From assembly GCA_902500205.1 (NCBI GenBank), contig GCA_902500205.1_4868.1: a stretch of 64,000 nt of DNA. One strand, 5' to 3'. Position 1 is the first letter of the stretch. Every line of letters begins with the position of its first letter. Of this stretch, positions 1-64,000 are shown piece after piece. The translations under genes were made by a program, and so were the position numbers. The notes beneath the pieces were generated by a model. It saw nothing but the letters and a program-made list of their open reading frames with translations. It ran no database searches and was not told the origin of the DNA. The stretch comes from Escherichia coli (lineage in GTDB: Bacteria > Pseudomonadota > Gammaproteobacteria > Enterobacterales > Enterobacteriaceae).

Positions 1-849
1 GCCGTTATCACGTACAACGAACAACACTTTGAACCAGACATCTACGATCCAACGCAGGTCAGTTTTAAAAACGGGATACTGGCAACTGTCGCTTTGATTG
101 AAGGGGAAGAAGTAATTGAGGACTCCAACGCCATTAGTGAGCGGTTCGCTGCTAAGGCTGAAGCCGATGTTACCAAACTCAAAGAAGTCACAATGACGTT
201 TACCCAGAACCTGTTGGAGATGGTAAAAGAAGGGGACCACGTAGACGTGGATTCAATTCTATGCACCTTCACCGACAACCTGACCGGCGATATGAGCGGG
301 TTCAGTAAAGAAGCAGCGGAAACGCTGCGTGAGTTAAGCTCCTTTGCACCACGCTCTGGTGTTCGTGGGTTTATCGACAAAATCGAAGTGGTTTACCACG
401 GCGAGGTGGAAGATATGACCCCGTCTTTGGCGGAGATGGTTCGTAAATACGACCGTATACGTCGGAAGACTGCGCTGGCTCTCAAACGTGACGAGCCGAA
501 GGACGGTCGAGTCAACGGTGATTTTCGTGTTGAGGGGGTGCCGTTAGCGTACAATAGCCTGTGTGTCCGATTCTACATCACACACCGGGTAGAGATGGCA
601 GCAGCGGATAAGATGGTTATTGCTAACCAGCTGAAAACGACGGTTCAGGAAGTGATGTATGGAACCAACAAAACGGAAGACGGGCAGGAACTCGACATTA
701 TCTTTGGTCGTGATTCCGTCGACGCACGTATCGTAGGTTCTATCATGCGCATCGGAACCACCAACGCTGTCGGGTATCGTGGTGGGGAGAATATCGGACG
801 CATCTTAGATGGTGAAGACGTCCCAGCCTTGCCGGCTAAAATCAACTAA
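1..849 (+). CDS. hypothetical protein, possibly 5'-partial (frame is open from position 1; first in-window start is TTG at 94)
   Basis: ORF track 94..849; no in-frame stop between 1 and 93. Confidence 0.5.
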   Translation, partial: AVITYNEQHFEPDIYDPTQVSFKNGILATVALIEGEEVIEDSNAISERFAAKAEADVTKLKEVTMTFTQNLLEMVKEGDHVDVDSILCTFTDNLTGDMSGFSKEAAETLRELSSFAPRSGVRGFIDKIEVVYHGEVEDMTPSLAEMVRKYDRIRRKTALALKRDEPKDGRVNGDFRVEGVPLAYNSLCVRFYITHRVEMAAADKMVIANQLKTTVQEVMYGTNKTEDGQELDIIFGRDSVDARIVGSIMRIGTTNAVGYRGGENIGRILDGEDVPALPAKIN

Positions 850-896
850 TGTAGGGCGGGTCGCTCCCGCCCGGTAAATAAACTCCGGAGTTAATA

Positions 897-1190
897 ATGG
901 GAATTTTAGATACGCTCAAGCAGCAGCATGGGATTCCGGTGGGCCGTAATAGCACGAATCCGGAAACGGAAGGTTATTCCCCACAGCAACGCATGAACTT
1001 TGTTGTTCTGGGCAATGCGGTTGAATTGGCCACCGAAATTATTCACGGACTGCTGAAGGGCAGCAATGGCCTGTCTGACCGCATGGGCGATCAGCGTTTG
1101 CTGAAACGAGACATCGCTGATATGGTGGGTGCGCGTATTACTGGTCGCATCCAGGATTCTATCAGCACCAAAAACGGGGGTCAGGCATGA
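897..1190 (+). CDS. hypothetical protein (97 aa)
   Basis: ATG preceded by GGAG; stop overlaps next start (ATGA). Confidence 0.6.
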   Translation: MGILDTLKQQHGIPVGRNSTNPETEGYSPQQRMNFVVLGNAVELATEIIHGLLKGSNGLSDRMGDQRLLKRDIADMVGARITGRIQDSISTKNGGQA

Positions 1191-2662
1191 TCAACTTATA
1201 TTCACTTAATGCTGTCACCAACGCAATGAAACTGGCGAAACAACACCAGGTTCGTTTAGAAGCTGACGTTGACAGTCCTGTTGGTCTACTGACAAAAGCG
1301 ACTACGCAGCAGAGCGTTTTCGATACACAGATAACTGACGAAGAGTTCTTCCAGTCTCTGCCGGATATCACTGCACTGAAAACGCCGCAATCTGGCACGG
1401 GCGAAGCGTCTGTAATCGCGGACACGGCAGCGGGTCCAGAAACGCTGAACGTCGAAGACCACGAACCGACACTGTTCGAACTGAAACGTATGGCTATCCA
1501 ACGTTGTCAGGGTATGCTTGACTTTGCCCGTAACGTTATTCAGCCGTTTGTTCAACTGGTTATCCAAAACAACCAGGGTATTGAAAACCAGGCAGTTAGC
1601 GAAGAGTGGGCACTCGTACCTGCAGGTATGGACCCGGCGCTGAACTCCCCGGTGGTACAGGCGTTAATTGATTCGGTAGAAAACCCGCTGGGTAATGGTA
1701 CTACGCATCCCGCAGTTAAAGCCAACGTCCCTGCCGATATCGAACTGCCGGAAACCGGCAGCAAAGCATACGACGATCTGGTTAAAGAACTGTTGAATGC
1801 GCTGGGTTGGAATATCAACGAAGCCGTTCGCAACATGCTCGAAGGGAACATGCTCTCTCCGGTAAGCGACCAGGCACCACACAACCTGAAACGCAACATT
1901 CTGTTTATGCTGCTTTCTGGCTACTACCTGGAAATGCCGTGGAAAGACTCTGGTCTGAATAGCGGGCAGTGGAAAGCACAGATGCTGCCATTACATTACA
2001 GCTATATCGGCTGGGTTTACGCCTACACCCAGAACATCGTTACCCGCATCAAGACCGGTAACATTGTCTTCGGATACGACAACGTTGAGAAGAAAGTGTA
2101 TATCTGTCAGGAAGTGATGGACGACTATCTGGAAAAAGGTGGTAGCGTTGAAGCGTTACTGGGCGCTATCTACCAGCTGGACGAAGGTGACACCAATGTC
2201 TCCACGCGTGTAGCTTCACTGTTGGAAAAACAGAAAGACTACATCGCTGCCTGGGGCCACCGTTCTGCGATTCAGCGTGCTAAGCTCGACAGCAGTTGGG
2301 TAACACGCAATCGCCAGTCACTGAAACAAGCGTTTAACGTGGCCATCGATGCAACCGATCCTGAACTGTTCTGGCGTGGACAGGACGGTCAGGTAGCAAC
2401 GCCGGAGTTCGTTAAGAAATCAACGGCAAGCTTCATCGATTCGTTCTTCACAACCGACACCACAGACATCACTGAGTTCGTTATCAAAGTCTCCGCGACT
2501 GAGGTCTTCGGTGAATACGAACTGTCCAAGCTGATGCTGGATATTCATCGTGGTATGATTGCTAACCGTCAACCTGACGAGGTGGCAACCGACTGGATGA
2601 TTAACTACGTCCTGGATTGGATTTGTGGCGGTGTGGTTATTTCTGTACCGAGCAAAGTTTAA
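1187..2662 (+). CDS. hypothetical protein (491 aa)
   Basis: Long ORF, translationally coupled to upstream gene. Confidence 0.65.
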   Translation: MINLYSLNAVTNAMKLAKQHQVRLEADVDSPVGLLTKATTQQSVFDTQITDEEFFQSLPDITALKTPQSGTGEASVIADTAAGPETLNVEDHEPTLFELKRMAIQRCQGMLDFARNVIQPFVQLVIQNNQGIENQAVSEEWALVPAGMDPALNSPVVQALIDSVENPLGNGTTHPAVKANVPADIELPETGSKAYDDLVKELLNALGWNINEAVRNMLEGNMLSPVSDQAPHNLKRNILFMLLSGYYLEMPWKDSGLNSGQWKAQMLPLHYSYIGWVYAYTQNIVTRIKTGNIVFGYDNVEKKVYICQEVMDDYLEKGGSVEALLGAIYQLDEGDTNVSTRVASLLEKQKDYIAAWGHRSAIQRAKLDSSWVTRNRQSLKQAFNVAIDATDPELFWRGQDGQVATPEFVKKSTASFIDSFFTTDTTDITEFVIKVSATEVFGEYELSKLMLDIHRGMIANRQPDEVATDWMINYVLDWICGGVVISVPSKV

Positions 2663-2671
2663 TAAAGAGAG

Positions 2672-3400
2672 GTGGTCGTGAGCGCCATTGAAACAGCACG
2701 TCGTGACGCGACGAAAATTCATGCAGATTTAGTGGACCAAGGCACGGCCACCATCACCAAAGGGGGATGTTACATTTACATCCCTGTTGGCTTCGTGGCT
2801 AAAGAGCTGGCGGTAATTTCTTCGCAAGTCGAAATCGTCGGTATTTTCGCTATCTCCACTGACCGCAAAACCTACGGGGTATCGAACGTCACGACGTTCA
2901 TTGAAATTACCCCGTCGGCGTTTGAGGAAATTGACGTTCAGGGTGTGCCGTATTACGAGTTCCGTTTTGACCCCGGCACGGTGGTGTTCCCCAACCGAAT
3001 GCTGCAAGTGCTCTCCTCGCCAGTCTACAACATCGCTTCGTACATCTACGACTTCGGAAACCGGCCTTTCTGGTACACCGCAGTAGATGACGCTGAGCTA
3101 TTGTCTGACACTAAGACGTGGAACGGCTTTACGGTCTTTAACGACCAGATCACCGCTGACTGTTATGCTGCCCACACACAGCGTAAGGTTGGCGACCCGC
3201 GGACGTATTTCCGCTACACCCTGAAAAAAGACAGCGATTTGATGAATCGGGTGCAGTTTATTCCGCTGCGTTCAGGTTCATTGAACAAAACTTCCCGGCT
3301 GGCCAAGATTGCAGATGTGGAACTGAAACAGGGTATCCGTTCTGCACTCCAGGTCGATCCGGTACGTGCAGAGCCACTCGAGGATTTGTATATGAGGTAA
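2672..3400 (+). CDS. hypothetical protein (GTG start at 2672 or 2678)
   Basis: ORF track; GAGG Shine-Dalgarno upstream. Confidence 0.55.
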   Translation: MVVSAIETARRDATKIHADLVDQGTATITKGGCYIYIPVGFVAKELAVISSQVEIVGIFAISTDRKTYGVSNVTTFIEITPSAFEEIDVQGVPYYEFRFDPGTVVFPNRMLQVLSSPVYNIASYIYDFGNRPFWYTAVDDAELLSDTKTWNGFTVFNDQITADCYAAHTQRKVGDPRTYFRYTLKKDSDLMNRVQFIPLRSGSLNKTSRLAKIADVELKQGIRSALQVDPVRAEPLEDLYMR

Positions 3401-3462
3401 CTGAGGTAGGGTTATTGTACGTCCCCAATAACCCGCTTCGGTAATAACAACTGGGGAAACCA

Positions 3463-4266
3463 ATGGAAAACTTGTCACTACGTTATAACTGCGTGGCACT
3501 CGCTGGGGTCAATAAAGGGGCAACGCTAAAGAAAGATGCGGACGGATATTACTACGTCCTGTTAGGTGCACTGAATATTTTCAACTCTGAGAATATTTAC
3601 TACGCCTATAACGAGTCAAAACATGTCTTCGAGCGCTCTAACGTTTTCATGCGTAAAGTTTTGGCGGGGAATCTCTTCGGTGAAGAAGACCATCCGCAAT
3701 ACGAACAAGGCATGAGCGAAGCCCAGTGGATCGAACGTAACGAATGGATCGAAACGCGTAACGTGTGTATGCACATTCGCGAAGTAGAAGTGAAGCCGAC
3801 CGACCAGATGTGTAACGGTCTGCCGGTGATGGAAATTTGGGGTTGGATTAAACCTAACCGTGAACGTGGTCCGCTTCTGGCGGAAGCACTAGAGAACCCA
3901 CATCAGAACGTGTGTTTCTCGCTGCGTGCTATCGTTCGTGAAGGTCGTCTGGGTACGACTATCGTACGCCGCATCGATAAACTGGTCACCTTTGACTGGG
4001 TTATTGAAGATGGCCTGCAAATCTGTAACAAATACTCTGCGATTCAACGCGGTAGTAAAGTAGCACAGGAATCTACTCGCACTTACGTCGACCGCCCTAT
4101 CAGTCGTCAAGTGTTGGAAGACATTCTGTACAATCCGACAACGACCAGCGCTGTTGCCACTGAGTCCCGTCGTGGTGCTCTCCAGCAACTCGCGCAGGAA
4201 TACCTGCAGCTGGCTCCGAAAGTGTCCAATCTGCGGGTAATGGGCATGGGTGTAAGGAGCTGGTAA
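3463..4266 (+). CDS. hypothetical protein (267 aa)
   Basis: ORF track, same-strand gene array. Confidence 0.6.
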   Translation: MENLSLRYNCVALAGVNKGATLKKDADGYYYVLLGALNIFNSENIYYAYNESKHVFERSNVFMRKVLAGNLFGEEDHPQYEQGMSEAQWIERNEWIETRNVCMHIREVEVKPTDQMCNGLPVMEIWGWIKPNRERGPLLAEALENPHQNVCFSLRAIVREGRLGTTIVRRIDKLVTFDWVIEDGLQICNKYSAIQRGSKVAQESTRTYVDRPISRQVLEDILYNPTTTSAVATESRRGALQQLAQEYLQLAPKVSNLRVMGMGVRSW

Positions 4267-4269
4267 AAA

Positions 4270-4899
4270 ATGGCAGAACATATCGACCCGTCATTAGAGC
4301 GGTGGTGTGAACGCCAGATGCCGCACGTCGCCAAAAAGTTGACGTTACGTAAACTGACTGAACAGCCGCTGCATTTAAGCAAGTGTAAGATACCGACGTT
4401 TTCGCCGCGTATCCCACTTTCGTGCGCGCCAGATGAAGACAAGACCGTGCCCAGGATTTGCTGCTCGGTAGATTTAGAGCGAGCGATTAAGGGTGCACGT
4501 CACAACTTCTCTGCAATCGAAATACCCACACGATTGTATCTTTACGGTTTTGATGAACGTGATGTAGCGCAGCCTTCGGTCAACCTGACACAGGAACCGA
4601 ATCGGGCGGGTGAAGTATGGATTGTACCACACCGCATGTCGAACTGGGATATCAAACCGATTTACCTGGGCGAGATGCGGTTGTCAGAACTTCGCAACGG
4701 TGGCCATGTTTTTGTCTATCACTTAAGTTTCGGACAAGATGTGCGCCTGTCTACCAGTCAACTGTTGAAAGCCGGCGAATTTTATCGACTGATTATCAGC
4801 GTCAACTGGGAGCGCGGTGAAGTTAAGGTCTCGGAGGCGGTCGCCACTGCGCGTACTGCTTTTGATAACGCACTGAACGAATACGTCGTTTCACCGTAG
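4270..4899 (+). CDS. hypothetical protein (209 aa)
   Basis: AAGGAG upstream of ATG. Confidence 0.6.
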   Translation: MAEHIDPSLERWCERQMPHVAKKLTLRKLTEQPLHLSKCKIPTFSPRIPLSCAPDEDKTVPRICCSVDLERAIKGARHNFSAIEIPTRLYLYGFDERDVAQPSVNLTQEPNRAGEVWIVPHRMSNWDIKPIYLGEMRLSELRNGGHVFVYHLSFGQDVRLSTSQLLKAGEFYRLIISVNWERGEVKVSEAVATARTAFDNALNEYVVSP

Positions 4900-4954
4900 T
4901 GCCTAGTTCGTGGTCTGCAAATCACAACTAAAAACCACTACAGTAGGGGGACGC

Positions 4955-5254
4955 ATGAAGGTCGTTAACATCGCAATACCTCCGACCCTTCGTTGTTTGA
5001 CGCCGGAAGAACTGAAAGCGTTAGCGATCTACGCTATCCAAGGAAAGGCTGGTAAAGAAGTGCTTGCCGAAATCTTATCGGAACGTTTTGATACAAAACG
5101 CAAGGTTAATAACATCATCTCCGGAATCGCGTCGCTAGATATCATGGCACTCTATTGCGACATTAAAGAGGCTGGAGTGACAATCGACTATCGCCGTACT
5201 TACTTTCTACTCACTGAGCCGTATCGTTCGAATATGGCAATAAAGCAGATGTAA
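4955..5254 (+). CDS. hypothetical small protein (start moved to ATG 4955)
   Basis: ATG at 4955 in frame with track ORF 4910..5254. Confidence 0.45.
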   Translation: MKVVNIAIPPTLRCLTPEELKALAIYAIQGKAGKEVLAEILSERFDTKRKVNNIISGIASLDIMALYCDIKEAGVTIDYRRTYFLLTEPYRSNMAIKQM

Positions 5255-5307
5255 TTTTTTACATGACGTTGGTTTCATGTGTTGGGGAACAAAATAAGGA
5301 CAAGAAG

Positions 5308-5856
5308 ATGTTTTATCTGGATAGCGATGGCGTTTTTGCACGCTGGCGTAAATACGTTTTATCCACGCATTTTCCCGGAATGACGATTAAAGAGTTTAAC
5401 GCACTACCTGAACTCCGTCGCCGTAGTTTGGTTCGTTCGATGTATCAGAACGATCCTGACTTGTTTTACAAACTCGAACCAATTGAGGGTGTAGAGCGAA
5501 TCCTGGAAACGGTAGATAGACTTTGCGACAGTTGGGCAATACTCACCTCTGGATCAGAAGATCACTACGACCACCAATTGGTTGTGGATTCAAAACAACG
5601 GTGGTTCATGAAGCACTTTGGGGTACCAGCTGACAAAGTCATCGTCACCGAAAGTTCAGGGCAGAAGAAAGCTTACGCCTCGCGAGGTAATTTGCTTGTC
5701 GACGATTATGGTCGTAACTGTCGAGAATGGATTTTGCAAGGTGGCGCGGCAATATGGTCGCGAACTGAAGAACCGAACATTGATGGCATTTGCCTCCAGT
5801 GTGAAGCGTTCTACAATGACCCGATTACTCACTCGGGGACACTACTGCAAGTCTAA
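5308..5856 (+). CDS. putative HAD-like nucleotidase (weak call)
   Basis: N-terminal MFYLDSDGVF resembles the DxDG nucleophile motif of HAD 5'(3')-deoxyribonucleotidases; AAGGA before ATG 5308. Confidence 0.3.
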   Translation: MFYLDSDGVFARWRKYVLSTHFPGMTIKEFNALPELRRRSLVRSMYQNDPDLFYKLEPIEGVERILETVDRLCDSWAILTSGSEDHYDHQLVVDSKQRWFMKHFGVPADKVIVTESSGQKKAYASRGNLLVDDYGRNCREWILQGGAAIWSRTEEPNIDGICLQCEAFYNDPITHSGTLLQV

Positions 5857-5930
5857 GCTCCACTAGGCTCATCCTATCTTCGGATACGGGTGAGTCTTTT
5901 TATTTTATTAATTGCATTCAAAAAGAACTG

Positions 5931-5951
5931 AGATATATATTACTTAGGTGA
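5931..5951 (+). promoter_or_regulatory. phage promoter-like motif, class 1 (AGATATATATTACTTAGGTGA; contains TATATTAC)
   Basis: One of 8 copies of a conserved oriented motif, about 50 nt upstream of gene 6003. Confidence 0.5.
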
Positions 5952-6002
5952 GCGTTACACGTTAACGCTTTAATCGACTATTACCCAGAAGGAGTATTTA
6001 CA

Positions 6003-6401
6003 ATGACTAACCAACTACGCCAAGACCCGTTTGTTGCCATGATGCTTTGTGCTAAAGCCGAGAGCAACGAAGCCGATTTAATTCGTCTGTTGACTGATGA
6101 CGAATACCTTATCTCCGAGCGCGATAAACGTTTAAAAGAACTCTACAAGCCAGAAACCGGTGAATCGCTCGGCAATCAAGACGCCTGGAAGTTTCTTATT
6201 CTTGTTGCTGATGAAACGTGGCGAGCAAAAAATCCCATCGTCTGTGATATTACAGACCTACCGTACAAATACGGCGGACTCATCACTAGCGACCAGCACC
6301 TTAAAGCGTTCTTTGTTGGTGAAGCAATGCAAGAACTGCAAGATGTTCTTATTACAGCAACGGACACTTTGAAACGTTTGCGCGCCGAGCAGCTAATCTG
6401 A
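6003..6401 (+). CDS. hypothetical protein (132 aa), promoter-proximal
   Basis: Conserved leader AAGGAGTATTTACAATG. Confidence 0.6.
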   Translation: MTNQLRQDPFVAMMLCAKAESNEADLIRLLTDDEYLISERDKRLKELYKPETGESLGNQDAWKFLILVADETWRAKNPIVCDITDLPYKYGGLITSDQHLKAFFVGEAMQELQDVLITATDTLKRLRAEQLI

Positions 6402-6455
6402 TCTCTCAAAAATCACGAATCGTACAAATCCTTTGACTGTGTAGGAAGGAATAAA

Positions 6456-6845
6456 ATGAAAATCGCAGAGGGGTTAGTAGATGCGTGCAGAGACCCATTC
6501 ACGCTGTGGGTTCTTTGTGGCTTGCGCCGAGACGATCGTTTCGGTGAGTTTGTTCGAAATCCAGATGCTTTACTAAGCTTCGTAGAAAGCGAGGAGAAGC
6601 GTTTAGAGGAGATTAAAGAGGAAAGTAGTACCCTTACACCAGATATGGTGGTTTATAGCCGTATGACGTCACACAGGTGGCGTACGACCCATCGGCTGAA
6701 GGGAACCTCAATGAAGGAATTGATTGAAGGGTTATCAAAGGCGCTTTCGTCTGATAACATTATCTGGCCGGTGTTGTATACCAACGAAGACCATTCTGAT
6801 AACGTGAAGGTTACACTGACACGTTGTTATCACACATTCTCGTAG
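6456..6845 (+). CDS. hypothetical protein (129 aa)
   Basis: AGGAAGG upstream of ATG. Confidence 0.55.
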   Translation: MKIAEGLVDACRDPFTLWVLCGLRRDDRFGEFVRNPDALLSFVESEEKRLEEIKEESSTLTPDMVVYSRMTSHRWRTTHRLKGTSMKELIEGLSKALSSDNIIWPVLYTNEDHSDNVKVTLTRCYHTFS

Positions 6846-6879
6846 TAGTTAATCGACCATTACCGTAAGGAATATTTAC

Positions 6880-7551
6880 ATGCAGGGCACTGAACTCAAC
6901 AAACTTTGGGAAAAACTGGTTCGTCAATTCCGCGACTTCTATCGATATACCGATAGCGCGCATCGCATGGATCACATCAACTCAGTTAAATCAAATGCGA
7001 TTCGTATCGCGTATATGCTTGGGCAAACCGAACACCTGAAGCTGATACTGATTGCGGTGGCAGCTCACGATATCTTCTCTACCAAAGAAGACCGCGCGTC
7101 ACACCACATCAAAGGGTATAGCTGGATACTGGATAACAAGCCAGTGCTCAAACGTAAGTATAAACTTACCGATGATGAATGTTTGACGATTGCCCATGCA
7201 GTCTTAGAACACCGCAGTTCTCACAAAGGGAACTACAACGGGATTGTCTCTGAGATAGTTGCCGCAGCTGACCGCGGTATACCGTCTGTAGATGACGTGA
7301 GCAATTACATGCACCGTTCTTATCTGTTTGCCCGTGAACAGGGTAAAAGTAAAGGCGATGCAAAATTCCATGCCGTTGGTCACGTCCAACAGAAGTTCGG
7401 ACGCAACGGTATTAGTAATGTCCCTAGTTGGTACGGTACGCTCTTCGCAGAGCGCATTCTGGAACGCAGGGATTTCGTGGAGCAGCTAGATATTAGCTAT
7501 TTCACAGATACCATTATCGACGACCTCGAAGCTCGTCTTTCACACGATTAA
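6880..7551 (+). CDS. putative HD-domain phosphohydrolase
   Basis: H..HD..H..H..D pattern (SAHRMDH, AAHDIFS, HHIKG, AAADRG); conserved leader AAGGAATATTTACATG. Confidence 0.4.
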   Translation: MQGTELNKLWEKLVRQFRDFYRYTDSAHRMDHINSVKSNAIRIAYMLGQTEHLKLILIAVAAHDIFSTKEDRASHHIKGYSWILDNKPVLKRKYKLTDDECLTIAHAVLEHRSSHKGNYNGIVSEIVAAADRGIPSVDDVSNYMHRSYLFAREQGKSKGDAKFHAVGHVQQKFGRNGISNVPSWYGTLFAERILERRDFVEQLDISYFTDTIIDDLEARLSHD

Positions 7552-7577
7552 TCACACTGACCTTAAGGAATATTAAG

Positions 7578-8066
7578 ATGGCTGAAGTAACTTCAATGAA
7601 AGCACTGCACAAACTGATCGCTGAACTGGACACGCCGGCAGCAACCCTGTCCGAAGACCTGGCGCTGAATGCTGAGCCGCTGGTTAAGATTTACGAAGAA
7701 ACACTCCCCGTAACGAAAGTTGGGGATGTGGACTATCGCTTCACACTGGAAGACGCGGACGCTCTGCGACAGCACGACGCAAACTTCACTGAACTGTTCG
7801 GTGGCATTGCCGGTGGTCTGATTGCTGACCGTGCGAAAGCGGATAGCGAAATCGGTGCACTGGACTTAACGCTGGATATCGGTAACGCAGCATTCTCTAC
7901 CGTGTTCTCTCGCCCGGTTACTGAAAACCCAACTCAGAAAGAATGGGCAGCGTCCATCTCTTACGGTTACGGTTCTCCAAAGTCTAAAGCGTTGGAAGGC
8001 AAGCTGCGTAAAGAGTTTGCCAAGTCCATGATGGCAACTGATGAAGAAGACGAAGACGACGAATAA
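7578..8066 (+). CDS. hypothetical protein with acidic C-terminal tail (DEEDEDDE)
   Basis: Conserved leader AAGGAATATTAAGATG; optimal codons. Confidence 0.6.
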   Translation: MAEVTSMKALHKLIAELDTPAATLSEDLALNAEPLVKIYEETLPVTKVGDVDYRFTLEDADALRQHDANFTELFGGIAGGLIADRAKADSEIGALDLTLDIGNAAFSTVFSRPVTENPTQKEWAASISYGYGSPKSKALEGKLRKEFAKSMMATDEEDEDDE

Positions 8067-8428
8067 TGATTCCGTCCAGCCCAAAGGAACTCGCTGAGCT
8101 ACTCGGGGCTAAAGTGGAATGTCATCCTAATGTGAATCCTGCTACTGGGTTACGTTGGGATGGCACCATTGCGTCACACGAGGAAATCGGTCTCACCGTC
8201 ACCTTCCCTAAACCTATGCCTGCGCCTATTGCGCTTGCTGTTAATCCTAAATTTTATCGAGAGGAATACACCATGTCACAATCAGAAAACGCGAAACAAG
8301 TTATCGTAGACACCTTGCAGGATTTTGACCCGGAAGAGTTCGGGCCTGATGCCGACGGCGGTGAAGCACGTGCTGCGCACATTGCAGAAATCATTGAAGA
8401 AGCCTTGAAAGAAAAAGGCTTCCTCTAA
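8066..8428 (+). CDS. hypothetical protein (120 aa)
   Basis: Start overlaps upstream stop. Confidence 0.55.
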   Translation: MIPSSPKELAELLGAKVECHPNVNPATGLRWDGTIASHEEIGLTVTFPKPMPAPIALAVNPKFYREEYTMSQSENAKQVIVDTLQDFDPEEFGPDADGGEARAAHIAEIIEEALKEKGFL

Positions 8429-8485
8429 AGAAAACATTAGGGTGGTCTTATGACTGCCCTATTTTTTTTTGATTTTGGAGCTACA

Positions 8486-9028
8486 ATGAAGCAACTTAAT
8501 ACTCTCGGTCAGGATGATATCAAACCGATTCCATCTGATATGAAACGTGAAGACATTATTCGCCACATCAATCAGATCGGTGACGTGTTTACGTTGTCCA
8601 TGAAAGCCATATTGGAAGACGCATTCGAAACCATTGCCGAATATCCGGTTGAGATTATTCCGCACACCATCAACGGCTACCAGCGTTTTCTCGACACTAT
8701 TACCAAAGGTAGTAGTGGTCGTATCATCGCAGGCTTTATCATCCGCTTTAAGTGCTTGTTGCAAGTAGAGCTGGGTGACGAGGTACTCCGTCGGCTGGAA
8801 CACGAACTCATTAGCATGTCTGCCAACGACATTCTCGCGGCCGAATCGGGGCAAGGTTATAAAGACGGGATGTCTCTCTGGAAGATTGCCCATCCTGACC
8901 TAGGTGACGTTCAACCACCGTCTGAGTTCGATGTGCTCGTAACTTATCTGTTACTGCTGCAAATTAAGAACCTATTAATTCGTGCTAATGCGCAGCGTGA
9001 AATTGATGCTAGCCAACCGAAAAAATAA
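8486..9028 (+). CDS. hypothetical protein (start moved to ATG 8486)
   Basis: GGAG upstream of ATG 8486. Confidence 0.5.
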   Translation: MKQLNTLGQDDIKPIPSDMKREDIIRHINQIGDVFTLSMKAILEDAFETIAEYPVEIIPHTINGYQRFLDTITKGSSGRIIAGFIIRFKCLLQVELGDEVLRRLEHELISMSANDILAAESGQGYKDGMSLWKIAHPDLGDVQPPSEFDVLVTYLLLLQIKNLLIRANAQREIDASQPKK

Positions 9029-9075
9029 AACGTACCTCTCTCCATCCGGAGAGAGGTAACGCTTGTTTTTTTTGT
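9020..9075. terminator. bidirectional intrinsic terminator between convergent genes
   Basis: Hairpin CTCTCTCC-ATCC-GGAGAGAG flanked by an A-run upstream and a T-run downstream. Confidence 0.7.
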
Positions 9076-9076
9076 C

Positions 9077-9952
9077 TTAGCGCATCTGGTTGGCCATCTG
9101 CTCGTCGGAGACAGAGTTGTAGCCACCTGGGGTTGCGTTGACGTCCGGGTTGATACCATCGGTCTGCTGAGACGGAGTGAGCCACAGTTTGCGTTCGTAA
9201 GGACGCAGACCGTACAGCTTCATACGGTCCAGCTCTTTCGCAGCGGCCTGCATCGGACCCCAACCTGTCCATTGCTGGGAGGTAAAGGCGATTGACAGTT
9301 CGTTAATCTGCGGACCGGTGTTGGTTTCACGCTCACCGATATCCTGGCCAGCGGTTTCCGGAATCATGTTCGTTAACCACCACGCGTTCTGCGGTTTACG
9401 CTGATACGCATCTGGCTCGATGAACAGCACGGTCATGCTGTACATATCCGGCAGGTGGTCAGGAACGTTCGGGTTGATTGCGGCCAGGCCTGGGTGACCA
9501 GTCTGGGGATCACAAACACCGTAAACCAGCCACGCCCACAGCATGTTCTGGTACACCTTCCCGAGTTTATCCGGGGTGGTGAAGGTAACAGAGGACAGTG
9601 CTTCCGTTACCAGACCAGCTTCATACTGGGTACGGTTGTTACGACCCTGCTGAGTTTCAACAGCCGCATGGCTCAGGGTTTTATCCAGGCCAGTAATCTC
9701 GGAGTGAACCTCGATAAAGGACTTGATAGCCTGACGCCACATCTGCGGGTTCGGCATGTAATCCACCCAACGAGGGAATTCCATGACACGCGCAATGACG
9801 TTACGACGCAGACGAGAGGCGTTAGTAACGAACTTGCCAACCTGTCCAACCGGGCCGTTTTGGCCCGAGGAGAACGCGTTGACCATATCGTACTGGCCGC
9901 CGTCGACGTGCAGACCCTGATCAGGCAAAATGAGACGATCTTTGATTGCCAT
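9077..9952 (-). CDS. virion structural protein, candidate tail tube
   Basis: Immediately downstream of and co-oriented with the candidate sheath gene; optimal codons; no motif-level support. Confidence 0.3.
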   Translation of the reverse strand: MAIKDRLILPDQGLHVDGGQYDMVNAFSSGQNGPVGQVGKFVTNASRLRRNVIARVMEFPRWVDYMPNPQMWRQAIKSFIEVHSEITGLDKTLSHAAVETQQGRNNRTQYEAGLVTEALSSVTFTTPDKLGKVYQNMLWAWLVYGVCDPQTGHPGLAAINPNVPDHLPDMYSMTVLFIEPDAYQRKPQNAWWLTNMIPETAGQDIGERETNTGPQINELSIAFTSQQWTGWGPMQAAAKELDRMKLYGLRPYERKLWLTPSQQTDGINPDVNATPGGYNSVSDEQMANQMR

Positions 9953-9955
9953 CTA

Positions 9956-12001
9956 TTAGCTCTCCCGACGGTAAACTTTGATAGTGGTGTTGAACTGGGT
10001 GAGCAGCACACCGCCTTCAGCGATCAGGTCCAGCGTCACAGAGTAACCATTGGATTTATCGTCTGCAGTGAAGTACGCCTTCGGAGTGACGACAGCAACG
10101 TTATCGAGACGGCCTTCCAGACGTTCGATAATTTTGTTCTCAATCATCTTCGCACGTTCATCATCCGTCATGGCCGCTTCGCCAGACATGTCCGCCCATA
10201 CACGGTCGGAAACACGATAGACGTAGGTCATCATGAAGTTGAACAGGGCGTTGTTCAGTACAGAACGATCTTCGCTGTAGATTGACTGAATCGCCGGAAT
10301 GAACAAGCGATAGTAGTCGTAGGAACGGGCAGTGATCAGCGACACATCCCAGTCAGACGCATACACTTCGTTGCCTTTCCACGGCATACTCAGGTCAGTC
10401 AGATCTTCGATAATCGTCAGTTCGCCACGGCTGAAACGATAAGCCGGTTTTGCACGACCGTCGCCTGCACCCAGGTACTTCGAGAAGAAGTTCGCCAGGG
10501 AGTAGTTCATCGGAACAGGCTTCTTGTAGGAAGAGTTCTTGATGAACGCCGATTGGCCGGTGACCATACCACGTGCAGCCGGAGTGCCGTAATAGGCAGA
10601 TTCCGGTACCGCTGTGATCAATTCGATCAGGGCGATTTTTGCACTTTCTTCTGTCTGCTCATCGTTACGACCTTGGTTGTAAACGTGAGTCGCCAGCGTC
10701 AAGAAGGTGTTACGTGAACGACCGATGAAGTTCACGAGCGCAGCTTTAGTATCGAAGCTAAAGCCAGAGTCCCAGAAACAACCCAGCGAGTATTTCAGCT
10801 CGTTGTCGTAACGGACTTTACCGCCATCCGGGAACAGCAGCATTTCACGGCGAACGAGTTCGTCGTAAACGTCGTTGTTCATGGTACCATCGCTACCACC
10901 TTGCAGGTAGTGGATGTTGGATGCGGAGAACACAACTTTACCGGTTTCAGTAGCCGGGTTTACCTGAAGACCATCGTAAGGCTGGCCCAGTAAATCATAG
11001 CCGCCAAAGATGTCAACCATATACGGGTCAGCAGGCGCATCAGTTGTGATAGCGGCCTGAGCCAAGCCCAGTACAGTTTCCAGGTTCTCGCGATACAGAT
11101 AGAACTGCTCGAAAGGACCATAATCTGGCAGCTCGCCAATGTCAGGCATCGTCTGACGATATGCATCCGCAACAACAACTTCGAAGTCGAGTTGCGTTCT
11201 CATCGGCTGATAGTATGCATCGGGCTTAAAGCTAAAATTGATGCTACTCATGCCAGTGAGAGTTTTCCACACTACCGGAGAAGTCACGCCTGCCAGGGTT
11301 TCGAACCATTGCAGGGTGTAAACACGACCACCGACTTCATTTTGATAGGAGGAGGTCAGAGCCGGGCTGGATTTCTCGCTGAGTGGGATCAGTTTGAAAC
11401 CGAAACCGTTGACGTCAGCACCCGCATACGGGCCTGCGATATCGAACAACGGATACAGCTTCGATTTCGTGCCGCCTTCGCCAGTCATCGTCCCCTCGAT
11501 AACCACACCTGCGCCGATGGCCGGGGTAGTTTCGTCGATTACGACAGAACGGAAGACGATTACCAAACCGTCAACTTGTTCTTTGATCTTGGGCTTGCCC
11601 GAGTTGTCGTACTGAACGATCCCGTTGCTGTCGCGTTCGTAGGACGGAACTTTCGTTTCGAGTACGTCGGCGAATACGCGAACACTTGCGGTTTTCGCAT
11701 CTTCAGGGATCAAGCGCTGATACATACACTCGTTTGCGTTAGCGTTGAACATCGCCTGATAGGGCGTGTTGAACGTCGCGTAGGGGCCTCGCAAGTCAAA
11801 GACATTGCGACCAAGCAGAGACAGTGCATTATCCCCGGTTAACGGGAACGCCTCGTTGTCTACCCCGCGCGCGGCAAAGGTGAAGATCAGCGGCTTATGA
11901 ATTGCGTCACCCGTAGGGGTACGCACAAGCTCGGGGACAGAGTTATCCTGCCAACCTTGCTTGTTATTCAACGGCGCGCCGTTTCGTGGAATAAAAGTCA
12001 T
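9956..12001 (-). CDS. abundant virion structural protein, candidate tail sheath (681 aa)
   Basis: Size typical of contractile-tail sheaths; strongly optimised codons; followed by a tube-sized gene and a strong terminator. Confidence 0.4.
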   Translation of the reverse strand: MTFIPRNGAPLNNKQGWQDNSVPELVRTPTGDAIHKPLIFTFAARGVDNEAFPLTGDNALSLLGRNVFDLRGPYATFNTPYQAMFNANANECMYQRLIPEDAKTASVRVFADVLETKVPSYERDSNGIVQYDNSGKPKIKEQVDGLVIVFRSVVIDETTPAIGAGVVIEGTMTGEGGTKSKLYPLFDIAGPYAGADVNGFGFKLIPLSEKSSPALTSSYQNEVGGRVYTLQWFETLAGVTSPVVWKTLTGMSSINFSFKPDAYYQPMRTQLDFEVVVADAYRQTMPDIGELPDYGPFEQFYLYRENLETVLGLAQAAITTDAPADPYMVDIFGGYDLLGQPYDGLQVNPATETGKVVFSASNIHYLQGGSDGTMNNDVYDELVRREMLLFPDGGKVRYDNELKYSLGCFWDSGFSFDTKAALVNFIGRSRNTFLTLATHVYNQGRNDEQTEESAKIALIELITAVPESAYYGTPAARGMVTGQSAFIKNSSYKKPVPMNYSLANFFSKYLGAGDGRAKPAYRFSRGELTIIEDLTDLSMPWKGNEVYASDWDVSLITARSYDYYRLFIPAIQSIYSEDRSVLNNALFNFMMTYVYRVSDRVWADMSGEAAMTDDERAKMIENKIIERLEGRLDNVAVVTPKAYFTADDKSNGYSVTLDLIAEGGVLLTQFNTTIKVYRRES

Positions 12002-12058
12002 GGAACGTCTCCATATATTCGTCTTAAAGACCTGATGGTCATACTAAGGATCATACTC

Positions 12059-12964
12059 ATGGCACTCGAAAACGCTTACAGCGGTAATCCCTTTAATGCA
12101 CTTGACCTTACTCGCACCAAGGCAGACCTGGAATTAGCCCGTAAACTTAACCAAACTGTCTCGCAGTCCGATGAAGTTCATTACGTTGTTGAGACCGCTG
12201 ATGTAAAACCGTTTCCTTTGCCGATTGTTATCGGCGACGACGTTTATGTATACGCAGCCACGTTTACCACGCTGGATAAGACCAACGAGCTAAAAATACG
12301 AAACCCAGTCGAACACGCATTGCGTCTCGACCAGGCTCGCTGGGAATTGGTGTGGAAACGGAGTAATGGTAAGCTTGCTGCACTGATGGCACAGATGCCC
12401 TACCACCATGAGATTTTCAGCAAATGGGTGTCGGATGCGATTACCCACACGTTTGCACTTGCTCCATATCAAAGTGGGCAAATCAAAGCGTTGGCTGCAT
12501 TGTTCTCTGTGGGACAGTTCTATAATCACGTCGAAGATGATGTGAAAGCTTTACGTTTGCAGCAGATGCTGGAGCAACAATTAGGCTTACCTGCGGAACT
12601 GTTTGAATCAGTGACAGGCCACACAGAATATCTTTTCCCGCGTAATATCGCAGAATTCGTCGAAATGGTGCAGGCTGCAGATATCACTCCGCGGGTGCGT
12701 GACCTGAGCATTCTGTCTCTGCAGCAGATGTTGAATACCAGCTTCTTCGGGGTGAGTTATGAAAAACAACTCGCTACCAGCGCCATCGAATATCCGCCTA
12801 GTCTCTTCGTTATGATTAAGGCTTGTCTGGATAATAACATGTTTAACCGCAGTCGGTTAGGTGGGATTGTGAAGAAGTCAGACACCGCTAAGAAACGCGA
12901 TAAGTTTGAATTCACCTACAACCTTCTGATGAATCAAAACACCAAACCACTGAACATCAAGTAA
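12059..12964 (+). CDS. hypothetical protein (start moved to ATG 12059)
   Basis: AAGGA 8 nt upstream of ATG 12059; track start 11897 would overlap the divergent gene. Confidence 0.5.
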   Translation: MALENAYSGNPFNALDLTRTKADLELARKLNQTVSQSDEVHYVVETADVKPFPLPIVIGDDVYVYAATFTTLDKTNELKIRNPVEHALRLDQARWELVWKRSNGKLAALMAQMPYHHEIFSKWVSDAITHTFALAPYQSGQIKALAALFSVGQFYNHVEDDVKALRLQQMLEQQLGLPAELFESVTGHTEYLFPRNIAEFVEMVQAADITPRVRDLSILSLQQMLNTSFFGVSYEKQLATSAIEYPPSLFVMIKACLDNNMFNRSRLGGIVKKSDTAKKRDKFEFTYNLLMNQNTKPLNIK

Positions 12965-12974
12965 GAGGCCCACT

Positions 12975-15488
12975 ATGGAGAACTGGCTGGTCGCTCACGC
13001 CGTTAAAAATGCGTGGCAGCGTCCGTACCTCGATGGGGTGTTGAACATTGCGCCTTTTCGATTAACTGAAAAGACCGGAGCGATCGGGTTTTTCAAGCAC
13101 GGGCGTAATCCGATTCCTTTACCGGGCGAGGGGTGGTGGCACGCGTTTGTAATTGACAAGCTCCACCTCAACTACGGCAACTTGAGCATCCCTCCTGAGC
13201 GCTGGAAGAAACTTACTACGTGTGTAAATAACTTCCATGCGTGGATGCAGGTGTACAACGAAGATGGGACAATTATCCCGTCGAACTCTGTGTATTTCTG
13301 GCGGACACTCTCTGGTCAGATTTACATGGCGATTCCGCAAACGGAACGCTACAAGTGGTTAGACGACACACCATGTTATCTACGCATTTATGCCGGTAAT
13401 GATGGCGGCGAAAACGCTCCTGTTGTTAAACCGACATTCATCGAACCGTATAATCCGCCGAACCCACAACAGATCCAGATCGTCTTAGACCGTTATAATC
13501 TGTTGAAAGGCCAGAAAATCGGCTATGTCGATTTCTGGGTAAACGGAAAGATGATTGCTAATCCTAAGCCCGCGGATATCAAAGCATGGGATGATGTTGA
13601 AATTCGTGTCGATGGGCGTATTCGTCGTGTGATTGAATACCGTTGTGGGGATTTGCAAACGTTCTACTCAACGCTTGACCAAACACGAAAATACCTGCTG
13701 CACATTCCAAAAGGGGATGGCATTTGGATTTTCAACAACGACTGTGAAATTCAGTTGTTGTGGAAAGGCGAAGGGCGTTACTACCACCGCCACCGTCATC
13801 AGGCCGTGCGTCAATTGACGTGGAACGATATATCGATTCCGTCGATGCGGATTTCGAAATACCGCACCGCTTTCACTAACCCAATGAATGATATCGACGA
13901 ACTAACGATTCGTTTATTGATACGCGACGATTTCCTTGACCTGAAGCCGCTGTATAACTCCACCCACACACATGACCTCTATCGTCTTAGCGACGAGCAG
14001 ATCATCGGTGCGATGGTGGGGGCAAACTCCAACGTACCAGAGTGGACCGCAGCAGCGCTCGAGGAATCGGCAGCGAATCGGTTAGCGGCAGCCAAACTCC
14101 GGAACATCACACGCGATCTCTGCACTGATGCGTACGGCTACAATGCCGCCGCACGTTACAGTGCCGACACTCCACAGCGTCTGGAACTTACATCCGGTGG
14201 CTATCGCGGTACTTTGCCCGACTTACTGGCAACGCTGTCAACTGTATACGAGTACGATGCCGATGGGTTGCTGTTAGAACATCACCGTAATGCAGGCTAC
14301 GATGTTTACATCCCTCGCAATCCAGAAGCACGAATCATCGAGGCTATTGCGGGTGAAGTCTCGGATGCGGTGAAGATTGTTGACAACGCTCCCGACTTTG
14401 AAATTGAGCCGGGTTCAAACGTTGGGTTGTGGATTCGAATGGTCATCGGGGAAGTTCCAACCAACGACTACTACAAAGCCGAGGAAGGAACGGATTATAC
14501 TCGCGACGGAAATAAAATCACCTGGACCGTAGATCGGACACGACGTCACCCGACAGTGATTTACGACGACTTCCATCTGTTCTTCGAAGTGGATGTTAAG
14601 GTGTCGGAAGGTCAGATACGTATTCCGATTGTAGCACGCAACCAAGACGGGCAGCAGCGCACGCTGTGGCTACCGATGGAAACGGTTGAAGTGTGGTTGA
14701 ACAACCACCCACTGGTGCACGGTATCGATTACCACACCCGCTGGCCGGAAATTGTGGTGGTTTGTAAAGCGTGGATGGCGGACGGGGATACAAATAAAGT
14801 CTCAGTGCGTTGTCGTGGCGTGACCGGTGAACTCCGTATTCCTAAACATGGTTTCGTGTCAAACGGACTGCTGTCTAATAACAGCCAGTTTGATTGCCGT
14901 GACGACAAAGTGATTCGTGTCGTGGGCGGCGGTTCACTGCTATTGCGTGACGAAGTCGTGTTCCGTGAAGACAACACTGTAGGTGTTGACATCGTGCAAG
15001 ACGGGTTCCCATACTCGGTCGACGATCCGACTATTCCGTTGCGGACGCTGGTAAGCGGCGATACGTACGACTTGCGCGACACTGCCCGTGATTTGGACAC
15101 ACGCGTCGAGGCTTACCTGTCTAACTGGTTCCCGACACCTCCGCCGGTTAACCCGGTACCGTTGCCGTATCTGTATCACCTCTATTCGCCAACCCTGAAC
15201 AAAATCTTGTGGGACTACTTGCAAGGTATTCTGATTCTGCGGGAAGACGATCCGGAGTATCGTATCTCGACGTCACAGCTGGATGACATCATGGAGCGTT
15301 ATAAAGACCTCCTGCCGTTTGACCCGGCCTATATCGGTTACGATAAAGCGTTTGTGAAACTGCATCCGCATGTGAAGTACGAAACGGTAGAAATCAACGA
15401 ACTTGGCTTTGCTTTCTTAGACCGCGTCAATGAACGTTATCTGAATGGCGAAGTGCAGCTTAATCAGTATCTGATAATCAAGGGTTAA
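12975..15488 (+). CDS. large hypothetical protein (837 aa), possible virion protein
   Basis: Long ORF with GAGG upstream, in the same array as the terminase gene. Confidence 0.6.
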   Translation: MENWLVAHAVKNAWQRPYLDGVLNIAPFRLTEKTGAIGFFKHGRNPIPLPGEGWWHAFVIDKLHLNYGNLSIPPERWKKLTTCVNNFHAWMQVYNEDGTIIPSNSVYFWRTLSGQIYMAIPQTERYKWLDDTPCYLRIYAGNDGGENAPVVKPTFIEPYNPPNPQQIQIVLDRYNLLKGQKIGYVDFWVNGKMIANPKPADIKAWDDVEIRVDGRIRRVIEYRCGDLQTFYSTLDQTRKYLLHIPKGDGIWIFNNDCEIQLLWKGEGRYYHRHRHQAVRQLTWNDISIPSMRISKYRTAFTNPMNDIDELTIRLLIRDDFLDLKPLYNSTHTHDLYRLSDEQIIGAMVGANSNVPEWTAAALEESAANRLAAAKLRNITRDLCTDAYGYNAAARYSADTPQRLELTSGGYRGTLPDLLATLSTVYEYDADGLLLEHHRNAGYDVYIPRNPEARIIEAIAGEVSDAVKIVDNAPDFEIEPGSNVGLWIRMVIGEVPTNDYYKAEEGTDYTRDGNKITWTVDRTRRHPTVIYDDFHLFFEVDVKVSEGQIRIPIVARNQDGQQRTLWLPMETVEVWLNNHPLVHGIDYHTRWPEIVVVCKAWMADGDTNKVSVRCRGVTGELRIPKHGFVSNGLLSNNSQFDCRDDKVIRVVGGGSLLLRDEVVFREDNTVGVDIVQDGFPYSVDDPTIPLRTLVSGDTYDLRDTARDLDTRVEAYLSNWFPTPPPVNPVPLPYLYHLYSPTLNKILWDYLQGILILREDDPEYRISTSQLDDIMERYKDLLPFDPAYIGYDKAFVKLHPHVKYETVEINELGFAFLDRVNERYLNGEVQLNQYLIIKG

Positions 15489-15490
15489 TC

Positions 15491-17134
15491 ATGGCGAAGA
15501 TTGCGTCCAAATTAATCGACAAGGATCGCGGGTTCGAAGTCTGGGACCCGAGTGAATTGTACGAACCAAACAAACCAACAGGTTACGTACCTAACCCACG
15601 CGACCTCATCGTGAACGACATGACCTCCGGTTTTGACCGTGTGGTTAGCGTAAACTATTCGGTACCGTCGTGGGAAACAGAACCGTTCGGTGGCGTTGGT
15701 GTGGCAAACCAAGACGGGCGTCTTAATGGTCACTACCCACTACGCTCTGACAGATATCGCGTCTACGTGGACAGCACCAAACTTCCACCGACGATGGTTA
15801 TCGATGATGCCGTCACTTTCAACGGTCCCGATATCGACGGTGTGCGTATCTTGCGTGGCTCATCTGTAAACGATGATGCGGAAATCCTGTCTGGTTATTA
15901 CAAAGACGGGGTTCTGAAAAAGAACTATCTGCCGGTGCAGACTATCAGTGCGGCTGACGCAGAAACCGTGGTGAAGCAAGCGATTCCTGGGAGCTGCCTG
16001 GCCGAAGTCAGTAACGGCGAAGAGTGTACCTTCCTGGTCTACTCCGACGTCGGTAACGTTGTTCAGATCGCTCACGGTCACATCATCAAGACCAATCTGG
16101 TGATGGCGCAAGAGACTCCGTCTCGCACTGTGCTAGGTATTAAACTGGTTTCTCCGTTCCTGGTAGACGACAACGGTACTACGCTGACGCTGCCGATTAA
16201 CATCCCGCTGGAATCTATTCCGCTGTGGTGTGACATCCAGTACAGCGACGGAACCAAACGCCTACCTATTGATGGCTCGCGTGTGAAGTTTAACGGTCTG
16301 CGCAACTCTGGTGCTCACGACACATTCTACATTGCGTCAAACGCCGGTAATGAGTTACCTTGCCAGTTAAGCTATCAGCTGGCCCGTGGTGAAACCTACG
16401 GTGGTACTGACATTGTTAAAGATACAATTGTCAAAGACTACACCGCTGTAACCGAAACAGTCGATGGTGCTTATTCCATGAAGCTGTTTGTGGTTCCGCG
16501 TTGGTTGGATGCGAACCGTGGTTATCGTCTGTCGTTCCTGCTGTACAACCTGACACGCGGCCAAGTCTACGACGCGACCGCAAACATCCAGTACACCACA
16601 GGGACTACTTTCGACCCACTATTGATGGGTGTGAAACAGCGTCTGAACGTGCAGGTGGATATCAGCAAAGTAAATCCACAATTCCGCGCATTCATCCAGG
16701 CGCAGTCTTTCGCCATCACGTTAGTGAACCCAGGTAACGAGTTGAATACCAACTTCCTTATCGAATACCTGCCAGATGGGCTGGTCTACGGTAATGAAAT
16801 TTGGGCGGAGTTCAAATACTCTAACGTCAACTACTCCACGCTGAACCTTCGTTGTGGTTGTGCCTCTAAAGCCGAGTGGCTTAAAGCGTTGTACGAGCCG
16901 ATTTATCCGCTCTACGATCGTCGTAATGAATCTGAGGCTCCCGAGCCTACACACTTTGAGGTGCATGTCGGTGGTAAGGTTTACACCCACAGCATCGATG
17001 AGTGGTTAAATGAGCAAACGGTAGATTATCGTATCGCTCTGGACGATTCGTTAGTTATTCGCTGGATTCGTCGCACTCCTACGGATACGCTTAACCTCGC
17101 GGCTACGCCAATGCTGGCGCACCACATCGAGTAA
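15491..17134 (+). CDS. hypothetical protein (547 aa), possible virion protein
   Basis: Coupled to the upstream gene. Confidence 0.6.
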   Translation: MAKIASKLIDKDRGFEVWDPSELYEPNKPTGYVPNPRDLIVNDMTSGFDRVVSVNYSVPSWETEPFGGVGVANQDGRLNGHYPLRSDRYRVYVDSTKLPPTMVIDDAVTFNGPDIDGVRILRGSSVNDDAEILSGYYKDGVLKKNYLPVQTISAADAETVVKQAIPGSCLAEVSNGEECTFLVYSDVGNVVQIAHGHIIKTNLVMAQETPSRTVLGIKLVSPFLVDDNGTTLTLPINIPLESIPLWCDIQYSDGTKRLPIDGSRVKFNGLRNSGAHDTFYIASNAGNELPCQLSYQLARGETYGGTDIVKDTIVKDYTAVTETVDGAYSMKLFVVPRWLDANRGYRLSFLLYNLTRGQVYDATANIQYTTGTTFDPLLMGVKQRLNVQVDISKVNPQFRAFIQAQSFAITLVNPGNELNTNFLIEYLPDGLVYGNEIWAEFKYSNVNYSTLNLRCGCASKAEWLKALYEPIYPLYDRRNESEAPEPTHFEVHVGGKVYTHSIDEWLNEQTVDYRIALDDSLVIRWIRRTPTDTLNLAATPMLAHHIE

Positions 17135-17178
17135 CAAACCTTCCTCCACCCCTTCGGGGGTGGAGGTATGGAGATTGT

Positions 17179-19290
17179 ATGATACTGCGAAAAAACGATT
17201 GGCGGCACTATCCGGGGGCGATTGTTGACGATGTCACGCCAAACGTGCACTTCCTTCAATTCGCCACAACACTACAGGGATTAGGTGTCCAGCACTGGTA
17301 CGTACACCTGGCGTTACACAATCCTGAGCTACGTGGTGTTGATCCATTCAGTCCGGATTTAACGCTCGAACAAAAAGCGATGATTGTTACGGAGTGCGCG
17401 GAAAACCCATGGTACTTCTTCCGTGAATGTGTCCGTGTCCCTGCGGATGGTGTAAAAAACGGGATGCCGTTTCGTCTAGACCGCGGTAACTTTTCGATGT
17501 ACTGGATTTTCTTCAACAACATCGACGCCGCTATCGAGTTTCTCCGTCAGCATGGTAAAACTGTCGGGATGTCCGCACTGCTATTATGGCTGATGCGCTT
17601 CCTGGAGAACTCACGTACGATTCTTATCACGAAGGGTCCTGCCCTGCGTGAAGAAACTATCAACAAGATGAAGCAACTGCGTAACGCGTTACCGGATTAC
17701 CTCTGGCCTCATCATCCGGACGATCCTGATAACCGTGAGACATTTGCTTGTCTAGCACAGGGTAACAAACTTATCACCGGCATCGGCCAGAACGATAAGG
17801 AAGCCGCGAACGGGGTAGGCCGTGGACTCACAGCCGGACGCCTGTTCTCGGACGAAGGACCGTTTACCAACAACATCCACCATATCCTCCCTGCTGCACT
17901 AGCATCGGGTACCGCGGCGCGTCGTATTAACGAAGCCGAAGGTGTTCCATACGGCAACGTCTTCGCAACAACGCCTGGGGATTTGGCGACAGAAGAAGGC
18001 GAGTACATGTACAGCCTGATGACGTCGGGGATTTCGTGGGATGAACGGTATATCGACATTCCGACTCGTGCACAACTGATTGACATGATTCGCAAAGGCT
18101 CTACTGCGAAGATTCCACGTATCATGTTCTACGTGAAATACAACCACCGCCAACTCGGTACCACGGACGAAGAACTCGCAGATATGATTGCGAACGCCCC
18201 AGGTACACTAGACCAAATCCGCCGTGACTTCGGTGGTGAATGGACAACCGGTGGTTACAACAAACCGTTCTCAGGCGATGATGCAAGACGTATGAACGCC
18301 TCGCGTATTCGTGCGGCGCAGAAAATTATTTCTGCTTCCAACTACGTAACGGATTGGTATTACACTGAAGAACAGATGCTGGTTAAAATGCAAGACCGCC
18401 ACATCATCGGTTTGGATACTTCCGAAGCCGTTGGACGTGACGCCATTGCCATGTCAATCGTCAACTCTGTCACTGCCGAATATGCCGGCAAGCTCACCGT
18501 GAACGAAACAAACGTCATCGGGTTTGCGATTCACTTAGCAGACTTCATGATCGAATATCCGAACACGGTACTCATTCTGGAACGACGGTCTACCGGCTCC
18601 TCGGTAGCAGATGCCATTATACTGCAGCTGCAATCTAAGGTTCGCGATTTGCATCGTCGTTTGTACGTGAAAGTGACCCAGGATTACTCAAGGAACGATG
18701 AACTTTACAAAGAGTTCCATCGTGGCCCTGTGGGCAGTCCAGAGCGCTTCTGGGACAAATTCCGTAAATACATCGGTTTCTCAACCGACCAGGATAAACG
18801 CCGTAAGTTGTATGGTGAAGTATTTACCACGGCGTTGCGTCTTTCTGCGGACTTACTGCGGTCAGGCGAATTGATCGACCAAATCCTCGGTCTCGTCGAA
18901 CGAAACGGGCGCATAGACCACCGTGCATCCGGTCACGATGACCTGGTAATATCCTGGCTTCTGGCAATGTGGTTACTTCTGTTCGGCAACAACTTAGGCC
19001 ACTACGGTATAAGTAACAGCCGACTGATGATGCGCAACCGCAATATGCTCGGGGGCATGGCAGGTGAATTCGATGAAGAGGCTGCAGTCGAGGAAGAAGA
19101 AAAGCAACAACAACTGATGGGGCAAATTGAAACGATGATTAGACAGAGTCAAGTTGTAGCCGACCCGGTACAACAGCTCATGTACAAGAATCGTATTCAA
19201 GCGCTCGTCTCTCAACTCAACACTGACGTTCGTAACGTCGCATCGATGGAAAGCTTGAAAGAGCTAATCCAACGACAGAGGATGAAGTGA
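17179..19290 (+). CDS. terminase large subunit (ATPase plus nuclease)
   Basis: Walker A LRQHGKT close to T4 gp17 SRQLGKT; C-terminal nuclease-type motif RASGHDDLVISWLLA. Confidence 0.7.
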   Translation: MILRKNDWRHYPGAIVDDVTPNVHFLQFATTLQGLGVQHWYVHLALHNPELRGVDPFSPDLTLEQKAMIVTECAENPWYFFRECVRVPADGVKNGMPFRLDRGNFSMYWIFFNNIDAAIEFLRQHGKTVGMSALLLWLMRFLENSRTILITKGPALREETINKMKQLRNALPDYLWPHHPDDPDNRETFACLAQGNKLITGIGQNDKEAANGVGRGLTAGRLFSDEGPFTNNIHHILPAALASGTAARRINEAEGVPYGNVFATTPGDLATEEGEYMYSLMTSGISWDERYIDIPTRAQLIDMIRKGSTAKIPRIMFYVKYNHRQLGTTDEELADMIANAPGTLDQIRRDFGGEWTTGGYNKPFSGDDARRMNASRIRAAQKIISASNYVTDWYYTEEQMLVKMQDRHIIGLDTSEAVGRDAIAMSIVNSVTAEYAGKLTVNETNVIGFAIHLADFMIEYPNTVLILERRSTGSSVADAIILQLQSKVRDLHRRLYVKVTQDYSRNDELYKEFHRGPVGSPERFWDKFRKYIGFSTDQDKRRKLYGEVFTTALRLSADLLRSGELIDQILGLVERNGRIDHRASGHDDLVISWLLAMWLLLFGNNLGHYGISNSRLMMRNRNMLGGMAGEFDEEAAVEEEEKQQQLMGQIETMIRQSQVVADPVQQLMYKNRIQALVSQLNTDVRNVASMESLKELIQRQRMK

Positions 19291-19529
19291 TGACTCAACT
19301 CTACTATGCAATCGTGATGGTAATGTGGATTTGCCTGTACTTTGGCTTACGCCACACCATCGAAGTAATACGCATCCACGCACAAAGCCACGATGTCTGC
19401 ACACGCACAATGCGGCTCGGACAGATCACCTGTAGCTTTGGCGTATTGCTTATCGGTGGACTATCGACCGCGGGGCTACACGTTGTGTATACCCTACATC
19501 AAGTTGCCGTATCGGGAGCACTCGCCTGA
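19287..19529 (+). CDS. small hydrophobic protein, probably membrane
   Basis: Two hydrophobic stretches; start overlaps the terminase stop. Confidence 0.45.
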   Translation: MMTQLYYAIVMVMWICLYFGLRHTIEVIRIHAQSHDVCTRTMRLGQITCSFGVLLIGGLSTAGLHVVYTLHQVAVSGALA

Positions 19530-19544
19530 ATCAACTTTAACTCG

Positions 19545-19600
19545 AAAAAATACGACGTAGCCACCTCTCCGAAACTGGAGAGGTGGCATTTTATTTTATT
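19545..19600. terminator. bidirectional intrinsic terminator
   Basis: Hairpin CCACCTCTCC-GAAA-CTGGAGAGGTGG with A-run before and T-run after. Confidence 0.7.
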
Positions 19601-20972
19601 TCTGCAAAGAGCGGATCAAGAAGTACAACAACAACGCATTACGCAAAGCGGCCAATGCGGCTTCATGGCGGATATGTGTTTCTCGTGCAGCCAGTTTCTC
19701 AATCCGTTCACGCAACGATAACACGTATGGGTTAGGGGACTTCGAAGCCTGGTACAACGAACGCATACGCAGTAGAACCGTACTCGCATCGTTAAAGTTC
19801 AGACGAGAAGTAACAATTTCGTCGAACGCGTGCGATAGCGTGTCCTCCATGATAGCGTTAATCTCATCACGCTTTTTGCCAAGTGGTAGACTTGCAATAT
19901 ACGCCAGCAAAGTTTTCAGTGCCGCGGGAGATGCTTTGGGTACTAGCTCCAACACCACTTTTGCTAATTGCTCTTTGTAAAGATTGTTGATATCGTAAGA
20001 CGCATCAAACAGATTCTGCTTAGCGATATCCAGTGCACCCACTTTGTCACGGATAATCGACTCGCCATCTAACTCAATTCGGGTTGACTGCGTAATCACA
20101 CGACTGTTATCACGACGCACTTTGTCAAGCACCGCGTAATAGTCCTTCACGGTTTGTTTGGTACGGGTGTTCAGGTCGGTGATAAAACGCAATACCAGGT
20201 CTGGCGTATCAAAACGTTTAACCGCGTCGTAGTTTGGGTACTCCGGAGAACAGAAGTATTCTGAACGCTCCTGCATGTGCAGACCCCAGTTGCCTAAACG
20301 ACGGATATCGAACTTTAACGACAACATCGAGTATGCGGCGTCGGCGGCGGCCATATCGACCGGCTTGGGGAAGAAGTGATAATATATACTGGAGTAGAAT
20401 TTGAATTGCAGAAGCGTTACTAACGATACCGCCGCGGCGTGGATTTCACGATCGGCGAATTTCGGCATCATTCGATGTAGAGTATACACCGTAGAGAGGT
20501 TATACGGATCACCCGCCACTGCCCAGTCGGTGTTAATCGTACCCGATTCTTTAATCATCTCGAACAGATAATCTTCATCCACTTTCAAGACATCTTCAAA
20601 AAAGCGGTTACGGTCAGAATCGTAGAAACGAATGGTGTGGACGCCTAATAGATTAGACCCTAGCCACTCCACATTGCCTTCACGTTTAAGAATGTTATCC
20701 ACGTGAAGTTGAATTTGCTTTGCAAAACGACGATCGATAACGACGTGTTTAAAACATTCGTCAAACACTTTACGTAATCGGTCATTCTTCATGGCTTCTG
20801 CAGCAACTACCAGCCCCATCGGAACGTAGCCGCCAAAACCGTAGTCGTAATACAAGCCCGTAGAATACGTGTCATCGTCGAAGAATGGGTCACGTCCGAA
20901 TGATTCGACGGCAACCTTCACTCCGGTATCACGATAACAACCGGCACTGAAATCATAAACCAATTCAGACAT
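19596..20972 (-). CDS. hypothetical protein (458 aa)
   Basis: Long minus-strand ORF followed by a terminator. Confidence 0.6.
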   Translation of the reverse strand: MSELVYDFSAGCYRDTGVKVAVESFGRDPFFDDDTYSTGLYYDYGFGGYVPMGLVVAAEAMKNDRLRKVFDECFKHVVIDRRFAKQIQLHVDNILKREGNVEWLGSNLLGVHTIRFYDSDRNRFFEDVLKVDEDYLFEMIKESGTINTDWAVAGDPYNLSTVYTLHRMMPKFADREIHAAAVSLVTLLQFKFYSSIYYHFFPKPVDMAAADAAYSMLSLKFDIRRLGNWGLHMQERSEYFCSPEYPNYDAVKRFDTPDLVLRFITDLNTRTKQTVKDYYAVLDKVRRDNSRVITQSTRIELDGESIIRDKVGALDIAKQNLFDASYDINNLYKEQLAKVVLELVPKASPAALKTLLAYIASLPLGKKRDEINAIMEDTLSHAFDEIVTSRLNFNDASTVLLRMRSLYQASKSPNPYVLSLRERIEKLAARETHIRHEAALAALRNALLLYFLIRSLQK

Positions 20973-21044
20973 GGCGCTAAACCTCTAAAAATTTACGGAT
21001 ATATGTTATCATACTGAGAGTATACCTGAAGGAGATTTTACCCA

Positions 21045-22178
21045 ATGATGAACTATGAACGTAAGCACGCGTGGCAAGAAAAGCTACGCACGGGACAGAT
21101 ACATTCTGCCCAACAAGTGAAGATGTGGGTGCTGCCGCACGGCGTCATCTGCGAAATGGTCCAGGTCGGAGGATTACCTATTCTTCGAAATGGTAAATAC
21201 GATTCGATGAACACGGTACTCGCGCGCTTGCTGGCCGATGCAGGCATAATGGGTACCGTGATTTTATATTCAACCGCAACGATTCCCCAGAATCTTTCTC
21301 GCTGGTTAACGCATTGGCTTTCCAATGACCCTGGCGAGGACGATCCGTGGCTACGTTCGATGACAGTGACAACAATGGGTCAACGGCCGACGAAACCCCT
21401 CCCATTCCAGGTCAATGTAATTGAACCAGCTATTCTGGAAGCGGGTGAAGTGTTTGAAGCAATCAAACATCGATCTCGCGATGTTAGCATCAGTCAGTTT
21501 CTTATCGAAGCGAATGATGTGACTTACCGGCTGGAACCTGTACGACGTATGGACGCTCGTATCGTCGACTGCACAGAGTTCGGTTATGTCTTGCGTACAC
21601 AGGGCAACCATACCTTCCTGGCATCGATGCTCTCTCGCCGCGTGCAGGGACAGTTAGCACACTACAAAGTGTCCCCTGCTGACCTCGTCGGTACCGACGT
21701 TAAGGTCGAATACACAATGTTTACCGAAGGGAATCGACTGTGTAATTTTAAGTCTCCGGTAGTCTATCGGAGTAAGGCACTTGATGCCTTAGGCGACCAG
21801 AATGTCCCGACATACGATGGCCCCTATCCGTTTAAATCGCAAGCATCTGCAAACCGTGCGCTCCTTACGGTAACTCGGTGTAAACGCGCAGCGATCACAC
21901 TGACCGACGGGGAAATTTATGGTAAGGACACTGAGTCTGACGCAAAACTCTTTTCGTTCCGGCGTGGTGTGAAACCTGGATTGTATGCCGCGACGTTTGA
22001 AAAGGGGGATGACGTCGAGTTCTGGCAGTTCGACAGCGATTTCGCAGTAGATGCGATTGACCCAGATGCGTTAGTGAGTGTCATCACAGACCAAATCTTT
22101 TACGCGACGGGTATGAACCTGCTGGAAATCTTTTTAATGTACGATGCCAGATTACCTTCACAGTCAGTCAAAACGTAA
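21045..22178 (+). CDS. hypothetical protein (377 aa)
   Basis: GAAGGAG upstream of ATG. Confidence 0.6.
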   Translation: MMNYERKHAWQEKLRTGQIHSAQQVKMWVLPHGVICEMVQVGGLPILRNGKYDSMNTVLARLLADAGIMGTVILYSTATIPQNLSRWLTHWLSNDPGEDDPWLRSMTVTTMGQRPTKPLPFQVNVIEPAILEAGEVFEAIKHRSRDVSISQFLIEANDVTYRLEPVRRMDARIVDCTEFGYVLRTQGNHTFLASMLSRRVQGQLAHYKVSPADLVGTDVKVEYTMFTEGNRLCNFKSPVVYRSKALDALGDQNVPTYDGPYPFKSQASANRALLTVTRCKRAAITLTDGEIYGKDTESDAKLFSFRRGVKPGLYAATFEKGDDVEFWQFDSDFAVDAIDPDALVSVITDQIFYATGMNLLEIFLMYDARLPSQSVKT

Positions 22179-22188
22179 GGAGCCTCCT

Positions 22189-22698
22189 ATGTTTACTGCG
22201 CCAACCATGCGGGTGGAGCAAGGTCTTAACCTGGTGGTACACGACCAGCGGTTAATCGACCTCTGCGACACAAGCATAATTACTGCGATGATGGACCATA
22301 ACCCTTTAGGTGACTACGGAAATACCAGCGAGATTTTGGCTGTTGCTGCCGTCCTCCGTCGTATTTACGGTCAAATAACCATCGTAGATCTCTGTAACTT
22401 CATTGACAACCACAGAGATTTAACTAAAGGGTTGGTCGCACTTACTCAAGATGGGGTGTCAAGTTTTGACAGTTCTCTTGGTAATTTCCTAGACATCGGT
22501 TCCGGGTTCGACTCCGGGCTAATGTTCATCACTCGTGAACGCTACGTCGCCGTCTGGGAATTTCTGCAACGCATGGGTGTGCATGTTCCTGCAAAGATCA
22601 TGCATTACCAAACTTACGACCTGAATATTTTCGGGGAGCCAGGGTTATGGATAAAACCAGTACACCTTGGCCTTGATGGCTACACCATCAAGTGTTAA
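22189..22698 (+). CDS. hypothetical protein (start at ATG 22189)
   Basis: AAGGAG upstream of ATG 22189. Confidence 0.55.
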   Translation: MFTAPTMRVEQGLNLVVHDQRLIDLCDTSIITAMMDHNPLGDYGNTSEILAVAAVLRRIYGQITIVDLCNFIDNHRDLTKGLVALTQDGVSSFDSSLGNFLDIGSGFDSGLMFITRERYVAVWEFLQRMGVHVPAKIMHYQTYDLNIFGEPGLWIKPVHLGLDGYTIKC

Positions 22699-22705
22699 GT
22701 CACTA

Positions 22706-22756
22706 GGCGTACTCTCTTCGGGGAGTACGCCAATCTTATTTTTTTTATTTTTTTGG
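22706..22756 (+). terminator. intrinsic terminator
   Basis: Hairpin GGCGTACTC-TCTTCGG-GGAGTACGCC followed by a long T-run. Confidence 0.7.
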
Positions 22757-23289
22757 TTACTTTTTAACCAACCGGTTAAAGGGGTCTGGGAAGCATCAGA
22801 AAACGATTAGGTGGTATCGACGTAGGGTAGCTCGTTTTTGGCAGTTTATCGTTTTCTAGGGTCTGTTACGTGCGTTTTAGAGGGGGTTATGTATCGAGAC
22901 AGAGAATTTATTTTTGTCGGGGCGAGGAAATTCAGGGAATGGGGATTCAGGATTGTATGTTTTTTAACCAGTTATTAAAAACGCTCTAGAAAGCGCTAGA
23001 ACGAGATTTAACTCAGACCCAGTACACTTGGGTTCCCTATACCGGAAAATCGCGCCAGCGGGCCGCTGAGAGCGCGAGAGAGCCATTCCCGTTTCGGTTC
23101 CGAGGTGACGGTCGCGGCCGGCGACGACGATCACACGTTGGGTAGCACTTCGTGCCATGTCTGGGTGAAAACTGGATCGTTCTGTAACCGACACACACTG
23201 TCGGTTACTTACGAGTTCTTTGGGTTGTTTAATTCACTCTAAAATCCCCCTTAGGGGATAATTTAATCTAATTCTCAAAATTTCTTTTT

Positions 23290-23560
23290 AAAACAATCAC
23301 TTAGATTGTTTTTTAGATTGATCCTGTGGATCGGGTCGAAGACCCTTTCCTTATACGCGTGCGCGTGCGCGCACCCGTATCCTCCAGGATCTTTTAAAAT
23401 ATATAATAATATTAAATATAATAATACCTTTAGGTATTATATTTAATTATTATAATTATTTATATAAATAAATATATTAATATATTAAGATCTTAAAACG
23501 CGTGCGGGCGCGCGCGTGATCCTTATTAAGAGATCGTGATCGGACGGAAGACCGAGATCG
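23290..23560. promoter_or_regulatory. GATC-rich AT island flanked by alternating CG tracts; candidate origin-like or unwinding element
   Basis: 8 GATC sites within 239 bp; a roughly 105-bp almost pure A/T core (23392..23497); flanking tracts ACGCGTGCGCGTGCGCGCAC and ACGCGTGCGGGCGCGCGCGTG; inverted repeat AAAACAATC..GATTGTTTT at 23290..23312. Confidence 0.4.
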
Positions 23561-24467
23561 GGTACCCTGTGTATTTTTTACGTGGTTTCCCTATCGTGTG
23601 TTCAGACCACCACTCGATGTCCAAAAACCCATAGCTTCGGTGGTCGCCTCCCTGGTCGGTAGACTCTGACAAGTCGACCCACACCACCAACCCGTCCGGG
23701 GACGGATTTTTATTCCAACGACAAGCTCCACGAAAATCCCCGCAGAGGGACTCACTGCTGTGTGACTCACCGGCTCCTGGACGCCTACGCCTCGAGCCGG
23801 TAATTTTTTGATTACGTGAGTTTGTTGTTATATGCGAATAGCGATTGACCGCGCCAATGGTCCAATCACTTTTTAAACCCTGCACGCTAGGGCTCCAAGT
23901 CCTGGGATTGATACCCAGGACGCTTTTTCGAAAATACCTGCCGTGGTGTCTTCGACAAAGCGCAATCTAACACTGCGTGATTTATTATGTTCTGGAAAAC
24001 TTTCGCCGTGGAACAGAACCGGTGAGCGTCGGCGGGGATTCCGACAATCACCACCCATTCAGGTACTCGGTAGATAACCGACCTGCCGACGGTGCTACGT
24101 CGGGCGTAGTTCGGTTTGCGAGAGTGTCGAGAAAGTCGACTGCGCACCCATGACAAAATCCGAGTTGACCGTGGCAGCGCCAGAGGACTGGGCAGCGGAG
24201 AGACGTCGTTGAACTTACCTCCGATAGTTATCGCTGATTCCGCTCTGGCGTCGGGCCAAAACTGATTCGAATTCGGCGTTGCGTCGAAAAGGGGTCTGCG
24301 TGTAGAACCGCAGACTTGGGGGATAACTCCAAAGTGGGGTGATCGGATCTTGACGGCTCGGAATAGACGAGAGGGGTGGGTACTCCCGTTGAGAAACGAC
24401 GGTACCTGGCTGATTAAAATTTACAGATTCTGCGTGAGGTATGATAAACCAAACGGAGAATTAAACC

Positions 24468-25043
24468 ATGAACTTGTATCGCGTCGGGTTTTACCGAAAC
24501 GAGATGCCTGAATCGGTTTTGGTTGTCTTAGCCGAAAACGAGGAGCAGGCCAAATCCTTCTGGCCGGTTAGCGCAGAGCGTCCAGCGGTTGCGTGCTGCT
24601 ACGACGGCGCTGTGTCTACCCCGATGGTTACGCCTGGGGTGGTTCTGAAGCAAGGCCGATGGGAAGATTACTCCCATCCCGGTTTGGAGTTTGTTTCCGA
24701 ACCTGCCAGACATTCCTGGGAATTTCCCTCAGGCAACACCGAGACGTATTTCGGATTTCAGGTTAAACAACCTTCGACGCTCAAACTGTACCTGGTGTAC
24801 AGCGACGCCGCTACCGAAGACTACGTCGATTCCGGAATCATCGTCGGGGCAACAACCCCTGCTGCGGCATTCGCACATTGGGACGGTGATAAACCCGGAA
24901 TCGTTTCGGTCTGTGAGCTACCACTTGAAGCCGGTTTGGTTACGAACATCAAGTGTGAGCAAGGCCAGGAGCTGACTTGGATGCGCCAGGATTACCTGAC
25001 GGAAACGACATTCGAATACACACCGAGGAGGGTGACCCAATGA
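24468..25043 (+). CDS. hypothetical protein, translationally coupled to the HslV-like peptidase; N-terminus paralogous to gene 25766
   Basis: ATGA overlap with the next gene; shares MNLY...VV.A..EEQA N-terminal pattern with 25766..26008. Confidence 0.55.
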   Translation: MNLYRVGFYRNEMPESVLVVLAENEEQAKSFWPVSAERPAVACCYDGAVSTPMVTPGVVLKQGRWEDYSHPGLEFVSEPARHSWEFPSGNTETYFGFQVKQPSTLKLYLVYSDAATEDYVDSGIIVGATTPAAAFAHWDGDKPGIVSVCELPLEAGLVTNIKCEQGQELTWMRQDYLTETTFEYTPRRVTQ

Positions 25044-25531
25044 CGACGATAGCGTTCGACGGAAAAGTCTTAGCTGCTGACGGTCAGCTGACCCGCGGGT
25101 CGAATATCTGCAACCTGAACACCCAGAAGTTATTCATCTGCCCTTCTGACGAGGAATGGTGGATTACTGGTGAACGGATTGTGGCGTTCGGAGTAAGCGG
25201 TGACATCACAGGACAGTTGGCCCTGCTGGAAACGGTCCGCTTGAGACCCGGCTACAAGGGATTAACACAAAGCTCGCAGTTACCTACGAAGATGGATTTT
25301 ACTTTCCTGATGCTTTTGGCCTCAGGAAAAGCGATAGTCGGCGGAAAACGTGAAGACGACGTGACGTTGTGGTGGAGTGAAGCCACACCACCTCTGGCAA
25401 CCGGAAGCGGTTACGAGTATGCGTTGGGTGCGATGAAGATGGGCGCGAATGCGGTTCGTGCTGTTGAGATTGCGTCCGAATGCGATATCTACACCGGTGG
25501 TGAGATTAGCACTTACGAATTACGGAGGTGA
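25040..25531 (+). CDS. HslV-like Ntn-hydrolase peptidase (proteasome beta-type fold)
   Basis: Begins MTTIAFDGKVLAADGQ (Thr1 nucleophile exposed after Met removal, as in HslV MTTIVSV..GDGQ); GSGYEYALGAM and CDIYTGGEI match HslV GSGG..A.AA and ICIYTNH regions; GAGGAGG upstream. Confidence 0.75.
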   Translation: MTTIAFDGKVLAADGQLTRGSNICNLNTQKLFICPSDEEWWITGERIVAFGVSGDITGQLALLETVRLRPGYKGLTQSSQLPTKMDFTFLMLLASGKAIVGGKREDDVTLWWSEATPPLATGSGYEYALGAMKMGANAVRAVEIASECDIYTGGEISTYELRR

Positions 25532-25623
25532 ATCATGCGGGAGTCAGAAGCACGCAAGCTTGACCCCATCAATCGCCTGCGATAACGGGGTAGCGCATCC
25601 GTATAAACACGTTCAAGAATTCT

Positions 25624-25699
25624 AGGAAAGTGACGCAATTGGTAGCGTACCGGTCTCCAAAACCGGCTGTTTAGAGTTCGAGTCTCTACTTTCCTGCCA
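25624..25699 (+). tRNA. tRNA-Trp (anticodon CCA), 3' CCA encoded
   Basis: Manual cloverleaf: acceptor AGGAAAG/CTTTCCT, D-stem ACGC/GCGT with GG in loop, anticodon stem CCGGT/ACCGG with loop CTCCAAA, T-arm TAGAG-TTCGAGT-CTCTA. Confidence 0.85.
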
Positions 25700-25765
25700 C
25701 ATTTAGCCAACAAGGCCATGATTCAAAGCAGAATGACACCGAATGTCTAACTGCGGAGAATAATC

Positions 25766-26008
25766 ATGAACTTGTATTTGCTAGAACGAACTGACGATAT
25801 CGGGTATGATGAATTTGATTCCATAATCGTGGCGGCTCCTACGGAGCAAGCCGCGTGTGCAATTCCTCCCGACCGTGGTCATTGGATGGACTGCCGCTGG
25901 TTACCGAAAGAGCGCTGGGATGAAGGGCTTACCCTGACCGTTACCCTTATCGGCACTACGCACTATCCTGCTGGGACCGTCGTTCATGAATCGTTCAATG
26001 CTGGCTAA
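25766..26008 (+). CDS. hypothetical small protein, N-terminal paralog of gene 24468
   Basis: Same leader and MNLY start as 24468; followed by a UUCG-loop hairpin at about 26012..26030. Confidence 0.5.
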   Translation: MNLYLLERTDDIGYDEFDSIIVAAPTEQAACAIPPDRGHWMDCRWLPKERWDEGLTLTVTLIGTTHYPAGTVVHESFNAG

Positions 26009-27047
26009 ACAGTGGGCTTCGGCCCACTAACCCTATTCGAGCCATGATACTTACTCAGATTGTGCGGGTTGATGTCCCGCATGAGCCGGTAGCAGCTCAG
26101 ACCTACGGTAAACCGATAAATCCGTAGCAGCCAGGTACACAAAGCACCAGGTCGCTTGTACAGGATGCTGGGTATCTGACCGGTCATAACCTCATTCGAT
26201 ACGAGACACGTTTATGCATGAAATATTCCAGTACATCAGGATGTTGATTTCAAACGTCCGGTTCTGGGTATTCAATCATGTTTGGTTTACAGGCGATGGG
26301 TTTTCCCGCAAGGGCCCCACTTACAGACTGGCGTCTCCACGACAACCGTCCCTAGGGGACAGGCAAGCACCGGCCCATTAAGCCGCCATGCTACGCCTGT
26401 AAATCCACAATCTGATAACCGAATGGGATTGAGTTCCCAGTGTTAGGGTGACTGTGTGTCACCGTAGGCGCGGTACCTCATACGGCCGGTACGCCACGAA
26501 TGTACGTGATAGCAGGTGGTGCTTGGAGACGCTAAGACCTGACCTTACGGCCAGGCTCAGAAGAAGAAGTTCATCACCCGCATTCAGAAATGAATTTAGG
26601 TTAATTATTGGAAGTGGTGAAATCGTTTACGTGATAACTTAGTAGTATGCAACGAACAATACCAGAGTGACTTTACGAGGTTACTGTGGTATATGTCGGT
26701 GCGCCGGGCAACGTGTTGCCGCAGATAAGCCCGAGGGAGCTGAATGCACTAACACACGCCGGGATGCACCGGCACCTTACAATGGGAGCGCTGTCACCAT
26801 CAGTGATGACAGGAGTGAAGGATTCGTACCTCACTCGACTGGGCGGAAGCCTGGGCGTTCCCCCATCTTCACATCATGGCCGGCTTGCCGGTTCAACGTA
26901 GACGTCTCGTAAGAGATTTCCAGTCAGGCAACTGATAACACACCTAAGCGTCGACCTTGGACGTATGGTGTCTGGTTAAGTCCCCCGAAACGGAAACCAG
27001 TAGGGGTGTGGTACGTTGAGTGTAACTATCATGATGCCATGAACAAT

Positions 27048-27117
27048 GGCTTTGTAGCTCAGGTAGGTAGAGCAGCCTCTTCGAGGAAGGTCGCCGGTTC
27101 GAGACCGGTCAAAGCAA
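27048..27117 (+). pseudogene. tRNA-like element with truncated anticodon arm (degenerate tRNA?)
   Basis: Good acceptor (6 of 7 bp), D-arm GCTC-AGGTAGGTA-GAGC and T-arm GCCGG-TTCGAGA-CCGGT, but the anticodon arm is only CCTC-TTC-GAGG. Confidence 0.3.
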
Positions 27118-27119
27118 GA

Positions 27120-27189
27120 GCAGTGAAGTTAGAGGAATTAACACCCGACTCATAATCGGATATTTCGCGGGTTCGAATCCCTGCCACTT
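27120..27189 (+). pseudogene. tRNA-like element with CAU anticodon loop (degenerate tRNA-Met/Ile-like?)
   Basis: D-arm GTTA-GAGGAAT-TAAC and anticodon arm CCGA-CTCATAA-TCGG are fine, T-loop GGGTTCGAATCCC present, but T-stem and acceptor pair poorly. Confidence 0.3.
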
Positions 27190-27572
27190 GCTCGCCCCAT
27201 TTGTGTTATCCTTATCCCGAAGGCATTCGAAATAAGACGCGTATCCACACACGGGTCAAGGGTAACACGAACCACTTCCGCGGTCACCGTGTCCATTGCC
27301 GCCTACCTGCATGGGCTGTCCTCCGACACGGTGACTTCGGGCCAACTTACAGGCCAGGGCTGTTTGGGTTTTTCTTACGCATCCATCCAGAGCCACCTCG
27401 CGCCCTAGTCTGTATACCCCTTTTCTGTTCCTGGTTTGCCAACTAAATCAATTAAGCCTGGTGCGTTGCCCTGGGAACAGAAAAACTTATTCGGTTACAC
27501 ACCGAACCCACCCACGAGGGATATGTCGTGGACCACCAATAGAAGCAGCAATAGTAGTAAGAAGGAAGCAAC

Positions 27573-28394
27573 ATGTTTACAGTTAAACGTGTAATTGATG
27601 GTGACCGCATTATTACCGAGCATGAAAAGGTTCGTATCGGTGACCGTAAGTCTCGTGTATTCCGCGAGGCATTAAAAATGCTCGAGAACGAGCGCTTCGA
27701 CATCGTTGTCGATGATGAAAAGTTAGCCCTTAATCCGGGGTTAAAACGCGTTGCCCCTGATGTGCCTGATCCGAACACCATGCATTTGTCTGACTACTGC
27801 AGCTGGTCGCACAGATTATATAAAAGTCAGGTTTATGCACACACGTATTTGCGGCAGCTTTTCCCCAACCTTATTATCCCCGATTTGGAAACGGTCGAGG
27901 TGTTTAACTGCAACGCACGCGAGTTTATTAGCTACGTGCTAGATAATAAGGGCAATGCTATCTTGGTACTGGACACAAATTCCAGTATACCTGATGCTGT
28001 GGCTAGCATACGTGGTGAAATCGTCGGTTACGGTACTCCCCCAGAGAAATTAGGCTGGTACAAACCATCTCCTGATAGCGACATGGCGATCATTGTCTAC
28101 ACTCAGGAAGAACTGCAACAAGTCGAATTAGAGCCTGGTCCATCTATCGAGTTCACTGATGTCCAGGAGCAAACGCAGTGGGTTAACGGTGAGTGCGTTG
28201 TTACTGTTTTAAAAGGCGCTCGCCCTGGCGACCGGTCAGTCGATGAACTGATTGGCGCAATGTGCATCGAAGAAGAATCTGGGTACGATCCTGATAACCA
28301 GATCAGTGCCGGTGCGTTGTACGAACTGTTTTATAAAGGCGACGAAGTCTACGTGGTTAACTCTCACGGTAAGACTACCGACGCCCTTCGCTGA
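27573..28394 (+). CDS. hypothetical protein (273 aa)
   Basis: AAGGAAG upstream of ATG; terminator downstream. Confidence 0.6.
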   Translation: MFTVKRVIDGDRIITEHEKVRIGDRKSRVFREALKMLENERFDIVVDDEKLALNPGLKRVAPDVPDPNTMHLSDYCSWSHRLYKSQVYAHTYLRQLFPNLIIPDLETVEVFNCNAREFISYVLDNKGNAILVLDTNSSIPDAVASIRGEIVGYGTPPEKLGWYKPSPDSDMAIIVYTQEELQQVELEPGPSIEFTDVQEQTQWVNGECVVTVLKGARPGDRSVDELIGAMCIEEESGYDPDNQISAGALYELFYKGDEVYVVNSHGKTTDALR

Positions 28395-28484
28395 ATTAGC
28401 TAACGCCCAGTAGCTATGTTCCTGACGATTAGCCCTCGTCTGACCTTGTAAGACCTTGTAGATTTACATGCCAACACCAGGGAA

Positions 28485-28527
28485 GTCCTCACTCTTCGGA
28501 GTGAGGACAACTCTTTTATTTTTTTTG
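28485..28527 (+). terminator. intrinsic terminator
   Basis: Hairpin GTCCTCACTC-TTCG-GAGTGAGGAC plus T-run. Confidence 0.75.
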
Positions 28528-28543
28528 TATTCCAAATATACAC

Positions 28544-28564
28544 AGATAGATATTACCTAAGTGA
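28544..28564 (+). promoter_or_regulatory. phage promoter-like motif, class 1 (AGATAGATATTACCTAAGTGA)
   Basis: Conserved motif copy directly after a terminator and upstream of gene 28618. Confidence 0.5.
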
Positions 28565-28617
28565 GATGAGAAAGCCTCATCTGAATTCTCCCAACTCGAC
28601 TATAAAAGGTATGCATC

Positions 28618-29568
28618 ATGTACAGACCAAGTAATCCTAGCGCTATCGAAGGATTAAACCAGGATGGCTTCAGCCTCGCAGAAGCAACCCGCATTCGACC
28701 TTTCTTACCTCGCAGATTCTTCCCTTTCGGTTCGTTATACAGAACGAACTTTGACGCCTGGGAAGCGATACGTGCTGTAAAAGATGCACTACAGTACAAG
28801 AACTTCGAATTCCGATTTGTGTTCAAATGGGGCAACGGCGAATTGCTCCACTACTTCGGATTCCAACAGAACGAGTTTATTGAGTATACCTCACCTACGT
28901 ACCACACCAGGTTCTTAAGTATCGAATTCGTTCGCCATTTCGGCGATGCACTCTTTACGGAACGTGCGGCAGATGAAAACCATGGACGTAGGCTGGTGTT
29001 AACGAACGGTGGATTACGCATCAAGATGAATCGTTTACGGGAAGCGTATAACCAGCTCATCAATCCTGAACCGGTAATGTTTCCAACAGTCGCAGATTTG
29101 AACGTTACACCACTCCAGCTACCTGTGGATATAGACAAACCGATCCTGGCAATCAGAGCACTGCAGGCAGGTTACGCAAACTGGTATAAAGGGCACAGTC
29201 TCCCGAACACCAGATTGAACATCGAACCGTATGAGTTGTGTTTATTCTTAACTCTACGCAAGCGGTTTGAGCCAGATAACTTAGACTTACGTTATCTGGC
29301 TAAAACAGATAGCGGTAGTTACTACCCAACGACCTGGATGCTAGCGGCTGTACTACCCGGCGGTGAAATTATCGGTAACCCTGTCACCGATGTTCAACAG
29401 TTACCATCACCGTTAGCACCACCGAAGGATTCAATCTATCCATACGCTTCGTGGTACGCGAGTAGTATTGGCGTGAGGTGGTTGATGTTACACGTTCCCG
29501 AAGAGGTCTATAATTTATTCCCGCATGAGCAATGGCTCCGTGCGTATGAAATTCGGTTTGGTTGGTAG
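28618..29568 (+). CDS. hypothetical protein (316 aa)
   Basis: Promoter motif upstream, terminator downstream. Confidence 0.6.
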   Translation: MYRPSNPSAIEGLNQDGFSLAEATRIRPFLPRRFFPFGSLYRTNFDAWEAIRAVKDALQYKNFEFRFVFKWGNGELLHYFGFQQNEFIEYTSPTYHTRFLSIEFVRHFGDALFTERAADENHGRRLVLTNGGLRIKMNRLREAYNQLINPEPVMFPTVADLNVTPLQLPVDIDKPILAIRALQAGYANWYKGHSLPNTRLNIEPYELCLFLTLRKRFEPDNLDLRYLAKTDSGSYYPTTWMLAAVLPGGEIIGNPVTDVQQLPSPLAPPKDSIYPYASWYASSIGVRWLMLHVPEEVYNLFPHEQWLRAYEIRFGW

Positions 29569-29579
29569 TCGATGCTTTT

Positions 29580-29613
29580 GAGGGAACTTCGGTTCCCTCT
29601 TTTTTTCTTTTTT
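29580..29613 (+). terminator. intrinsic terminator
   Basis: Hairpin GAGGGAAC-TTCG-GTTCCCTC plus T-run. Confidence 0.75.
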
Positions 29614-29637
29614 CACGACTGCCTCAGAATCTTATAG
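29610..29637 (+). promoter_or_regulatory. promoter-like motif, class 2 (TTTTCACG..CTTATAG)
   Basis: Near-identical arrangement recurs at 35611..35637, both just after a terminator and 15-25 nt before a start codon. Confidence 0.35.
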
Positions 29638-29649
29638 GAGGAAGTTACC

Positions 29650-30066
29650 ATGATTACGCAGTGCTATTACCAGACGCAAGATTTATTTAAAGCATTGGAA
29701 GAAAATAAGTTACCCACGACTTTAAGACCGCAGTGCAGTTATTCAAGAATGCTTGCAAGTGAGGTCTTTCCGGTGCTAATGCAGTTGCCTCAATTCCAAC
29801 CGTGGCTCGACTCGCTAGATGTGGTAGATGTTGTGGCTATCTACACTGGGTCAGACACACCAACAATAAATACAAGCGAGTGTTTATCCCGTAGCGAATC
29901 GTCGGTGTTAAATGAAATGCCGCAGCTAATGCCTTCTTTATTCGATTCGATGTGCGCTGCAGTTATGCAGAAACGACTACCTTATGAGGAAGTATTCGCC
30001 ATTGTGTTAGACAGCATCCACGCAATGAATTATAAACACTATAAAACCCTCGGAACTTTACACTGA
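29650..30066 (+). CDS. hypothetical protein (138 aa)
   Basis: AGGAGG upstream of ATG. Confidence 0.55.
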   Translation: MITQCYYQTQDLFKALEENKLPTTLRPQCSYSRMLASEVFPVLMQLPQFQPWLDSLDVVDVVAIYTGSDTPTINTSECLSRSESSVLNEMPQLMPSLFDSMCAAVMQKRLPYEEVFAIVLDSIHAMNYKHYKTLGTLH

Positions 30067-30133
30067 CTTTTTTACGGCAGGCACCTATCTTGTAGGGAGT
30101 CTGTGCTGTAATAGATTCCAAAGGAGATGCTCG

Positions 30134-30523
30134 ATGAAAAACAAACTGCGTCCGCTGGACGTGATTATGGCGCATCCGGATACCCTCAAGAAAATTAAAG
30201 TGGTCAACGAACTTGACCGTGGTCTCCTGGATACTATTCAATGGGGTTTTACTTTCCACCCCGATGAAGAGAACAACACGCGTCAATTAGATGTCTGCGA
30301 CGGCGTAGAAATCGATTGGTCTTCTAACGAAGGCTTTGATGATGTCGTCGATTATGTTAAACAAGCCACCGTTCCGCCTGTGTTCCCAGTAGCGGGTTTA
30401 GCGGAACACACAATTTCTCTCCGCCGACTGGTTAACGCTCAACCAGAAATCGTGCGTGAAGGTGAAGCGTGGACGTCAGGCATTACCCACCATCTTAAGG
30501 ATGTGTTGGGTGTTGCCGGTTAA
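30134..30523 (+). CDS. hypothetical protein (129 aa)
   Basis: AAGGAG upstream of ATG. Confidence 0.55.
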   Translation: MKNKLRPLDVIMAHPDTLKKIKVVNELDRGLLDTIQWGFTFHPDEENNTRQLDVCDGVEIDWSSNEGFDDVVDYVKQATVPPVFPVAGLAEHTISLRRLVNAQPEIVREGEAWTSGITHHLKDVLGVAG

Positions 30524-30575
30524 AAAAGAAGAAGTACCTCTACGCGAGTAGAGGTACGGAATCTTTCTTTTTTTT
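30521..30575. terminator. bidirectional intrinsic terminator
   Basis: Hairpin GTACCTCTAC-GCGA-GTAGAGGTAC between A-run and T-run. Confidence 0.7.
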
Positions 30576-30576
30576 G

Positions 30577-31389
30577 TTACGACTTGAAGCGTCCACCGTT
30601 CATGTAGTTCCAACGGTTTCCGATGTTGTCGTTGTGGACCAGACAACGTTGCATTTTCGGCAAGGTGTCTTCGAACATTTGACCCGCGTCCGAGTAACCT
30701 TCAATAACGTTTCTGAAGGCACCGAACTCCATACCATTTTCCAGTTTACCGGAGTCCATGTCGAAGATCATGGTGTTGTAGATATATTGCTTAACAGCCA
30801 TAACTGCCAGCTCACCTACAACCGGATAGAAGGCCGGCTTGATTTCGTTCATCTCCTGGGATAGTTCGTACTTCACCACGAGTTTGGTAGAGTAAACGAA
30901 CATGCCTGGGTCTTTGATACGGATGGTATTCGGACCGAGCACTTCAACTTCTGGTGAGGCGATACGCGGCATCGCGGATTGACTATCAACCACTTGCTGG
31001 GTGGATGCTAATACGCCAGAGGTGGCACCGTCCAGATATGAACCTGCGGGAGGCATGGTGTACGCCTGTCCGGCAACGGGTGTTACAGAGATATGGGCGT
31101 CCAGAATTGGGCGACCACCTGTTTTGATGTCGTCGAGATAATACACGCGACTGAAATAATCTTGCGTGTCGTTATCCCAAGGAACACCTTGCAAATCTAC
31201 TTCTTGATACTGCCCCATTCTGGAGATTTCAGGGACCAGAATTTCACGAATAACGCGTTGTTGAATTTCGTTATCTACAGAGCTTGCAATTCCCAGTAAC
31301 TTGAGGTTTTCTGGAACAAAAGCCGCCTGTAGAATCGGGGCAGGGATATGCTGTCTGATTTTACGCAGACAGTAGTCGATAACATTCAT
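30577..31389 (-). CDS. hypothetical protein (start moved to ATG 31389)
   Basis: AGGAG upstream of the minus-strand ATG at 31389; optimal codons. Confidence 0.6.
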   Translation of the reverse strand: MNVIDYCLRKIRQHIPAPILQAAFVPENLKLLGIASSVDNEIQQRVIREILVPEISRMGQYQEVDLQGVPWDNDTQDYFSRVYYLDDIKTGGRPILDAHISVTPVAGQAYTMPPAGSYLDGATSGVLASTQQVVDSQSAMPRIASPEVEVLGPNTIRIKDPGMFVYSTKLVVKYELSQEMNEIKPAFYPVVGELAVMAVKQYIYNTMIFDMDSGKLENGMEFGAFRNVIEGYSDAGQMFEDTLPKMQRCLVHNDNIGNRWNYMNGGRFKS

Positions 31390-31508
31390 TCTAAGGCTCC
31401 TATGAAGCTCGTAGGACAACTCATACCATCGGGTAATGCTATCCCATTACCTGACATTAAAATACGTTTTACGACCTTTATGTGCGCACCATACTCGAAG
31501 AAATTTTG

Positions 31509-31528
31509 CATAGATATTATCTTCGTGA
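31509..31528 (+). promoter_or_regulatory. phage promoter-like motif, class 1 (CATAGATATTATCTTCGTGA)
   Basis: Conserved motif copy upstream of the 31553..35571 gene array. Confidence 0.5.
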
Positions 31529-31552
31529 ATTATCCTTAAGGAGCATTTCTCG

Positions 31553-31873
31553 ATGACGCGCATGTTCTTTAATTTCTCTCCAGGGACAAATGAACAGATT
31601 GTGCCTGCGGACATGTTACTGTGCGCGATACAAGAAGTTATTTATCCCGGCACGCATGAGTTTCCACGTGAGTGGACACGCATTGCCGAAAGTTATTTTG
31701 GCACGGAAGCGTGGTTTGTTATTTCGGCGTTGGGCCGAAACCATCGCTATCCCTTTCATTACAAAAATGGAGTTGTGCAAACGTGGTCAGAATATACCTC
31801 GAACCAGCTGCGGTTCATTCTAGCTTCTGGGGGCCTGTCGATGCTTCCCAGTACGCTACCGCTCTGCGGATGA
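31553..31873 (+). CDS. hypothetical protein (106 aa), first gene of a tightly coupled array
   Basis: Conserved leader TAAGGAGCATTTCTCGATG. Confidence 0.55.
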   Translation: MTRMFFNFSPGTNEQIVPADMLLCAIQEVIYPGTHEFPREWTRIAESYFGTEAWFVISALGRNHRYPFHYKNGVVQTWSEYTSNQLRFILASGGLSMLPSTLPLCG

Positions 31874-32433
31874 GCCAAAAAGAACGCGAGATGTTAACTG
31901 TACAACTGTTACACACTGCGCTCGAAGATATCTTTTACTCCGTTCCGGAAATGCCTAATGCACGTATGGAACCTTTGCTGGAACCTTATACTGACGCTTT
32001 TAATCTCACGATGATGTTGGTGGCTGACCAGATCATACTCCCACCGAAAACAGTTCCTGTGGAACGTACATATGTTTCCAGTGGCGGTTTGGGTGCCCCG
32101 GTTAATAAGACGAAAGAGACCGTAGCGATTTTACGTTCTACCGAATATCTTATCGGATTGGCATTCGAAGACTGTTACAACAGTTTCCTGGACAGTATCC
32201 ATGCACTTGTGGAGAATGCTGTGAAGGCCACCAACCAGCCGTTTAATCGTTATGCGACGATTAAACTGGAACCACACATAACCCATCGTGGGCAGGTGCA
32301 ATCTCTGGAGTTGCAAATTGGAGAAGACATCAGATTCATCCACTACCGCCAGTGCTTCCCAAACAAACGATATCGTCCGTCTGGTACTGATCGATCACAT
32401 CGCCTCGACGGCATACGTCAGGATATTGAATGA
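31870..32433 (+). CDS. hypothetical protein (start moved to ATG 31870, overlapping the upstream stop)
   Basis: ATGA overlap; the track's earlier start would overlap the upstream gene for 200 nt. Confidence 0.5.
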   Translation: MSQKEREMLTVQLLHTALEDIFYSVPEMPNARMEPLLEPYTDAFNLTMMLVADQIILPPKTVPVERTYVSSGGLGAPVNKTKETVAILRSTEYLIGLAFEDCYNSFLDSIHALVENAVKATNQPFNRYATIKLEPHITHRGQVQSLELQIGEDIRFIHYRQCFPNKRYRPSGTDRSHRLDGIRQDIE

Positions 32434-32755
32434 CCCCAGCGACATCATGTTCAGCATGTATGATGTTAATACGGGGTTGAAGCATATCATTCTCTGTATG
32501 CTCGAATACATGATTCCGACATTTACAGAACACGGTACGTGGGACGTAGAAACAGTCTCACTGATTGTTAGGTGCTATCGTCCCAGAAGTCATTCGCGGG
32601 AAATCCACACCATCGCGTCTCACGTTCATCGTGCTATCTGTGAGGAAATGGGCATTCCTCCGAAAGGGTATCGGTATCATTATAATCAAGCAGACAGAAT
32701 TCTCCGTTTCATTCCACGTAAGGTAACAGATGTCTATGATGACGGTTTATACTGA
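32426..32755 (+). CDS. hypothetical protein (start uncertain: TTG 32426 or ATG 32447)
   Basis: Frame of track ORF 32288..32755 trimmed to avoid the upstream gene. Confidence 0.35.
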   Translation: MNDPSDIMFSMYDVNTGLKHIILCMLEYMIPTFTEHGTWDVETVSLIVRCYRPRSHSREIHTIASHVHRAICEEMGIPPKGYRYHYNQADRILRFIPRKVTDVYDDGLY

Positions 32756-33137
32756 GTTCGTGCGATTGACTTGCCGACTCACCGCACTCGTCAAAGAGAA
32801 TCTCGGCATCGATTACCAGGATGCTGCGGTAGAGCTTGACGACTATATCGAGCAAATTGTTCGGTTGCATGTTCTGCGGAAAAAATATGGCGTTATCGAT
32901 AGCATGATACGCCAGTTCTTTATGGAGTATGTTCACGATAACCCAATCATTACTCCAACCACGTCGGCAAAATACTGGGCTCTTTGTCGATTTGAGTTGT
33001 TGATACGGGACACCGATTGCATCTGGCAAGCAATCGACGAGGACATGACTTATTTACCACAATCCGACTTCCTCCTTTGGCATGTAGGAGATGGTGTCTG
33101 GAAAATGTTAACTACAGGGGTTACTTACAATGATTGA
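32730..33137 (+). CDS. hypothetical protein (135 aa)
   Basis: AAGG upstream of ATG. Confidence 0.5.
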   Translation: MSMMTVYTEFVRLTCRLTALVKENLGIDYQDAAVELDDYIEQIVRLHVLRKKYGVIDSMIRQFFMEYVHDNPIITPTTSAKYWALCRFELLIRDTDCIWQAIDEDMTYLPQSDFLLWHVGDGVWKMLTTGVTYND

Positions 33138-33639
33138 GCGATCTCATTTTTATATCCCCGGCTATCAGTTATTGGCTGGGCCGTTAACGGAGTTTTCGCC
33201 AAACGATGTGCTCCGCGAAGTGAATGACGATTTGAACTCGATAATCAATACCGCCATGAGCTTCGTGGAACGTGGAACCATTGGTAGTGAGTTAAAGTTT
33301 ATGATGAACAATACCTTTGGGTTTGTTTCTCGTACACTGAATGCGCACGGCGTTGTGTTGGAAAATGAGCAAGTAATCACTTACGGCACCGCAATTCAAA
33401 ACATCGGTCGTGCGTATATGACCGCCGTATCGCAGTCTCCTTATTGGTTTACTCACTACGGTCGTTGGGTCGGTGCACAATACACAACGCGCAATCCGGC
33501 GGATGTCGAATTCTTATTAGACTATAACGGTGGTGATAAATTCCCACAGTTTGCCAGCCAGGAAGCGTACGAGCGAATCACCCCACAACTTCTGCCTGTT
33601 ATCGATTTGCTTATCGGTAATCTCGGAGGTCGTGTATGA
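33130..33639 (+). CDS. hypothetical protein (169 aa)
   Basis: Overlapping start/stop with neighbours. Confidence 0.55.
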   Translation: MIERSHFYIPGYQLLAGPLTEFSPNDVLREVNDDLNSIINTAMSFVERGTIGSELKFMMNNTFGFVSRTLNAHGVVLENEQVITYGTAIQNIGRAYMTAVSQSPYWFTHYGRWVGAQYTTRNPADVEFLLDYNGGDKFPQFASQEAYERITPQLLPVIDLLIGNLGGRV

Positions 33640-34124
33640 GCGTTCTGTTTGATGTGGCGGATATTGCGAACCAATATAGCGCGACTCGGTTTTACGAGCA
33701 TGTTCGTGAAGCGGCATTGCGTGTACTGGAAGCCAGTAACCTGGAGATTGATGAAACACAGATACGTGATTTTTATCAACGTTTTGCGTTTGCGTATATC
33801 ATCGGTGTGAAAACTCGTGACCCTTCGACGATGGTTGATTTGTTACAGGAAGACACGCTTGAACCTCTGGGCAATTGGGAGTTGGTGTCCGATGGTCTGT
33901 CCGTTGACCAGTTCGCTAAGGAAACGTCTGTCGATACGACGTTTCTGGCAGCACAAGGTTCGCCCGAACAACATCAAGCCGCCTTCGGCGCTGCGGTAAG
34001 TTTGCTGGCCGAAGAGTTAACAAACTTAACTGGTTTTGCTGGGCTGATAGAGTCGCTGTATCCGGGGCGATATCAAACGTATGTGGGTGATAGTTTTAAC
34101 GATGTGGTGTTAATCTGCGAATGA
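33636..34124 (+). CDS. hypothetical protein (162 aa)
   Basis: GGAGG upstream; ATGA overlap. Confidence 0.55.
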   Translation: MSVLFDVADIANQYSATRFYEHVREAALRVLEASNLEIDETQIRDFYQRFAFAYIIGVKTRDPSTMVDLLQEDTLEPLGNWELVSDGLSVDQFAKETSVDTTFLAAQGSPEQHQAAFGAAVSLLAEELTNLTGFAGLIESLYPGRYQTYVGDSFNDVVLICE

Positions 34125-34552
34125 AACTGTACATGACCATAGGCGAAGTCTTCAAATATGAGTCGTTGTTGGCACGGGCCGAGATTGCTGATACTAGCGA
34201 GATCGAGCCCGCTGTCGCTTATTTGTTTCTGGCCAGTTACGCCGAATTAACGGTACGTTCTATTGTTAATGGGCTAGGTAAGGGTAAGAACTTTCTTACT
34301 TTTATTCCCCCAGACCCTGCGTTGATACTGGAACAGTTGCGCGGGATGTGGGGTACTGAAAAGGTGCTGCCTCTAAACTGCTACAGCATGAGCAGTGGGA
34401 TTAAGGATGATGTTCGGTTCTATGAAATCCTTTCCGTGATAGAACGTGTGTGGGGCATGGCTGGCTTGACTCCAGAAGACGGAGCAAAAAAGACAAAGGT
34501 TTCACTCCTTATGAATGAAATTGGCAACGCACTCATCTGTGTTGAATGTTAA
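34121..34552 (+). CDS. hypothetical protein (143 aa)
   Basis: ATGA overlap with upstream gene. Confidence 0.55.
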   Translation: MKLYMTIGEVFKYESLLARAEIADTSEIEPAVAYLFLASYAELTVRSIVNGLGKGKNFLTFIPPDPALILEQLRGMWGTEKVLPLNCYSMSSGIKDDVRFYEILSVIERVWGMAGLTPEDGAKKTKVSLLMNEIGNALICVEC

Positions 34553-34561
34553 GGAGTACGA

Positions 34562-35161
34562 ATGATCTACAAGGTGATCGCCAACCACTTGATTAATGTG
34601 GACTTGGGGGTCGTGGGGTATCTTCCGGACGGTATGCGGTTTTTGGATTTGGTGGTTGACACCGTAGTCCGCCTACCGCGTATCACCGTGGAGATACCCG
34701 TAAAAGAATTGGACCAGGACGAGATACACGAACTTATACGTGAAACGCTGACTAGCTATACGTACGAGTTTCGTTGCATGTTGCCTCGCACCGACCTTAC
34801 GTTCTTGCACGACTTCTTTACGTTACTGACTGACGAGTACCGTCGGTGGAAGTTTAATGTTGCAATGGAAGCCAGCACTGAGTCACATTTTAACGGGCTG
34901 ACACCATTGTTAGATTTAGCGTTGGTGTACAAAGAGCAAGACAGTTCACACTGGGCCACGCTCAAGCACTACACGTTGGATCTAATGGCGACCGCCGTAA
35001 CGGAGGCAGTTATGGCGCATTATGTTGAGCCGGTGAAGATGTTCTTAGAGGCGCATAATGGCGCTATCCGTACGTTGGTTCTCAAGGTGGACTTCCCGAA
35101 AACACCAGTGACCAATGCTTTGGATATGAGGCTGCTTATTGATGTTCCTGAGGAGGAATAA
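34562..35161 (+). CDS. hypothetical protein (199 aa)
   Basis: AAGGAG upstream of ATG. Confidence 0.55.
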   Translation: MIYKVIANHLINVDLGVVGYLPDGMRFLDLVVDTVVRLPRITVEIPVKELDQDEIHELIRETLTSYTYEFRCMLPRTDLTFLHDFFTLLTDEYRRWKFNVAMEASTESHFNGLTPLLDLALVYKEQDSSHWATLKHYTLDLMATAVTEAVMAHYVEPVKMFLEAHNGAIRTLVLKVDFPKTPVTNALDMRLLIDVPEEE

Positions 35162-35571
35162 TGTTCGATTTACGCACACTGGTCGCTGGGCAAAAAGTTA
35201 ACATTGTTTACGACACCCCTTTGAAAGGGCAAGAGACGCGTGTAATTATTCTGGCAACCGGCGTTGGCTATGAAATGGCCAAAAGCTATATGGATGTGAT
35301 GGCGGAGCAGAAGAATATCTACTCATCCATCGTCTCTCAGCCAGAAGATAACGTGAACAAATACACGTATCTGATTTTCAAAGGTGTTGACGGCAAACCA
35401 AAAGTCGCTGCCGATGCCTGGATTCGTGATGTTCAGATTATCGAAAACACGAAGGTGCGCTTCACCGTCACCCTGGATAACAAACAGGAGATTGACGACC
35501 TTAAACGCGCCCTGGCTGCCAATGGTTTCAATGATGTCGATTTTGAAATCGTTGAGAGCATTGCCGGTTAA
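35161..35571 (+). CDS. hypothetical protein (136 aa), last gene of the array
   Basis: AGGAGG upstream; terminator downstream. Confidence 0.55.
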   Translation: MFDLRTLVAGQKVNIVYDTPLKGQETRVIILATGVGYEMAKSYMDVMAEQKNIYSSIVSQPEDNVNKYTYLIFKGVDGKPKVAADAWIRDVQIIENTKVRFTVTLDNKQEIDDLKRALAANGFNDVDFEIVESIAG

Positions 35572-35577
35572 AGTAAT

Positions 35578-35615
35578 CCCACTCTTCGGAGTGGGTTATT
35601 TTTTTTTCTTTTTTC
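35578..35615 (+). terminator. intrinsic terminator
   Basis: Hairpin CCCACTC-TTCG-GAGTGGG plus long T-run. Confidence 0.75.
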
Positions 35616-35637
35616 ACGTATCCCGCAAGTCTTATAG
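35611..35637 (+). promoter_or_regulatory. promoter-like motif, class 2 (TTTTCACG..CTTATAG)
   Basis: Second copy of the motif seen at 29610..29637. Confidence 0.35.
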
Positions 35638-35662
35638 CTGAGTAAAAACCAAGGGGCCAGAC

Positions 35663-37942
35663 GTGGACTACAATTCACCATTTCGTCTTAGTCAAGACGA
35701 GTATCATCGCGACATTGACGTTATCGATGCGTACTACGAACAACTGGCGCTCTACATTCATACCGTCACCAACGGGAAATATTCTTTGGAGTTCTGTCGA
35801 CAGCAGGTCGAAGAAATGTTCCAACCTGGTGGTGAGTTAGTACACGAATTCCCCGTGTGTAAGATGTGGGTGCGCAATCAAAAGACCGGCGATCGCGAAG
35901 AAAAATACACCACGGTAGATAAACTGTTCCGTACAGTGATTGATAAGCAGATCATTTCTGCACCGTCGTTGACTTTCTATTTGCCGGAACACGTAAAGCG
36001 TTCTAAGCTTGCCGAATTTACCGCAGAGAACGTGCGTAAGCGTGCGGTGGTTAAGAAAGAGATGTATGCGGCCGGTGCTGCAGGCAACGAAGTTTTACGT
36101 ATTAACAAAAAGAACGAACAGAACGCTGTTAAAACGCTGAACAACGGGATGTCTGGTGCATTCTCATCACCGTACACGGTAATCTTTAACCAGTCTTCGC
36201 ACTCTGTATTGACGTCAACCTGCCGTACGGCTACATCGTTCGGTAACGCGGGCAACGAACGTCTACTGGGCGGTAATCGTCACTACGACACGCCGTCCCG
36301 TGTTATCGACCACTTACTGTCTATTGGTACACTGACTAACTTTGCGGAGTTCAAGAAGTGTATGGAACTCTATAACCTCCACTACCCAACAGTGGACGAG
36401 GTTATGGAAGTGGTTATGTACTCTGCAGAGTTTTACTTCCGTAACGACGAAGGGCTGGAGTTCATTCGTCACTACGTCGGTAATTGTAGCCCGCTGGTAC
36501 GTGCAGCGTTTGTCTACATGGGTGACTTCTACCACCTGGCGAAATACAACGATGAATTCATGCGCGGATTTATCGGTGCGCTGATTGCCGAGGAGATGGA
36601 AGACGAGATCACCGATTGGGATGCTGCTGAGCGCTCTATCGACGGTGACATGCAGATCATTATCTCGCAGTTCCGTACTGATATCGTGCCGTTAGGTAAG
36701 TCGTTCTCTGACGTTAAACTCAAAGACGAAAACACGAACAAAGCGGAACCGTGGGATAAGCAGGAAAAATACAAAGAGCTGATTCGCTCAGCTGTGTATC
36801 TGCAGAAAACCATCGGTAAGTACGCGTGCTTGATTCGTAATATCCTGACCACCAAAAACCTGCCAATCAACATTGCCAGGATGCCTGATGTGGTTCGTCG
36901 TGTTGGCGTGGTGTCTGATACCGACTCCACGATGATGACTGCACAGTGGTGGGCGCAGTGGTATACCGGTCAACATTACGGTCGTGAAGCTACGCGCGTA
37001 TCGGATGCGATGATTTATATCGCAACCCAGCACTTACGTCATCTGATGGCGAGTATGTCGGCGAATATCGGTGTGGCGAAAGAGCGTCTGTTTTTGTACG
37101 CAATGAAGAACGAATTTAAGTTCGACTCCTTTGCGTTAACCACGAAAGCAAAACACTATTTCTCCATCATCACTGGCCAGGAAGGGCAGTTGAAGTCTGA
37201 CCCTGAGTTAGAAGTTAAGGGCGTGTCTTTACGTACGTCGAACATTCCTCCGGTGGTCATGAAAGAGTTCAAACGCACGATCAAAGAACTCTGTGAGATC
37301 GTGGCACGTGGTGACAAGATTAAGATTCTGCCTCTGCTGGAAAAGGTTGCTGCAATTGAGCACGTTGTGGTGGACTCTATTCGTGCTGGTAAAGCAGGCT
37401 ACCTGAAAACAACCAACGTCAAAGACCGTAGTGCGTACTCTGAAGATGATGAAAAGAGTTACCACTACCACCGCATGTACAACGCTATCTTTGGACCGAA
37501 GTACGGCTACCTGGACGAACCGCCTTATGACGCCGTGAAGCTTCCGGTAAACCTGGAGAACAAAACAGCCGTTAAAGAGTGGCTGGAAAACATTAAAGAC
37601 CCGATGATTAAGACCACCGCAACACGGTGGTTCGAAGAAAACAACTATCGTACCTATCGTACTCTGATACTGCCAGAGTTCCTGGTGGAAAACTTCGGTA
37701 TTCCGCCGGAGCTGATTGATGCTGCAGACACACGTCGAAGCGCATTCTCCACAGTAGAACCTTACTATCACATTCTGGAATGTCTGGGTGTGTTCATGAT
37801 GGACAAGAATAGAACTCGTCTGCTTTCGGATTACTACGGTGAGTCTGTAGATTCCGTCAAGGAAGAATTAGGTAGTGGTGAGTACGTTAAGAAATCTGAA
37901 CGTGATGGAGAGGAAGAAGATGGGGAAGAAGCGGAGGAGTAA
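35663..37942 (+). CDS. large protein with family-B DNA polymerase-like motifs (putative polymerase catalytic subunit); GTG start
   Basis: KTLNNGMSGAF resembles PolB motif B (K...NS.YG) and VGVVSDTDS resembles motif C (YGDTDS); no exonuclease motifs seen and motif spacing is atypical. Confidence 0.35.
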   Translation: MDYNSPFRLSQDEYHRDIDVIDAYYEQLALYIHTVTNGKYSLEFCRQQVEEMFQPGGELVHEFPVCKMWVRNQKTGDREEKYTTVDKLFRTVIDKQIISAPSLTFYLPEHVKRSKLAEFTAENVRKRAVVKKEMYAAGAAGNEVLRINKKNEQNAVKTLNNGMSGAFSSPYTVIFNQSSHSVLTSTCRTATSFGNAGNERLLGGNRHYDTPSRVIDHLLSIGTLTNFAEFKKCMELYNLHYPTVDEVMEVVMYSAEFYFRNDEGLEFIRHYVGNCSPLVRAAFVYMGDFYHLAKYNDEFMRGFIGALIAEEMEDEITDWDAAERSIDGDMQIIISQFRTDIVPLGKSFSDVKLKDENTNKAEPWDKQEKYKELIRSAVYLQKTIGKYACLIRNILTTKNLPINIARMPDVVRRVGVVSDTDSTMMTAQWWAQWYTGQHYGREATRVSDAMIYIATQHLRHLMASMSANIGVAKERLFLYAMKNEFKFDSFALTTKAKHYFSIITGQEGQLKSDPELEVKGVSLRTSNIPPVVMKEFKRTIKELCEIVARGDKIKILPLLEKVAAIEHVVVDSIRAGKAGYLKTTNVKDRSAYSEDDEKSYHYHRMYNAIFGPKYGYLDEPPYDAVKLPVNLENKTAVKEWLENIKDPMIKTTATRWFEENNYRTYRTLILPEFLVENFGIPPELIDAADTRRSAFSTVEPYYHILECLGVFMMDKNRTRLLSDYYGESVDSVKEELGSGEYVKKSERDGEEEDGEEAEE

Positions 37943-38046
37943 GAATAAGTCACGATCGTGTGTACCACAAACAATAACCGTTACGTGGGTGGACCCAGCA
38001 CCGGTACCGACGGCGCTACTCAATCTTTGGTTATCTTATCTAAAGG

Positions 38047-38328
38047 ATGAACATTGTGTCGAAACGAAACAGTAAAGCAAATAACTGGGGCTGGCGACAG
38101 CTCTATTTGCACAGCCAGCCTAACCTGGTACGGCAGCATGTGTTGTCTTTGCCGACGCAGTTTCAAACAATGGCATCGTGTGAAGGTTCAGTATCGCCAC
38201 GCGATGATCGTTGGAAAACCGTGAAACCGGTTGTGTCTATTGACAAGCAATTTGACAATCCTCTCGACGGTTGGTTTGCAGCAATAGGCGGTTTAAACGT
38301 ACGGGTGGAAGGGTATGTATCGAAATAG
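38047..38328 (+). CDS. hypothetical small protein
   Basis: AAAGGA upstream of ATG. Confidence 0.4.
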   Translation: MNIVSKRNSKANNWGWRQLYLHSQPNLVRQHVLSLPTQFQTMASCEGSVSPRDDRWKTVKPVVSIDKQFDNPLDGWFAAIGGLNVRVEGYVSK

Positions 38329-38512
38329 TGGGAAGTCCACAGAGATGATAACCGCAATCCGTCGCGACCTCGAAGAACGAGGTTGTGTGGATATTGAGTT
38401 GCATCAGGCAGGCGAAACGGTGCATATCACGGCATTGGATGCCAAACGGAAACGTAGCATCACTGTGTGGGGTAAACCGTACGCAAGTGATCTCACGGAG
38501 ACGATAAAATAG
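38315..38512 (+). CDS. hypothetical small protein
   Basis: GGAAGGG upstream of ATG; terminator downstream. Confidence 0.4.
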   Translation: MYRNSGKSTEMITAIRRDLEERGCVDIELHQAGETVHITALDAKRKRSITVWGKPYASDLTETIK

Positions 38513-38520
38513 TAGACAGA

Positions 38521-38568
38521 CAAAAAAAATAAAAAAAAGAACTACACACCGAAGTGTGTAGTTTTTGT
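38521..38568. terminator. bidirectional intrinsic terminator
   Basis: Hairpin ACTACACAC-CGAA-GTGTGTAGT between a long A-run and a T-run. Confidence 0.7.
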
Positions 38569-38615
38569 ATATAGTATGAATACTCGAAAGAGTGTTCGCG
38601 AGGAGAGAGTAAGTC

Positions 38616-39683
38616 TTATTTTTCTTCTAGCTCTGTCATCAACGGGATAATCAAATCGCGTTGGATGAAGTTATAGAAGGATTTGGTCAAACGTGTGAGG
38701 ACTTTAGAGTCCACATAACGCGCCAAATCAACCAACATCGTACGTTTGTGTTTCTCCATATTCCCCTGGTTGTATTGAAGACAAAACAGTGCCCAGTACC
38801 AGTTCACCATGTTCTGGTGCCAGGTGTTCTGCAGTGTTTGACCTGGTTCTCGAAAGACAATCAGTTCCAGTGCAGTGTGGCCTTCTTCATCAGGGTGTTG
38901 GAAGAACAATGGGATGTTGTTTAAGACTTGTCCCGGTAACGGGTTGGCAGCCAGTAGTTTACTACGGATGCCTTTTGCGTGCTTCACAGCTAAAGCTTGA
39001 AGCGGCGGAACAGGAATGACACGTAATGTTTCATCCGGTTCAATCTCTTTCCCGAAGGCTATCGCACGATGTATATTTACAAAGGCGATATCCATGTAGC
39101 TCGGCAACATGCGAGAGATCACATGTCGTTGGAGATACACAGGTGTGGCAATAGGTTCGGTACCGCGACTGTAGTGCTGCTGGCCTTTGACATATTGCCA
39201 AAGCAAAGCAACCAGGTTGATTTCGATCACCGTAACACCTCGGGGCCGTCCGTCACCGAACTTCCAATTGAGGTTGGTATACTCATGGTAGAGGTAACGG
39301 GCGGGGGTGTAGTCGCGGAACGAAAGGTCTGGATTTACTGGGCGGGCTACGAGAGAGATTACCTCATCTTGGCCCTGGATAAACTTGCTATTAAAGATTT
39401 GACCGTACTCACCAACAGACGTCAAGCGTAAGGCGTTACCGATCTGAACAAGCTTGCGACGGCAAGCCCATTCGATGTCTTCGTACTCTGGTTCACCGGC
39501 ATAGCCGATGGCAGACAACACCTGTTGCAACAAATGGCCATTACCAGCACTGCGATTAAGCTGTTCGAAGTAGTTGCGTATACGCTGGCTGTTGTTTTTT
39601 ACGTGAGCCGCTAATGTTATAGCGGAGGGGTCCGTGCTGTGACCCTTTATGGCCACTTGGTTTAACTCGGCTTGGCTGAACAT
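38616..39683 (-). CDS. hypothetical protein (start moved to ATG 39683)
   Basis: AAGGAG upstream of the minus-strand ATG. Confidence 0.6.
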   Translation of the reverse strand: MFSQAELNQVAIKGHSTDPSAITLAAHVKNNSQRIRNYFEQLNRSAGNGHLLQQVLSAIGYAGEPEYEDIEWACRRKLVQIGNALRLTSVGEYGQIFNSKFIQGQDEVISLVARPVNPDLSFRDYTPARYLYHEYTNLNWKFGDGRPRGVTVIEINLVALLWQYVKGQQHYSRGTEPIATPVYLQRHVISRMLPSYMDIAFVNIHRAIAFGKEIEPDETLRVIPVPPLQALAVKHAKGIRSKLLAANPLPGQVLNNIPLFFQHPDEEGHTALELIVFREPGQTLQNTWHQNMVNWYWALFCLQYNQGNMEKHKRTMLVDLARYVDSKVLTRLTKSFYNFIQRDLIIPLMTELEEK

Positions 39684-39735
39684 GGCAGACTCCTTAGATT
39701 CCACATAGGAAGTCAGTCACAGTCAAAAATATCTC

Positions 39736-39756
39736 AGATTGATATTATCTATGTGA
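39736..39756 (+). promoter_or_regulatory. phage promoter-like motif, class 1 (AGATTGATATTATCTATGTGA)
   Basis: First of two tandem motif copies upstream of gene 39890. Confidence 0.5.
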
Positions 39757-39831
39757 CAGTTCCTGAGAAATGTCTGGACTATGTGCCTTGTAAGTAAGCG
39801 ACGGCGTACTTGCATTCCATGGAATTACAGG

Positions 39832-39849
39832 CAGATATTATCTCTGCGA
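39832..39849 (+). promoter_or_regulatory. phage promoter-like motif, class 1 (CAGATATTATCTCTGCGA)
   Basis: Second tandem copy, about 40 nt upstream of ATG 39890. Confidence 0.45.
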
Positions 39850-39889
39850 ACCGAACTATGATTGCAATCACTATTAAGGAATATTTAAA

Positions 39890-41743
39890 ATGGTAAAAAT
39901 CGTTGACTCTAACAACAACGCTCAGCAGAACAACACTCAGACTCAAGACACCGCACCACTGGGCGGTCTGGGCAACGAGACTGTAAAAGTGCAAACTGCT
40001 GTGCCGGGTACTTCTACTGTCAGCCAATTCGATAACGCATTTGGCATCCGCAACATCAGCACCTATGCAATGCACTTCGTCAACCTCCTGGACGAGCTGA
40101 AGAAAAGCAACGAATACCTCAACGCGTTCCGCTGGGGCACCATCGCCGGCGTGGGTAACGAAATGGGTTCCGCGGCGTATGTCGCAGGCCAGTGGCAGGG
40201 CCACTGGCTGTATGGTATCATCTTCTTTGAACGCGGTCAGTCTCTGCGTCTGAAAGAAACTACCAACAACGGCCAGGAAGACTACTACACCATCACTGAA
40301 CTGTTCAACAAAGACGTGCTGGCAGTAGTACAGAAAAACATCATGGAAGCGCATGGTCTGACCAATGCGAACTTCATGATCATCAACTCCGTACCAGACC
40401 TGGGTAAAGTTCTGGATGCTGAGTGGGCACGTACTCTGATGGGTCAGATGATGATGGGCATCTTCGGTCGTATCGCAGGCTACCTGGGTACGCTGAACCT
40501 GCGTAAGCATGACCGTTATCAGGCTGCAGTAATGCCGCTGGAAGATGGTGCGGTTGTGGATGCTAACGGCCACGCACAGCGTGCTGATTTCGCAATCACC
40601 GTTGAACACAGCCCAAGCAACGTAACCGACGCCACTCCGACTCTGCTGGACACCAATCAGGTACAGGTGTATCCGCGTGTATCCGGTACTGGTTTCGTCA
40701 ATATGCGTTTCACCGGTCAGAAGCCTGTCGTTAACGGCGTCTACGACCTGAAACAGCTGCAGGCTGAAATCGTAGTAAGTCTGATCGATTCTCAAACTGA
40801 AGGTGCAATGGCACCGTATGAACGTCAACTGCTGCTGCTGGCTGCATTTGCAGAAATCGCGGCAATCGGTGGCTGGCGTGACCTGTTTGTGAAACGTCTG
40901 AACAAACAAGATCGCAAGTTCTCCCGTGTGGCAGAATACCTGTCCTGGGGCGCTGACGCTCGTCCTGACGTATCCAAAATCGACGGTAGCCGTGAAGCTA
41001 TCGAAGGTTGCCTGGATATGTTCGCACCGCGTGAAGCAGCACTGGTAGTTAGCCATCGTGCCGGTAACGGCCTGGGTGGTCTGTCTACTTTGCTGTCTGA
41101 AATTGCGGTCGGTTACGACAACTCTCTGAAACAGCTGCTCGCTATTCTGAATTCCATGTCCCCGCGTGATCAGAACGGCGAAGTTGTTGCAGCGACCAGC
41201 TTCACTGCAGTATTTGCTTCTGCACTGAAAGCACAGCTGGGCGATGCCTTCAATGGTACCATCCATTGCAGCCACATCGTGAAAGCAGCCGTACCGACTG
41301 TTTCCGGTGTTTACACCGGTACTGCACAGAAACGTAGCTTCCAGGATATGGACCTGATTTCCGTTGTTACCAAACTGGGTGATAACGCGAACGACGTCTA
41401 TAGCTACCTGAACGCACAGTCCTACAGCCACCGTGAACTGAACGAGCGTCAACAGCGTATCTACATGCTGAAACTGGCCGCTTCTCTGTTCGCATCCAAA
41501 GCACCGCAAGCTACCGGTGAATCTCTGGATATGGCTATCAACCCGATCTTCGGTAAATGCCTGCTGGACTTCGTCCGTAACAACTGCACCTGGTCTATGA
41601 CTGGTGTAAATGCCTACAACACGATGGCGACCTCTCTGTTCTTCAACAACGGTGGGGAAGACTTCACGCTGTCTGGCAACGGCCTGTCTGCAAGCGGTTC
41701 CGATTTCGGTCTGGGCGTGACTCTGAGCAACTTCAAACTGTAA
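39890..41743 (+). CDS. abundant protein; candidate phage-nucleus shell protein (chimallin) or major capsid protein (617 aa)
   Basis: Strongest codon optimisation in the window; two tandem promoter motifs and conserved leader AAGGAATATTTAAAATG upstream; strong terminator downstream; size fits chimallins (about 600-630 aa). Confidence 0.45.
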   Translation: MVKIVDSNNNAQQNNTQTQDTAPLGGLGNETVKVQTAVPGTSTVSQFDNAFGIRNISTYAMHFVNLLDELKKSNEYLNAFRWGTIAGVGNEMGSAAYVAGQWQGHWLYGIIFFERGQSLRLKETTNNGQEDYYTITELFNKDVLAVVQKNIMEAHGLTNANFMIINSVPDLGKVLDAEWARTLMGQMMMGIFGRIAGYLGTLNLRKHDRYQAAVMPLEDGAVVDANGHAQRADFAITVEHSPSNVTDATPTLLDTNQVQVYPRVSGTGFVNMRFTGQKPVVNGVYDLKQLQAEIVVSLIDSQTEGAMAPYERQLLLLAAFAEIAAIGGWRDLFVKRLNKQDRKFSRVAEYLSWGADARPDVSKIDGSREAIEGCLDMFAPREAALVVSHRAGNGLGGLSTLLSEIAVGYDNSLKQLLAILNSMSPRDQNGEVVAATSFTAVFASALKAQLGDAFNGTIHCSHIVKAAVPTVSGVYTGTAQKRSFQDMDLISVVTKLGDNANDVYSYLNAQSYSHRELNERQQRIYMLKLAASLFASKAPQATGESLDMAINPIFGKCLLDFVRNNCTWSMTGVNAYNTMATSLFFNNGGEDFTLSGNGLSASGSDFGLGVTLSNFKL

Positions 41744-41770
41744 TCGAATCGGTTACTGAGTAGTTAGGAA

Positions 41771-41810
41771 ACGGACGGGGGCTAACGCCTCCGTCCTTCC
41801 CTCTTTTTTT
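41771..41810 (+). terminator. intrinsic terminator
   Basis: GC-rich hairpin GGACGGGGG-CTAA-CGCCTCCGTCC plus T-run. Confidence 0.7.
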
Positions 41811-41825
41811 GTTGAGGTTGACAGT

Positions 41826-43777
41826 GTGAGAAAGGTACCAAAATTCTACGGAATATCCGGCCGGTTGGTTAGTCAGGATAACTATTTGTCCGATTTGCAA
41901 ATAGAAGCTGCTGCCAAAGGTATTAAACCACCCACTATTATTAACGATGTCGCCGTTAACGGGGATGCGATCGAGGTTGCTGAACTTATCGATCGCATGG
42001 TACAGAACAGAATCGTTGACGAAGAACTGAACTCTGCACCGATTTGTAGTTTGGATTGTCCGGCACCGATCGCGCATCGTTACAATCTCGGTTGTAAGTG
42101 TCCGACGTGTGGCTATGTTGTAACTGAACATCGAATTGAATCCGATGTCTGGTTACGTGCACCCGATGAAATGGGTAACTTCGTCAACCCACGATTCTGG
42201 GCAATGTTCAATGCTTTCTTTAATAGCAAGTTGAAGAAGTTTGAACGTAACAAGGTCACTATCGAACGCGGTAATGACTTGATGATGTGGATGATTGACC
42301 CGTATTACCGTATAGAAGAACCAGACGGTAAACGCGCACATGCTGTGAAACGTGTATTGGAAGAACATGGTTTCGTTCGTGGCTTGCGCAATCTGGTTGA
42401 TAACCACGTTAGTATCTTTAACATCCTTACCACGCCAGAAGCCTGGAAGGAAATCTTCGCACCTAATCGGCATAACGCCGCTGAAGGTGAACGCTTACGT
42501 TTACAATGGAAGGAGCTATTCGAAACGCAACGCCATGCATTCTTCCCAAGACACTTACCGCTAATCTCCTCTAAGCTTATCGTTACTGAGGAAGGTCGTC
42601 GTGGTGTCATGGTAGACCCAGTGTTCACGGGTGCTATCGATGCGGTGAAAAATATCGCGTTACTTTATACGCGGCGTAAAGCGATCGAACCACGTTTTCT
42701 GATTAGTCGCGCTTTGAAAGCCAACCGTCAGTTAACGTACTTCCACATGGACTTCCGTCGTGAGTCTATGGAAGGTAAACCGGGTGACTATCGTGCGAAA
42801 TTGGGTTCTACCCATATCCCATTCGGTGGTCGTGCAACCATCTCACCTATCTCAGAACCACACGATGCCTGGAAGTTAAAAGCACCATGGCGTTGGATGG
42901 TTGGGTTGATGTCGACCCACATCGAGAACAAACTGCTACGACGGGGTTATTCGTCACGGCAATGTGAACGTATCGTTGCAAAAGCGGCAATGCAGTATGA
43001 CCCGCTTGTAGATGAAATCTTTAAAGAACTGATTCGTGAATCCCCAGGCGGTCTTGGGATCATGGTCATACCGCTACGTAACCCAACGCTGGTACAGTTG
43101 TCTATTCAAACGCTGTACATCGATGAAGTTGTTACCGATGTTAACCAGTGTTCGCTGCGTATCTCTGACCGTGTGATCAAGATGGCTAACGGTTCGAAAA
43201 GAGCCCCATCGGACGGGAAACCTCTGATGCGTATTCTCCTGAAATGCTGGGAAACCCTAAAGCGTATCTACCAGAAATGGGGACGAAAGTCTGAAACAAC
43301 AGATACGATGGCCTACGCTAAACAATACTGCTAACGGTTGTGATAATGGGTAATCAGCAGCGAAGCCTCGTGAGAGGAACGTTCAACGACTATCGCTGAA
43401 ATGCGAGTAGGGGTCCCAGTGGACTTCGAAGTGGGAGAACACCTAAGGCGATAGCTATGGTGAAGATATAGTCTGTGCCTTATCGAGAGATAAGGAGGGT
43501 GTCTTAGCACACCTGCTGTATACGGAAACGGTATACGGTGGACAAACAGGATTTCGATGGCGACCAGTTCCAGGTACGTTTGCCAGTCGATGAAACTGAG
43601 ATGAAGTTGGCGCTCCAATTCCGTCCAGATAACGGCTTTATGTCTTCTACTGATGTGGACCGCGTAGAACACGGCATGGTTTTACATAACGAGCTAATCA
43701 GTATGCAGAACCAGTTCCTTATTGAAGCAGATGAGGATGATGAAGAAGGCATTCCGTTGGAAGCGGTGATGGGCTAA
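41826..43777 (+). CDS. RNA polymerase beta-prime subunit, N-terminal fragment, interrupted by a group I intron (exon 1 from 41826 to about 43166, exon 2 from about 43532 to 43777)
   Basis: Zn-finger-like CSLDC..CKCPTC; NPTLVQLSIQ matches beta-prime APTLHRLGIQ; exon 2 carries DFDGDQFQVRLP (catalytic NADFDGDQ); GTG start with GAGG upstream. Confidence 0.7.
43167..43531 (+). ncRNA. group I self-splicing intron (boundaries approximate)
   Basis: Canonical core elements: Q-like AATCAGCAGC (43351), R GTTCAACGACTA (43381..43392), S AAGATATAGTC (43463..43473, identical to the Tetrahymena S element), P9 hairpin CCTTATC..GATAAGG; 5' exon can end in T and intron in G with frame restored. Confidence 0.7.
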
Positions 43778-43790
43778 TAGGAGTATTGTA

Positions 43791-44372
43791 ATGTGGCTAC
43801 AAGGTAGCACGGTGTGGACGAAACAGACCGAAGGTAGCGGGGCACTCAGCGTATTCAAAGAATCGTTTTCGCTGTCTAGCCTGGCACCCGATCTCGTTGA
43901 CCGTGTAAAAGAACATTGTCAGGACTTAATCTCACTGGAGCGTTTCCGTGAAACATTCAGTACCGCACGTAAATTACGTTATAGCGATGCGGTAGAGATG
44001 GTAAGACAGATCGAAGAGTTGGGTGAATTCCAGTTCGCCAATGCTGCTTTACAGCCATTCCTCGTTGCCATGCCGGAATATCGTAAGTTGTATAATGACG
44101 GTATGGCGACTGGCTATGAGAACGGCTTTTCGCGGTTGGATGTGTTCAAAGGCAATGCGTATATGCGTACCGATGACCACTTCCGCGAAGCAACATCGGG
44201 CATTTCGACGAAGTACGATGAAGATAAGATTTGGCAATGGGCTACCAATGAAGATCGTGCAGTACGACTGAGTCGAATCGATAAAGTGGATATTCAACTT
44301 AACTGGGCACGCATGTCAGCTTTCGACTGGGAAGATGGTGATCCCTGTTCGGAACTTGGCGCGACGTGTTAA
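43791..44372 (+). CDS. hypothetical protein (193 aa)
   Basis: AGGAG upstream of ATG; terminator downstream. Confidence 0.55.
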   Translation: MWLQGSTVWTKQTEGSGALSVFKESFSLSSLAPDLVDRVKEHCQDLISLERFRETFSTARKLRYSDAVEMVRQIEELGEFQFANAALQPFLVAMPEYRKLYNDGMATGYENGFSRLDVFKGNAYMRTDDHFREATSGISTKYDEDKIWQWATNEDRAVRLSRIDKVDIQLNWARMSAFDWEDGDPCSELGATC

Positions 44373-44380
44373 AAAAAGAT

Positions 44381-44407
44381 GGGGCTTCGGCCCCTCTTTT
44401 TTTCTTC
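44381..44407 (+). terminator. intrinsic terminator
   Basis: Hairpin GGGGC-TTCG-GCCCC plus T-run. Confidence 0.7.
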
Positions 44408-44455
44408 ACTGGGGGCTGTATGCAGCATCCTACCTTGAATTTGACAGGAGCTAAC

Positions 44456-44842
44456 ATGATTGCGGTAGGAACCTTATCCACACGTGGCTGGGCACGTACA
44501 CCCCAGGAAAAGGCGCGTGAGTTGATGAACCATTACACCGAGTCTGGCTATAGCCAATCGGTGGTTTATCGTGGGAACATTAAATCACTTGCGTATACGC
44601 AAGCTGTGTTTGCACAAGATCCCGACGGGATGGTTGCCCAGATTAAAATGGATTTGGAGAACCTCTACGGGAACGTATTTCCTGCTGGCGTTGAAGTTGA
44701 AACCAGCTGGGAGTTTTTAAAAGATTCAGATGTGCGTTACCGCATCTTCATTAGTGTCCGTGTGCAAGAAGTTGTAGACGGTGAATGGTACGATGTTGAG
44801 CGGTACGTGGATACCGAGTCGAGTGCGATTGAGGATATGTAA
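44456..44842 (+). CDS. hypothetical protein (start moved to ATG 44456)
   Basis: AGGAG upstream of ATG 44456. Confidence 0.5.
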   Translation: MIAVGTLSTRGWARTPQEKARELMNHYTESGYSQSVVYRGNIKSLAYTQAVFAQDPDGMVAQIKMDLENLYGNVFPAGVEVETSWEFLKDSDVRYRIFISVRVQEVVDGEWYDVERYVDTESSAIEDM

Positions 44843-45516
44843 TGAGCCAGGAACCTACATTTAACGGTGTACCGTTAAGTCAGATGAATGAGCAGATGCG
44901 CTTTGAGTATAACAAACTCAAAGAGATTGAAAAGGATTTGGCGGAAAGCCAGAACGTCTGTAGCGTCTTCACCGAAGCACAGTTCCGACGTCAGGGCTTA
45001 CCACTGTTGTCCGGGATGCTTGATGGTACTTTTAACGAAGAGACCTGGACGGCTTACGTAGGAAGTCCATTTGTACCCCTACAGATTGTGGACGATGCTG
45101 ATAATAGCAAACTGCTATTTACCATCCCCGCTCTGCTGAACACCGGCCGCTCGTTAATCACCGTTGACGGCGAACCTTCCCTCTCTGATGAGACTGAGTA
45201 CATCCGTCGTCAGGTTGATGTGATTGCAACCGTCGGTGAAACCCAGATGTACAAGATGATCGATTACACCCTAACCGGGATCGAAAATATGTCTCTGGCT
45301 GAAAATTCAGTTCGTGCGAAGTACATTATTGACTTGCTGAACTGGATTTTCCGACGCTACGGTGTGGGTGGTCAATTGCCATATCCGGAAGGGTTGGTTG
45401 AATACGTCGATAAAATTACTGGCGGTAAAAACACGGCGACAGCTGCAGAGACTTCGGTGCAAGCCCCAGCTCAAACGCAGCCAATCGTAGGGATCGGTGA
45501 TGGAGAAGATTACTAA
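44842..45516 (+). CDS. hypothetical protein (224 aa)
   Basis: ATGA overlap with the upstream gene. Confidence 0.55.
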   Translation: MSQEPTFNGVPLSQMNEQMRFEYNKLKEIEKDLAESQNVCSVFTEAQFRRQGLPLLSGMLDGTFNEETWTAYVGSPFVPLQIVDDADNSKLLFTIPALLNTGRSLITVDGEPSLSDETEYIRRQVDVIATVGETQMYKMIDYTLTGIENMSLAENSVRAKYIIDLLNWIFRRYGVGGQLPYPEGLVEYVDKITGGKNTATAAETSVQAPAQTQPIVGIGDGEDY

Positions 45517-46648
45517 ACCTCCCAAGAAACCAGAAGGCGTTAAGCGCCTTTTGAACACTAATGATATCCATTTGTTGCATAAACGTGTGCCCACATGGCA
45601 CATCGTGGATGTGATACGTGAGATACTCATTAGCTGCGAAAATACGCTTGACGCCTTTTATATAGCAGGGGATTTATTTGATGATTCCCGACATCTTCGC
45701 CAGGAAGATTCTCAAGAAGCTGTGGGCTTCTTGACGTGGTTGCTCCAGTGGTCTAAGGCCACTAATACCGCCGTTCGCATCGTTGAGGGAACACCGTCCC
45801 ATGACCACGGCCAGTCCAAAATAGTTGAGTCGCTGAACATCAGTATAGGCGCAGACTGTTTGTATTTGGCAGGGATCGGGATATTTTACGATCCGGCTCT
45901 CGATGCGATGGTAGGTTGGGTGCAGGACGAATATAAAGCTGCTGGCGTCGATGAAATTAATGCTGCTGCCACTGAGGCAGAAATGGCAGAACTGATGGCG
46001 ACACGAGGCCTGGAGAAGTTAGACTTTATCTTCATGCACGGCTGCTTCCAGTTTCAACTCCCTGTCGAGTCCCCTCGTTCTTTCCACGAGGAGTTCTGGT
46101 TGCCGAGAGTCAAGCACCTGATATTTATCGGGCATGACCATCGACCCAAGGAATTAGACAAGATAAGAGTTGTAGGTAGTCCTGAGCGACTATCTCAAGG
46201 TGAAGAGGAGGACAAAGGCGTAGCTCTTGTCGATTTCACCGATACGGTTGCCAGGGATTATTTCCTGGTTAACCCACGCGCGTGCCCGCAGAAAAAGATT
46301 CGGGCACAGGAAGACTTTGATGCGCAGTTAGCAGCTTGTCTTTCTGCATTAGAATACATCGACAATCATCCTTCGTCCGCTATTGGACGATTTGAAGTCG
46401 AGTATTACGCAGGTTCACCGATGGCCGAATATGTTAGTCGGTGGAAAAAAGAATACACGTTCCACATTTCTGGAGAACGTGTGCGCTCCTCTGAAGAAGA
46501 GGAGTTGTTAGTGAAGAGTTTTTCGAACGAAGCCCCAGTGTACGAAAAACCTACTCCTGAGAACTTCGAACGGTTGGTTCTCGAAGAGCTAACATCAGTG
46601 AAGTACGACCCTGATGTTGTTACTGCAATCATTAGGAAAATAGAATGA
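45500..46648 (+). CDS. SbcD/Mre11-like calcineurin-type phosphoesterase (recombination/repair nuclease)
   Basis: Ordered metallophosphatase motifs: NDIHL (D.H), GDLFDD (GD..D), GTPSHD (GNHD-like), FMHGC, GHDHRP. Confidence 0.65.
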   Translation: MEKITKPPKKPEGVKRLLNTNDIHLLHKRVPTWHIVDVIREILISCENTLDAFYIAGDLFDDSRHLRQEDSQEAVGFLTWLLQWSKATNTAVRIVEGTPSHDHGQSKIVESLNISIGADCLYLAGIGIFYDPALDAMVGWVQDEYKAAGVDEINAAATEAEMAELMATRGLEKLDFIFMHGCFQFQLPVESPRSFHEEFWLPRVKHLIFIGHDHRPKELDKIRVVGSPERLSQGEEEDKGVALVDFTDTVARDYFLVNPRACPQKKIRAQEDFDAQLAACLSALEYIDNHPSSAIGRFEVEYYAGSPMAEYVSRWKKEYTFHISGERVRSSEEEELLVKSFSNEAPVYEKPTPENFERLVLEELTSVKYDPDVVTAIIRKIE

Positions 46649-47481
46649 ATCCAATCAGTGTTGATCGCACTTTCGGGTTCTATTCAGTGTCAATCGCCAG
46701 TTCGCTGGCGTTTGAAGGTCTGCTGCATACCGGCGAATACGCCGACTGGAAAGGCGAATTGCCTATCCATTCCTATCAGGAAATATACCTGAATCTCCGG
46801 ACATTGTTCCGTAACGCCTTCTATGCGTTTGAAGAGAATAGAGAACGGTTAACACCCGACGTGATGCTAACATCGATTGAAGAAGATATTAATAATCTTA
46901 CGGCTACCGCGAGAGCGGTAGCCCCTTCGGTGTTATGCGTTCCGTACCTTTGTAGCTATCGTAGCGCTAACAAAGTGTTTCCCGAAGCCTCGTTCAAAAA
47001 CATCGCAGGCGGGCAGGATAAGATGACGCCAAACCAGCTGCACTATAATGCACTGGAACACGACACCTTAAAAATGTACGGTGAGAAACACGAAAATGAC
47101 TTCCGTCAATTCGATGTTTTCCCAGAGGGTAGCCGCGACACACTGTTACTGACCCACATGCCAGCTGATCTCCTGGCACGTAAAGATTTCCCTAAACTGG
47201 GTTTGTTGGAATCACACACCGGTAAAGTGAAAACGCAACTGGAGTGGTACACCAAACTTAACGGGAAACCCCAACATATTCCGTTTAACAAAGCGTTCCT
47301 GACGTTGTTTGGCGACGGGATAATGTTTTCACCCCTCGATCGCAAAACGCGTGGGGTGGTGTTAAAAACCGCAGAGAAGTACAGCTGGAAACAGGATACC
47401 ACAATGGACCGTATTTATAACTGTCTAAAACTGGTGAATGAGCCATTTGTAATTGAACTGCTCCGCAGGCTTATGAAGTAA
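46645..47481 (+). CDS. hypothetical protein (278 aa)
   Basis: ATGA overlap with the nuclease gene. Confidence 0.55.
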   Translation: MNPISVDRTFGFYSVSIASSLAFEGLLHTGEYADWKGELPIHSYQEIYLNLRTLFRNAFYAFEENRERLTPDVMLTSIEEDINNLTATARAVAPSVLCVPYLCSYRSANKVFPEASFKNIAGGQDKMTPNQLHYNALEHDTLKMYGEKHENDFRQFDVFPEGSRDTLLLTHMPADLLARKDFPKLGLLESHTGKVKTQLEWYTKLNGKPQHIPFNKAFLTLFGDGIMFSPLDRKTRGVVLKTAEKYSWKQDTTMDRIYNCLKLVNEPFVIELLRRLMK

Positions 47482-47546
47482 GTTAAAATTTACGTTAGTG
47501 GGACATCATGTGTGAACCACTAGACTGCTTTTCCGAAAAGGATGAA

Positions 47547-48206
47547 ATGATGATTAACCAAGAAATTTTCAAAGACAAATGGCTTTACCCGCAGACCGAA
47601 CCGGATCAGCAAAACCGTACGCGTAAACTCAACATCGAACCGAATGATTTCAACGGCGATGTTGAAACTTTGAAGTTTAGCTACTCCTTTGGTAAGGGCG
47701 AAGGTCTCTATTTCTCTGCGCCGATTACGGTTTGCCGTACCATTATCGAAGCTCTGCAGGATTGTCTGCGTAAGAGCGAAAAGAGTATGCTGAAGTTTAC
47801 TAACGAAAACGGCAACAAACCGCCCGTTAGTCTGATTGTTGGCCGTGAAGACAACCTGGTACCGTTCATCGCTATTGCCGGTGAAATCCAGGGCGTTGGT
47901 GCCCGCCAGAAGAAGTTCTACTTCTCCTACCCGAAAGGTTTCCGTATTTTCCGCGACGGCCAGCAGGTTTCTGATTTAGAACTTGCCGAGCGCTGCGCAC
48001 GTGCGTTTATCACTAACTTCGAGAAGTTCTTACAGAACCTGGAAGAGAAATATAAGCCGCGTGAATTCCAGCAAGGTGGTGGTAGCTTCGGTCGTGGCGG
48101 ATACGGCGGTGGCCAGGGTGGTGGTCAGCGTAGCGGCGGCGGTTATCAACAGCAGCAACAATCTGCACCTCCAGCAACCACTGATTCTTACGACGAATTC
48201 CTCTAA
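47547..48206 (+). CDS. possible single-stranded DNA-binding protein (Gly/Gln-rich tail ending DSYDEFL)
   Basis: C-terminal GGGSFGRGGYGGGQGGGQRSGGGYQQQQQ tract followed by an acidic/aromatic tip, as in SSB-type proteins; AAAGGA upstream; beside the nuclease gene. Confidence 0.3.
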   Translation: MMINQEIFKDKWLYPQTEPDQQNRTRKLNIEPNDFNGDVETLKFSYSFGKGEGLYFSAPITVCRTIIEALQDCLRKSEKSMLKFTNENGNKPPVSLIVGREDNLVPFIAIAGEIQGVGARQKKFYFSYPKGFRIFRDGQQVSDLELAERCARAFITNFEKFLQNLEEKYKPREFQQGGGSFGRGGYGGGQGGGQRSGGGYQQQQQSAPPATTDSYDEFL

Positions 48207-48292
48207 GAAACAAAATAAAAAATACGCCCAAGGGAAACCTTGGGCTATTAACGCTTATGCGTGGTCCTGCAACACACACTGTAAGAAGATTT

Positions 48293-48313
48293 AGATAGAT
48301 ATTATCTCAGTGC
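48293..48313 (+). promoter_or_regulatory. phage promoter-like motif, class 1 (TAGATAGATATTATCTCAGTG)
   Basis: Conserved motif copy about 30 nt upstream of ATG 48342. Confidence 0.5.
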
Positions 48314-48341
48314 AATCGACTATTCGCGGAGTTCAACTATA

Positions 48342-49976
48342 ATGAAAATTATGAAGATTAAAGACCGGATGACAATCGAGCATCGTGGTCAAGAGGTCAC
48401 ATTTATTGGCTTACGTTATCGGAAGGATAACAACGCACCCGACTACATCACTGTTAAAGGTAAACAGATTGCACGCGACAACATTCTCTTCATGGAATTA
48501 CAACGCGTGTGGGATTATTTAACGCCAGACGAACAAGATGAACTGTTCATGGCGTATCTGATGCTGGACGAGCTGGCAAACGAATCGACGGAAACGCAGC
48601 GTAAGCACATGCCGAAGATTGTGCAGACGATTGCGAAGTTCCACAAGGCCGAAGTGTATCGTAAGCTGTATCCCATCGATAAGCTGTGGATTCCGCAGAA
48701 CATGGAAGATACGCACGATGAAATGAACAGTAATTATCCGGAAGCGATGACGTACATTCGTCCGGACTATTACGAGTTGTTGATACTGGTCCTGATGATT
48801 AAACCGTATATTCCGGTGTTCCTCACCATGGGGACGTTCCCGATAGGTAAGAACTTGCCAATCGAAACACATCGGAAAATGGTGTACAATCTGACATACT
48901 GTCTGGAGATGCTTCAAGACACAGAAGTCATGTCTTTACCTGCTATTCCGAAACTGCGTGGGTTCCTACAGACAGTGATGGAAAAGGTAGAAAAAGAACT
49001 GGCAAACAAAGGTACGAACAGCACCAGTTTGTCGGTACTGGCTACGGTGCGGGGCTATGGCACGGATATGATGGAAGATTATATCCTGGCGTATGCTATT
49101 ATTAAATTGTTGGCTGTCCGTGAAGTCGGTGGTGAATTACCGATTGAAATCATGGTTAACAACAATATCGTCACCGGCATGTATTTTCTGGTTAAACAAG
49201 AGATTGAAACAGGTTTTGCAAACAAAATCTCTAACCAGCCGGTGCTGTTAAAAGCGCATCCGGAAAGTGTGGTATTCAATGGCGAAAAGGGTAAGATAAA
49301 CGCCATGGATTTGGTGCAGGCACGTTCTCCTGCACAGATGAAAGAATACGTCCGTACCGAGTACGTATTTAAAGAATACCGCTCTTTCTTGAAAACAATG
49401 CGTCTGGATAATGCCGCTCCAGCAGATGTTAAGTTATTGATTGATTCGCAACTGGCAACACATGACGGTCCTGTCTATACGTTGCACGAATGGTTAGTCG
49501 CATTAGCACTCCATCGTAGCGTGCATTATAAGACGTATACTGAATGTGGACCAGAAGCGTTTCGCTACGGTATGGCGTTGGCACAGGCAACTTATCTCAA
49601 TTATGGAATGTATGACGTTGCGCAACTGTTAAGTTGCAATATGGTGCGTTCTGAGATGTCTGCCGGTTATGCAGCCGACCCAATTCGATCTGAACTCAAA
49701 GCAGATTTAGATAGATATTATCTTCAGGAGTATCGCAACCCGCGTAATCTCGAACCGCAATCTACACCACGGGAATCACTGACCTTGTTACACAAGGATC
49801 ACATCAACCCGTATCTGTTCCATCTCAGGGCTACACCAGAAGCAGCTGCGCTGCTGAAGTGTGAGACGGATCAGCCAAACTATATACCTCACTTGTCACT
49901 GCACAATAGCCTGGCGGAGTTTATGGTGTTGAATGCACGTCGCAAGTTAGAAGAAGTTGAATGGTTTAATTCTTAA
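48342..49976 (+). CDS. hypothetical protein (544 aa)
   Basis: Promoter motif upstream; long ORF. Confidence 0.6.
   Translation: MKIMKIKDRMTIEHRGQEVTFIGLRYRKDNNAPDYITVKGKQIARDNILFMELQRVWDYLTPDEQDELFMAYLMLDELANESTETQRKHMPKIVQTIAKFHKAEVYRKLYPIDKLWIPQNMEDTHDEMNSNYPEAMTYIRPDYYELLILVLMIKPYIPVFLTMGTFPIGKNLPIETHRKMVYNLTYCLEMLQDTEVMSLPAIPKLRGFLQTVMEKVEKELANKGTNSTSLSVLATVRGYGTDMMEDYILAYAIIKLLAVREVGGELPIEIMVNNNIVTGMYFLVKQEIETGFANKISNQPVLLKAHPESVVFNGEKGKINAMDLVQARSPAQMKEYVRTEYVFKEYRSFLKTMRLDNAAPADVKLLIDSQLATHDGPVYTLHEWLVALALHRSVHYKTYTECGPEAFRYGMALAQATYLNYGMYDVAQLLSCNMVRSEMSAGYAADPIRSELKADLDRYYLQEYRNPRNLEPQSTPRESLTLLHKDHINPYLFHLRATPEAAALLKCETDQPNYIPHLSLHNSLAEFMVLNARRKLEEVEWFNS
49709..49729 (+). promoter_or_regulatory. 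phage promoter-like motif, class 1, intragenic (TAGATAGATATTATCTTCAGG)
   Basis: Full-length motif copy inside the 3' end of CDS 48342..49976, about 260 nt upstream of gene 49989. Confidence 0.4.
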
Positions 49977-49988
49977 GGAGTATTTAAA

Positions 49989-51689
49989 ATGCAGCTTGTA
50001 AATCTACTGATGTATCCGGTCTACGATGTTCCAGAGCAAGTTCGTCGCCGCATCGGCTTTAACGCATCGACGGGTGCACTGGATGACTTAGCAGCAGCGG
50101 TTGAACTGGGCGGGGAAAAAGCTGTGGGAACACAGCAGTATCAAGAAGCATTATCTGCCATCGTGGGCTTCGATGGCACCCAGAATGGTTTTGAGCGTCC
50201 ATTCATCAACGTGTCCGATGATGACAATCGTCCTGTACAGTTCCAATGGGAATCACGTGATACCGGTATCTTTAACTTCGTGGCGGTGTTTATTGCTAAA
50301 CCTCTGAATGCAACACGCACTCAGGAAACGCAATACATCGTCTCCGGTTATACCAGTCAGGCAGAAACCAGCCTGGGTAGCTTGCTGCCGGACGATATGG
50401 TGTTGTACATTAACGACATCTACGGCTTACAGGCAACGTATACACACGATGCCCTGGGCGGCAAAACATTGAACCCAGACTCATTCCGTCTACTGGATAA
50501 CTACGTTTTATCGAAAGCGTTGTCTGTTGAAGGTCAAACAGAAAGTACGGTAGATATCATTTCGATCGCGAAAGCGGCGGACATGGTAAAACGTATTGAA
50601 ATGAATAGCGGTGAGAAGTTCGTCCCAACGAGCGACTCTGTGCTATCCGCAACCAGTAGCTCTGCACCACAGTTGATGGTATCCCAACTCCAGCGTCCAG
50701 AAAACTACGTATCTGCCATCAGTAATGCGTATCTGGCAAGCTCTGGGGTAGATACCGAACTCGGTAGCGTGGAAAGCTTCTTTGCAGGTAATAACTCCAT
50801 CGGCGTTGAATCTGAATTGAAGCAACGTGGTGTTATCCGTAACTACAGCAACCACGAACTGATTGCTGCGATGCGTCAAGCACTCCAGAACGGGATGTCT
50901 GATGTATCTGGCGGCTGGAAAGCAACCAGTAAGGCGACGTTCCGTTTGGCTGATTTGCGTAATGCGATTGTCAACCCAATGCGGTTGGATGAATGTATCC
51001 GTGAATCGCTGGCGCTGGCAAGTCGCCGTGGGTTGGGTGCAGGGCTGGTTAACCAAACCGACCACTGGATTGGACGTAATGGCTTCTCCACGCAGGGTAG
51101 TCTAGTTGCGTATGATCTGGCTATGTCTATCGGGCCGATTATGTCACGTAACCTGATTGGTGAAGTGAGCTTTGTCTTTGATAACCGCAACACAGATATC
51201 ATGATAGAGCCTACGCTGGAAGTTATTCCTAACTCAGTCAGCAGCATCACGCACCATCAGTTACCTGCTGCTTTAGGTCGTCGTTTCTTGCAGAACATGA
51301 AAGAAGCGATGGTTCAGGTTACTAAACATAACCATATTCGCTGCCACATGCTGGTCACCGCATTGTTGGGGACCGTTACTCGTATTGAAATCCGTGTCGA
51401 CGACGAACCGCTGGAATATTACACCTACGCGTCGTTTATGCAATTCCGTCTCCATACCGGCAACACCACCGATCTCAAATACGTTGGTGAGCTGGCACAG
51501 AACACCGCAACGCTGTTGAAAGCCGTGGAAGAAGGTTATACAGAATTCGAGAAAGGCCAAGGCCGGGGTCGAATGCTATCTAACATTCCAACTAACACAG
51601 GTGGCTTAGATCCTCTTGGAGGTCTTGACCTGGGTGGTGGCTTAGGCGGTATAGGCGGAAACGGACTCGGCAACGGTCTCATTGATTAA
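49989..51689 (+). CDS. hypothetical protein with Gly-rich low-complexity C-terminal tail (566 aa)
   Basis: Conserved leader TAAGGAGTATTTAAAATG; C-terminus GGLDPLGGLDLGGGLGGIGGNGLGNGL. Confidence 0.6.
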   Translation: MQLVNLLMYPVYDVPEQVRRRIGFNASTGALDDLAAAVELGGEKAVGTQQYQEALSAIVGFDGTQNGFERPFINVSDDDNRPVQFQWESRDTGIFNFVAVFIAKPLNATRTQETQYIVSGYTSQAETSLGSLLPDDMVLYINDIYGLQATYTHDALGGKTLNPDSFRLLDNYVLSKALSVEGQTESTVDIISIAKAADMVKRIEMNSGEKFVPTSDSVLSATSSSAPQLMVSQLQRPENYVSAISNAYLASSGVDTELGSVESFFAGNNSIGVESELKQRGVIRNYSNHELIAAMRQALQNGMSDVSGGWKATSKATFRLADLRNAIVNPMRLDECIRESLALASRRGLGAGLVNQTDHWIGRNGFSTQGSLVAYDLAMSIGPIMSRNLIGEVSFVFDNRNTDIMIEPTLEVIPNSVSSITHHQLPAALGRRFLQNMKEAMVQVTKHNHIRCHMLVTALLGTVTRIEIRVDDEPLEYYTYASFMQFRLHTGNTTDLKYVGELAQNTATLLKAVEEGYTEFEKGQGRGRMLSNIPTNTGGLDPLGGLDLGGGLGGIGGNGLGNGLID

Positions 51690-51701
51690 GGATTATTAAC
51701 C

Positions 51702-53069
51702 ATGAAATTGATTGAATTCTACCGTTCGTTTCTGACCTCGCTCGGATACGGATTCGAAGGTGACATGTTGACCATCGATGATGGTCATCCGGCAATGTTC
51801 ACCTACAACAAAGTGAAGCGCCGCTTGGTGCTTCCAACTGCAGCGATGATTAAGCGTGGGTTGGAAGATGACGAAGGTAGTGAATGTCATGCGTTCCACC
51901 CACTGTGTGAATCGGTACTGGCTGGCGAATCTGGAACGATTCGTTTCCTGAAGAAAGCCATCAGCGCGAACCTCTTCCTGAAAAGCTTCGAGTTAATCGA
52001 TGCGATTTTGGAAACAGCAGCCGAAGGAAAAAATATCCGTCTGGCATCGTACAAGAAGTTTTTAAGCGATGTGGTTTGTGCTGACCTGAAAGATCCAACG
52101 ATGGATAAGAAACTGGTTCAGAGCTGGCACGCAGTGAAGAACTACGTTTACGGGTTGCTGGAAGAAGATAAAAAGACAAAGATCACCAGTATCTTCATCT
52201 CCAGCGATATGACCATTGAAGGTATCAAATATATCCGCGTGGCGAACTACAAACACATGTTTGAAGAAGAGTCACTGGATGGTACGGCAACATTCTTCGG
52301 TGCCAAGCTCCAGCGTAAGCAGGATAAGGTCATTATCTTTAACCTGCTAACTGCAGTGTTTGGTTGGTATCCTTCGGTTACGGGTTCTAACGATCCGCGT
52401 CCGTACTTCGGTTCTTTGGCACGCGGTTGGGCACAATACGTGACCAACTACAATCAAGTGGTTCGTGGTCTGCGTGACCACACTCCACTGCGTCCGTTAG
52501 AAGAAGAATGGATTGGCCAACTGGATAACATGAGCGTTTATGATAACGTTATCCAAACTCTGCCGTATAATACCGGCCCACGTAACGATCAGGCAACAGA
52601 CACCACCGCAACGGATTTCCGTATCGGGCGTACACCTGCCGGTACAAAGCCGGTCGTTGCTTTAGCTTCTCAACAAGCTCCGCAGGAAAATCTTGATCTC
52701 AACGATCCGGTAAACTATTTCCGTGCGAAGAAAGCGCAACAGGCGTCTTCAGCTAATAGCTTCAATGCGTTAGCACCGAAGATTCAGGAAGCGCTGCGTG
52801 AGAACAACGGCCATTTACCGAAAGGGACAATTAAAGAACTGTCTCTCGGTGAAGCGCTGCGTGGTAATGCGGTGACGAAAGAAAGTGGTCTGGGTTCTGG
52901 TTTGCTGGGAAGTAGTAATAATCTCTTGGGGGGTAGCACGCAGTTGGGCGGCGGTAGCACCAACCTCTTAGGAGGGAGTAGTGACGTGTTAGGTGGTCTG
53001 GGTGGTTTAGGTGGCGGAAGTAGCAGCATTTTAGGCAACCTACCATTCTCATCAGCTAATTTACGTTAA
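51702..53069 (+). CDS. hypothetical protein with Gly/Ser/Leu-rich low-complexity C-terminal tail (455 aa)
   Basis: C-terminal repeats of LLGG/LGG over the last 80 residues or so; terminator downstream. Confidence 0.6.
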   Translation: MKLIEFYRSFLTSLGYGFEGDMLTIDDGHPAMFTYNKVKRRLVLPTAAMIKRGLEDDEGSECHAFHPLCESVLAGESGTIRFLKKAISANLFLKSFELIDAILETAAEGKNIRLASYKKFLSDVVCADLKDPTMDKKLVQSWHAVKNYVYGLLEEDKKTKITSIFISSDMTIEGIKYIRVANYKHMFEEESLDGTATFFGAKLQRKQDKVIIFNLLTAVFGWYPSVTGSNDPRPYFGSLARGWAQYVTNYNQVVRGLRDHTPLRPLEEEWIGQLDNMSVYDNVIQTLPYNTGPRNDQATDTTATDFRIGRTPAGTKPVVALASQQAPQENLDLNDPVNYFRAKKAQQASSANSFNALAPKIQEALRENNGHLPKGTIKELSLGEALRGNAVTKESGLGSGLLGSSNNLLGGSTQLGGGSTNLLGGSSDVLGGLGGLGGGSSSILGNLPFSSANLR

Positions 53070-53079
53070 GCGTTAGAAA

Positions 53080-53107
53080 GAAGGGACTGGGCGTCCCTTC
53101 TTTTTTT
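53080..53107. terminator. intrinsic terminator (probably bidirectional)
   Basis: Hairpin GAAGGGAC-TGGG-CGTCCCTTC plus T-run. Confidence 0.7.
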
Positions 53108-53430
53108 CAAGATTCTACGATAGTCGATAAGATGTTACTTACCACACCGACACTAGGAACCAATAAGGTTCTTATCTCTGGCGTGAAATCAAACGGAGTA
53201 GAAATTCCGTTCATTAACATCATCGGATAAATAATACTATTATCGTACTGTTTGAGACGACAGTACGCGTAGAAACTGTGTACCTCTGGGTAGGCATATT
53301 TTGGGTCAACAACTTCTTCTGTAGTATCTGGGTGTTTGCGAAGGAAGTCTGTATAGTCATGCAACACCTTATACTTGGTCGAATCAGGCGAAGGTATTAT
53401 TTCGGATAAGGTAGCAAATTTATCTAGCAT
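53107..53430 (-). CDS. hypothetical protein (107 aa)
   Basis: AGGAGA upstream of the minus-strand ATG 53430. Confidence 0.55.
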   Translation of the reverse strand: MLDKFATLSEIIPSPDSTKYKVLHDYTDFLRKHPDTTEEVVDPKYAYPEVHSFYAYCRLKQYDNSIIYPMMLMNGISTPFDFTPEIRTLLVPSVGVVSNILSTIVES

Positions 53431-53450
53431 CGTCTCTCCTTAAAATAAAA

Positions 53451-53474
53451 CAGATAGATATTATCTTACCGAGG
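53451..53474 (+). promoter_or_regulatory. phage promoter-like motif, class 1 (CAGATAGATATTATCTTACCGAGG)
   Basis: Conserved motif copy about 25 nt upstream of the RNAP beta gene start. Confidence 0.5.
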
Positions 53475-53496
53475 TAACCAAAAGGAGCATTTACGA

Positions 53497-55734
53497 ATGA
53501 AAACACCAGTCGAACTCATGTCAAGCGTTGCTGACCGTGAGGTGAATATCACTGGCGTATCTGGGGCACGTGCCTCAATGGTGGGTGGACATATGAAGTC
53601 GGCGGTACCACTGGACAATCCAGATCCGACTATCCATTTTACCGGCGCTGATGTGAACTACCACGATTATTGTTTTAACGATATCGTGGAAGATAGTGGT
53701 ACTGTGTGCAGTTACACAACCAAAGAAGGTGTTACTCGTGCAGCTGTTTTTGCACGCTATGGTCGTGAAGGGGATCACGATCCGCTCCAGCATGTTATCT
53801 TCTTCACGCGCGCAGATTTAACCAACCAGCGCAAAGTGATGATTGATGTAATCGATATTAAGTATTACACCAACCACGATAACATTTTCTCGTCTAAGAA
53901 AGAGGCTACTGGGAAACTTCAGGCGTTGCTGCGCGGACAGACGCAGCACCTGGAAAAAGATGAAATGCTTACCGTACTGCCGGCACAGAAAGACGGTGAG
54001 TTTGTCGATGGGGTCAATCTGCACACTGTGACAATGTCGCACCCAGACATTATCGAGGACTCGTACACCATCTCCGAAACTGCAGCGAAGGCGATGCACG
54101 CTTATGGTTTGCGTGCAATCGACTTTACCTTGCGCGACGACGAGTACCTGCTTGATACGTATGGGACAACGGGTATTGATGGCGTTCGTCGGCCACAGTA
54201 CCTGCCCAATAAAGGACAGGCAATTCGCGATGATGGGTTGGTTATAGCCGCGCGTCGTTTCGATAAGCTGTGGGCGGCTATTGACTCGCACGTGGGCGAA
54301 ACACAACATATCTCTCCGCACTTCGACCGTTGTGAGTATGTTGACGCTGACCCTGAGCATTACAAAGCGCGTCAGGCCGGCGACTTTGAAAAGATGGAAC
54401 GTACTGGTTCTCGTGTCGTTGATATTCAGGTATGGCGGGACGAAACCAAATGCGATCGTGGTGTTAACAATATCGCATGTACCGAAGAGAACAAACGCGA
54501 GTTAGATCACTACGCGAACGCTTTGAAACGTTTTTACAATGATATCGTGCGGTTCTATTTTGCGATGTCCAAAGACAAGAACATTGTCTGGTCACCGAAA
54601 GCGTTTGAGATCCTTGACAAGGCGTTCTGTTCTGAGACGTATGAAGTCTATAACGACTTCCGTGAAGAGATTGGTCGTGAATACGATGAAGCCATGCGCA
54701 AAGGCGAGTATAACCGTTCTGCTGATAAGAACGTGTTAAACAAACTGGCGCAGCCGGTTCAGCGTGGTCTCTGGGACCCAATTGGTAGTTACACGATACG
54801 CATCGTGGTACGTTATCCAATCCCAGTTACCGTCTCATCGAAAATCACCGACCGTTCAGGTACAAAAGGTATCGTGGGTGCAGTGCGGCCTGATGAAGAA
54901 ATGCCGATTAACGAGTTCGGAGAACGTGTGCATGTCATTCGTTCCATGAACGCCGTAATTCGTCGTTCGACTTATGCTGCGCTGTTCCACATGTATTGGT
55001 CTGCTGCATCCGAGCAGTTGAAGATGCGGTTGAAACCTTTACTTGCCGCCAACCAGGTTGACGAAGCCTGGGAAATCCTGATGGACTATATCGATCGCTA
55101 TAACCCACGCTGGACATTCTATCTCAATGCCAGTCACCCGGATACTGGGTCACGTCTGGAACTCTTTAAAGAGATTTACGACTTCACGATTCGTATCTGG
55201 CTTCCCCACGAATTGAATGCTACCCAGGTAGAAATCTGCCGTGCTCTAGGCGAGTATGCACCACGCAAGTCTAAGCTACTGATTACTAACTATCAGGGTG
55301 AGAAAGAGTGGACGAAGAACCAGTTCTACGTCGGCATGGTAGAGACTCTGCGCCTGGATAAAACCGGTCGTGAGTTCTCCAGTATCTCGTCGATGTACAC
55401 GAACTATTTGGGTTGTATTGATGCATCCAACCAAGGACGTGGTTCATATCCGATTAACCTGAAAGGGTTGAAGTGGGGTGGTCCTTCCGAGCAGCGTCTT
55501 ACCGACGGCTTTGGTCCGGGCAACTTCCCCGAAACTCATGACCGCGCTAATAACCCTGCGGTACACCGTGCGATCGTAACGGGGCTGTATAACTCGCCAA
55601 CACCAACCAATCCGGGGGTGCTGGTCGATCGTAAGAAACTGCCAATGGGTGATTCGCAGATTGACAGGATGATACGTAACATCCATCGCTGTGAAGGTTT
55701 TGAATTAGTGCGTCCAATTCGGGAGGATAAATAA
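53497..55734 (+). CDS. RNA polymerase beta subunit, C-terminal portion (split-gene form)
   Basis: DRSGTKGIVGAVRPDEEMPINEFGERVHVIRSMN matches bacterial beta GRHGNKGVISKI.PIEDMPYDENG..PSRMN; EDSYTISE and LDKTGREFSSIS match further beta blocks. Confidence 0.75.
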   Translation: MKTPVELMSSVADREVNITGVSGARASMVGGHMKSAVPLDNPDPTIHFTGADVNYHDYCFNDIVEDSGTVCSYTTKEGVTRAAVFARYGREGDHDPLQHVIFFTRADLTNQRKVMIDVIDIKYYTNHDNIFSSKKEATGKLQALLRGQTQHLEKDEMLTVLPAQKDGEFVDGVNLHTVTMSHPDIIEDSYTISETAAKAMHAYGLRAIDFTLRDDEYLLDTYGTTGIDGVRRPQYLPNKGQAIRDDGLVIAARRFDKLWAAIDSHVGETQHISPHFDRCEYVDADPEHYKARQAGDFEKMERTGSRVVDIQVWRDETKCDRGVNNIACTEENKRELDHYANALKRFYNDIVRFYFAMSKDKNIVWSPKAFEILDKAFCSETYEVYNDFREEIGREYDEAMRKGEYNRSADKNVLNKLAQPVQRGLWDPIGSYTIRIVVRYPIPVTVSSKITDRSGTKGIVGAVRPDEEMPINEFGERVHVIRSMNAVIRRSTYAALFHMYWSAASEQLKMRLKPLLAANQVDEAWEILMDYIDRYNPRWTFYLNASHPDTGSRLELFKEIYDFTIRIWLPHELNATQVEICRALGEYAPRKSKLLITNYQGEKEWTKNQFYVGMVETLRLDKTGREFSSISSMYTNYLGCIDASNQGRGSYPINLKGLKWGGPSEQRLTDGFGPGNFPETHDRANNPAVHRAIVTGLYNSPTPTNPGVLVDRKKLPMGDSQIDRMIRNIHRCEGFELVRPIREDK

Positions 55735-57839
55735 TGGCGGGTCGTTCTGTACACGTACGTGATTTGCGTATGCTTAACTCTGATCAGGTGTGGAAACTAC
55801 GCGGGCGTTATTACGTGACGTTTGACGATGGTAAGTCGTTGGAAATGTCTAGTCGCCACATCAAACTCAGCTGGCCGTATTGGGGTGTGTCGCGTCTGTA
55901 TCCGCAGGTGCCCACTCCATCGACCATGGCGTATCGTCCAGGTCAGGTAGCAACAGATGACCTGCATCTGGACTTTATGTCGGAAGCAGCGGTACTGGCC
56001 CGTAAAGCAGGTGTCGACCTTGCTGAAACGCGTTATATCTTGAGTCAACATGTCTACGCCGATGCGTTCAACATGACAGTGAAGAACTTGCTGTCCTATT
56101 GTACGACAATCGACTTTGATACGATGATGGAGATCTACGACCACCCGAACTTCGAACTCATCCGTCAGTGGGAAGTGCAATACCCTACTGGCTACGATGA
56201 AGATGGTCGGGATATGGTTGAAGAAGCGTACAAGCTTATCGAGAAAATCTTCAAAGACCCTGCGCTACGGTATAACCCGGTCGTGATGTCGGTACTGGAC
56301 GGTACTGTGAAGATGAACCAGGTACTGCAAGCCTTCGTGCGTGGTAAAACGTCAGAAATTGACTCACGTGTATACACCAATCAGGTGTGGGAAGGCTTCT
56401 TTACCGGAATGCACTCGGTTATTTCGCGTTTGAAAGAATCCGGTGCAACTTCACGTTCCCACTTGTACAACACTGACAAGATTGCCGAAGCAGAATACGC
56501 CTCACGTAAACTGCAGTTGGCAGCAAACGTACTGATGTATTTCACGTACGACGACTGCGGTACAACTCACGCACACCGCTACACGTTTAAGGATACGCAG
56601 CTGGATGAGCGTGCCTATAAAGCGATGGTGGGGATGCGTTATCGTTTAGAAGGCGATAATGGTCCGTGGTTGAGATTTGAGAAAGGTGGATACGCAGACC
56701 TGGTTGGCAAACCGCTGGTCTTCCGTAGTGCCATGACCTGTAAAGAGATGGCGAATCAGTCCATCTGTGCGACCTGTATGGGGGATTTGATTTATAACCT
56801 CTCTGAAGGTACGTCACCAGGTCACCTGGCGTCCACGTCCATCTCGGAAAAGGGTACACAGGGAATTCTCTCTACCAAGCACCTTGACTTCTTGCGTTAT
56901 CTGCTCAACCTGGTACTCACCCCACGTATGCGTGAGTATATGACCGAATACAAACATAACTCTCTGAAAGGGTTGTGCTTGCTACCAAAACCACAGCGTG
57001 GTAATTGGTCAGAATACGAGTTGGTTGTTACCGACAAAGTTTATTCGGAGCTGAGCCAGATTGCGTACCATGAAGATCTCGATGCAATTGATGAAACGGC
57101 ATTACCAGAAATCACCGACTTAACTTTCCAACGTCGTTTAGAAGATGGGCAGATAATCGCTGCGGATTCTATCGATGTGCGAATGGGTGTTTGTGGGAAC
57201 TTCTCTAAACCGTTCCTGCACTACTTCTTGAAACAACGAGCGAACATTCGTATCGAGAAGAAGACGGTAGAAATCCCCTTAAAAGGATGGAACCCGAAAC
57301 ACCCGGTCCTGGTCTACACCAACCGTTCTGAATCGATGGCAGAATTCGTAGCCGGCTTAGAAACCAAGCTCCGTTCGATTGCAGCTGATAAGAACGAAGA
57401 CATTGTGGAAATCATCAACACAGCCTCGACTGTGAAGCTGAACAAGAAACAAGGTCGTGTGAAACCGGTGACGTTGGTTGAAATGGGTGGTGCTACAGAG
57501 AAACAGTGTACTTATGCGTTGATGGACACGTTTAAGTATATCCAGCGTAAGCTGAGTGGTATACCGATGACGCACATTGCGATTATGTTGGCGATATCTC
57601 GCGTAGAGTCACCAACCAATCCGTTCCCGGCGGTAGGATTTGACAGTGAAGATTCTACTAATGCTACAGGGAAACGGTTTGTCGATCACAACACGCTCAT
57701 TAGTTTGCGCTCGGCAATTCCGATGTTGTTGTTTGAAGGACAGCAGGGGAACATCGATCGCGTTGGTTTTTATACCGAGTACAAAATCCCGGCATCGTTG
57801 TACGATGACCTAGGAGCCGCTGTGGTAATTGAGTTGTAA
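55734..57839 (+). CDS. RNA polymerase beta-prime subunit, C-terminal portion (split-gene form)
   Basis: ICATCMGDLIYNLSEGTSPGHLASTSISEKGTQGILSTKHL matches beta-prime CAHCYGRDL...SIGEPGTQLTMRTFH; ATGG overlap with the beta gene. Confidence 0.7.
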   Translation: MAGRSVHVRDLRMLNSDQVWKLRGRYYVTFDDGKSLEMSSRHIKLSWPYWGVSRLYPQVPTPSTMAYRPGQVATDDLHLDFMSEAAVLARKAGVDLAETRYILSQHVYADAFNMTVKNLLSYCTTIDFDTMMEIYDHPNFELIRQWEVQYPTGYDEDGRDMVEEAYKLIEKIFKDPALRYNPVVMSVLDGTVKMNQVLQAFVRGKTSEIDSRVYTNQVWEGFFTGMHSVISRLKESGATSRSHLYNTDKIAEAEYASRKLQLAANVLMYFTYDDCGTTHAHRYTFKDTQLDERAYKAMVGMRYRLEGDNGPWLRFEKGGYADLVGKPLVFRSAMTCKEMANQSICATCMGDLIYNLSEGTSPGHLASTSISEKGTQGILSTKHLDFLRYLLNLVLTPRMREYMTEYKHNSLKGLCLLPKPQRGNWSEYELVVTDKVYSELSQIAYHEDLDAIDETALPEITDLTFQRRLEDGQIIAADSIDVRMGVCGNFSKPFLHYFLKQRANIRIEKKTVEIPLKGWNPKHPVLVYTNRSESMAEFVAGLETKLRSIAADKNEDIVEIINTASTVKLNKKQGRVKPVTLVEMGGATEKQCTYALMDTFKYIQRKLSGIPMTHIAIMLAISRVESPTNPFPAVGFDSEDSTNATGKRFVDHNTLISLRSAIPMLLFEGQQGNIDRVGFYTEYKIPASLYDDLGAAVVIEL

Positions 57840-57842
57840 ACC

Positions 57843-57869
57843 GAGGGGCCTTGCGCCCCTCTTTTTTTG
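57843..57869 (+). terminator. intrinsic terminator
   Basis: Hairpin GAGGGGC-CTTGC-GCCCCTC plus T-run. Confidence 0.7.
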
Positions 57870-57885
57870 TGCGAAGAGGGGTAGC

Positions 57886-60630
57886 ATGGTAGAAATTCAA
57901 ATGACTTACACGAGTATGGGGGTACGGGTTGAAGTCCCTATCCGCCAGGCTGAAAGGGCCATACTCGCGTGGGCCGAAGAGAATATGCACGCCCCAAAGA
58001 TGGGCAAGCAACATGGACGAATAACTACGGAACGCGGTGACGCGTACTACGCCCACATTCCGTCTTTAAGGACGTTCATTTTCCATAAAGTGTTCGCTGA
58101 GAAGATTAAACATATCCTCCAACGAGCAGCAATTGAATATGCTTTTCAGTACAAGCTGACAGAGCACCATCCTGAGCGAGGAACACCTTACTGCTGTACA
58201 TTTGATAACTACGGCTTCTCGATGGTAGAAAGCGATCCGGAGTCGCGTTTCTACTATCAGAACGAGGTTGTGGATGCAGCGTCCGATCCAAACCGACCAC
58301 AGACAATCTTTGCCATTCAGACAGGAAGAGGAAAATGCTGTGCTCATGGTACACGTGTGCGTGTACCGGGTGGTTGGAAGAACATTGAGGATATACAGCT
58401 AGGTGATTACGTTACGGGGCGTGACGGAAAACCAGCAATGGTCTCTGGAGTGTTCCCACAGGGTGTGGTTGACCTGTATCAGGTGACGTTTTGGGATGGT
58501 AGGAGTGTTGATGTATGCGGTGAGCATTTGTGGCAAAGCTACTACGTTAATACCACCGAGAACCGTCGCTGGGGTGTACGCGATACTCTAGAGATGAAAC
58601 GTTTAATCTCGATGCCTAATCCGCGTGTGTATATTCCGTTGCCTGAACCGGAGGAGACTCCAGAAAAGGATTTCCCGGTTAGTCCATATCTGTTGGGTGT
58701 GTTATTGGGCGACGGTAGTTTAACCGGTGGCTCCGTTGTTTATCACAAACACGATGTGGAAATAATGGAGAAGGTATTATCGGAACTGCCAGAAGGTTAT
58801 ACAATCCACGTTTCCAAGTATCGTGATGGTCTTACAAAGACTATCAATAGCCCAGGTCACGACCATTGTATTCGTGACGGACTGAAAGAACTGGGAATCT
58901 GGGGTTGTGCTGCTTGGGAGAAATATATACCGGCGGAGTATTTTGAAGGGTCTATTGAACAGCGTTGGGAACTCTTACGTGGTTTGATGGATACCGACGG
59001 GACGGTAAATAAGGATGGGGGGCAACCCTCATTCTGTTCTACCAGCAAGGCGCTGGCGTTGGGCGTCCAGGAATTAGTTCGTTCTCTGGGCGGAATAGCC
59101 ACTATCTCCGAGAAAAAGCCGAAGTATACTTATCTCGGTGAAAAGAAAGATGGCCGTTTAGCTTACATTGTATTTATTCGCCACAAAACACCATCGAAAC
59201 TGTTCCATCTTCCAAGGAAGAAAGAACTGTGTCGTGATAACGGTCAATACAACGATATACTGAAACTTCGTGTTAAGTCTATCGAACCTATTGGGCGTGA
59301 CCTTGGCACGTGTATTCGTGTCGAGAACGCCGATGCGTTGTTTGTGGTGGACAAATGGATTGTTACGCACAACACCAAGACTTGCATGAAAACAATGGTG
59401 AAACGTGGTACCAGAACTGCGTTAATCCATAGACCTTCATACGTCCCTAAATGGTTGTTTGATGTGTGCGACGACGAGACCGGTTTACGCATTACGCGTG
59501 ACGACGTCTTAGTCTGTACCGGCGTACAAGCCATCTACGACGCTCTGGAGATGGGTAAGTCGGGAGAGCTGGATAGACGGGGCATTAAGGTAATAATCCT
59601 CCCCACAGTCTCTCTACAGCGTTTCCTGAAGGAATACATTAACACCGCTGCGACTAACCCTGTGGATCTGGATACGTTTTATGATGTTCTGGGCGTGGGT
59701 CTGGTAGCGATGGATGAGGTGCACGAGCATTTTCACCTCGTTTACATGGCAGGTATAATGTTGAACCCGCCAGCATCGATAGAAATGTCTGCAACTCTTA
59801 AACCGGGTAGCAGCAAAGCGTTTATCGCGGAGCGGTATTTAGAACGGTTCCCAATGGAGTACCGAATCAGTATTCCAATCATTCCGGTGGTTGATGTGAA
59901 AGCGTTGTACTATCGACTGGATGATAAGAAGTTTGCGTGGTGGGCATCGAAGATGACGCCGTATAACCACAAACTCTTCGAAGGGAAGCTGATTAAAGAG
60001 AACTTGCATTTAGAATACGCGAACATGATCTGGGATGTGGTTGAGAAATCGTTCCTTAAACGGTATCAACCCGGCCAGAAGTGTTTGCTGCTATTTGCCA
60101 CGGTTGCAATGTGTGAGTTCTTTACCGAGTATGTGAAAGATAAGTTGTCGCGTGACCCTGTATTCCATCCACTCATGGTGGCGAAATATAATGCAGGCGA
60201 TTCGTATGACGACTTTATCCAAGCAGACTTCTCTATCTCCACACCGGGGAAAGCGGGGACTGCGGTCGATAAACCTGGGTTGGTACACATGTACATTTCA
60301 ACCCCGGTAGAAGACCAGCAACTGAACGAACAGATGGCCGGTCGTCCACGTAAGATTCTCCACAACGAATGGGGTGAAATAGACCCAACGGTGTGGTTAT
60401 TCCATGCGTATAACGTACCGAAGCATTGCAATTACCTGAATGCCCGCCAGAAATCACTCAAGGATGTCGTATTGTCGTTCCGTATCGCGACATCCCCCTA
60501 CGTTGTAAGGAAATCACATGCTCACTCCGCCGCGTCCAGCAGAGCCACTGCCACCCTACATCGGAATGACTTTAGCAAGTTTTCTCGAAAACGTTCTAAA
60601 GGCGTATCCCGGCGTAGAAGACGTCGCTAA
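57886..60630 (+). CDS. DExH-box helicase/ATPase precursor containing an intein in the P-loop
   Basis: Extein junction gives Walker A GRGK|T; Walker B/DExH AMDEVHEH downstream; ATG 57886 lies after the terminator (the track's earlier start does not). Confidence 0.65.
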   Translation: MVEIQMTYTSMGVRVEVPIRQAERAILAWAEENMHAPKMGKQHGRITTERGDAYYAHIPSLRTFIFHKVFAEKIKHILQRAAIEYAFQYKLTEHHPERGTPYCCTFDNYGFSMVESDPESRFYYQNEVVDAASDPNRPQTIFAIQTGRGKCCAHGTRVRVPGGWKNIEDIQLGDYVTGRDGKPAMVSGVFPQGVVDLYQVTFWDGRSVDVCGEHLWQSYYVNTTENRRWGVRDTLEMKRLISMPNPRVYIPLPEPEETPEKDFPVSPYLLGVLLGDGSLTGGSVVYHKHDVEIMEKVLSELPEGYTIHVSKYRDGLTKTINSPGHDHCIRDGLKELGIWGCAAWEKYIPAEYFEGSIEQRWELLRGLMDTDGTVNKDGGQPSFCSTSKALALGVQELVRSLGGIATISEKKPKYTYLGEKKDGRLAYIVFIRHKTPSKLFHLPRKKELCRDNGQYNDILKLRVKSIEPIGRDLGTCIRVENADALFVVDKWIVTHNTKTCMKTMVKRGTRTALIHRPSYVPKWLFDVCDDETGLRITRDDVLVCTGVQAIYDALEMGKSGELDRRGIKVIILPTVSLQRFLKEYINTAATNPVDLDTFYDVLGVGLVAMDEVHEHFHLVYMAGIMLNPPASIEMSATLKPGSSKAFIAERYLERFPMEYRISIPIIPVVDVKALYYRLDDKKFAWWASKMTPYNHKLFEGKLIKENLHLEYANMIWDVVEKSFLKRYQPGQKCLLLFATVAMCEFFTEYVKDKLSRDPVFHPLMVAKYNAGDSYDDFIQADFSISTPGKAGTAVDKPGLVHMYISTPVEDQQLNEQMAGRPRKILHNEWGEIDPTVWLFHAYNVPKHCNYLNARQKSLKDVVLSFRIATSPYVVRKSHAHSAASSRATATLHRNDFSKFSRKRSKGVSRRRRRR
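58336..59373 (+). mobile_element. intein (346 aa) with LAGLIDADG homing-endonuclease domain
   Basis: Starts with Cys directly after GRGK, ends VTHN followed by Thr; Hint blocks (GDYV..DG, GEHLW); LAGLIDADG motifs LLGVLLGDGSL and LLRGLMDTDGTV. Confidence 0.75.
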
Positions 60631-60901
60631 GAAACTCTGCACCGACGCCACTATCAACCAGGCGTTTCACTACTACATGGTCACTGAACATTACAGCGGC
60701 CTGTTCCTTAACCAACGCGGGTTGACGTATTACGTCACCCGCACGTCAAGTATCCGTAACACTTCGTCGTACGAGTTATATACGTACGTGTTGTGGAATG
60801 AGAACCCGGCCGGTAGTGTCGATCAGAATCCAAAGATGGCTTATCGTCTTTACTCTGAAAAATGGCACGATTGGGTGACTGTTCCACACGATGCAAGTTA
60901 A
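60518..60901 (+). CDS. hypothetical protein (127 aa); start overlaps the helicase 3' end in another frame
   Basis: AAGGA 6 nt upstream of ATG 60518. Confidence 0.45.
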   Translation: MLTPPRPAEPLPPYIGMTLASFLENVLKAYPGVEDVAKKLCTDATINQAFHYYMVTEHYSGLFLNQRGLTYYVTRTSSIRNTSSYELYTYVLWNENPAGSVDQNPKMAYRLYSEKWHDWVTVPHDAS

Positions 60902-60910
60902 TCACGTTTT

Positions 60911-60933
60911 GGGTGTATATTGTGTATACACCC
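60911..60933. repeat. perfect inverted repeat GGGTGTATA-TTGTG-TATACACCC (operator-like)
   Basis: 9-bp arms with 5-bp spacer, 30 nt upstream of gene 60962. Confidence 0.5.
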
Positions 60934-60961
60934 AACCCCTAATTTCAAAAGGATTATTACG

Positions 60962-61582
60962 ATGAGTCGTCGCAAAAAGAAACCCGCTTATAACCCACGT
61001 AAAGACGCCCGCGATTTCGTCAAGGCGATGATGCAGTCTGTGTTGAAAAAACAAGCTGTGTTTATCGAAAGTACCGAATTCCTGTCAGGCAGAATTGATC
61101 GGGAGCGTGAAGTAACTGAAGCCATTACGCACGAAGAGCTGAAAGCTTTCACATTGAAAGCGCTGGATGAAGCACAGGCGGCTTTCCTTGGCATGTGCCA
61201 ACAGGGCAAAGAGCTGTTCGGTAAACTGATTGTTGAGGCAGACGCTAAGGCGGTGCCGGTGTTTGACATGCTGAACGATAACAGCAAAACGTGGAAAGAA
61301 ATCAAAGACCAGTTCCACGTCGACCACACCGAACTGTCCCTGATTGACCAGCGGGCAAACATGCTTGCGATGGATATTCAGGGCACCAGTATCGAAATCT
61401 TCTCCACGTATAACGCGAAAGTGAAGTTCGTGAAGCAGGCGCTGAATAACGGTCATACCGTGGAACAAGCCGAAGTTCTGTTGGCCGAAGCTTTGGCTAA
61501 TAATTCGAAAGAACTCCCTAAAAACGCCATCGTCGATCACAACGACGTTGTAGTAGAAACCGAGGAAGCGGCTAATGTCTGA
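60962..61582 (+). CDS. hypothetical protein with basic N-terminus (MSRRKKKP)
   Basis: AAAGGA upstream of ATG 60962. Confidence 0.55.
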   Translation: MSRRKKKPAYNPRKDARDFVKAMMQSVLKKQAVFIESTEFLSGRIDREREVTEAITHEELKAFTLKALDEAQAAFLGMCQQGKELFGKLIVEADAKAVPVFDMLNDNSKTWKEIKDQFHVDHTELSLIDQRANMLAMDIQGTSIEIFSTYNAKVKFVKQALNNGHTVEQAEVLLAEALANNSKELPKNAIVDHNDVVVETEEAANV

Positions 61583-63545
61583 GATCCAAGATCAGCGTCC
61601 GGGTAATGCCCGTCGCCCTAATCCCGACCAGCCAGCCCCTGTGGCGGCTGCTACCCAACAAGAGATGATTCTTCCGACCGTGCCTGATGACGCGACCTCG
61701 GATGCAATCATCATGGCTATTAAACAAGCCAATCCCGATTTTTCTTTTGCCCGTGCAGAAGAAGTTTATCACCAACACTATCATCGTCCTGAGCCTAAGC
61801 TTGAGCGTCCGACGTTTGTAGAAGAGGCGTTGCCTGAACCTGCTGCGCCTGTACCACCGGCACCTCAGACTTTTGCTGAACAGGTGCAGGAGCACCTACA
61901 TCGTGCCCCGGAACCGGTAGTAGAGAAAGCGCCTGCGGTAGAACCTGCTCCGCAGCCAAAAGCTCCGGAAGCGGTTGCACCGGCCCAGCCGGCTGTAAAA
62001 GAAATGGAAGATGCAGCACCGAAGGTTCCGGAACAACAACAGGTGCGTGAGATTAACTTCGGTAATACCCATTTAGCTGAAACTGCCGAAATGGGTGAAG
62101 ACGAAGCTGATCGTATTCTGACACAGTCGAAGATGTTGATTGGTCTGAAACAAGACCCTAACATCATTGCAGACTCCCTGCAAAAGTTCCTCGGTAATAT
62201 TAAACGTTCACCGAAAGACGGCCGGCTGCTATTCGAAAGCCCTGAACAGCAACAGGTATACGATGACATCTATCGCGCTTTGAACATGACCCCGCCACGT
62301 CTACAGGACGGCGTACCGGCATTCGCGGGTGCACTGGACCGTGGCGACACCGCTTGGGAACAGCGTGTGATGTTGCCGGACGGTAAGGCATCTGGTGCTA
62401 TTGCACCGCGTGACAATATGCACACCGGTGCCCTGGCTGCTTTGCGTCGTGTACGTAAGTCGGGTATTCCGAACATGGTTTGGTTGCCGGCCACAGGTAT
62501 CTACGTGGGCTTCCGCGCACCGCATGAACGTGACCTTTGTGACTTCGACATGCGCCTCACACTGGAAACTGCGACCATCGGTATGCAGACCTACGGTTTG
62601 ATGCTGTCGTCGTCTTCTGGTGTGTACATGCGTCACATGGTTGAATTCGCACTTCAGTTTGTTACTGAAGCAACCATCGACTGCGCGGGTAACGATCTGC
62701 GTACTGTGCTGTTGGATACCATTGATCTGGCTGACTACTGGCTGGTTATTCTGGGTCCGTTGCAGGCGAAGTGGCCGTCTGGTATTCCATGGACGCTGAT
62801 GTGCGGTGAGGACGGTTGTACTCAGCAGGAAGATGTGAAGCTGAATATCGCGCGTTGTATCCGTTTCGGTTCCGGTCTGTTTAGCGACCTGCAGAAACAA
62901 CTGTGGGCACGTCAACGCGGTACTGAGCGTCCAGTGATTTCTATTGCAGAACAGCGCGAATATATCGCGGCGCATCAGGTTGACCCATCTTCGGTATTTG
63001 AATACCACGACGTGCGTGTTGAATTTGGCCGTTCTACCCTGGGTAGCTTCTTTGACTCCACCGAGAAGTGGATTGAAGACGTTAACGCGTCAACTACGGC
63101 AGCGCTGTCTGAATTTGCTACCGAGCGTGAACGTGAATCCCATATGCGTTTAACTGCAGAAGCCCGTCGCTTAACGCGCTACGCTCACATGGTGAAATCT
63201 ATCACCGTTAATGAGCAACGTGAAGTAAACGGTGAAATGCAGGTTATCCCACAAACTGAAACCGACACAGCGAAAATCGTTGAGATGCTGGAAGAGCTGT
63301 CTTCCGACCGTATCTACGTTGGTCAGTTTGAAAACGCGATTGCTGAATACAACGAACGTACACGTTTAGCGGTATTCGGTTACATGGGTAAACGCTGCCC
63401 GGCGTGTGGTAAAACACACGGCGAGAAAGACGGTCTGTATCGTGGTATTGTTACCATCTCACCGGACAGGGTTTTTTTCGTGCTCTCTCGAGTGGTGTCC
63501 GAGATTCAGAAATTCTTGCTGGATCAATACGCCGATATTGGCTAG
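61575..63545 (+). CDS. hypothetical protein with Pro/Ala-rich low-complexity N-terminal region (656 aa)
   Basis: GAGGAAG upstream of ATG; residues 90-150 or so are PA-rich repeats. Confidence 0.6.
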   Translation: MSEIQDQRPGNARRPNPDQPAPVAAATQQEMILPTVPDDATSDAIIMAIKQANPDFSFARAEEVYHQHYHRPEPKLERPTFVEEALPEPAAPVPPAPQTFAEQVQEHLHRAPEPVVEKAPAVEPAPQPKAPEAVAPAQPAVKEMEDAAPKVPEQQQVREINFGNTHLAETAEMGEDEADRILTQSKMLIGLKQDPNIIADSLQKFLGNIKRSPKDGRLLFESPEQQQVYDDIYRALNMTPPRLQDGVPAFAGALDRGDTAWEQRVMLPDGKASGAIAPRDNMHTGALAALRRVRKSGIPNMVWLPATGIYVGFRAPHERDLCDFDMRLTLETATIGMQTYGLMLSSSSGVYMRHMVEFALQFVTEATIDCAGNDLRTVLLDTIDLADYWLVILGPLQAKWPSGIPWTLMCGEDGCTQQEDVKLNIARCIRFGSGLFSDLQKQLWARQRGTERPVISIAEQREYIAAHQVDPSSVFEYHDVRVEFGRSTLGSFFDSTEKWIEDVNASTTAALSEFATERERESHMRLTAEARRLTRYAHMVKSITVNEQREVNGEMQVIPQTETDTAKIVEMLEELSSDRIYVGQFENAIAEYNERTRLAVFGYMGKRCPACGKTHGEKDGLYRGIVTISPDRVFFVLSRVVSEIQKFLLDQYADIG

Positions 63546-63589
63546 ACCAGGAAGACGTTCCGTCCGAGCAAATCATTACAACGCTCAAG

Positions 63590-63961
63590 ATGGATACCAC
63601 CTCTCTCTTCAAGCAGCGTAGCACACGTCCTATTACGTATCAGGAAGCCCATAACGAGCTTCTGGAAGCGTATGACCGTACACTGGCTCTTAATACCGGC
63701 GACCATCAGGTAGGGTTGTCGGATTTTGAAAACCCGGTATACGGTAGTCTTTACGATATCTGGTACGCCACTTACTTACGTGAAGAGGTCGGTGAAAACT
63801 ACCGGATGTCGATAGACGAGTTCCTCGACCGCCCCCGCTGGCAGATACTGCTGATGCTCGACAATATCCGTCGTCGCAAAGCGATTATCGCCAAAGCCGG
63901 CGAGCAGGTGGCAGGTGAACGTGCGTTAAAGGAGCTGGAGAAAGATCTGACGGGACATTAA
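63590..63961 (+). CDS. hypothetical protein (123 aa)
   Basis: ORF followed by a terminator. Confidence 0.5.
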   Translation: MDTTSLFKQRSTRPITYQEAHNELLEAYDRTLALNTGDHQVGLSDFENPVYGSLYDIWYATYLREEVGENYRMSIDEFLDRPRWQILLMLDNIRRRKAIIAKAGEQVAGERALKELEKDLTGH

Positions 63962-63969
63962 TAGAAATT

Positions 63970-64000
63970 CGGGGCTTCGGCCCCGTTTTCTTTTTTTTTT
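63970..64000 (+). terminator. intrinsic terminator
   Basis: Hairpin CGGGGC-TTCG-GCCCCG plus T-run at the window end. Confidence 0.7.

Follow-up and report, generated by a model that had tools for sequence, protein, structure and literature searches.

The closest described counterparts of the element reported here are the early promoters of jumbo phages that encode their own RNA polymerases (RNAPs), and one review holds that such a motif, centred near -10, marks the early operons of every RNAP-encoding jumbo phage (PMC7598289). In phiKZ, the early promoters share the consensus TATATTAC, number 28-32, and are read by the virion RNAP (vRNAP) (Ceyssens 2014 cited in PMC7598289; dRNA-seq in PMC8244752), their motif combining an extended -10 element with T-rich sequence upstream of -19 (PMC8244752). 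For Bacillus phage AR9, 41 early promoters with the consensus AAATATATATTAT-(6N)-G(+1) have been mapped by dRNA-seq and are chloramphenicol insensitive (PMC5312081). [quoted passage not shown] Predicted early consensuses have been published for Pseudomonas phage OBP, BSHAWWWWWTTTYARRYAKATATTATYWWADTG, TTTYARRYAKATATTATYWWADTG (PMC7058600 table 2, citing Cornelissen 2012), and for Klebsiella phage N1M2, in which 31 predicted copies precede early-type genes, including that of an RNAP beta subunit (PMC7058600). The consensuses of N1M2 and of 201phi2-1, the latter ...TTTRARR-BTATATTACDWHDGTG, finish at the same G as the element described below (PMC7058600).

A recurrent element in a single orientation

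Judged by its sequence, the window (the whole stretch analysed, 64,000 nucleotides) derives from an SPN3US-like jumbo phage, a chimallivirus (Seoulvirus), with 96-99% identity to SPN3US over gp241-gp264 plus gp1-gp40. The SPN3US virion packages a multisubunit RNAP composed of gp42, gp218, gp240, gp241, and gp244 (PMC5105663), and by the window's identity to SPN3US the phage sampled here would carry a virion-packaged multisubunit RNAP as well. For SPN3US-like phages, the literature that could be searched yielded neither 5'-end maps nor data on timing or on the effects of rifampicin or chloramphenicol.

The window contains 15 matches to AGATAGATATTAYCT with up to three mismatches, whereas dinucleotide-preserving shuffles contain 2.08 on average and never more than 6. 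A position weight matrix derived from the copies across the genome gives the eight copies of the preliminary description 29.7-44.2 bits, compared with at most 12.1 bits in 20 Markov-1 random windows; these scores are partly circular, as the training set consists of homologous sites, so the match count against shuffles is the independent statistic. All eight copies are present on the plus strand (5931, 28544, 31508, 39736, 39829, 48293, 49709, and 53452). Five had been placed exactly, and three (given as 31509, 39832, and 53451) were off by 1-3 nt, a difference of register only. Scanning the window with the matrix adds a ninth copy at 20997 (37.4 bits), which had been missed.

The full element spans ~35 nt and reads aaAaWatttc-AGATAGATATTAYCT-N4-G. 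Its A-/T-rich upstream extension, aaAaWatttc, lies directly 5' of AGAT. The core (G/T)ATATTAY is found in 8 of the 9 window copies and in 19 of the 22 copies of the complete SPN3US genome, the remainder having ATGTTAT or ATGTCAT, and exactly 6 nt past ATATTAY stands a G that is invariant in all of them (9/9 and 22/22). The trailing GTGA claimed earlier occurs in only four of the eight copies, and what holds of it is this single G, the probable +1. Six to seven copies form a subfamily, AGATATATATTAC(C/T)TAGGTGAGAG, near-identical over ~26 nt.

In a genome-wide search, as proposed in the preliminary description, all 22 SPN3US copies are on the plus strand and point the way the gene behind them is read, and 21 of them fall in the 6.4% of the genome that is intergenic; the motif 12-mers are the commonest strand-specific 12-mers of that genome (seven on the plus strand, none on the minus). 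None of the 22 precedes an annotated virion structural or vRNAP gene. The predicted +1 G falls 26-261 nt before the next start codon, with a median of about 52; for the complete SPN3US genome a range of 26-233 nt was obtained. Measured from motif start in the window, six copies are 45-74 nt from the start codon, a tandem pair ahead of the ORF at 39890 is 61 and 154 nt from it, and 49709, which lies within ORF 48342-49976, is 280 nt from the next one.

The nine copies and the genes behind them

Copy 1 (5919-5953, plus strand; core AGATATATATTACTT, 5931-5945; 39.9 bits) follows an intrinsic terminator (5865-5906, plus strand) that closes the upstream operon and consists of a bulged hairpin at 5865-5897 and a U-run (-18.3 kcal/mol, z = -5.45). 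Its predicted +1 G, at 5950, is 53 nt before the ATG of ORF 6003-6401, a homolog of SPN3US gp249, and the predicted transcript would begin with a 5' hairpin. Copy 3 (28532-28566, plus strand; core AGATAGATATTACCT, 28544-28558; 44.2 bits) is likewise preceded by an intrinsic terminator (28485-28526, plus strand), in which the hairpin GTCCTCACTC-TTCG-GAGTGAGGAC at 28485-28508 is followed by a T-run (-21 kcal/mol, z = -4.73). Its predicted +1 G at 28563 is 55 nt before ORF 28618-29568 (gp5 homolog), and the hairpin at this +1 is kept in relatives. These are the two of nine copies, 5931 and 28544, that clearly sit just after a terminator; the earlier claim that copies often do so holds clearly for this minority alone. 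The hairpin that precedes copy 48293 lacks a U-run, and the loci at 20997, 31508, 39736/39829, and 53452 are divergent intergenic regions, each with a single minus-strand gene before it.

Copy 2 (20985-21019, plus strand; core GGATATATGTTATCA, 20997-21011; 37.4 bits), whose SPN3US equivalent is at 238181, follows minus-strand ORF 19596-20972, with a predicted +1 G at 21016, 29 nt before ORF 21045-22178 (gp263 homolog). Copy 4 (31496-31530, plus strand; core GCATAGATATTATCT, 31508-31522; 36.7 bits) follows minus-strand ORF 30577-31419, with a predicted +1 G at 31527, 26 nt before ORF 31553-31873 (gp9 homolog).

The tandem pair comprises the distal copy 5 (39724-39758, plus strand; core AGATTGATATTATCT, 39736-39750; 40.6 bits) and the proximal copy 6 (39817-39851, plus strand; core AGGCAGATATTATCT, 39829-39843; 29.7 bits), with predicted +1 G residues at 39755 and 39848, 135 and 42 nt before the ATG at 39890. 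The gene behind them (39890-41743, plus strand; SPN3US gp22, 617 amino acids) is a 64% amino acid ortholog of Asesino gp039, the phage-nucleus shell protein ChmA (PMC11724907), and infected cells are described as containing the 617-amino-acid gp22 in abundance (PMC7552025). Sharing its transcription unit is the gene for the beta'-N subunit of the non-virion RNAP (nvRNAP) (41826-43334, plus strand), the ortholog of Asesino gp040, nvRNAP beta'1 (PMC11724907). The 3' end of the beta'-N ORF runs into a group I intron (43174-43495).

Copies 7 and 8 are both associated with ORF 48342-49976 (plus strand; gp30), a homolog of phiKZ gp68 (BLASTP E = 1e-13, 20% identity over 444 amino acids), the fifth, sigma-like nvRNAP subunit (PMC7598289, PMC13282480). 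Copy 7 (48281-48315, plus strand; core AGATAGATATTATCT, 48293-48307; 36.6 bits) lies upstream, with a predicted +1 G at 48312, 30 nt before the ORF. Copy 8 (49697-49731, plus strand; the same core at 49709-49723; 33.7 bits) lies in the 3' part of the coding sequence, where the core encodes ..LDRYYLQEY.., and its predicted +1 G at 49728 is 261 nt before ORF 49989-51689 (gp31). Copy 9 (53440-53474, plus strand; the same core at 53452-53466; 34.2 bits) follows minus-strand ORF 53107-53430, and its predicted +1 G at 53471 is 26 nt before the gene for nvRNAP beta (53497-55734), which is followed by that for beta'-C (55734-57839), both on the plus strand; SPN3US gp35 has been identified as nvRNAP beta' (PMC5105663). 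With ChmA and beta'-N, the gp68-like subunit, and nvRNAP beta/beta'-C all behind copies, the downstream genes fit an early class as initially proposed, where "early" is assigned from gene function. Because the nvRNAP is unable to produce the first molecules of itself, its genes need another polymerase.

We compared SPN3US with six relatives, the seven phages representing five genera. The same six positions are occupied in SPAsTU, Asesino, Huxley, and Kwan, five of them in CR5, and four in Phobos; the scan threshold was not exceeded ahead of the gp5 ortholog in CR5 or Phobos, or at gp8/gp9 in Phobos. The tandem pair ahead of ChmA is kept in all seven phages, while its flanks diverge. Within its gene, synonymous-codon identity peaks at the intragenic copy 8 (0.90, compared with 0.47 gene-wide), which takes the top 6 of 542 windows.

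Resemblance to described early promoters

The phiKZ-type reading offered in the preliminary description is supported, each computational test of it having had the expected outcome. The consensus nearly matches those of OBP and N1M2, it shares its geometry with AR9, and the SPN3US matrix finds TATATTAC sites in phiKZ. The matrix matches in phiKZ (AF399011) are at 45563, before PHIKZ054, and at 57979, before PHIKZ068, and they carry the same A-/T-rich extension. Within the window, TATATTAC at 5931 and GATATTAC at 28544 are present as described. The two phages share the A-rich stretch, the T-rich element upstream of -19, AGAT, (T/G)ATATTAY, and the G at equal spacing, as well as copies ahead of the chimallin and gp68 genes and a comparable copy number (22 in SPN3US, 28-32 in phiKZ). 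They differ in that the copies here favour GATATTATCT over TATATTACT as core, with TATATTAC confined to the subfamily of six to seven copies; in that one motif occurs twice in tandem ahead of the chimallin gene here, whereas the phiKZ gene has an early promoter and a middle one; and in that the phiKZ sites are experimentally mapped and those here predicted.

OBP and N1M2 match the element nearly base for base across its whole length, including TTTY, ARRYAKATATTATY, and the terminal (D)TG, although they differ in host range and genus and their proteins are only distantly related; because both sets are bioinformatic predictions, this resemblance adds no experimental support. AR9 has an identical ATATTAT core, an identical 6-nt spacing to the initiating G, and an injected, multisubunit vRNAP, but its DNA contains uracil, it forms no phage nucleus, it lies outside the Chimalliviridae, and its upstream part is AAATATAT instead of TTTC-AGATAG. 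In 201phi2-1, some nvRNAP genes lack a nearby early promoter, whereas in the window all have one. Coliphage N4 also makes its first transcripts with an injected virion RNAP, which is single-subunit and reads a template-strand hairpin with a 5-7 bp stem and a 3-nt loop. The dyad AGATA-T-TATCT cannot form a hairpin of the N4 type, since its loop would be only 1 nt, and it is not kept as a dyad in relatives.

We consider it highly probable, at about 0.88, that the motif set represents the early promoters of an SPN3US-like, nucleus-forming jumbo phage, read by the injected vRNAP. Elements of this kind are already known from phiKZ, OBP, and AR9, which makes the finding solid but ordinary. Homology with phiKZ and AR9 suggests which enzyme reads the sites, that they act early, and where exactly +1 lies. 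Hairpins whose first paired base is at +1 to +3 occur in 9 of the 22 predicted transcripts, compared with 3.75% of random G-starting 30-mers, which supports the G as +1; if so, TTTC at -23 to -20 fits the T-rich element of phiKZ. The spacing of the G, the position of TTTC, and the hairpins starting at the G together suggest an element centred near -10. In the mechanism that we propose, the vRNAP (gp42/gp218/gp240/gp241/gp244) would be injected with the DNA and would recognize an asymmetric ~35-nt element, with an A-rich part near -30, TTTC at -23 to -20, AGAT at -19 to -16, and ATATTAY at -13 to -7, and would start the transcript at the G that follows the core by 6 nt. Transcription would require neither host RNAP nor new protein synthesis, and the first wave would yield ChmA from two tandem promoters, nvRNAP beta'N, the gp68-like factor, beta, and beta'C, along with many small proteins of unknown function.

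Other readings of the element

An unlikely alternative is that the motif is a middle-class promoter read by the nvRNAP, its genes being switched on only after the first wave of expression. There is precedent in that phiKZ gp54 (chimallin) is served by a middle promoter besides its early one (PMC8244752) and in that not all 201phi2-1 nvRNAP genes are near an early promoter, some being middle driven (PMC11512511), so the ChmA-proximal or the intragenic copy could belong to another temporal class despite its motif. However, the nvRNAP genes of the window are all behind the motif, including that of the gp68-like factor required for nvRNAP promoter recognition, and the nvRNAP cannot be required for its own initial synthesis. 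The match, moreover, is to the early consensuses of phiKZ, AR9, and OBP and not to middle or late ones (PMC7058600, PMC5312081, PMC7598289), and a different candidate late motif, TATGACC, is found before the tail sheath gene and others. It is very improbable that the element is instead an operator for a dimeric phage regulator, with the promoter elsewhere. The core AGATA-T-TATCT is partly palindromic (an 11-nt near-palindrome), making an additional protein-binding role possible, its mirror image scores 13-21 bits on the minus strand at several sites, and the SPN3US "putative transcriptional regulator" gp101 is itself behind a copy. Against such an operator, conservation is asymmetric over ~35 nt, with the A-rich stretch and TTTC upstream and the invariant G downstream, and all 22 copies have one orientation. 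CR5 and Phobos keep ATATTAT but no longer have the left arm AGATA (AAACATATATTATCT, ACATATATGTTATCT), the TATATTAC subfamily is non-palindromic, no minus-strand mirror match exceeds 12 bits in any of the six relatives, and no other promoter-like motif lies between the sites and their genes.

More improbable still is recognition by Salmonella or E. coli RNAP of host sigma-70 extended -10 promoters, a reading that draws on the TATTAT core being one mismatch from TATAAT. A TTGACA-like -35 hexamer is absent at 16-18 nt, and a sigma-70 scan calls none of the nine copies, in agreement with the earlier remark that the motif is unlike sigma-70 promoters; sigma-70-like sites were also not enriched over shuffle expectation (13 vs 20.5, 21 vs 24.7, and 27 vs 24.4). 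Conservation of the flanks, TTTC-AGAT and the +1 G, has no meaning in sigma-70 terms, and related phages transcribe without host RNAP (PMC7598289, PMC8244752). The near-identity of AGATATATATTAC(C/T)TAGGTGAGAG copies does suggest duplication of a promoter-leader cassette, but a dispersed repeat devoid of function, for instance a mobile-element remnant or a recombination product, is scarcely credible given their fixed orientation and position before start codons, the retention of orthologous sites across five genera with diverging flanks, and the synonymous-site constraint on the copy inside a gene. The conservation data effectively refute this reading.

Distribution and consensus of the element

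The recurrent element of about 35 nt in the window is best supported as a member of a well-known class, the early promoters read by the virion-packaged, injected RNA polymerase (vRNAP) of phiKZ-like phages, of which it is a new, unmapped case. With up to three mismatches, AGATAGATATTAYCT was matched 15 times in the window, against 2.08 times (maximum 6) in dinucleotide-preserving shuffles, and alignment of the copies revealed a conserved element much longer than 15 nt. A preliminary description, drawn from sequence alone, had proposed eight phiKZ-type early promoters ending in GTGA. All eight are present, with cores starting at 5931, 28544, 31508, 39736 and 39829 (in tandem), 48293, 49709 and 53452, three of them shifted in register by 1-3 nt; in place of the trailing GTGA, the alignment shows one invariant G exactly 6 nt 3' of ATATTAY. 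A position weight matrix built on the genome-wide copy set and then used to scan the window separated nine sites at 30-44 bits from all else on both strands (at most 13.4 bits), the best score in random Markov sequences being 12.1 bits. The ninth site, overlooked earlier, lies at 20997, before ORF 21045-22178. The window showed no enrichment of sigma-70-like sites, and no such site coincided with a motif copy.

To place these copies in a whole genome, we used that of SPN3US (JN641803), a phiKZ-related, nucleus-forming jumbo phage. By BLASTN, window positions 1-23226 correspond to SPN3US 217346-240413 and positions 23284-63998 to 1-38477, at 95-99% identity; as both ends of JN641803 are matched, the window runs across the point at which that GenBank record is arbitrarily opened, covering gp241-gp264 and gp1-gp40 (SPN3US gene numbers). 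Escherichia phage EC001 is 99.3% identical to a 6-kb stretch around the gene for the 617-aa protein gp22 (39890-41743), and about 30 Salmonella phages of species Seoulvirus SPN3US are similarly close to it.

The most frequent strand-specific 12-mers of the SPN3US genome are those of the motif (seven on the plus strand, none on the minus strand), and the only others of like frequency belong to terminator T-runs and the ribosome-binding site. The matrix scan is bimodal, with 22 sites clearly above background, all on the plus strand and 21 of them within the noncoding 6.4% of the genome. Their consensus is aaAaWatttc-AGATAGATATTAtCT-na(G)t-G-Aga, and the invariant G, present in all 22, lies 26-261 nt (median about 52) upstream of the next start codon. 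The genes that follow are gp5, 9, 22 (two copies), 30, 31, 34, 55, 66, 76 (two copies), 99, 101, 112, 125, 135, 175, 180, 209, 221, 249, and 263. No annotated virion structural protein gene lies behind any of the 22 sites, and the vRNAP, capsid, portal, sheath, and terminase genes and all 33 minus-strand genes have no copy in front. This genome-wide search thus found copies placed in relation to gene starts and not scattered independently of them.

The core is partly palindromic. On the minus strand, the divergent intergenic regions gp21/gp22 and gp220/gp221 (window 39740-39754; SPN3US 15632 and 191620) contain mirror images of it that score 13-21 bits and lie at a plausible distance from minus-strand start codons. 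Bidirectional use of the core for these divergent genes is nevertheless improbable. No mirror match above 12 bits occurs in six related phages, and the mirror G arises simply as the complement of the C that precedes AGAT in the consensus, so that the mirror-image core is probably not a second, opposed promoter.

Conservation and kinship with known early promoters

Syntenic regions of 36-42 kb from six phages were scanned with the SPN3US matrix: SPAsTU (Seoulvirus), Asesino (Erskinevirus), Huxley (Machinavirus), Kwan (Wellingtonvirus), and CR5 and Phobos (Derbicusvirus), whose nuclear-shell proteins (chimallin, ChmA) share 78%, 64%, 53%, 51%, and about 43% amino acid identity, respectively, with that of the window. 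The scan found copies, every one on the plus strand, in orthologous places. A copy precedes the gp5 ortholog in SPAsTU, Asesino, Huxley, and Kwan, with none above the scan threshold there in CR5 and Phobos, and one occupies the gp8/gp9 divergent gap in every relative but Phobos. Orthologous copies also form the tandem pair before chmA, stand before and inside the gp68-like gene gp30 (48342-49976), and lie in the gp33/gp34 gap, upstream of the beta gene of the non-virion RNA polymerase (nvRNAP). In the gp21-chmA intergenic alignment, the two tandem copies are conserved islands in all seven phages. The left part of the element drifts in the most distant phages (AAACATATATTATCT, ACATATATGTTATCT) while ATAT(A/G/T)TTATY and the G are retained, a pattern that speaks against a symmetric operator. 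Scanning IMG/VR viral contigs for exact 15-mers was uninformative, yielding mostly single chance matches and known jumbo-phage genomes.

A review describes, for all jumbo phages that encode an RNAP, a conserved motif at presumed early operons, AT-rich, about 10 nt long, and with its centre near -10, which proved to be the early promoter wherever transcripts were profiled (PMC7598289). Consensuses have been tabulated in the N1M2 paper (PMC7058600): predicted ones for OBP (BSHAWWWWWTTTYARRYAKATATTATYWWADTG), N1M2 (...TTTCARRYAKATATTATYWAAGTGWA), and 201phi2-1 (...TTTRARR-BTATATTACDWHDGTG), together with TATATTAC for phiKZ. The SPN3US consensus TTTC-AGATAGATATTATCT-NAGT-G agrees with the predicted OBP string at essentially every position. 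Core and spacing are also the same as in the early promoters of AR9, AAATATATATTAT-(6N)-G with G as +1, which were mapped by dRNA-seq and are active in chloramphenicol (PMC5312081). For phiKZ, dRNA-seq gave an extended -10 box and, upstream of -19, a T-rich element (PMC8244752); with +1 placed at the invariant G of SPN3US, ATATTAY would occupy -13 to -7 and TTTC -23 to -20, matching that layout. Run over 50 kb of phiKZ, the SPN3US matrix recovers TATATTAC sites that lie before PHIKZ054 (chimallin) and PHIKZ068, among others, and whose flanks are the same (tttgAGATnTATATTACTA-N4-G). A literature search for the motif as a literal string returned no phage paper, and no description of SPN3US promoters or transcription start sites was found in the searchable literature, which left out Lavysh 2016. 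That paper, on the AR9 genome, reportedly lists the early motifs of all jumbo phages that encode an RNAP.

Genome-wide placement, downstream genes, conservation, and consensus match all support the original reading as phiKZ-type early promoters; for those of the SPN3US type, which enzyme reads them, when, and from exactly which +1 is our inference. The consensus comparison shows a vRNAP promoter specificity that appears almost unchanged across the Pseudomonas phages OBP and phiKZ, the Salmonella and Erwinia phages, and even Bacillus AR9, arguing that a very conserved part of vRNAP reads the promoter.

Genes behind the copies

RNAP beta/beta' fragments are encoded by ORFs 41826-43334, 53497-55734, and 55734-57839 (PHROGs), and SPN3US gp35 is the nvRNAP beta' C-terminal subunit (PMC5105663). 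Assigning the 617-aa protein gp22 was less direct. It had no match among PDB chain sequences by phmmer or a seven-sequence profile, even at E = 1-10, and none in Pfam; its PHROG match is labeled "unknown function," and BLASTP against phiKZ gp54 was not significant. It does share 64% amino acid identity and synteny with Asesino gp039, identified by GFP tagging as ChmA, next to which gp040 is nvRNAP beta'1 (PMC11724907). The literature disagrees on the SPN3US chimallin: Laughlin 2022 calls it "gp244" (PMC9365700), a number that in JN641803 belongs to the 240-aa vRNAP beta'C (PMC5105663). Orthology to the Asesino protein and synteny point to gp22 as the probable shell protein, and on these grounds we regard the assignment as settled. 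The abundance that the preliminary description assumed for this protein is borne out, gp22 having been described as abundant in infected cells (PMC7552025).

The gp68-like gene encodes a homolog of phiKZ gp68 (E = 1e-13), the fifth nvRNAP subunit, required for promoter recognition (PMC7598289, PMC13282480); gp31 has no similarity to phiKZ gp69. Every nvRNAP component encoded in the window, as well as ChmA, lies directly behind a motif copy, which is the logic of a promoter class working before nvRNAP exists. vRNAP itself is, in SPN3US, a multisubunit enzyme of five polypeptides, gp42, gp218, gp240, gp241, and gp244 (PMC5105663). Once injected, it would bind the asymmetric element, melt the AT-rich core, and start RNA at the G; the resulting transcripts would code for the shell protein, nvRNAP, and first-wave proteins, and nvRNAP would afterwards take over from other promoters.

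The copy at 49709 lies inside the gp68-like gene, where the coding sequence reads ..LDRYYLQEY.. in translation. With the codons of the seven orthologs aligned and scored in nine-codon windows (n = 542), identical-amino-acid pairs use the same codon in 90% of cases across the motif versus 47% gene-wide, and the best six of the 542 windows start within 49689-49704, all overlapping the element (49697-49731). Such a peak is the signature of a second, noncoding constraint, and we predict a conserved internal promoter for gp31/gp32.

What is new here is modest and leaves the current picture of jumbo-phage transcription unaltered, filling in an expected piece: the 22-site catalogue, the conservation across five genera of the tandem pair upstream of chmA, a synonymously constrained, predicted intragenic promoter, and a leader cassette combining a +1 hairpin with AAUCGACUAU. 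The catalogue of probable early promoters in the SPN3US group is complete and testable (9 in the window, 22 in the genome) and concerns the main genetic model among enterobacterial nucleus-forming jumbo phages. It defines a first wave comprising the nuclear-shell protein, all nvRNAP subunits of the window, and about 20 uncharacterized operons, which are host-takeover candidates; the motif also offers a ready-made handle for early-expressed reporters in engineered phages.

Leader sequences and further features of the window

A predicted RNA stem-loop whose first paired base falls at +1 to +3 occurs at 9 of the 22 SPN3US copies (4427, 56294, 65413, 92540, 94239, 113986, 161919, 165687, and 223277), compared to 18 of 480 random G-starting 30-mers (3.75%), and in the window at 5950-5970 and 28563-28582. 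That these hairpins start at +1 to +3 lends some independent support to the +1 assignment at the invariant G. Stem sequences differ among copies, and SPAsTU, Asesino, and Huxley retain the hairpin before the gp5 ortholog, its stem altered by compensatory or G-U changes; the PHIKZ054 early promoter of phiKZ likewise has a hairpin downstream.

Another conserved sequence, the box (A)ATCGACTAT(TA), is present in 5' leaders, where it stands 21-28 nt ahead of the start codon and mostly 3' of an early-promoter copy (window 5975-5984, 28597-28603, and 48314-48323; JN641803 4480, 23834, 56338, 65458, 94283, 166647, 167595, and 223321). AATCGACTAT occurs eight times on the plus strand and never on the minus strand; two instances of the box (gp182, gp184) have no early motif upstream, and the one before the gp68-like gene is kept in SPAsTU and Asesino and absent in more distant relatives. 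The box might serve as a signal in the RNA or as an additional element of the promoter.

Chimallivirus first-wave mRNAs are made inside the early infection vesicle. The copies might be more than promoters, some of them heading a modular "early leader cassette" that carries an RNA-level signal specific to these mRNAs. About 40% of copies have the look of such a cassette, a promoter with a stem-loop starting exactly at the predicted +1, its structure kept while the stem sequence varies between copies and between phages, and the conserved AAUCGACUAU box stands 21-28 nt before the start codon in about eight cases. We consider this extension unlikely; if true, the signal might serve stabilization, vesicle exit, or privileged translation, and the intragenic gp68-like copy and the tandem pair before chmA would be tuning points of the program.

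Between the tandem copies, a block (G)TAAGCGACGGC(T/G)TAC (window ~39790-39812) is conserved in the alignment in five of seven phages and could form a short hairpin (GTAAGC-GACG-GCTTAC) in the leader of the transcript from the distal copy, with one stem mismatch in the window. Folding of 39800-39835 gave no hairpin; that stretch starts in the loop and lacks the 5' arm (about 39791-39799).

A group I intron at 43174-43495 (+; Rfam, 69 bits, E = 1.6e-15) overlaps the 3' end of the nvRNAP beta'N ORF (41826-43334), where the window has a 363-bp insertion relative to SPN3US, whose gp23 is an uninterrupted 532-aa ORF; the EC001 annotation splits this gene into two CDSs. The helicase gene (57829-60630, +) contains a 1.2-kb in-frame insertion at 58327-59511 that is absent from SPN3US gp36 and carries Hint and LAGLIDADG homing-endonuclease domains; it is an intein. 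The gene-poor stretch at 22.7-27.5 kb, with two insertions relative to SPN3US (24472-25039 and 26783-27042), holds a tRNA-Trp (25624-25699, +; ARAGORN and Rfam) and a weak tRNA-like match (27048-27117, +; Rfam, 36 bits), not called by ARAGORN and annotated "tRNA-OTHER" in SPN3US.

Finally, TATGACC occurs at 12043-12037 (-), 42 nt before the ATG of the tail-sheath ORF 9956-12001 (-), and recurs 30-42 nt upstream of the start codons of several non-early genes; SPN3US instances are at gp65, gp91, gp93, gp109, gp156 (here immediately before the start codon), gp171, and gp256. Its enrichment in the upstream regions from -70 to -12 is 6.3-fold. It is similar to T(-3)ATG(+1), the late promoter of phiKZ, and is a candidate for the core of nvRNAP late promoters in this group of phages.

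Follow-up and report, generated by a model that had tools for sequence, protein, structure and literature searches.

A preferred ribosome-binding leader of an SPN3US-like jumbo phage and the promoter–hairpin–box cassette upstream of it

Seven genes in the window (the whole 64,000-nucleotide stretch of DNA analysed here) begin with almost the same leader: an extended Shine–Dalgarno (SD) sequence, a short A/T-rich spacer and ATG. A sequence-only reading had proposed that this likeness goes beyond a normal SD, and that the leader may be a translational enhancer, a cleavage site or an overlapping promoter element. Which of these, if any, is it? The window derives from an SPN3US-like nucleus-forming jumbo phage (98–99% identity to NC_027402), and 62 gene starts were mapped in it via the SPN3US annotation. 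Genome-wide SD-anchored profiles used all 264 SPN3US genes, and the comparison genome from another genus was that of Erwinia phage phiEaH2. We conclude that the shared leader is the preferred strong ribosome-binding site (RBS) of this SPN3US-like phage, not a new kind of signal, and that in a subset of genes it is the 3′ tail of a larger promoter–hairpin–box cassette that is repeated across the genome and conserved across genera.

The shared leader in the window

The motif lies directly 5′ of the ATG at all seven genes named by the sequence-only reading, so that part of it stands. The seven leaders, followed by three that we add, are:

5989..6005, + strand: leader 1, AAGGAG + TATTTACA + ATG (cagAAGGAGTATTTACA-ATG); gene 6003-6401, phrog_27024
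6866..6882, + strand: leader 2, TAAGGAA + TATTTAC + ATG (TAAGGAATATTTAC-ATG); gene 6880-7551, HD-domain protein by annotation
7564..7580, + strand: leader 3, TAAGGAA + TATTAAG + ATG (TAAGGAATATTAAG-ATG); gene 7578-8066
31537..31555, + strand: leader 4, TAAGGAG + CATTTCTCG + ATG (TAAGGAGCATTTCTCG-ATG); gene 31553-31873
39875..39892, + strand: leader 5, TAAGGAA + TATTTAAA + ATG (TAAGGAATATTTAAA-ATG); gene 39890-41743, chimallin homolog
49974..49991, + strand: leader 6, TAAGGAG + TATTTAAA + ATG (TAAGGAGTATTTAAA-ATG); gene 49989-51689
53481..53499, + strand: leader 7, AAAGGAG + CATTTACGA + ATG (AAAGGAGCATTTACGA-ATG); gene 53497-55734, RNA polymerase beta subunit, phrog_3295
43778..43793, + strand: added leader, TAGGAG + TATTGTA + ATG (TAGGAGTATTGTA-ATG); start codon 43791
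51687..51704, + strand: added leader, TAAGGAT + TATTAACC + ATG (TAAGGATTATTAACC-ATG); start codon 51702
60948..60964, + strand: added leader, AAAGGAT + TATTACG + ATG (AAAGGATTATTACG-ATG); start codon 60962

With a weaker member at 12059, the class extends to 11 of the 62 mapped gene starts. The core common to the seven leaders is AAGGAR-YATT(T), with a spacer of 7–9 nt; the longer consensus first written for them (TAAGGAR, YATTTAMR, ATG) is matched in full at 39890 and 49989 only, and 6003 is mismatched at its first base. AAGGARYATTT has six exact matches in the window, against 0.12 expected (maximum of 2 in 100 dinucleotide shuffles), all six on the + strand and immediately before a start codon. 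The genes themselves are all real, each being a full-length match to a separate PHROG family, and because these are seven different families the shared leader does not come from gene duplication. In leader 6, the upstream open reading frame ends at 49976 on the TAA of the SD, which serves as its stop codon. Gene 39890-41743 is the counterpart of SPN3US ACQ60_gp244, a diverged homolog of chimallin, the nuclear shell protein (PMC9365700).

Shine–Dalgarno sequence and spacer across genomes

The SD-anchored consensus of 160 SPN3US genes is T-A-A-G-G-A-G followed by t-A-T-t-t-a-a, and the seven leaders are therefore the best matches to a genome-wide consensus. Perhaps, then, there is nothing past a generic SD, and the seven are the upper tail of RBS-consensus variation added to the A/T richness found before start codons. 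The leader alignment across all genes gives a mixed answer: the profile is TAAGGAG plus a weakly A/T-rich spacer, yet the combination of GGAN and TATT is overrepresented. The proposal of something beyond a normal SD thus survives as the enrichment of a spacer word, and is not supported as a discrete conserved spacer element, the information content of the spacer being only 0.07–0.17 bit per position.

The enrichment itself is strong. GGAN followed by TATT occurs 19 times, compared with 3.9 expected under independent spacer columns (maximum of 12 in 5,000 shuffles), and without the copies in box cassettes (described below) 12 times compared with 2.5, a count reached in 0 of 5,000 shuffles; independent spacer positions are thereby rejected. 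Annotation-free counts agree: AAGGAGTAT, AGGAGTATT and CTTAAGGAG are among the commonest 9-mers of SPN3US, with 13–14 copies on the + strand and 0–1 as the reverse complement (14 and 1 for AAGGAGTAT). Of the 61 AAGGAG cases in SPN3US, 14 (23%) have TAT directly after them, against a genome-wide TAT frequency of 1.5%, and the same preference appears in the second genus (10 of 59, or 17%, in phiEaH2; genome-wide 1.1%). In IMG/VR, 61 leaders were found downstream of the same promoter variant, many of them on contigs of jumbo-phage size, and TAT follows GGAN in 14.

Between SPN3US and phiEaH2 orthologs the SD is conserved (63–68% identity) and the spacer often turns over (45–59%, barely over the background of 40–45%). 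YATT is retained in the orthologs of 31553, 39890, 49989 and 53497 and lost in those of 6003, 6880 and 7578 (3 of the 7), and TATT is kept in just 5 of 16 orthologs. This turnover speaks for a generic SD; however, marginal frequencies predict only about 0.6 cases of TATT in both orthologs, rather than 5, and the leaders are enriched near predicted early promoters. The generic-SD-only reading is therefore disfavoured, and we consider it quite unlikely.

Predicted early promoters and the upstream cassette

Predicted early promoters of the virion RNA polymerase type have a clade-specific sequence, AGATA(G/T)ATATTA(T/C)CT-nAG(G/T)GAG. In SPN3US, 21 of 23 matches are intergenic, 30–139 nt from an ATG; they precede the genes for an RNA polymerase subunit and the chimallin homolog, among others, and imply short 5′ untranslated regions (UTRs). 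TATT leaders are enriched within 150, 1,000 and 3,000 nt downstream of these promoters (odds ratio of about 5.4; p = 0.009 to 0.001), and all seven window genes lie no more than about 1.6 kb downstream of one. The promoter motif and the analogy with phiKZ suggest that these genes are expressed early. Promoters and associated elements in the window are:

5931..5952, + strand: predicted early promoter, variant AGATATATATTACTT-AGGTGAG; 57 nt separate the end of the 15-nt core from ATG 6003 downstream, and the start site is probably near GTGAG
5951..5969, + strand: 5′ hairpin that the predicted early transcript would form; stem AGCGTTA/TAACGCT (7 bp), loop of 5 nt
5971..5983, + strand: class-1 box TAATCGACTATTA, with AAGGAG 5 nt downstream
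6850..6862, + strand: class-1 box TAATCGACCATTA, operon-internal, 4 nt upstream of AAGGAA
7550..7560, + strand: degenerate box AATCACACTGA, upstream of leader 3
28544..28620, + strand: second full cassette, absent from the earlier reading; predicted promoter AGATAGATATTACCT-AAGTGAG, hairpin GAGATGAG/CTCATCT, box ACTCGACTATAA, weak SD AAGGT, ATG 28618
31508..31522, + strand: predicted early promoter upstream of ATG 31553, with a gap of 30 nt
39736..39750, + strand: predicted early promoter upstream of ATG 39890, with a gap of 139 nt
39829..39843, + strand: second predicted early promoter for ATG 39890, upstream with a gap of 46 nt
39857-39860: TATG late-promoter-like word, after the predicted promoter at 39829..39843
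39866..39876, + strand: box variant AATCACTATTA, in which the G is missing, directly at the SD for the chimallin homolog
48293..48325, + strand: predicted early promoter (48293-48307) and directly following box AATCGACTATTC (48314-48325), upstream of gene 48342/48369-49976
49709..49723, + strand: perfect early-promoter match within the upstream coding sequence, ending 265 nt before ATG 49989
53452..53466, + strand: predicted early promoter upstream of the RNA polymerase beta subunit gene, with a gap of 30 nt to ATG 53497

The strongly conserved extra sequence lies upstream of the SD, where the sequence-only reading had not placed it, and comprises the AATCGACYATTA box, the 5′ hairpin and the early promoter. 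The box stands 4–5 nt before the SD, often preceded by the other two elements. In paralogous and orthologous cassettes the hairpin at 5951..5969 varies in sequence and is maintained in structure. Some cassette copies are nearly identical, with those at SPN3US 65454 and 94279 matching over about 30 nt.

Could the conserved sequence be a DNA-level promoter element that overlaps the RBS? There are two versions. In the first, the spacer TATT would act as the late core TATG does in phiKZ; in the second, a 'middle' promoter of the non-virion RNA polymerase would be formed by the AATCGACYATTA box, alone or together with a TATT 15–16 nt downstream. The first is not borne out. phiKZ requires all four bases of TATG, including G at +1 (PMC7598289), whereas TATT follows the SD 19 times and TATG 3 times. 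Genome-wide, TATG and CATA are depleted (observed/expected 0.55–0.66) and TATT is not (1.07–1.11), and TATG peaks 29–60 nt upstream of start codons, not at the SD.

The box has several points in its favour. Its distance to the ATG is nearly constant (of the 9 closest matches, 8 have 16–19 nt; two degenerate copies have 11 nt), and in phiEaH2 8 of 11 genes retain it at the corresponding site despite randomised flanks and proteins of about 50% identity on average. At SPN3US 167591 and 165765 it directly follows terminator T-runs, and those genes may therefore need their own promoter. By eye, the box GACTATTA and the SD-plus-spacer GAGTATT(T) resemble a direct repeat 15–16 nt apart. In phiKZ, the middle promoter has its TACT motif centred 22 nt before the start site, and tandem early and middle start sites are described at PHIKZ054, the counterpart of the chimallin-homolog gene (PMC8244752); if the box is a middle promoter, genes that have both it and an early promoter would be expressed in two phases. 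Against this, a start site 22 nt 3′ of the box would fall at the ATG and yield leaderless mRNAs, of which none were seen in phiKZ (PMC8244752). Nor does phiEaH2 preserve the box–TATT coupling: of its 9 box leaders, 2 have TAT after the SD. A promoter element at this position seems to us improbable.

Translation initiation and related systems

The best reading, to which we assign a probability of about 60%, is an optimised early-gene RBS within repeated promoter–leader cassettes. The 7-nt SD (U)AAGGAG would pair with the 3′ end of the host 16S rRNA, and would be followed by an unpaired A/U-rich spacer of 7–9 nt, mostly starting UAUU or CAUU, and then AUG. Its preferred users would be genes just downstream of early promoters, such as those encoding the chimallin homolog, the RNA polymerase beta subunit and several small proteins. 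Through strong SD pairing and a short, weakly structured 5′ UTR, these mRNAs could then load host ribosomes efficiently straight after infection. In a subset of leaders, copying of the whole cassette (early promoter, 5′ hairpin, AATCGACYATTA box, SD and spacer) is probably a second source of part of the near-identity.

The role in translation initiation suggested for the leader fits the SD length, the spacing and the less stable folding of the initiation regions, and an effect on translation is probable. From −35 to +25, TATT leaders fold at −4.9 and −6.4 kcal/mol compared with −8.6 for other SD genes (p = 8e-6), a difference that is partly a trivial consequence of the A/T-rich word itself. 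In minimum-free-energy folds of whole leaders from the IMG/VR relatives, the stretch from SD to AUG is unpaired only 55% on average.

A general A/U preference leaves the choice of UAU(U) over other A/U-rich spacers unexplained, which leaves room for a sequence-specific reader. SD plus YAUUU could be the recognition site of a phage or host nuclease or RNA-binding protein that inactivates or represses early mRNAs at initiation regions, with an activity like T4 RegB with S1, or host RNase E, as candidates. The word is specific (UAUU, not any A/U run) and enriched near predicted early promoters. GU/AUU within GGAGUAUUU matches the loose RNase E consensus RN/WUU, but any A/U-rich spacer tends to fit so loose a pattern. 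T4 offers the precedent: RegB, acting with S1, cleaves the SDs of early genes at GG*AG and depends on conserved sequence on the 3′ side, and its strong sites, GG*AGRAYARAA, join the SD to a conserved A-rich 3′ flank in early, not late, mRNAs (PMC3014915). The leader likewise pairs an SD with a 3′ flank common to many early genes. Its flank, however, is YAUUUAMR rather than the RAYARAA of T4, and opens with a pyrimidine in place of the purine of RegB sites. Spacer turnover (TATT in 5 of 16 orthologs) is also weak conservation for a protein recognition site, and we judge such a reader unlikely.

The optimised RBS that we prefer has its closest likeness in canonical strong SD regions, used on highly expressed phage genes, which have a long SD against the 16S rRNA 3′ end and a low-structure A/U-rich spacer of 7–9 nt. 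The leader of T7 gene 10, AAGGAGAUAUACAUAUG, which expression vectors also carry, is one example. Unlike it, the leader here prefers the spacer word UAUU(U)A, not AUAUACAU, is limited to a jumbo-phage clade and is enriched near predicted early promoters; the UUAACUUUA 'epsilon' sequence is absent from all seven leaders.

The upstream elements have parallels of their own. T4-type promoter-early stem-loops (PeSLs) are also short composite cassettes, repeated and in some copies nearly identical, that combine an early promoter and a stem-loop before many early genes of unknown function (PMC2839356, PMC4122927). Their stem-loop is a terminator joined to the promoter, whereas here the hairpin comes after the promoter and lacks a T-run, and a conserved single-stranded box and then the SD lie beyond it. 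The early promoters of the phiKZ virion RNA polymerase (PMC7598289, PMC8244752 and PMC10914365) share a highly conserved A/T-rich motif of about 10–15 nt, co-orientation with genes and short 5′ UTRs; here the sequence is clade-specific, start sites are predicted, and one variant is followed by a hairpin and conserved box, of which a term search of these phiKZ papers found no mention. In AR9, a jumbo phage with RNA polymerases of its own, motifs are likewise predicted in the 5′ UTRs of early and late transcripts, although those UTRs are 26–491 nt long and the phage group and host differ (PMC5312081).

Seven leaders and the genome-wide consensus

A leader composed of a Shine–Dalgarno (SD) sequence and an A/T-rich spacer lies directly 5′ of the ATG in all seven of the genes for which it had been claimed from sequence alone (6003, 6880, 7578, 31553, 39890, 49989 and 53497, named by start coordinate), and the claim that at least seven genes have it in common is thus confirmed. 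The consensus originally written for it was too narrow: only the leaders of 39890 and 49989 match it fully, that of 6003 matches at all but the first base and the others are not full matches. The core common to the seven is AAGGAR-YATT(T). The sequence AAGGARYATTT has 6 exact matches in the window (0.12 expected), all on the + strand and at start codons. In the sixth leader, TAA is the stop codon of the upstream open reading frame.

Two pieces of the window, each of 7–8 kb, are 98–99% identical to Salmonella phage SPN3US and around 30 close relatives, and 60–80% identical to Erwinia jumbo phages. SPN3US (genus Seoulvirus) is a phiKZ-like jumbo phage in which the genes for the multisubunit RNA polymerase are split. 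We obtained two genomes in full, that of SPN3US with its annotation of 264 coding sequences (all coordinates checked and reading frames intact) and that of phiEaH2, an Erwinia phage of the genus Erskinevirus, which made a genome-wide leader alignment possible. Mapping of the SPN3US annotation to the window gave 62 gene starts, 11 of which have an SD followed by YAT, so that 43791, 51702, 60962 and, more weakly, 12059 join the leader class.

The seven starts are supported by the SPN3US annotation, by full-length PHROG matches and by N-terminal tblastn matches in phiEaH2. Because the full-length matches are to seven different PHROG families, the genes are real and are not paralogs, and gene duplication is ruled out as the origin of the common leader. 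The 3′ end of 16S rRNA is 3′-AUUCCUCC-5′, to which the TAAGGAG or TAAGGAA read at all seven sites is complementary, and the spacers of 7–9 nt fall within the range of about 5–9 nt for SD-to-start spacing. The product of 53497 is an RNA polymerase beta subunit (PHROG and Pfam), and its RNA polymerase domain was the only Pfam match. Gene 39890 corresponds by annotation mapping to SPN3US ACQ60_gp244, a diverged chimallin homolog according to Laughlin et al. (PMC9365700), and this assignment rests on that paper because the proteins of 39890 and 49989 matched nothing in a PDB sequence search. PMC8244752 describes transcription of the phiKZ chimallin gene PHIKZ054 as driven by both an early and a middle promoter.

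Alignment of the 264 SPN3US leaders at the ATG shows only a smeared, purine-rich SD. Anchoring of the 160 SPN3US genes with AGGA or GGAG at GGA yields the consensus T-A-A-G-G-A-G, then a spacer t-A-T-t-t-a-a at 0.07–0.17 bit per position; the seven leaders are thus the best fits to the genome’s own consensus. Column shuffles show that the spacer positions are not independent of each other in SPN3US: GGAN-TATT occurs 19 times versus 3.9 expected (maximum 11–12 in 5,000 shuffles), and 12 times versus 2.5 once leaders with an upstream box (see below) are set aside. The sequence-only reading had named a generic SD with no extra conservation as the outcome that would refute it; the columns, with TAAGGAG and a weak spacer, come close to that outcome, but the over-represented word takes the leader beyond an ordinary SD in a statistical sense. 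In an annotation-free count, the 9-mers AAGGAGTAT (14 copies), CTTAAGGAG (13) and AGGAGTATT (13) are among the commonest on the SPN3US + strand, and their reverse complements have 0–1 copies. In SPN3US, 14 of the 61 AAGGAG sites have TAT next, and in phiEaH2 10 of the 59 do, compared with overall TAT shares of 1.5% and 1.1% among trinucleotides; the preference for this word is thus genuine and common to two genera with different hosts.

Spacer turnover and predicted early promoters

When the leaders of 205 SPN3US/phiEaH2 ortholog pairs are lined up by their start codons, 40–45% of bases are identical upstream, 63–68% in the SD and 45–59% in the spacer. Both members of 5 pairs have GGAN-TATT (around 0.6 expected by chance); a further 11 pairs have it in SPN3US alone and 3 in phiEaH2 alone. 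TATT is thus retained in 5 of 16 phiEaH2 orthologs, and between orthologs it is often replaced by TATG, TAC or other A/T-rich words; YATT is kept in the orthologs of 31553, 39890, 49989 and 53497 and lost in those of 6003, 6880 and 7578. A preference for a composition or a word, with turnover, governs the spacer, which is no fixed element. For the translational enhancer suggested from sequence the evidence is divided: the word is over-represented, but spacer identity is modest and TATT turns over.

The leader had also been proposed to overlap a promoter element, which in the phiKZ-type late form would have the core T-3 A T G+1 and depend on each of the four bases, with G as the start site (PMC7598289). 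After the SD, however, TATT outnumbers TATG by 19 to 3 in SPN3US, and TATG is depleted genome-wide (obs/exp 0.66; CATA 0.55; likewise in phiEaH2), whereas TATT is not. The spacer is therefore not a late promoter, and we reject this form of the proposal. TATG is enriched 29–60 nt upstream of start codons in SPN3US (for example, 19 versus 4.3 expected at −36 to −29). This enrichment, together with the depletion, suggests that a phiKZ-like late promoter core may exist in the SPN3US-like phage. TATG, which is among the most depleted 4-mers in both genomes, also stands at window 39857–39860 and, often as agTATGa, in many SPN3US upstream regions.

A cleavage or repressor site has a true precedent for an SD with a conserved flank in T4 RegB/S1, which targets GG*AGRAYARAA in early-gene initiation regions (PMC3014915), and GGAG is likewise present here in the initiation regions of predicted-early genes. 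The leaders depart from that system in their 3′ flank: YATTTAMR begins with a pyrimidine and does not follow the RegB consensus RAYARAA, and we consider a site of this kind improbable. Rfam covariance models at the gathering score, run over the whole window, gave no leader match and only one group I intron and two tRNAs.

Positions −35 to +25 fold at −4.9 kcal/mol in TATT leaders, −6.4 in the remaining YAT leaders and −8.6 in other SD genes (p = 8e-6), although this weaker folding is trivial in part, stemming from the A/T-rich word itself. A wholly unpaired ribosome-binding site (RBS) is not borne out, as minimum-free-energy folds of whole leaders leave a mean of 55% of the SD-to-AUG stretch unpaired.

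One of two motifs upstream of the leaders is AGATA(G/T)ATATTA(T/C)CT then nAG(G/T)GAG, for which we scanned with AGATAKATATTAYCT at ≤2 mismatches. SPN3US has 23 matches; 21 of them lie between genes, in the orientation of the gene that follows and 30–139 nt from its ATG. The window has 9 (0.23 expected), and the same motif recurs on many IMG/VR contigs of 208–246 kb. Early promoters of the virion RNA polymerase are described, in PMC7598289 and PMC8244752, as a highly conserved A/T-rich motif of around 10 nt, centred near −10, that bioinformatic analysis locates upstream of early operons. The AGATAKATATTAYCT motif, which is conserved, A/T-rich, co-oriented and upstream of presumed early operons, fits this description and is a predicted phiKZ-type early promoter.

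Predicted early promoters of leader genes
31553 and 53497: 30 nt before the ATG
39890: two, 46 and 139 nt before the ATG
6003: 57 nt before the ATG
49989: 265 nt before the ATG, inside the upstream coding sequence

In the 6003 operon, 6880 and 7578 follow as the next genes but one. Downstream of a predicted early promoter, TATT leaders are around 5-fold enriched, whether within 150, 1,000 or 3,000 nt (odds ratio around 5.4; p = 0.009, 0.001 and 0.001, respectively). A palindromic near-match to the early promoter, AGCTAGATATTAGCT (window 7484–7498, + strand), lies within the coding sequence 6880–7551, 79 nt upstream of the ATG at 7578.

Most economically, the leader is explained as a strong, weakly structured RBS that is favoured by predicted-early, promoter-proximal genes of this clade and has partly spread within repeated promoter–leader cassettes. 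Gene expression in phiKZ-like nucleus-forming jumbo phages does not need the host RNA polymerase, and early mRNAs compete for host ribosomes within minutes after infection. Together with the cassette of promoter, hairpin and box (see below), the leaders supply rules by which start codons, and early transcription units too, can be annotated in SPN3US-like phages, as well as ready-made strong expression signals for engineering them.

The box and its cassette

Once all leaders were listed, a further element became apparent upstream of the SD, the class-1 box AATCGACYATTA, or (T)AATCGAC(T/C)ATTA. In 8 of the 9 closest matches it lies 4–5 nt upstream of AAGGAG and 16–19 nt from the ATG. At ≤2 mismatches, SPN3US has 15 boxes on the + strand and none on the − strand (around 2.7 chance matches expected per strand), and 12 of the 15 adjoin gene starts. 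The window has boxes at 6003, 6880, 28618 and 48342 and degenerate copies at 7578 and 39890. Of 11 box genes, 8 retain the box at the corresponding site in phiEaH2, amid flanking bases that are 25–50% identical and proteins that are around 50% identical on average; it is therefore the box, not the spacer, that is the strongly conserved ‘extra’ sequence. The start transferred from SPN3US at 48369 has no SD. An in-frame ATG further upstream, at 48342, follows GCGGAG, and its distance of 16 nt from the box AATCGACTATTC is the one usually seen between box and ATG, so 48342 may be the true start.

In six SPN3US cassettes the order is fixed: promoter variant AGATATATATTACYTAGGTGAG, short hairpin with its 5′ arm starting within GTGAG, box, SD, spacer and ATG.

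Cassettes
SPN3US 4427, 56294, 65413, 94239, 113986 and 223277 (the last at window 5931): cassettes
Window 5931–5983: promoter variant, 5′ hairpin and box before the SD
Window 28544–28605: promoter variant, 5′ hairpin and box before the SD
Window 48293–48325: promoter variant, 5′ hairpin and box before the SD

The cassette is conserved in Seoulvirus, Erskinevirus and Machinavirus. In SPN3US, the gene for the phage HTH protein ACQ60_gp165 has the canonical cassette. The 6003 cassette has orthologs in phiEaH2, Machina (Machinavirus) and pEa_SNUABM_29, all with promoter, hairpin and box; between these cassettes the hairpin varies in sequence (for example, AGCGTTA/TAACGCT versus AGATTA/TAATCT versus AACTTGC/GTAAGTT), and no two have the same spacer (tatttaca, ctttatc, taaaca and aatttata). 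The 5′-terminal hairpin folds in 11 of 11 aligned cassettes. Scanning IMG/VR with the promoter variant returned 95 distinct instances, many on contigs of 208–246 kb; in 48 unique leaders the initial 32 nt are more stably folded than shuffled sequences (mean z −2.4, p = 3e-13) and the GTGA-to-ATG distance is 53 nt (interquartile range 51–57). TAT follows GGAN in 14 of the 61 IMG/VR leaders with a recognisable GGA. In an IMG/VR scan for TCGACYATTA-N2-7-AAGGA, nearly all of the matches listed were single, on small contigs and apparently due to chance. No description of the box was found in the papers searched, and a literal literature search for the motif strings gave no relevant match. The cassette resembles the T4-type PeSL in its repetition and early promoter, but a PeSL joins a terminator stem-loop to an early promoter, whereas the cassette hairpin lies downstream of the promoter and has no T-run.

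By hand count, around 5 of 13 box leaders in SPN3US have TATT, compared with 14 of 251 other genes; in phiEaH2, just 2 of the 9 box leaders have TAT after the SD. As the coupling is not conserved there, we reject GACTATTA with GAGTATT as a functional direct repeat, and the coupling in SPN3US more likely reflects copying between cassettes.

Box, SD and YATT spacer may together form a dedicated cis-regulatory module of a jumbo-phage clade, either an RNA operator or a ‘middle’ promoter, a reading to which we assign a probability of roughly one in four; the clade is that of the nucleus-forming Seoulvirus, Erskinevirus, Machinavirus and uncultured relatives. As an operator, the module could be the target of a phage protein governing how a subset of early mRNAs is translated or decays. 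As a promoter, the box could serve the non-virion RNA polymerase, with transcripts starting at or near the RBS. At two SPN3US loci the box comes after terminator T-runs, and it is reminiscent of TACT, the motif that middle promoters of phiKZ have centred at −22 (PMC8244752); the −22 geometry would place the box-driven start site at the ATG. Were the module real, the leader first described would be one half of a bipartite signal. The review PMC7598289 calls the middle and late promoters of such phages not predictable bioinformatically, a gap that would be filled if the box is a middle promoter or RNA operator; otherwise, what remains is an ordinary RBS that is well optimised. Taken alone, the leader belongs to a known kind of signal, and it is the cassette of box and hairpin that deserves follow-up, with the approximately 14 box-bearing genes per genome as a short list for co-regulation tests.

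Outside the window, at SPN3US 165687–165783 and ~167510–167622, an early-promoter-like motif, hairpin, intrinsic terminator, box and gene follow in that order, and the box is the sole element between terminator and RBS. By analogy with phiKZ, for which they have been reported, short 5′ RNAs could arise here from premature termination.

Other features of the window and genomes

The RNA polymerase beta-subunit gene starting at 41826 is interrupted in its 3′ part by a group I intron, matched over the full length of the Rfam model RF00028 (69.4 bits, E = 1.6e-15). Its reference counterpart in SPN3US (17704–19299) is uninterrupted, and the window-to-record offset shifts by around 356 nt across the intron point. 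A stretch of around 1.5 kb (~26010–27570) has no SPN3US-annotated + strand protein gene, and no early-promoter or box matches were found in it. GC-rich hairpins with T-runs, at sites where terminators were predicted in the matching SPN3US regions, end around 10–25 nt short of the following start codon, too close for a separate promoter to fit in between; this crowding may reflect terminator read-through or very compact signals.

Features of the window
43174–43495, + strand: group I intron
25624–25696: strong tRNA, immediately upstream of the ~26010–27570 stretch
27048–27117: weak second tRNA within that stretch (36 bits; ‘tRNA-OTHER’ in SPN3US)
27296, − strand: start of a 78-amino-acid gene, the one annotated protein gene in that stretch
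8450–8485, 41800–41826 and 57850–57886: GC-rich hairpins with T-runs

In the complete genomes of SPN3US and phiEaH2, no 4-mers are depleted more than GATC and CTAG (obs/exp 0.26–0.59), which suggests avoidance of restriction/methylation sites.

Follow-up and report, generated by a model that had tools for sequence, protein, structure and literature searches.

The analysed window, 64 kb in full, was identified as genome sequence of a Seoulvirus (SPN3US-like giant phage). Within it, positions 22757–24467 form a gap between the intrinsic terminator of the upstream gene and gene 24468. The features at this locus are as follows (strand is given for the features that have one).

22706–22731, with a T-run to 22756, plus strand: intrinsic terminator of the upstream gene, marking the left edge of the gap, with a covarying equivalent in every relative.
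22757–22960, plus strand: G-rich extension of about 200 nt, which opens with the first copy of TTTTTAACCA (22761–22770) and has a GC skew of +0.27 to +0.42.
About 22961–23270, plus strand: left structured-RNA module, a run of covarying hairpins.
23017–23033, 23140–23156 and 23184–23208, plus strand: hairpins of the left module, supported by covariation.
23244–23259, plus strand: terminator-like hairpin of the left module, with homologous plus-strand terminator-like hairpins in relatives.
23271–23351: spacer with the conserved TTTCTTTTTAAAACA (23281–23295), the near-palindrome GATCCTGTGGATC (23320–23332) and a hairpin at 23333–23345.
23311–23560: GATC cluster, eight sites in 250 bp, three to the left and five to the right of the island.
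23352–23374: left GC clamp, a self-complementary, Z-DNA-prone tract of 23 nt in which purines and pyrimidines alternate perfectly.
23385–23397: left border of the island, CAGGATCTTTTAA, with no difference among 14 of 16 related sequences.
About 23398–23490: AT island, two imperfect palindromes centred on ATACCTTTAGGTAT (23424–23437) and at about 23463.
23498–23517 and 23518–23532: right GC clamp, followed by the conserved GATCCTTATTAAGAG.
23578–23600, plus strand: promoter-like motif P1 (T-run, TTAC, 15 nt, TGTG), predicted start G 23600.
23600–23809, plus strand: small RNA unit A, which has two terminators of the hairpin-plus-U-run type, T1 (23692–23714) and T2 (23768–23809).
23812–23834, plus strand: promoter-like motif P1b (TTAC, 15 nt, TATG), directly after T2, predicted start G 23834.
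23834–24163, plus strand: 5′ part of RNA B, with hairpin 3 (23899–23921) and helix Px (alignment A8).
23922–23931 with 23952–23961, plus strand: helix Px, in which GCTTTTTCGA pairs with TCGACAAAGC, supported by covariation.
24164–24417, plus strand: R1 domain, 254 nt with about ten helices, which ends the longer RNA B (alignments A4 and A6).
24421–24443, plus strand: promoter-like motif P2 (TTAC, 15 nt, TATG), which would provide a 24-nt leader for the mRNA of gene 24468.

The sequence-only reading had described the gap as devoid of credible coding capacity, bounded by the terminator at 22706–22756 and filled with short, Arg-rich, overlapping ORFs, GC-rich blocks, many hairpins and an AT island; both its coordinates and its description held. 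The longest start-to-stop ORF comprised 119 aa (minus strand, 23526–23885), and the remaining ORFs, of at most 89 aa, overlapped one another and were visibly Arg-rich. The GC content ranged from 27% to 60%. Ten terminator-like hairpins were counted, against 2.5 ± 1.4 in shuffled sequences, and eight of them lay on the plus strand; in phiEaH2 (Erskinevirus), all 7 hairpins of the gap did so, and in pEa9 (Machinavirus), the one exception among 5 was the bidirectional terminator that belongs to the upstream gene. The low coding content that had made the gap appear conspicuous was confirmed, but it is not unique in the window: a second stretch, 26009–27572, is also sparsely coding and carries at least one tRNA.

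The gap almost certainly contains no protein gene. Coding capacity was judged by frame-specific conservation between lineages, and neither this nor codon periodicity was present in the comparison. Substitutions were spread over the three frame positions as 153/133/148 in the gap, compared with 58/49/172 in a neighbouring gene, and most of the approximately 40 indels were not triplets. Translated matches to the gap came from all six frames, were fragmentary and were weaker than the DNA identity. Thus, no open conserved frame, no concentration of substitutions at third positions and no preference for triplet indels was found, and the comparison with related phages, which had been proposed as a check, revealed a conserved region with no conserved protein-coding gene detectable by homology. 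The nine close relatives that matched the whole gap at 94% identity or more carry no annotation in it; in more distant relatives, nothing but short and doubtful hypothetical ORFs is annotated, and these overlap with the conserved RNA structures. The flanking proteins had no matches in Pfam and fell into PHROGs families of unknown function, with the exception of the HslV-like peptidase.

The gap showed a nucleotide identity of 72.5% to SPAsTU and 70.0% to pEa29; the flanking genes showed 74–85%, and the HslV-like gene 50% in the same comparison. The gap has the same neighbouring genes in Seoulvirus, Erskinevirus, and Machinavirus; it is partly syntenic in Wellingtonvirus, and the HslV-like gene and then tRNA-Trp follow downstream in all lineages. 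No presence/absence variation of the gap was observed across the lineages examined. Its internal order was likewise fixed across lineages: the hairpin designated (a) is followed by the island 360–375 nt on and by the R1 core 550–975 nt beyond. Relatives from Derbicusvirus lack R1; their gap measures only about 550 nt, and the AT-rich repeat region in it is unrelated. Scans with 16- to 19-nt anchors in IMG/VR, JGI metagenomes, and GTDB genomes yielded only SPN3US-like jumbo-phage contigs and chance matches, and the protein-anchored locus searches in IMG/VR returned one and three loci only. As judged from these comparisons, the gap is under purifying selection.

A decayed gene or mobile element, which the sequence-only reading had also offered, or a set of hidden small protein genes is an explanation that has to be set against this conservation. 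The many short ORFs, the hypothetical proteins annotated here in some relatives, and the HNH endonuclease gene inserted in the gap of Wellington, the sole mobility gene met, would agree with it. However, the gap is conserved to the same degree as the neighbouring genes with no reading-frame signal, keeps its position and internal order across at least three genera, and is surrounded by neither terminal repeats nor target duplications, and this explanation is extremely unlikely. Another option raised from the sequence, non-coding RNA, was borne out, as covarying secondary structure of the plus strand was present in the alignments on both flanks of the island.

On the left flank, the G-rich extension (22757–22960) could be aligned only among three Seoulvirus sequences and had no counterpart in phiEaH2 or pEa9. 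The second copy of TTTTTAACCA (22961–22970) opens the stretch that follows and lies approximately 400–455 nt from the island in most lineages. TTTTTAACCA does not recur as a motif in the rest of the window, and no promoter was identified for the left module; CACTTTTTAACCAA was considered as a general promoter and rejected, as it did not recur in the window. In the alignment of 14 phages (A7), the hairpins of the left module were paired in 94.5% of cases, compared with 20–49% in slid controls, 8 of the 26 pairs showed compensatory change, and G·U outnumbered A·C by 51:3. A further hairpin in this region, 22982–23003, appears terminator-like if read on the minus strand.

The right flank carries the larger structure. 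In the 5′ part of RNA B, 6 of the 13 predicted pairs of the Px region showed compensatory change (A8), and since these pairs covary, the U-run of Px was regarded as part of the helix and not as a plain terminator tail. This part of RNA B also contains invariant single-stranded motifs, including CTAACAC, and a middle section whose length varies between lineages. The R1 domain is closed by a long-range helix between the regions 24169–24172 and 24351–24354, with a span of approximately 180 nt. It includes an invariant core, CGGCUCGG...GACGAGAGGGG (24354–24376), and a hairpin (24387–24398) whose loop is GAGA, GUGA, GGGA, or GCGA, and thus of the GNRA type in all lineages, on the plus strand only. 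Compensatory change was recorded in 22 of the 56 pairs of R1, from 13–19 sequences of few lineages and hence a limited number of independent changes; 94.8% of the alignment cells were paired, compared with 38–50% in slid controls, and none of 500 shuffles reached this level of pairing. The ratio of G·U to A·C was 111:9. The covariance model of R1 found a single copy in the window (250.6 bits). R1 was found only in contigs of related jumbo phages. The folding energy of the single sequence was unexceptional (z = −1.4) and was not used as evidence. Long-range pairing between the modules, suggested by the inverted repeats I11, I13, and I18, was dropped, as it was not conserved in relatives.

Compensatory pairing above controls and strand asymmetry, which are expected of a conserved structured RNA, were thus found in both R1 and the left module, and the comparative data make a functional structured RNA of the plus strand at this locus very probable. 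Covariation alone is blind to the difference between RNA and single-stranded DNA, and the structures adjoin a candidate unwinding element, so that the hairpins could conceivably act in single-stranded DNA, for example as priming or loading signals beside an origin. This is very unlikely, given that the structures are spread out to distances of over 900 nt from the island, that they include a multi-way junction with a closing helix of about 180 nt and a conserved GNRA tetraloop, and that they are bracketed by promoter-like and terminator-like signals of the same strand; moreover, the 111 G·U pairs would be far weaker as G·T in DNA. With regard to RNA, the architecture of R1, with its multi-way junction, GNRA loop, and long invariant single-stranded runs, suggests a defined tertiary fold that may bind a protein or ligand. 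The same features suggest that R1 is unlike a base-pairing small RNA or a mere primer. RNAs that are large, highly conserved, and built with multi-way junctions and numerous invariant unpaired bases have repeatedly proved to be ribozymes, riboswitches, or scaffolds of ribonucleoproteins.

Promoters of the non-virion RNA polymerase of phiKZ are AT-rich near −24 (middle class) or carry T(−3)ATG(+1) at the start (late class) (PMC7598289, PMC8244752). P1, P1b, and P2, each with a T-run ahead of TTAC, match these sequence features, with P1 of the window reading TGTG, not TATG. The pattern TTAC-N15-T[AG]TG was modestly enriched in the window (10 copies vs. 4.3 ± 2.2 in shuffles), with three copies in the gap, two before the tRNA region, and one before gene 47508. 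A regular-expression search located P1 at the same place, approximately 50–70 nt past the right clamp, in ten lineages, and the element was also present in four further Machinavirus-type sequences and, with a spacer of 17 nt, in metaL078, so that the position of P1 is conserved in all lineages. P1b is kept in SPAsTU, pEa29, and phiEaH2. P2 occurs in the Seoulvirus, Erskinevirus, Caitlin/ChrisDB, and Wellington lineages and is missing from pEa9, pEa8, Huxley, and pSal04, in which R1 directly adjoins the next gene. The early motif of the virion RNA polymerase, GATATTAYCT..GTGA, was found 23 times in the window, where 8 copies were expected, and not once in 22757–24467. On the strength of these sequence matches, it is fairly likely that the named promoters are used.

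In that case, the non-virion RNA polymerase of the phage itself would transcribe the right flank, starting at the TTAC-N15-T[A/G]TG promoters. P1 would give a terminator-bounded small RNA from unit A, with predicted products of about 115 or 210 nt. Relatives have a predicted T2 at the corresponding position, the stems of which covary, and the whole unit is missing from Huxley-type Machinavirus. P1b would give an RNA of approximately 585 nt that ends in R1. As no terminator follows R1, RNA B would probably run into the operon of the HslV-like gene and tRNA-Trp or be processed from that transcript.

The same absence of a terminator raises the question of whether RNA B and R1 form a long cis-acting leader, riboswitch-like or protein-binding, of the operon of the HslV-like peptidase and tRNA-Trp, which stands downstream in every lineage. 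In pEa9, pEa8, Huxley, and pSal04, no more than about 25 nt separate the end of R1 from a Shine-Dalgarno sequence with its ATG, as would suit such a leader. However, the gene immediately downstream differs between lineages, in most of them the separate promoter-like P2 lies between R1 and the gene, and approximately 585 nt would be unusually long; in addition, neither a terminator/anti-terminator alternative nor a pairing that hides the ribosome-binding site was identified. We consider a leader rather unlikely.

Between the two RNA-bearing flanks lies the AT island, whose GC content reaches 0% in a 40-nt stretch and 5% in a 100-nt stretch. No other site in the 64-kb window has 100 nt at 25% GC or less, and the island is also the least stable 100-bp duplex (ΔG = −87.9; window mean −140.2, SD 6.2, z = 8.5), with the next least stable 100 bp elsewhere at −117.4. 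Folded together, the island and its clamps score z = −5.2 relative to shuffles, with one clamp pairing with the other. The left clamp is the longest alternating purine-pyrimidine run in the window, and relatives always have a GC-rich palindrome at its position, with a different sequence. The GATC cluster represents the densest 250 bp in a window that is depleted of GATC overall (162 observed vs. 250 expected); it is kept in SPAsTU, pEa29, phiEaH2, IMG236909, and Huxley and is weak in two Machinavirus lineages, pEa9 and Caitlin. The unique instability, palindromic form, GC clamps, and GATC cluster make a DNA-level signal at the island plausible, in line with the replication or packaging signals raised in the sequence-only reading, and the island is a candidate DNA-unwinding or cruciform element. 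Taken together with the structured flanks, we consider it somewhat probable that the gap represents a non-coding locus that is conserved among nucleus-forming jumbo phages of the SPN3US-like kind and in which RNA genes are arranged around one DNA-level element.

The island provides the unique, easily melted AT-rich element that an origin of replication is expected to have. Its function as an origin is a tentative proposal, which we put slightly below an even chance. The repeats near it are short GATC-containing ones (GATCGG in three copies and GATCC/GGATC) and the two GC clamps, with no clear iterons beyond them. Within the 64 kb, the cumulative GC skew showed no turn at the gap, which is a weak test in phages, since their skew follows transcription. 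The island is most likely the site at which the duplex opens. As an origin, it would be of the promoter-plus-AT-rich kind, and transcription beginning approximately 110 nt to its right and heading away from it would aid the opening. We know of no mapped replication origin for the nucleus-forming jumbo phages (phiKZ, SPN3US group), and literature searches found none; the locus offers a concrete candidate for the site of duplex opening, with one unique AT-rich palindrome per 64 kb that is kept in four genera.

Known origins resemble the island in part. The primary origin of T7 consists of two promoters and an AT-rich region of 61 bp, and oriF and ori34 of T4 combine a middle promoter with an unwinding element. 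The present locus likewise has a promoter for a phage polymerase, here the predicted P1, beside a short and very AT-rich region, and the phage likewise supplies an RNA polymerase of its own; however, the promoters of T7 and T4 fire into the AT-rich region, whereas P1 fires away from it, and no promoter directed towards the island was identified. As in oriC of Escherichia coli, the unique AT-rich element lies within the densest GATC cluster of a GATC-poor sequence, and the hosts are Dam-positive enterobacteria, but no DnaA boxes or 13-mer repeats were recognisable by eye in the locus, and the GATC cluster is weak in two lineages. The phage nucleus excludes many host proteins, and if Dam and SeqA are among those kept out of this phage-made replication compartment, as they may be, the meaning of the GATC cluster may differ from that in oriC. 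The origins oriS and oriL of herpes simplex virus are AT-rich palindromes with transcription units on either side, non-coding transcripts among them (PMC10541914). By analogy, the island is an AT-rich imperfect palindrome with flanking repeats, placed between predicted transcription units, some of them non-coding, of a large DNA virus that replicates in a nucleus-like compartment; unlike the herpesvirus origins, to which it has no homology, it lacks defined initiator-binding boxes.

The island and its GATC repeats could also be read not as an origin but as a pac site, at which headful packaging starts in the manner of P1, and headful packaging has been reported for these phages (PMC6256631). 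As in P1 pac, short GATC-containing repeats flank a central region, here AT-rich, on both sides (three left, five right), and of the seven GenBank records whose first base falls within the gap, six start in the island (23419–23491). Nevertheless, these repeats have other flanking bases than the P1 hexamer TGATCA/G, and their number is not conserved. The record starts were considered as physical DNA ends and rejected: in the Erwinia phage records from Brigham Young University (BYU), base 1 was set by alignment to the family, that is, by convention (PMC6256631), and assembly breaks explain the starts at least partly, given that the record of Proteus phage 7 misses 35 nt of the island, which points to such a break in the AT-rich palindrome. 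The coordinates of the multi-piece SPFM matches are unreliable. To our knowledge, neither a small terminase subunit nor a cut site is known for the group. A pac site is accordingly doubtful, and the origin remains our preferred reading of the island.

The RNAs of the locus appear to be previously undescribed. The Rfam scan that had been proposed as a check found no family in the gap: nothing rose above noise in 22000–25000 with Rfam 15 (E up to 1), no gap match reached the gathering score in the scan of the whole window, and no match to the locus was obtained in the four relatives scanned. The unmatched families include GOLLD, ROOL, OLE, HEARO, T-box, group I and II introns, RNase P, tmRNA, and 6S. 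ARAGORN detected no tRNA or tmRNA within the gap, and literature searches found no description of the locus. By eye, GGUACCGCG and AGGGGUGG are similar to T-box sequence, and this reading was dropped because the T-box model of Rfam gave no hit.

GOLLD and ROOL (RF01998 and RF03087) are highly structured RNAs of several hundred nucleotides, often encoded by phages or prophages near tRNA genes, and their function is unknown. RNA B with R1 is also large and structured and lies 1.2 kb upstream of tRNA-Trp, but it matches neither family in sequence or structure, and it occurs in different hosts, namely enterobacterial jumbo phages. The stable RNAs C and D of T4 (rnaC and rnaD), of about 120–140 nt and unknown function, are structured, lie beside tRNA genes, and are probably co-transcribed with them. 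They share with the RNAs described here the encoding of structured RNAs by a phage near a tRNA gene; in contrast, the RNAs of this locus show no detectable similarity to them, flank an AT-rich palindrome, and have promoter-like motifs of their own.

Little is known about the non-coding RNAs of nucleus-forming jumbo phages, to which the locus adds at least one new family, a large structured RNA that is strongly supported by comparison and has no equivalent in Rfam. A more speculative proposal, which we hold with low confidence, is that RNA B with R1 represents a new class of large functional RNA of nucleus-forming enterobacterial jumbo phages, which might serve as the RNA component of a ribonucleoprotein or as a ribozyme, or might self-assemble like ROOL or GOLLD, and which might be tied to the AT palindrome, for example by marking or licensing an origin in the phage nucleus. 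The results also bear on existing annotation, as several GenBank records place “hypothetical proteins” over the RNA structures of the locus, and the AT palindrome is a point at which several assemblies are interrupted or have sequence missing.

The window belongs to a Seoulvirus genome, that of an SPN3US-like nucleus-forming jumbo phage of enterobacteria. Its segment 22600-24600 matched 63 phage records, and the closest of them, from Salmonella, Escherichia, and Proteus phages, were 95–98% identical. The limits 22757-24467 given to the gap by the sequence-only reading were correct: its left edge is a strong terminator (22706-22731, with a T-run to 22756), and in the closest record, SPLA5c, the space between the homologous flanking genes (in the window, ending at 22698 and starting at 24468) carries no annotation. 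The claim that the gap lacks credible protein-coding capacity was also borne out, the longest start-to-stop open reading frame (ORF) being 119 aa on the minus strand and the remaining ones at most 89 aa, mutually overlapping, and Arg-rich. The GC content within the gap varied from 27% to 60%, and terminator-like hairpins were four-fold over shuffles, with 8 of 10 on the plus strand. The gap is indeed conspicuous, but it is not the sole gene-poor stretch, since 26009-27572 is likewise short of genes. On the left flank, the mechanical start of the ORF 22144-22698 overlaps the upstream gene; its homologue in relatives is annotated with a length of 510 nt, equivalent to starting at 22189.

Comparison of gene order demonstrated that the gap is held between the same genes in Seoulvirus (SPAsTU, pEa_SNUABM_29), Erskinevirus (phiEaH2, Asesino), and Machinavirus (pEa_SNUABM_9, pEa_SNUABM_8, Caitlin, ChrisDB, Huxley, pSal-SNUABM-04), in every case with a terminator before it and an HslV-like gene and tRNA-Trp after it. 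Three cores, 23013-23043, 23344-23543, and 24268-24420, were found by blastn in all these lineages, and their order and spacing were constant. The gap of Derbicusvirus (CR5, Phobos) is just ~550 nt long, and the AT-rich repeat region in it is unrelated. When IMG/VR, JGI metagenomes, and GTDB genomes were scanned with anchors, the gap elements turned up solely in contigs of this phage group.

The gap was 72.5% identical to that of SPAsTU and 70.0% to that of pEa_SNUABM_29; for the same two phages, identity was 74–85% in the two upstream genes and only ~50% in the downstream HslV-like gene. In the 377-aa gene, substitutions at codon positions 1/2/3 numbered 58/49/172, and indels were absent or 3 nt long. 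Counted by frame position, substitutions in the gap numbered 153/133/148, and its ~40 indels were mostly non-triplet. When stop-free stretches were translated and compared with relatives, fragmentary matches appeared in all six frames, at 30–60% identity, below that of the DNA. Thus, the frame-neutral substitutions, non-triplet indels, and weak six-frame matches indicate conserved non-coding sequence and exclude a decayed gene. The sequence-only reading had proposed non-coding RNA, a replication or packaging signal, a decayed gene, or a mobile element; the first two, RNA and a DNA-level signal, survive, and the other two do not.

The well-supported result of the comparative analysis is a new conserved set of putative plus-strand structured RNAs, foremost among them R1, a 254-nt domain. 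The RNAalifold consensus, obtained from an alignment of 13 phages over 24121-24451, comprised 56 pairs in 10 helices, 22 of which pairs showed compensatory double changes. Pairing was retained in 94.8% of cells, compared with 38–50% in slid controls, in which the 3' partners were displaced by 1–3 columns; the controls had 3–6 double-change pairs, and none of 500 column shuffles reached the pairing or covariation score. In the consensus fold, a long-range helix (~24169-24172 with ~24351-24354) closes a multi-way junction; next come the invariant hairpin CUCG-GAAUAGA-CGAG and a long hairpin whose cap is a tetraloop, which is GAGA, GUGA, GGGA, or GCGA depending on the phage and thus GNRA on the plus strand in all. 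G·U pairs far exceeded A·C mismatches (111 vs 9), which identifies the plus strand as the folded one. Unpaired runs are long and invariant, e.g., AUUCGGC, CUUAC, and UCUUG-CGGCUCGG-(3-4 nt)-GACGAGAGGGG. The covariance model, for which 19 distinct sequences were used, found a single copy in the window (24164-24417, 250.6 bits) and also detected diverged copies in Wellington-like contigs. The single-sequence folding energy was ordinary (z -1.4); the evidence for the predicted R1 structure is comparative, not thermodynamic.

In Wellington, an HNH endonuclease gene (L042 3237-3746) is inserted in the homologous gap directly upstream of the R1 3' sub-domain, and only the last 85–115 nt of R1 are retained, whereas a Wellington-like metagenome contig (L078) carries a full-length, diverged R1. 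Short "hypothetical protein" genes annotated over the conserved RNA structures in Asesino (L004 3494-3937), phiEaH2 (L005 3639-4117), Huxley (L043 2615-2815 and 3195-3608), and pEa_SNUABM_29 (L003 4704-4982) are probably over-annotations.

The search for transcription signals revealed two motifs. The first, the early-promoter-like GATATTAYCT..GTGA, had 23 matches in the window against 8 expected and no copy in the gap; in this phage group, it probably serves as the early (virion RNA polymerase) promoter. Plus-strand copies include those at 5936, 28549, 31513, 39741, 39834, 48298, 49714, and 53457. Besides intergenic spacers, the motif is present where the CR5 and Phobos gaps end. The second, a T-run followed by TTAC, 15 nt, and T[A/G]TG, occurred 10 times in the window (4.3 +/- 2.2 expected), including one copy upstream of gene 47508, two ahead of the tRNA region (26627, 26673), and three in the gap.

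Promoter-like motifs (TTAC-N15-T[A/G]TG) and predicted terminators in the gap
23578-23600, promoter-like motif P1
23692-23714, hairpin and U-run terminator T1, downstream of P1
23768-23809, hairpin and U-run terminator T2, downstream of P1
23812-23834, promoter-like motif P1b
24421-24443, promoter-like motif P2

In phiKZ, middle promoters have an AT-rich element near -24, with TACT at -22, and T(-3)ATG(+1) is obligatory in late promoters (PMC7598289, PMC8244752). The gap motif joins features of both classes, a resemblance to phiKZ promoters and not a demonstration of promoter function. The position of P1, ~50–70 nt past the right GC-rich clamp of the AT island, was constant in 10 of 10 lineages checked. 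Since T1 and T2 lie downstream of P1, the unit looks like a small RNA gene, with predicted products of ~115 or 210 nt. T2 has predicted equivalents at the homologous position in Erskinevirus and Machinavirus, where the stem differs in sequence; Huxley-type phages lack the unit, and their P1 runs straight into the next one.

P1b directly follows T2 and is the predicted start of a longer RNA, RNA B, in which a length-variable section precedes R1. Its hairpin 3 (23899-23921) is followed by GCUUUUUCGA, which resembles a terminator tail; this role was rejected, as GCUUUUUCGA forms a helix with UCGACAAAGC, located 30 nt downstream, in which 6 of 13 pairs show compensatory change. No terminator was found downstream of R1. 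The ribosome-binding site of the next gene lies ~25 nt past R1 in four Machinavirus genomes, and in the other lineages P2 stands between R1 and that gene. As a working model, we propose a structured RNA, stand-alone or processed, that would bind a partner; a long cis-acting leader is its main rival.

Left of the island, sequence from the second TTTTTAACCA (22961) onward was alignable in 14 phages, the distance to the island being ~400–455 nt in most lineages. Local hairpins of this left module were 94.5% paired (20–49% in slid controls), with 8 double-change pairs against 1–4 and 51 G·U against 3 A·C. A terminator-like hairpin at 23244-23259 has plus-strand counterparts in relatives. The leftmost 200 nt (22757-22960), strongly G-rich on the plus strand, were alignable only among the three Seoulvirus sequences. 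On the minus strand, 22982-23003 is a hairpin followed by a T-run and would read as a terminator; on the plus strand, it is an A-run followed by the covarying hairpin at the 5' end of the module.

The AT island is the only 100-nt stretch of the 64 kb with at most 25% GC (minimum 5%) and the least stable 100-bp duplex (dG -87.9 kcal/mol vs -140.2 +/- 6.2, z 8.5; the next least stable elsewhere, -117.4).

Invariant borders of the AT island
23385-23397, left border, CAGGATCTTTTAA
23518-23532, right border, GATCCTTATTAAGAG

Two imperfect AT palindromes lie between these borders, with GC-rich clamps outside them. In the left clamp, purines and pyrimidines alternate perfectly over 23 nt, the longest such tract in 64 kb; relatives always have a GC palindrome at this position, but of different sequence. 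In the single-strand fold of 23340-23540 (dG -37.5 vs -19.9 +/- 3.4 in shuffles, z -5.2), the two clamps pair together around the AT hairpins. Eight GATC sites make 23311-23560 the densest 250 bp of the window, which is more striking given that GATC is under-represented overall (162 sites, where length alone predicts 250); most lineages, not all, share the cluster. Such a meltable, cruciform-capable, Z-DNA-flanked, Dam-site-clustered element would be expected where DNA is opened or cut. We infer that the AT palindrome is origin-like in character, and a replication origin ranks first among the readings of the island, albeit tentatively; within the 64 kb, GC skew gave no support for an origin at the gap, and we know of no iterons or initiator for the island. 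A packaging site ranks second and is unlikely.

Seven GenBank records begin inside the gap, which is not evidence for physical ends: SPN3US at 23284, and SPFM2, Proteus phage 7, SEGD1, EC001, JN03, and SPFM16 at 23419-23491. Proteus phage 7 lacks 23386-23420 (35 nt of the AT palindrome), the loss one would expect where an assembly breaks in an AT-rich palindrome, and the Brigham Young University (BYU) Erwinia phage records were oriented by family alignment (PMC6256631). EC001 has a clean cut at 23482/23483. Several public assemblies begin within the AT palindrome (MT679221.1, MN445185.1, KU726251.1, MT799840.1, LR535921.1, and LR535915.1). Assembly is difficult at this site, which may be hypervariable locally. 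The GC clamps vary among phages otherwise ~98% identical, e.g., the left clamp is GCGCGCAC or GCGCACAC.

The Rfam scan suggested earlier as a check found no Rfam 15 family anywhere in the gap, whether that of the window or those of four relatives. Our literature search turned up neither an account of this locus nor an SPN3US transcriptome, nor any mapped origin for the SPN3US phage group; small RNAs of giant phages were described as largely unexplored in 2024 (PMC11512511). The nearest analogues of the gap RNAs are GOLLD, ROOL, and the T4 stable RNAs C and D, and those of the island are the transcription-linked origins of T7 and T4, oriC-type GATC-rich unwinding elements, herpesvirus AT-palindrome origins, and the bacteriophage P1 pac site; in the Rfam 15 scan, the gap RNAs fell outside GOLLD and ROOL.

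In the gene-poor stretch 26009-27572, Rfam detected a second tRNA at 27048-27117 on the plus strand (36.4 bits), where ARAGORN gave none; relatives have tRNA-Tyr or tRNA-Cys in this region, and two TTAC-N15-TATG promoter-like motifs (26627, 26673) lie upstream. More tRNA-like sequence was seen by eye at ~27130-27200. A minus-strand "hypothetical protein" annotated over part of this stretch in SPLA5c is probably spurious. In addition, a group I catalytic intron (Rfam RF00028, 69.4 bits, E 1.6e-15) was found at 43174-43495 on the plus strand, where ORFs 41826-43334 and 43791-44372 join.
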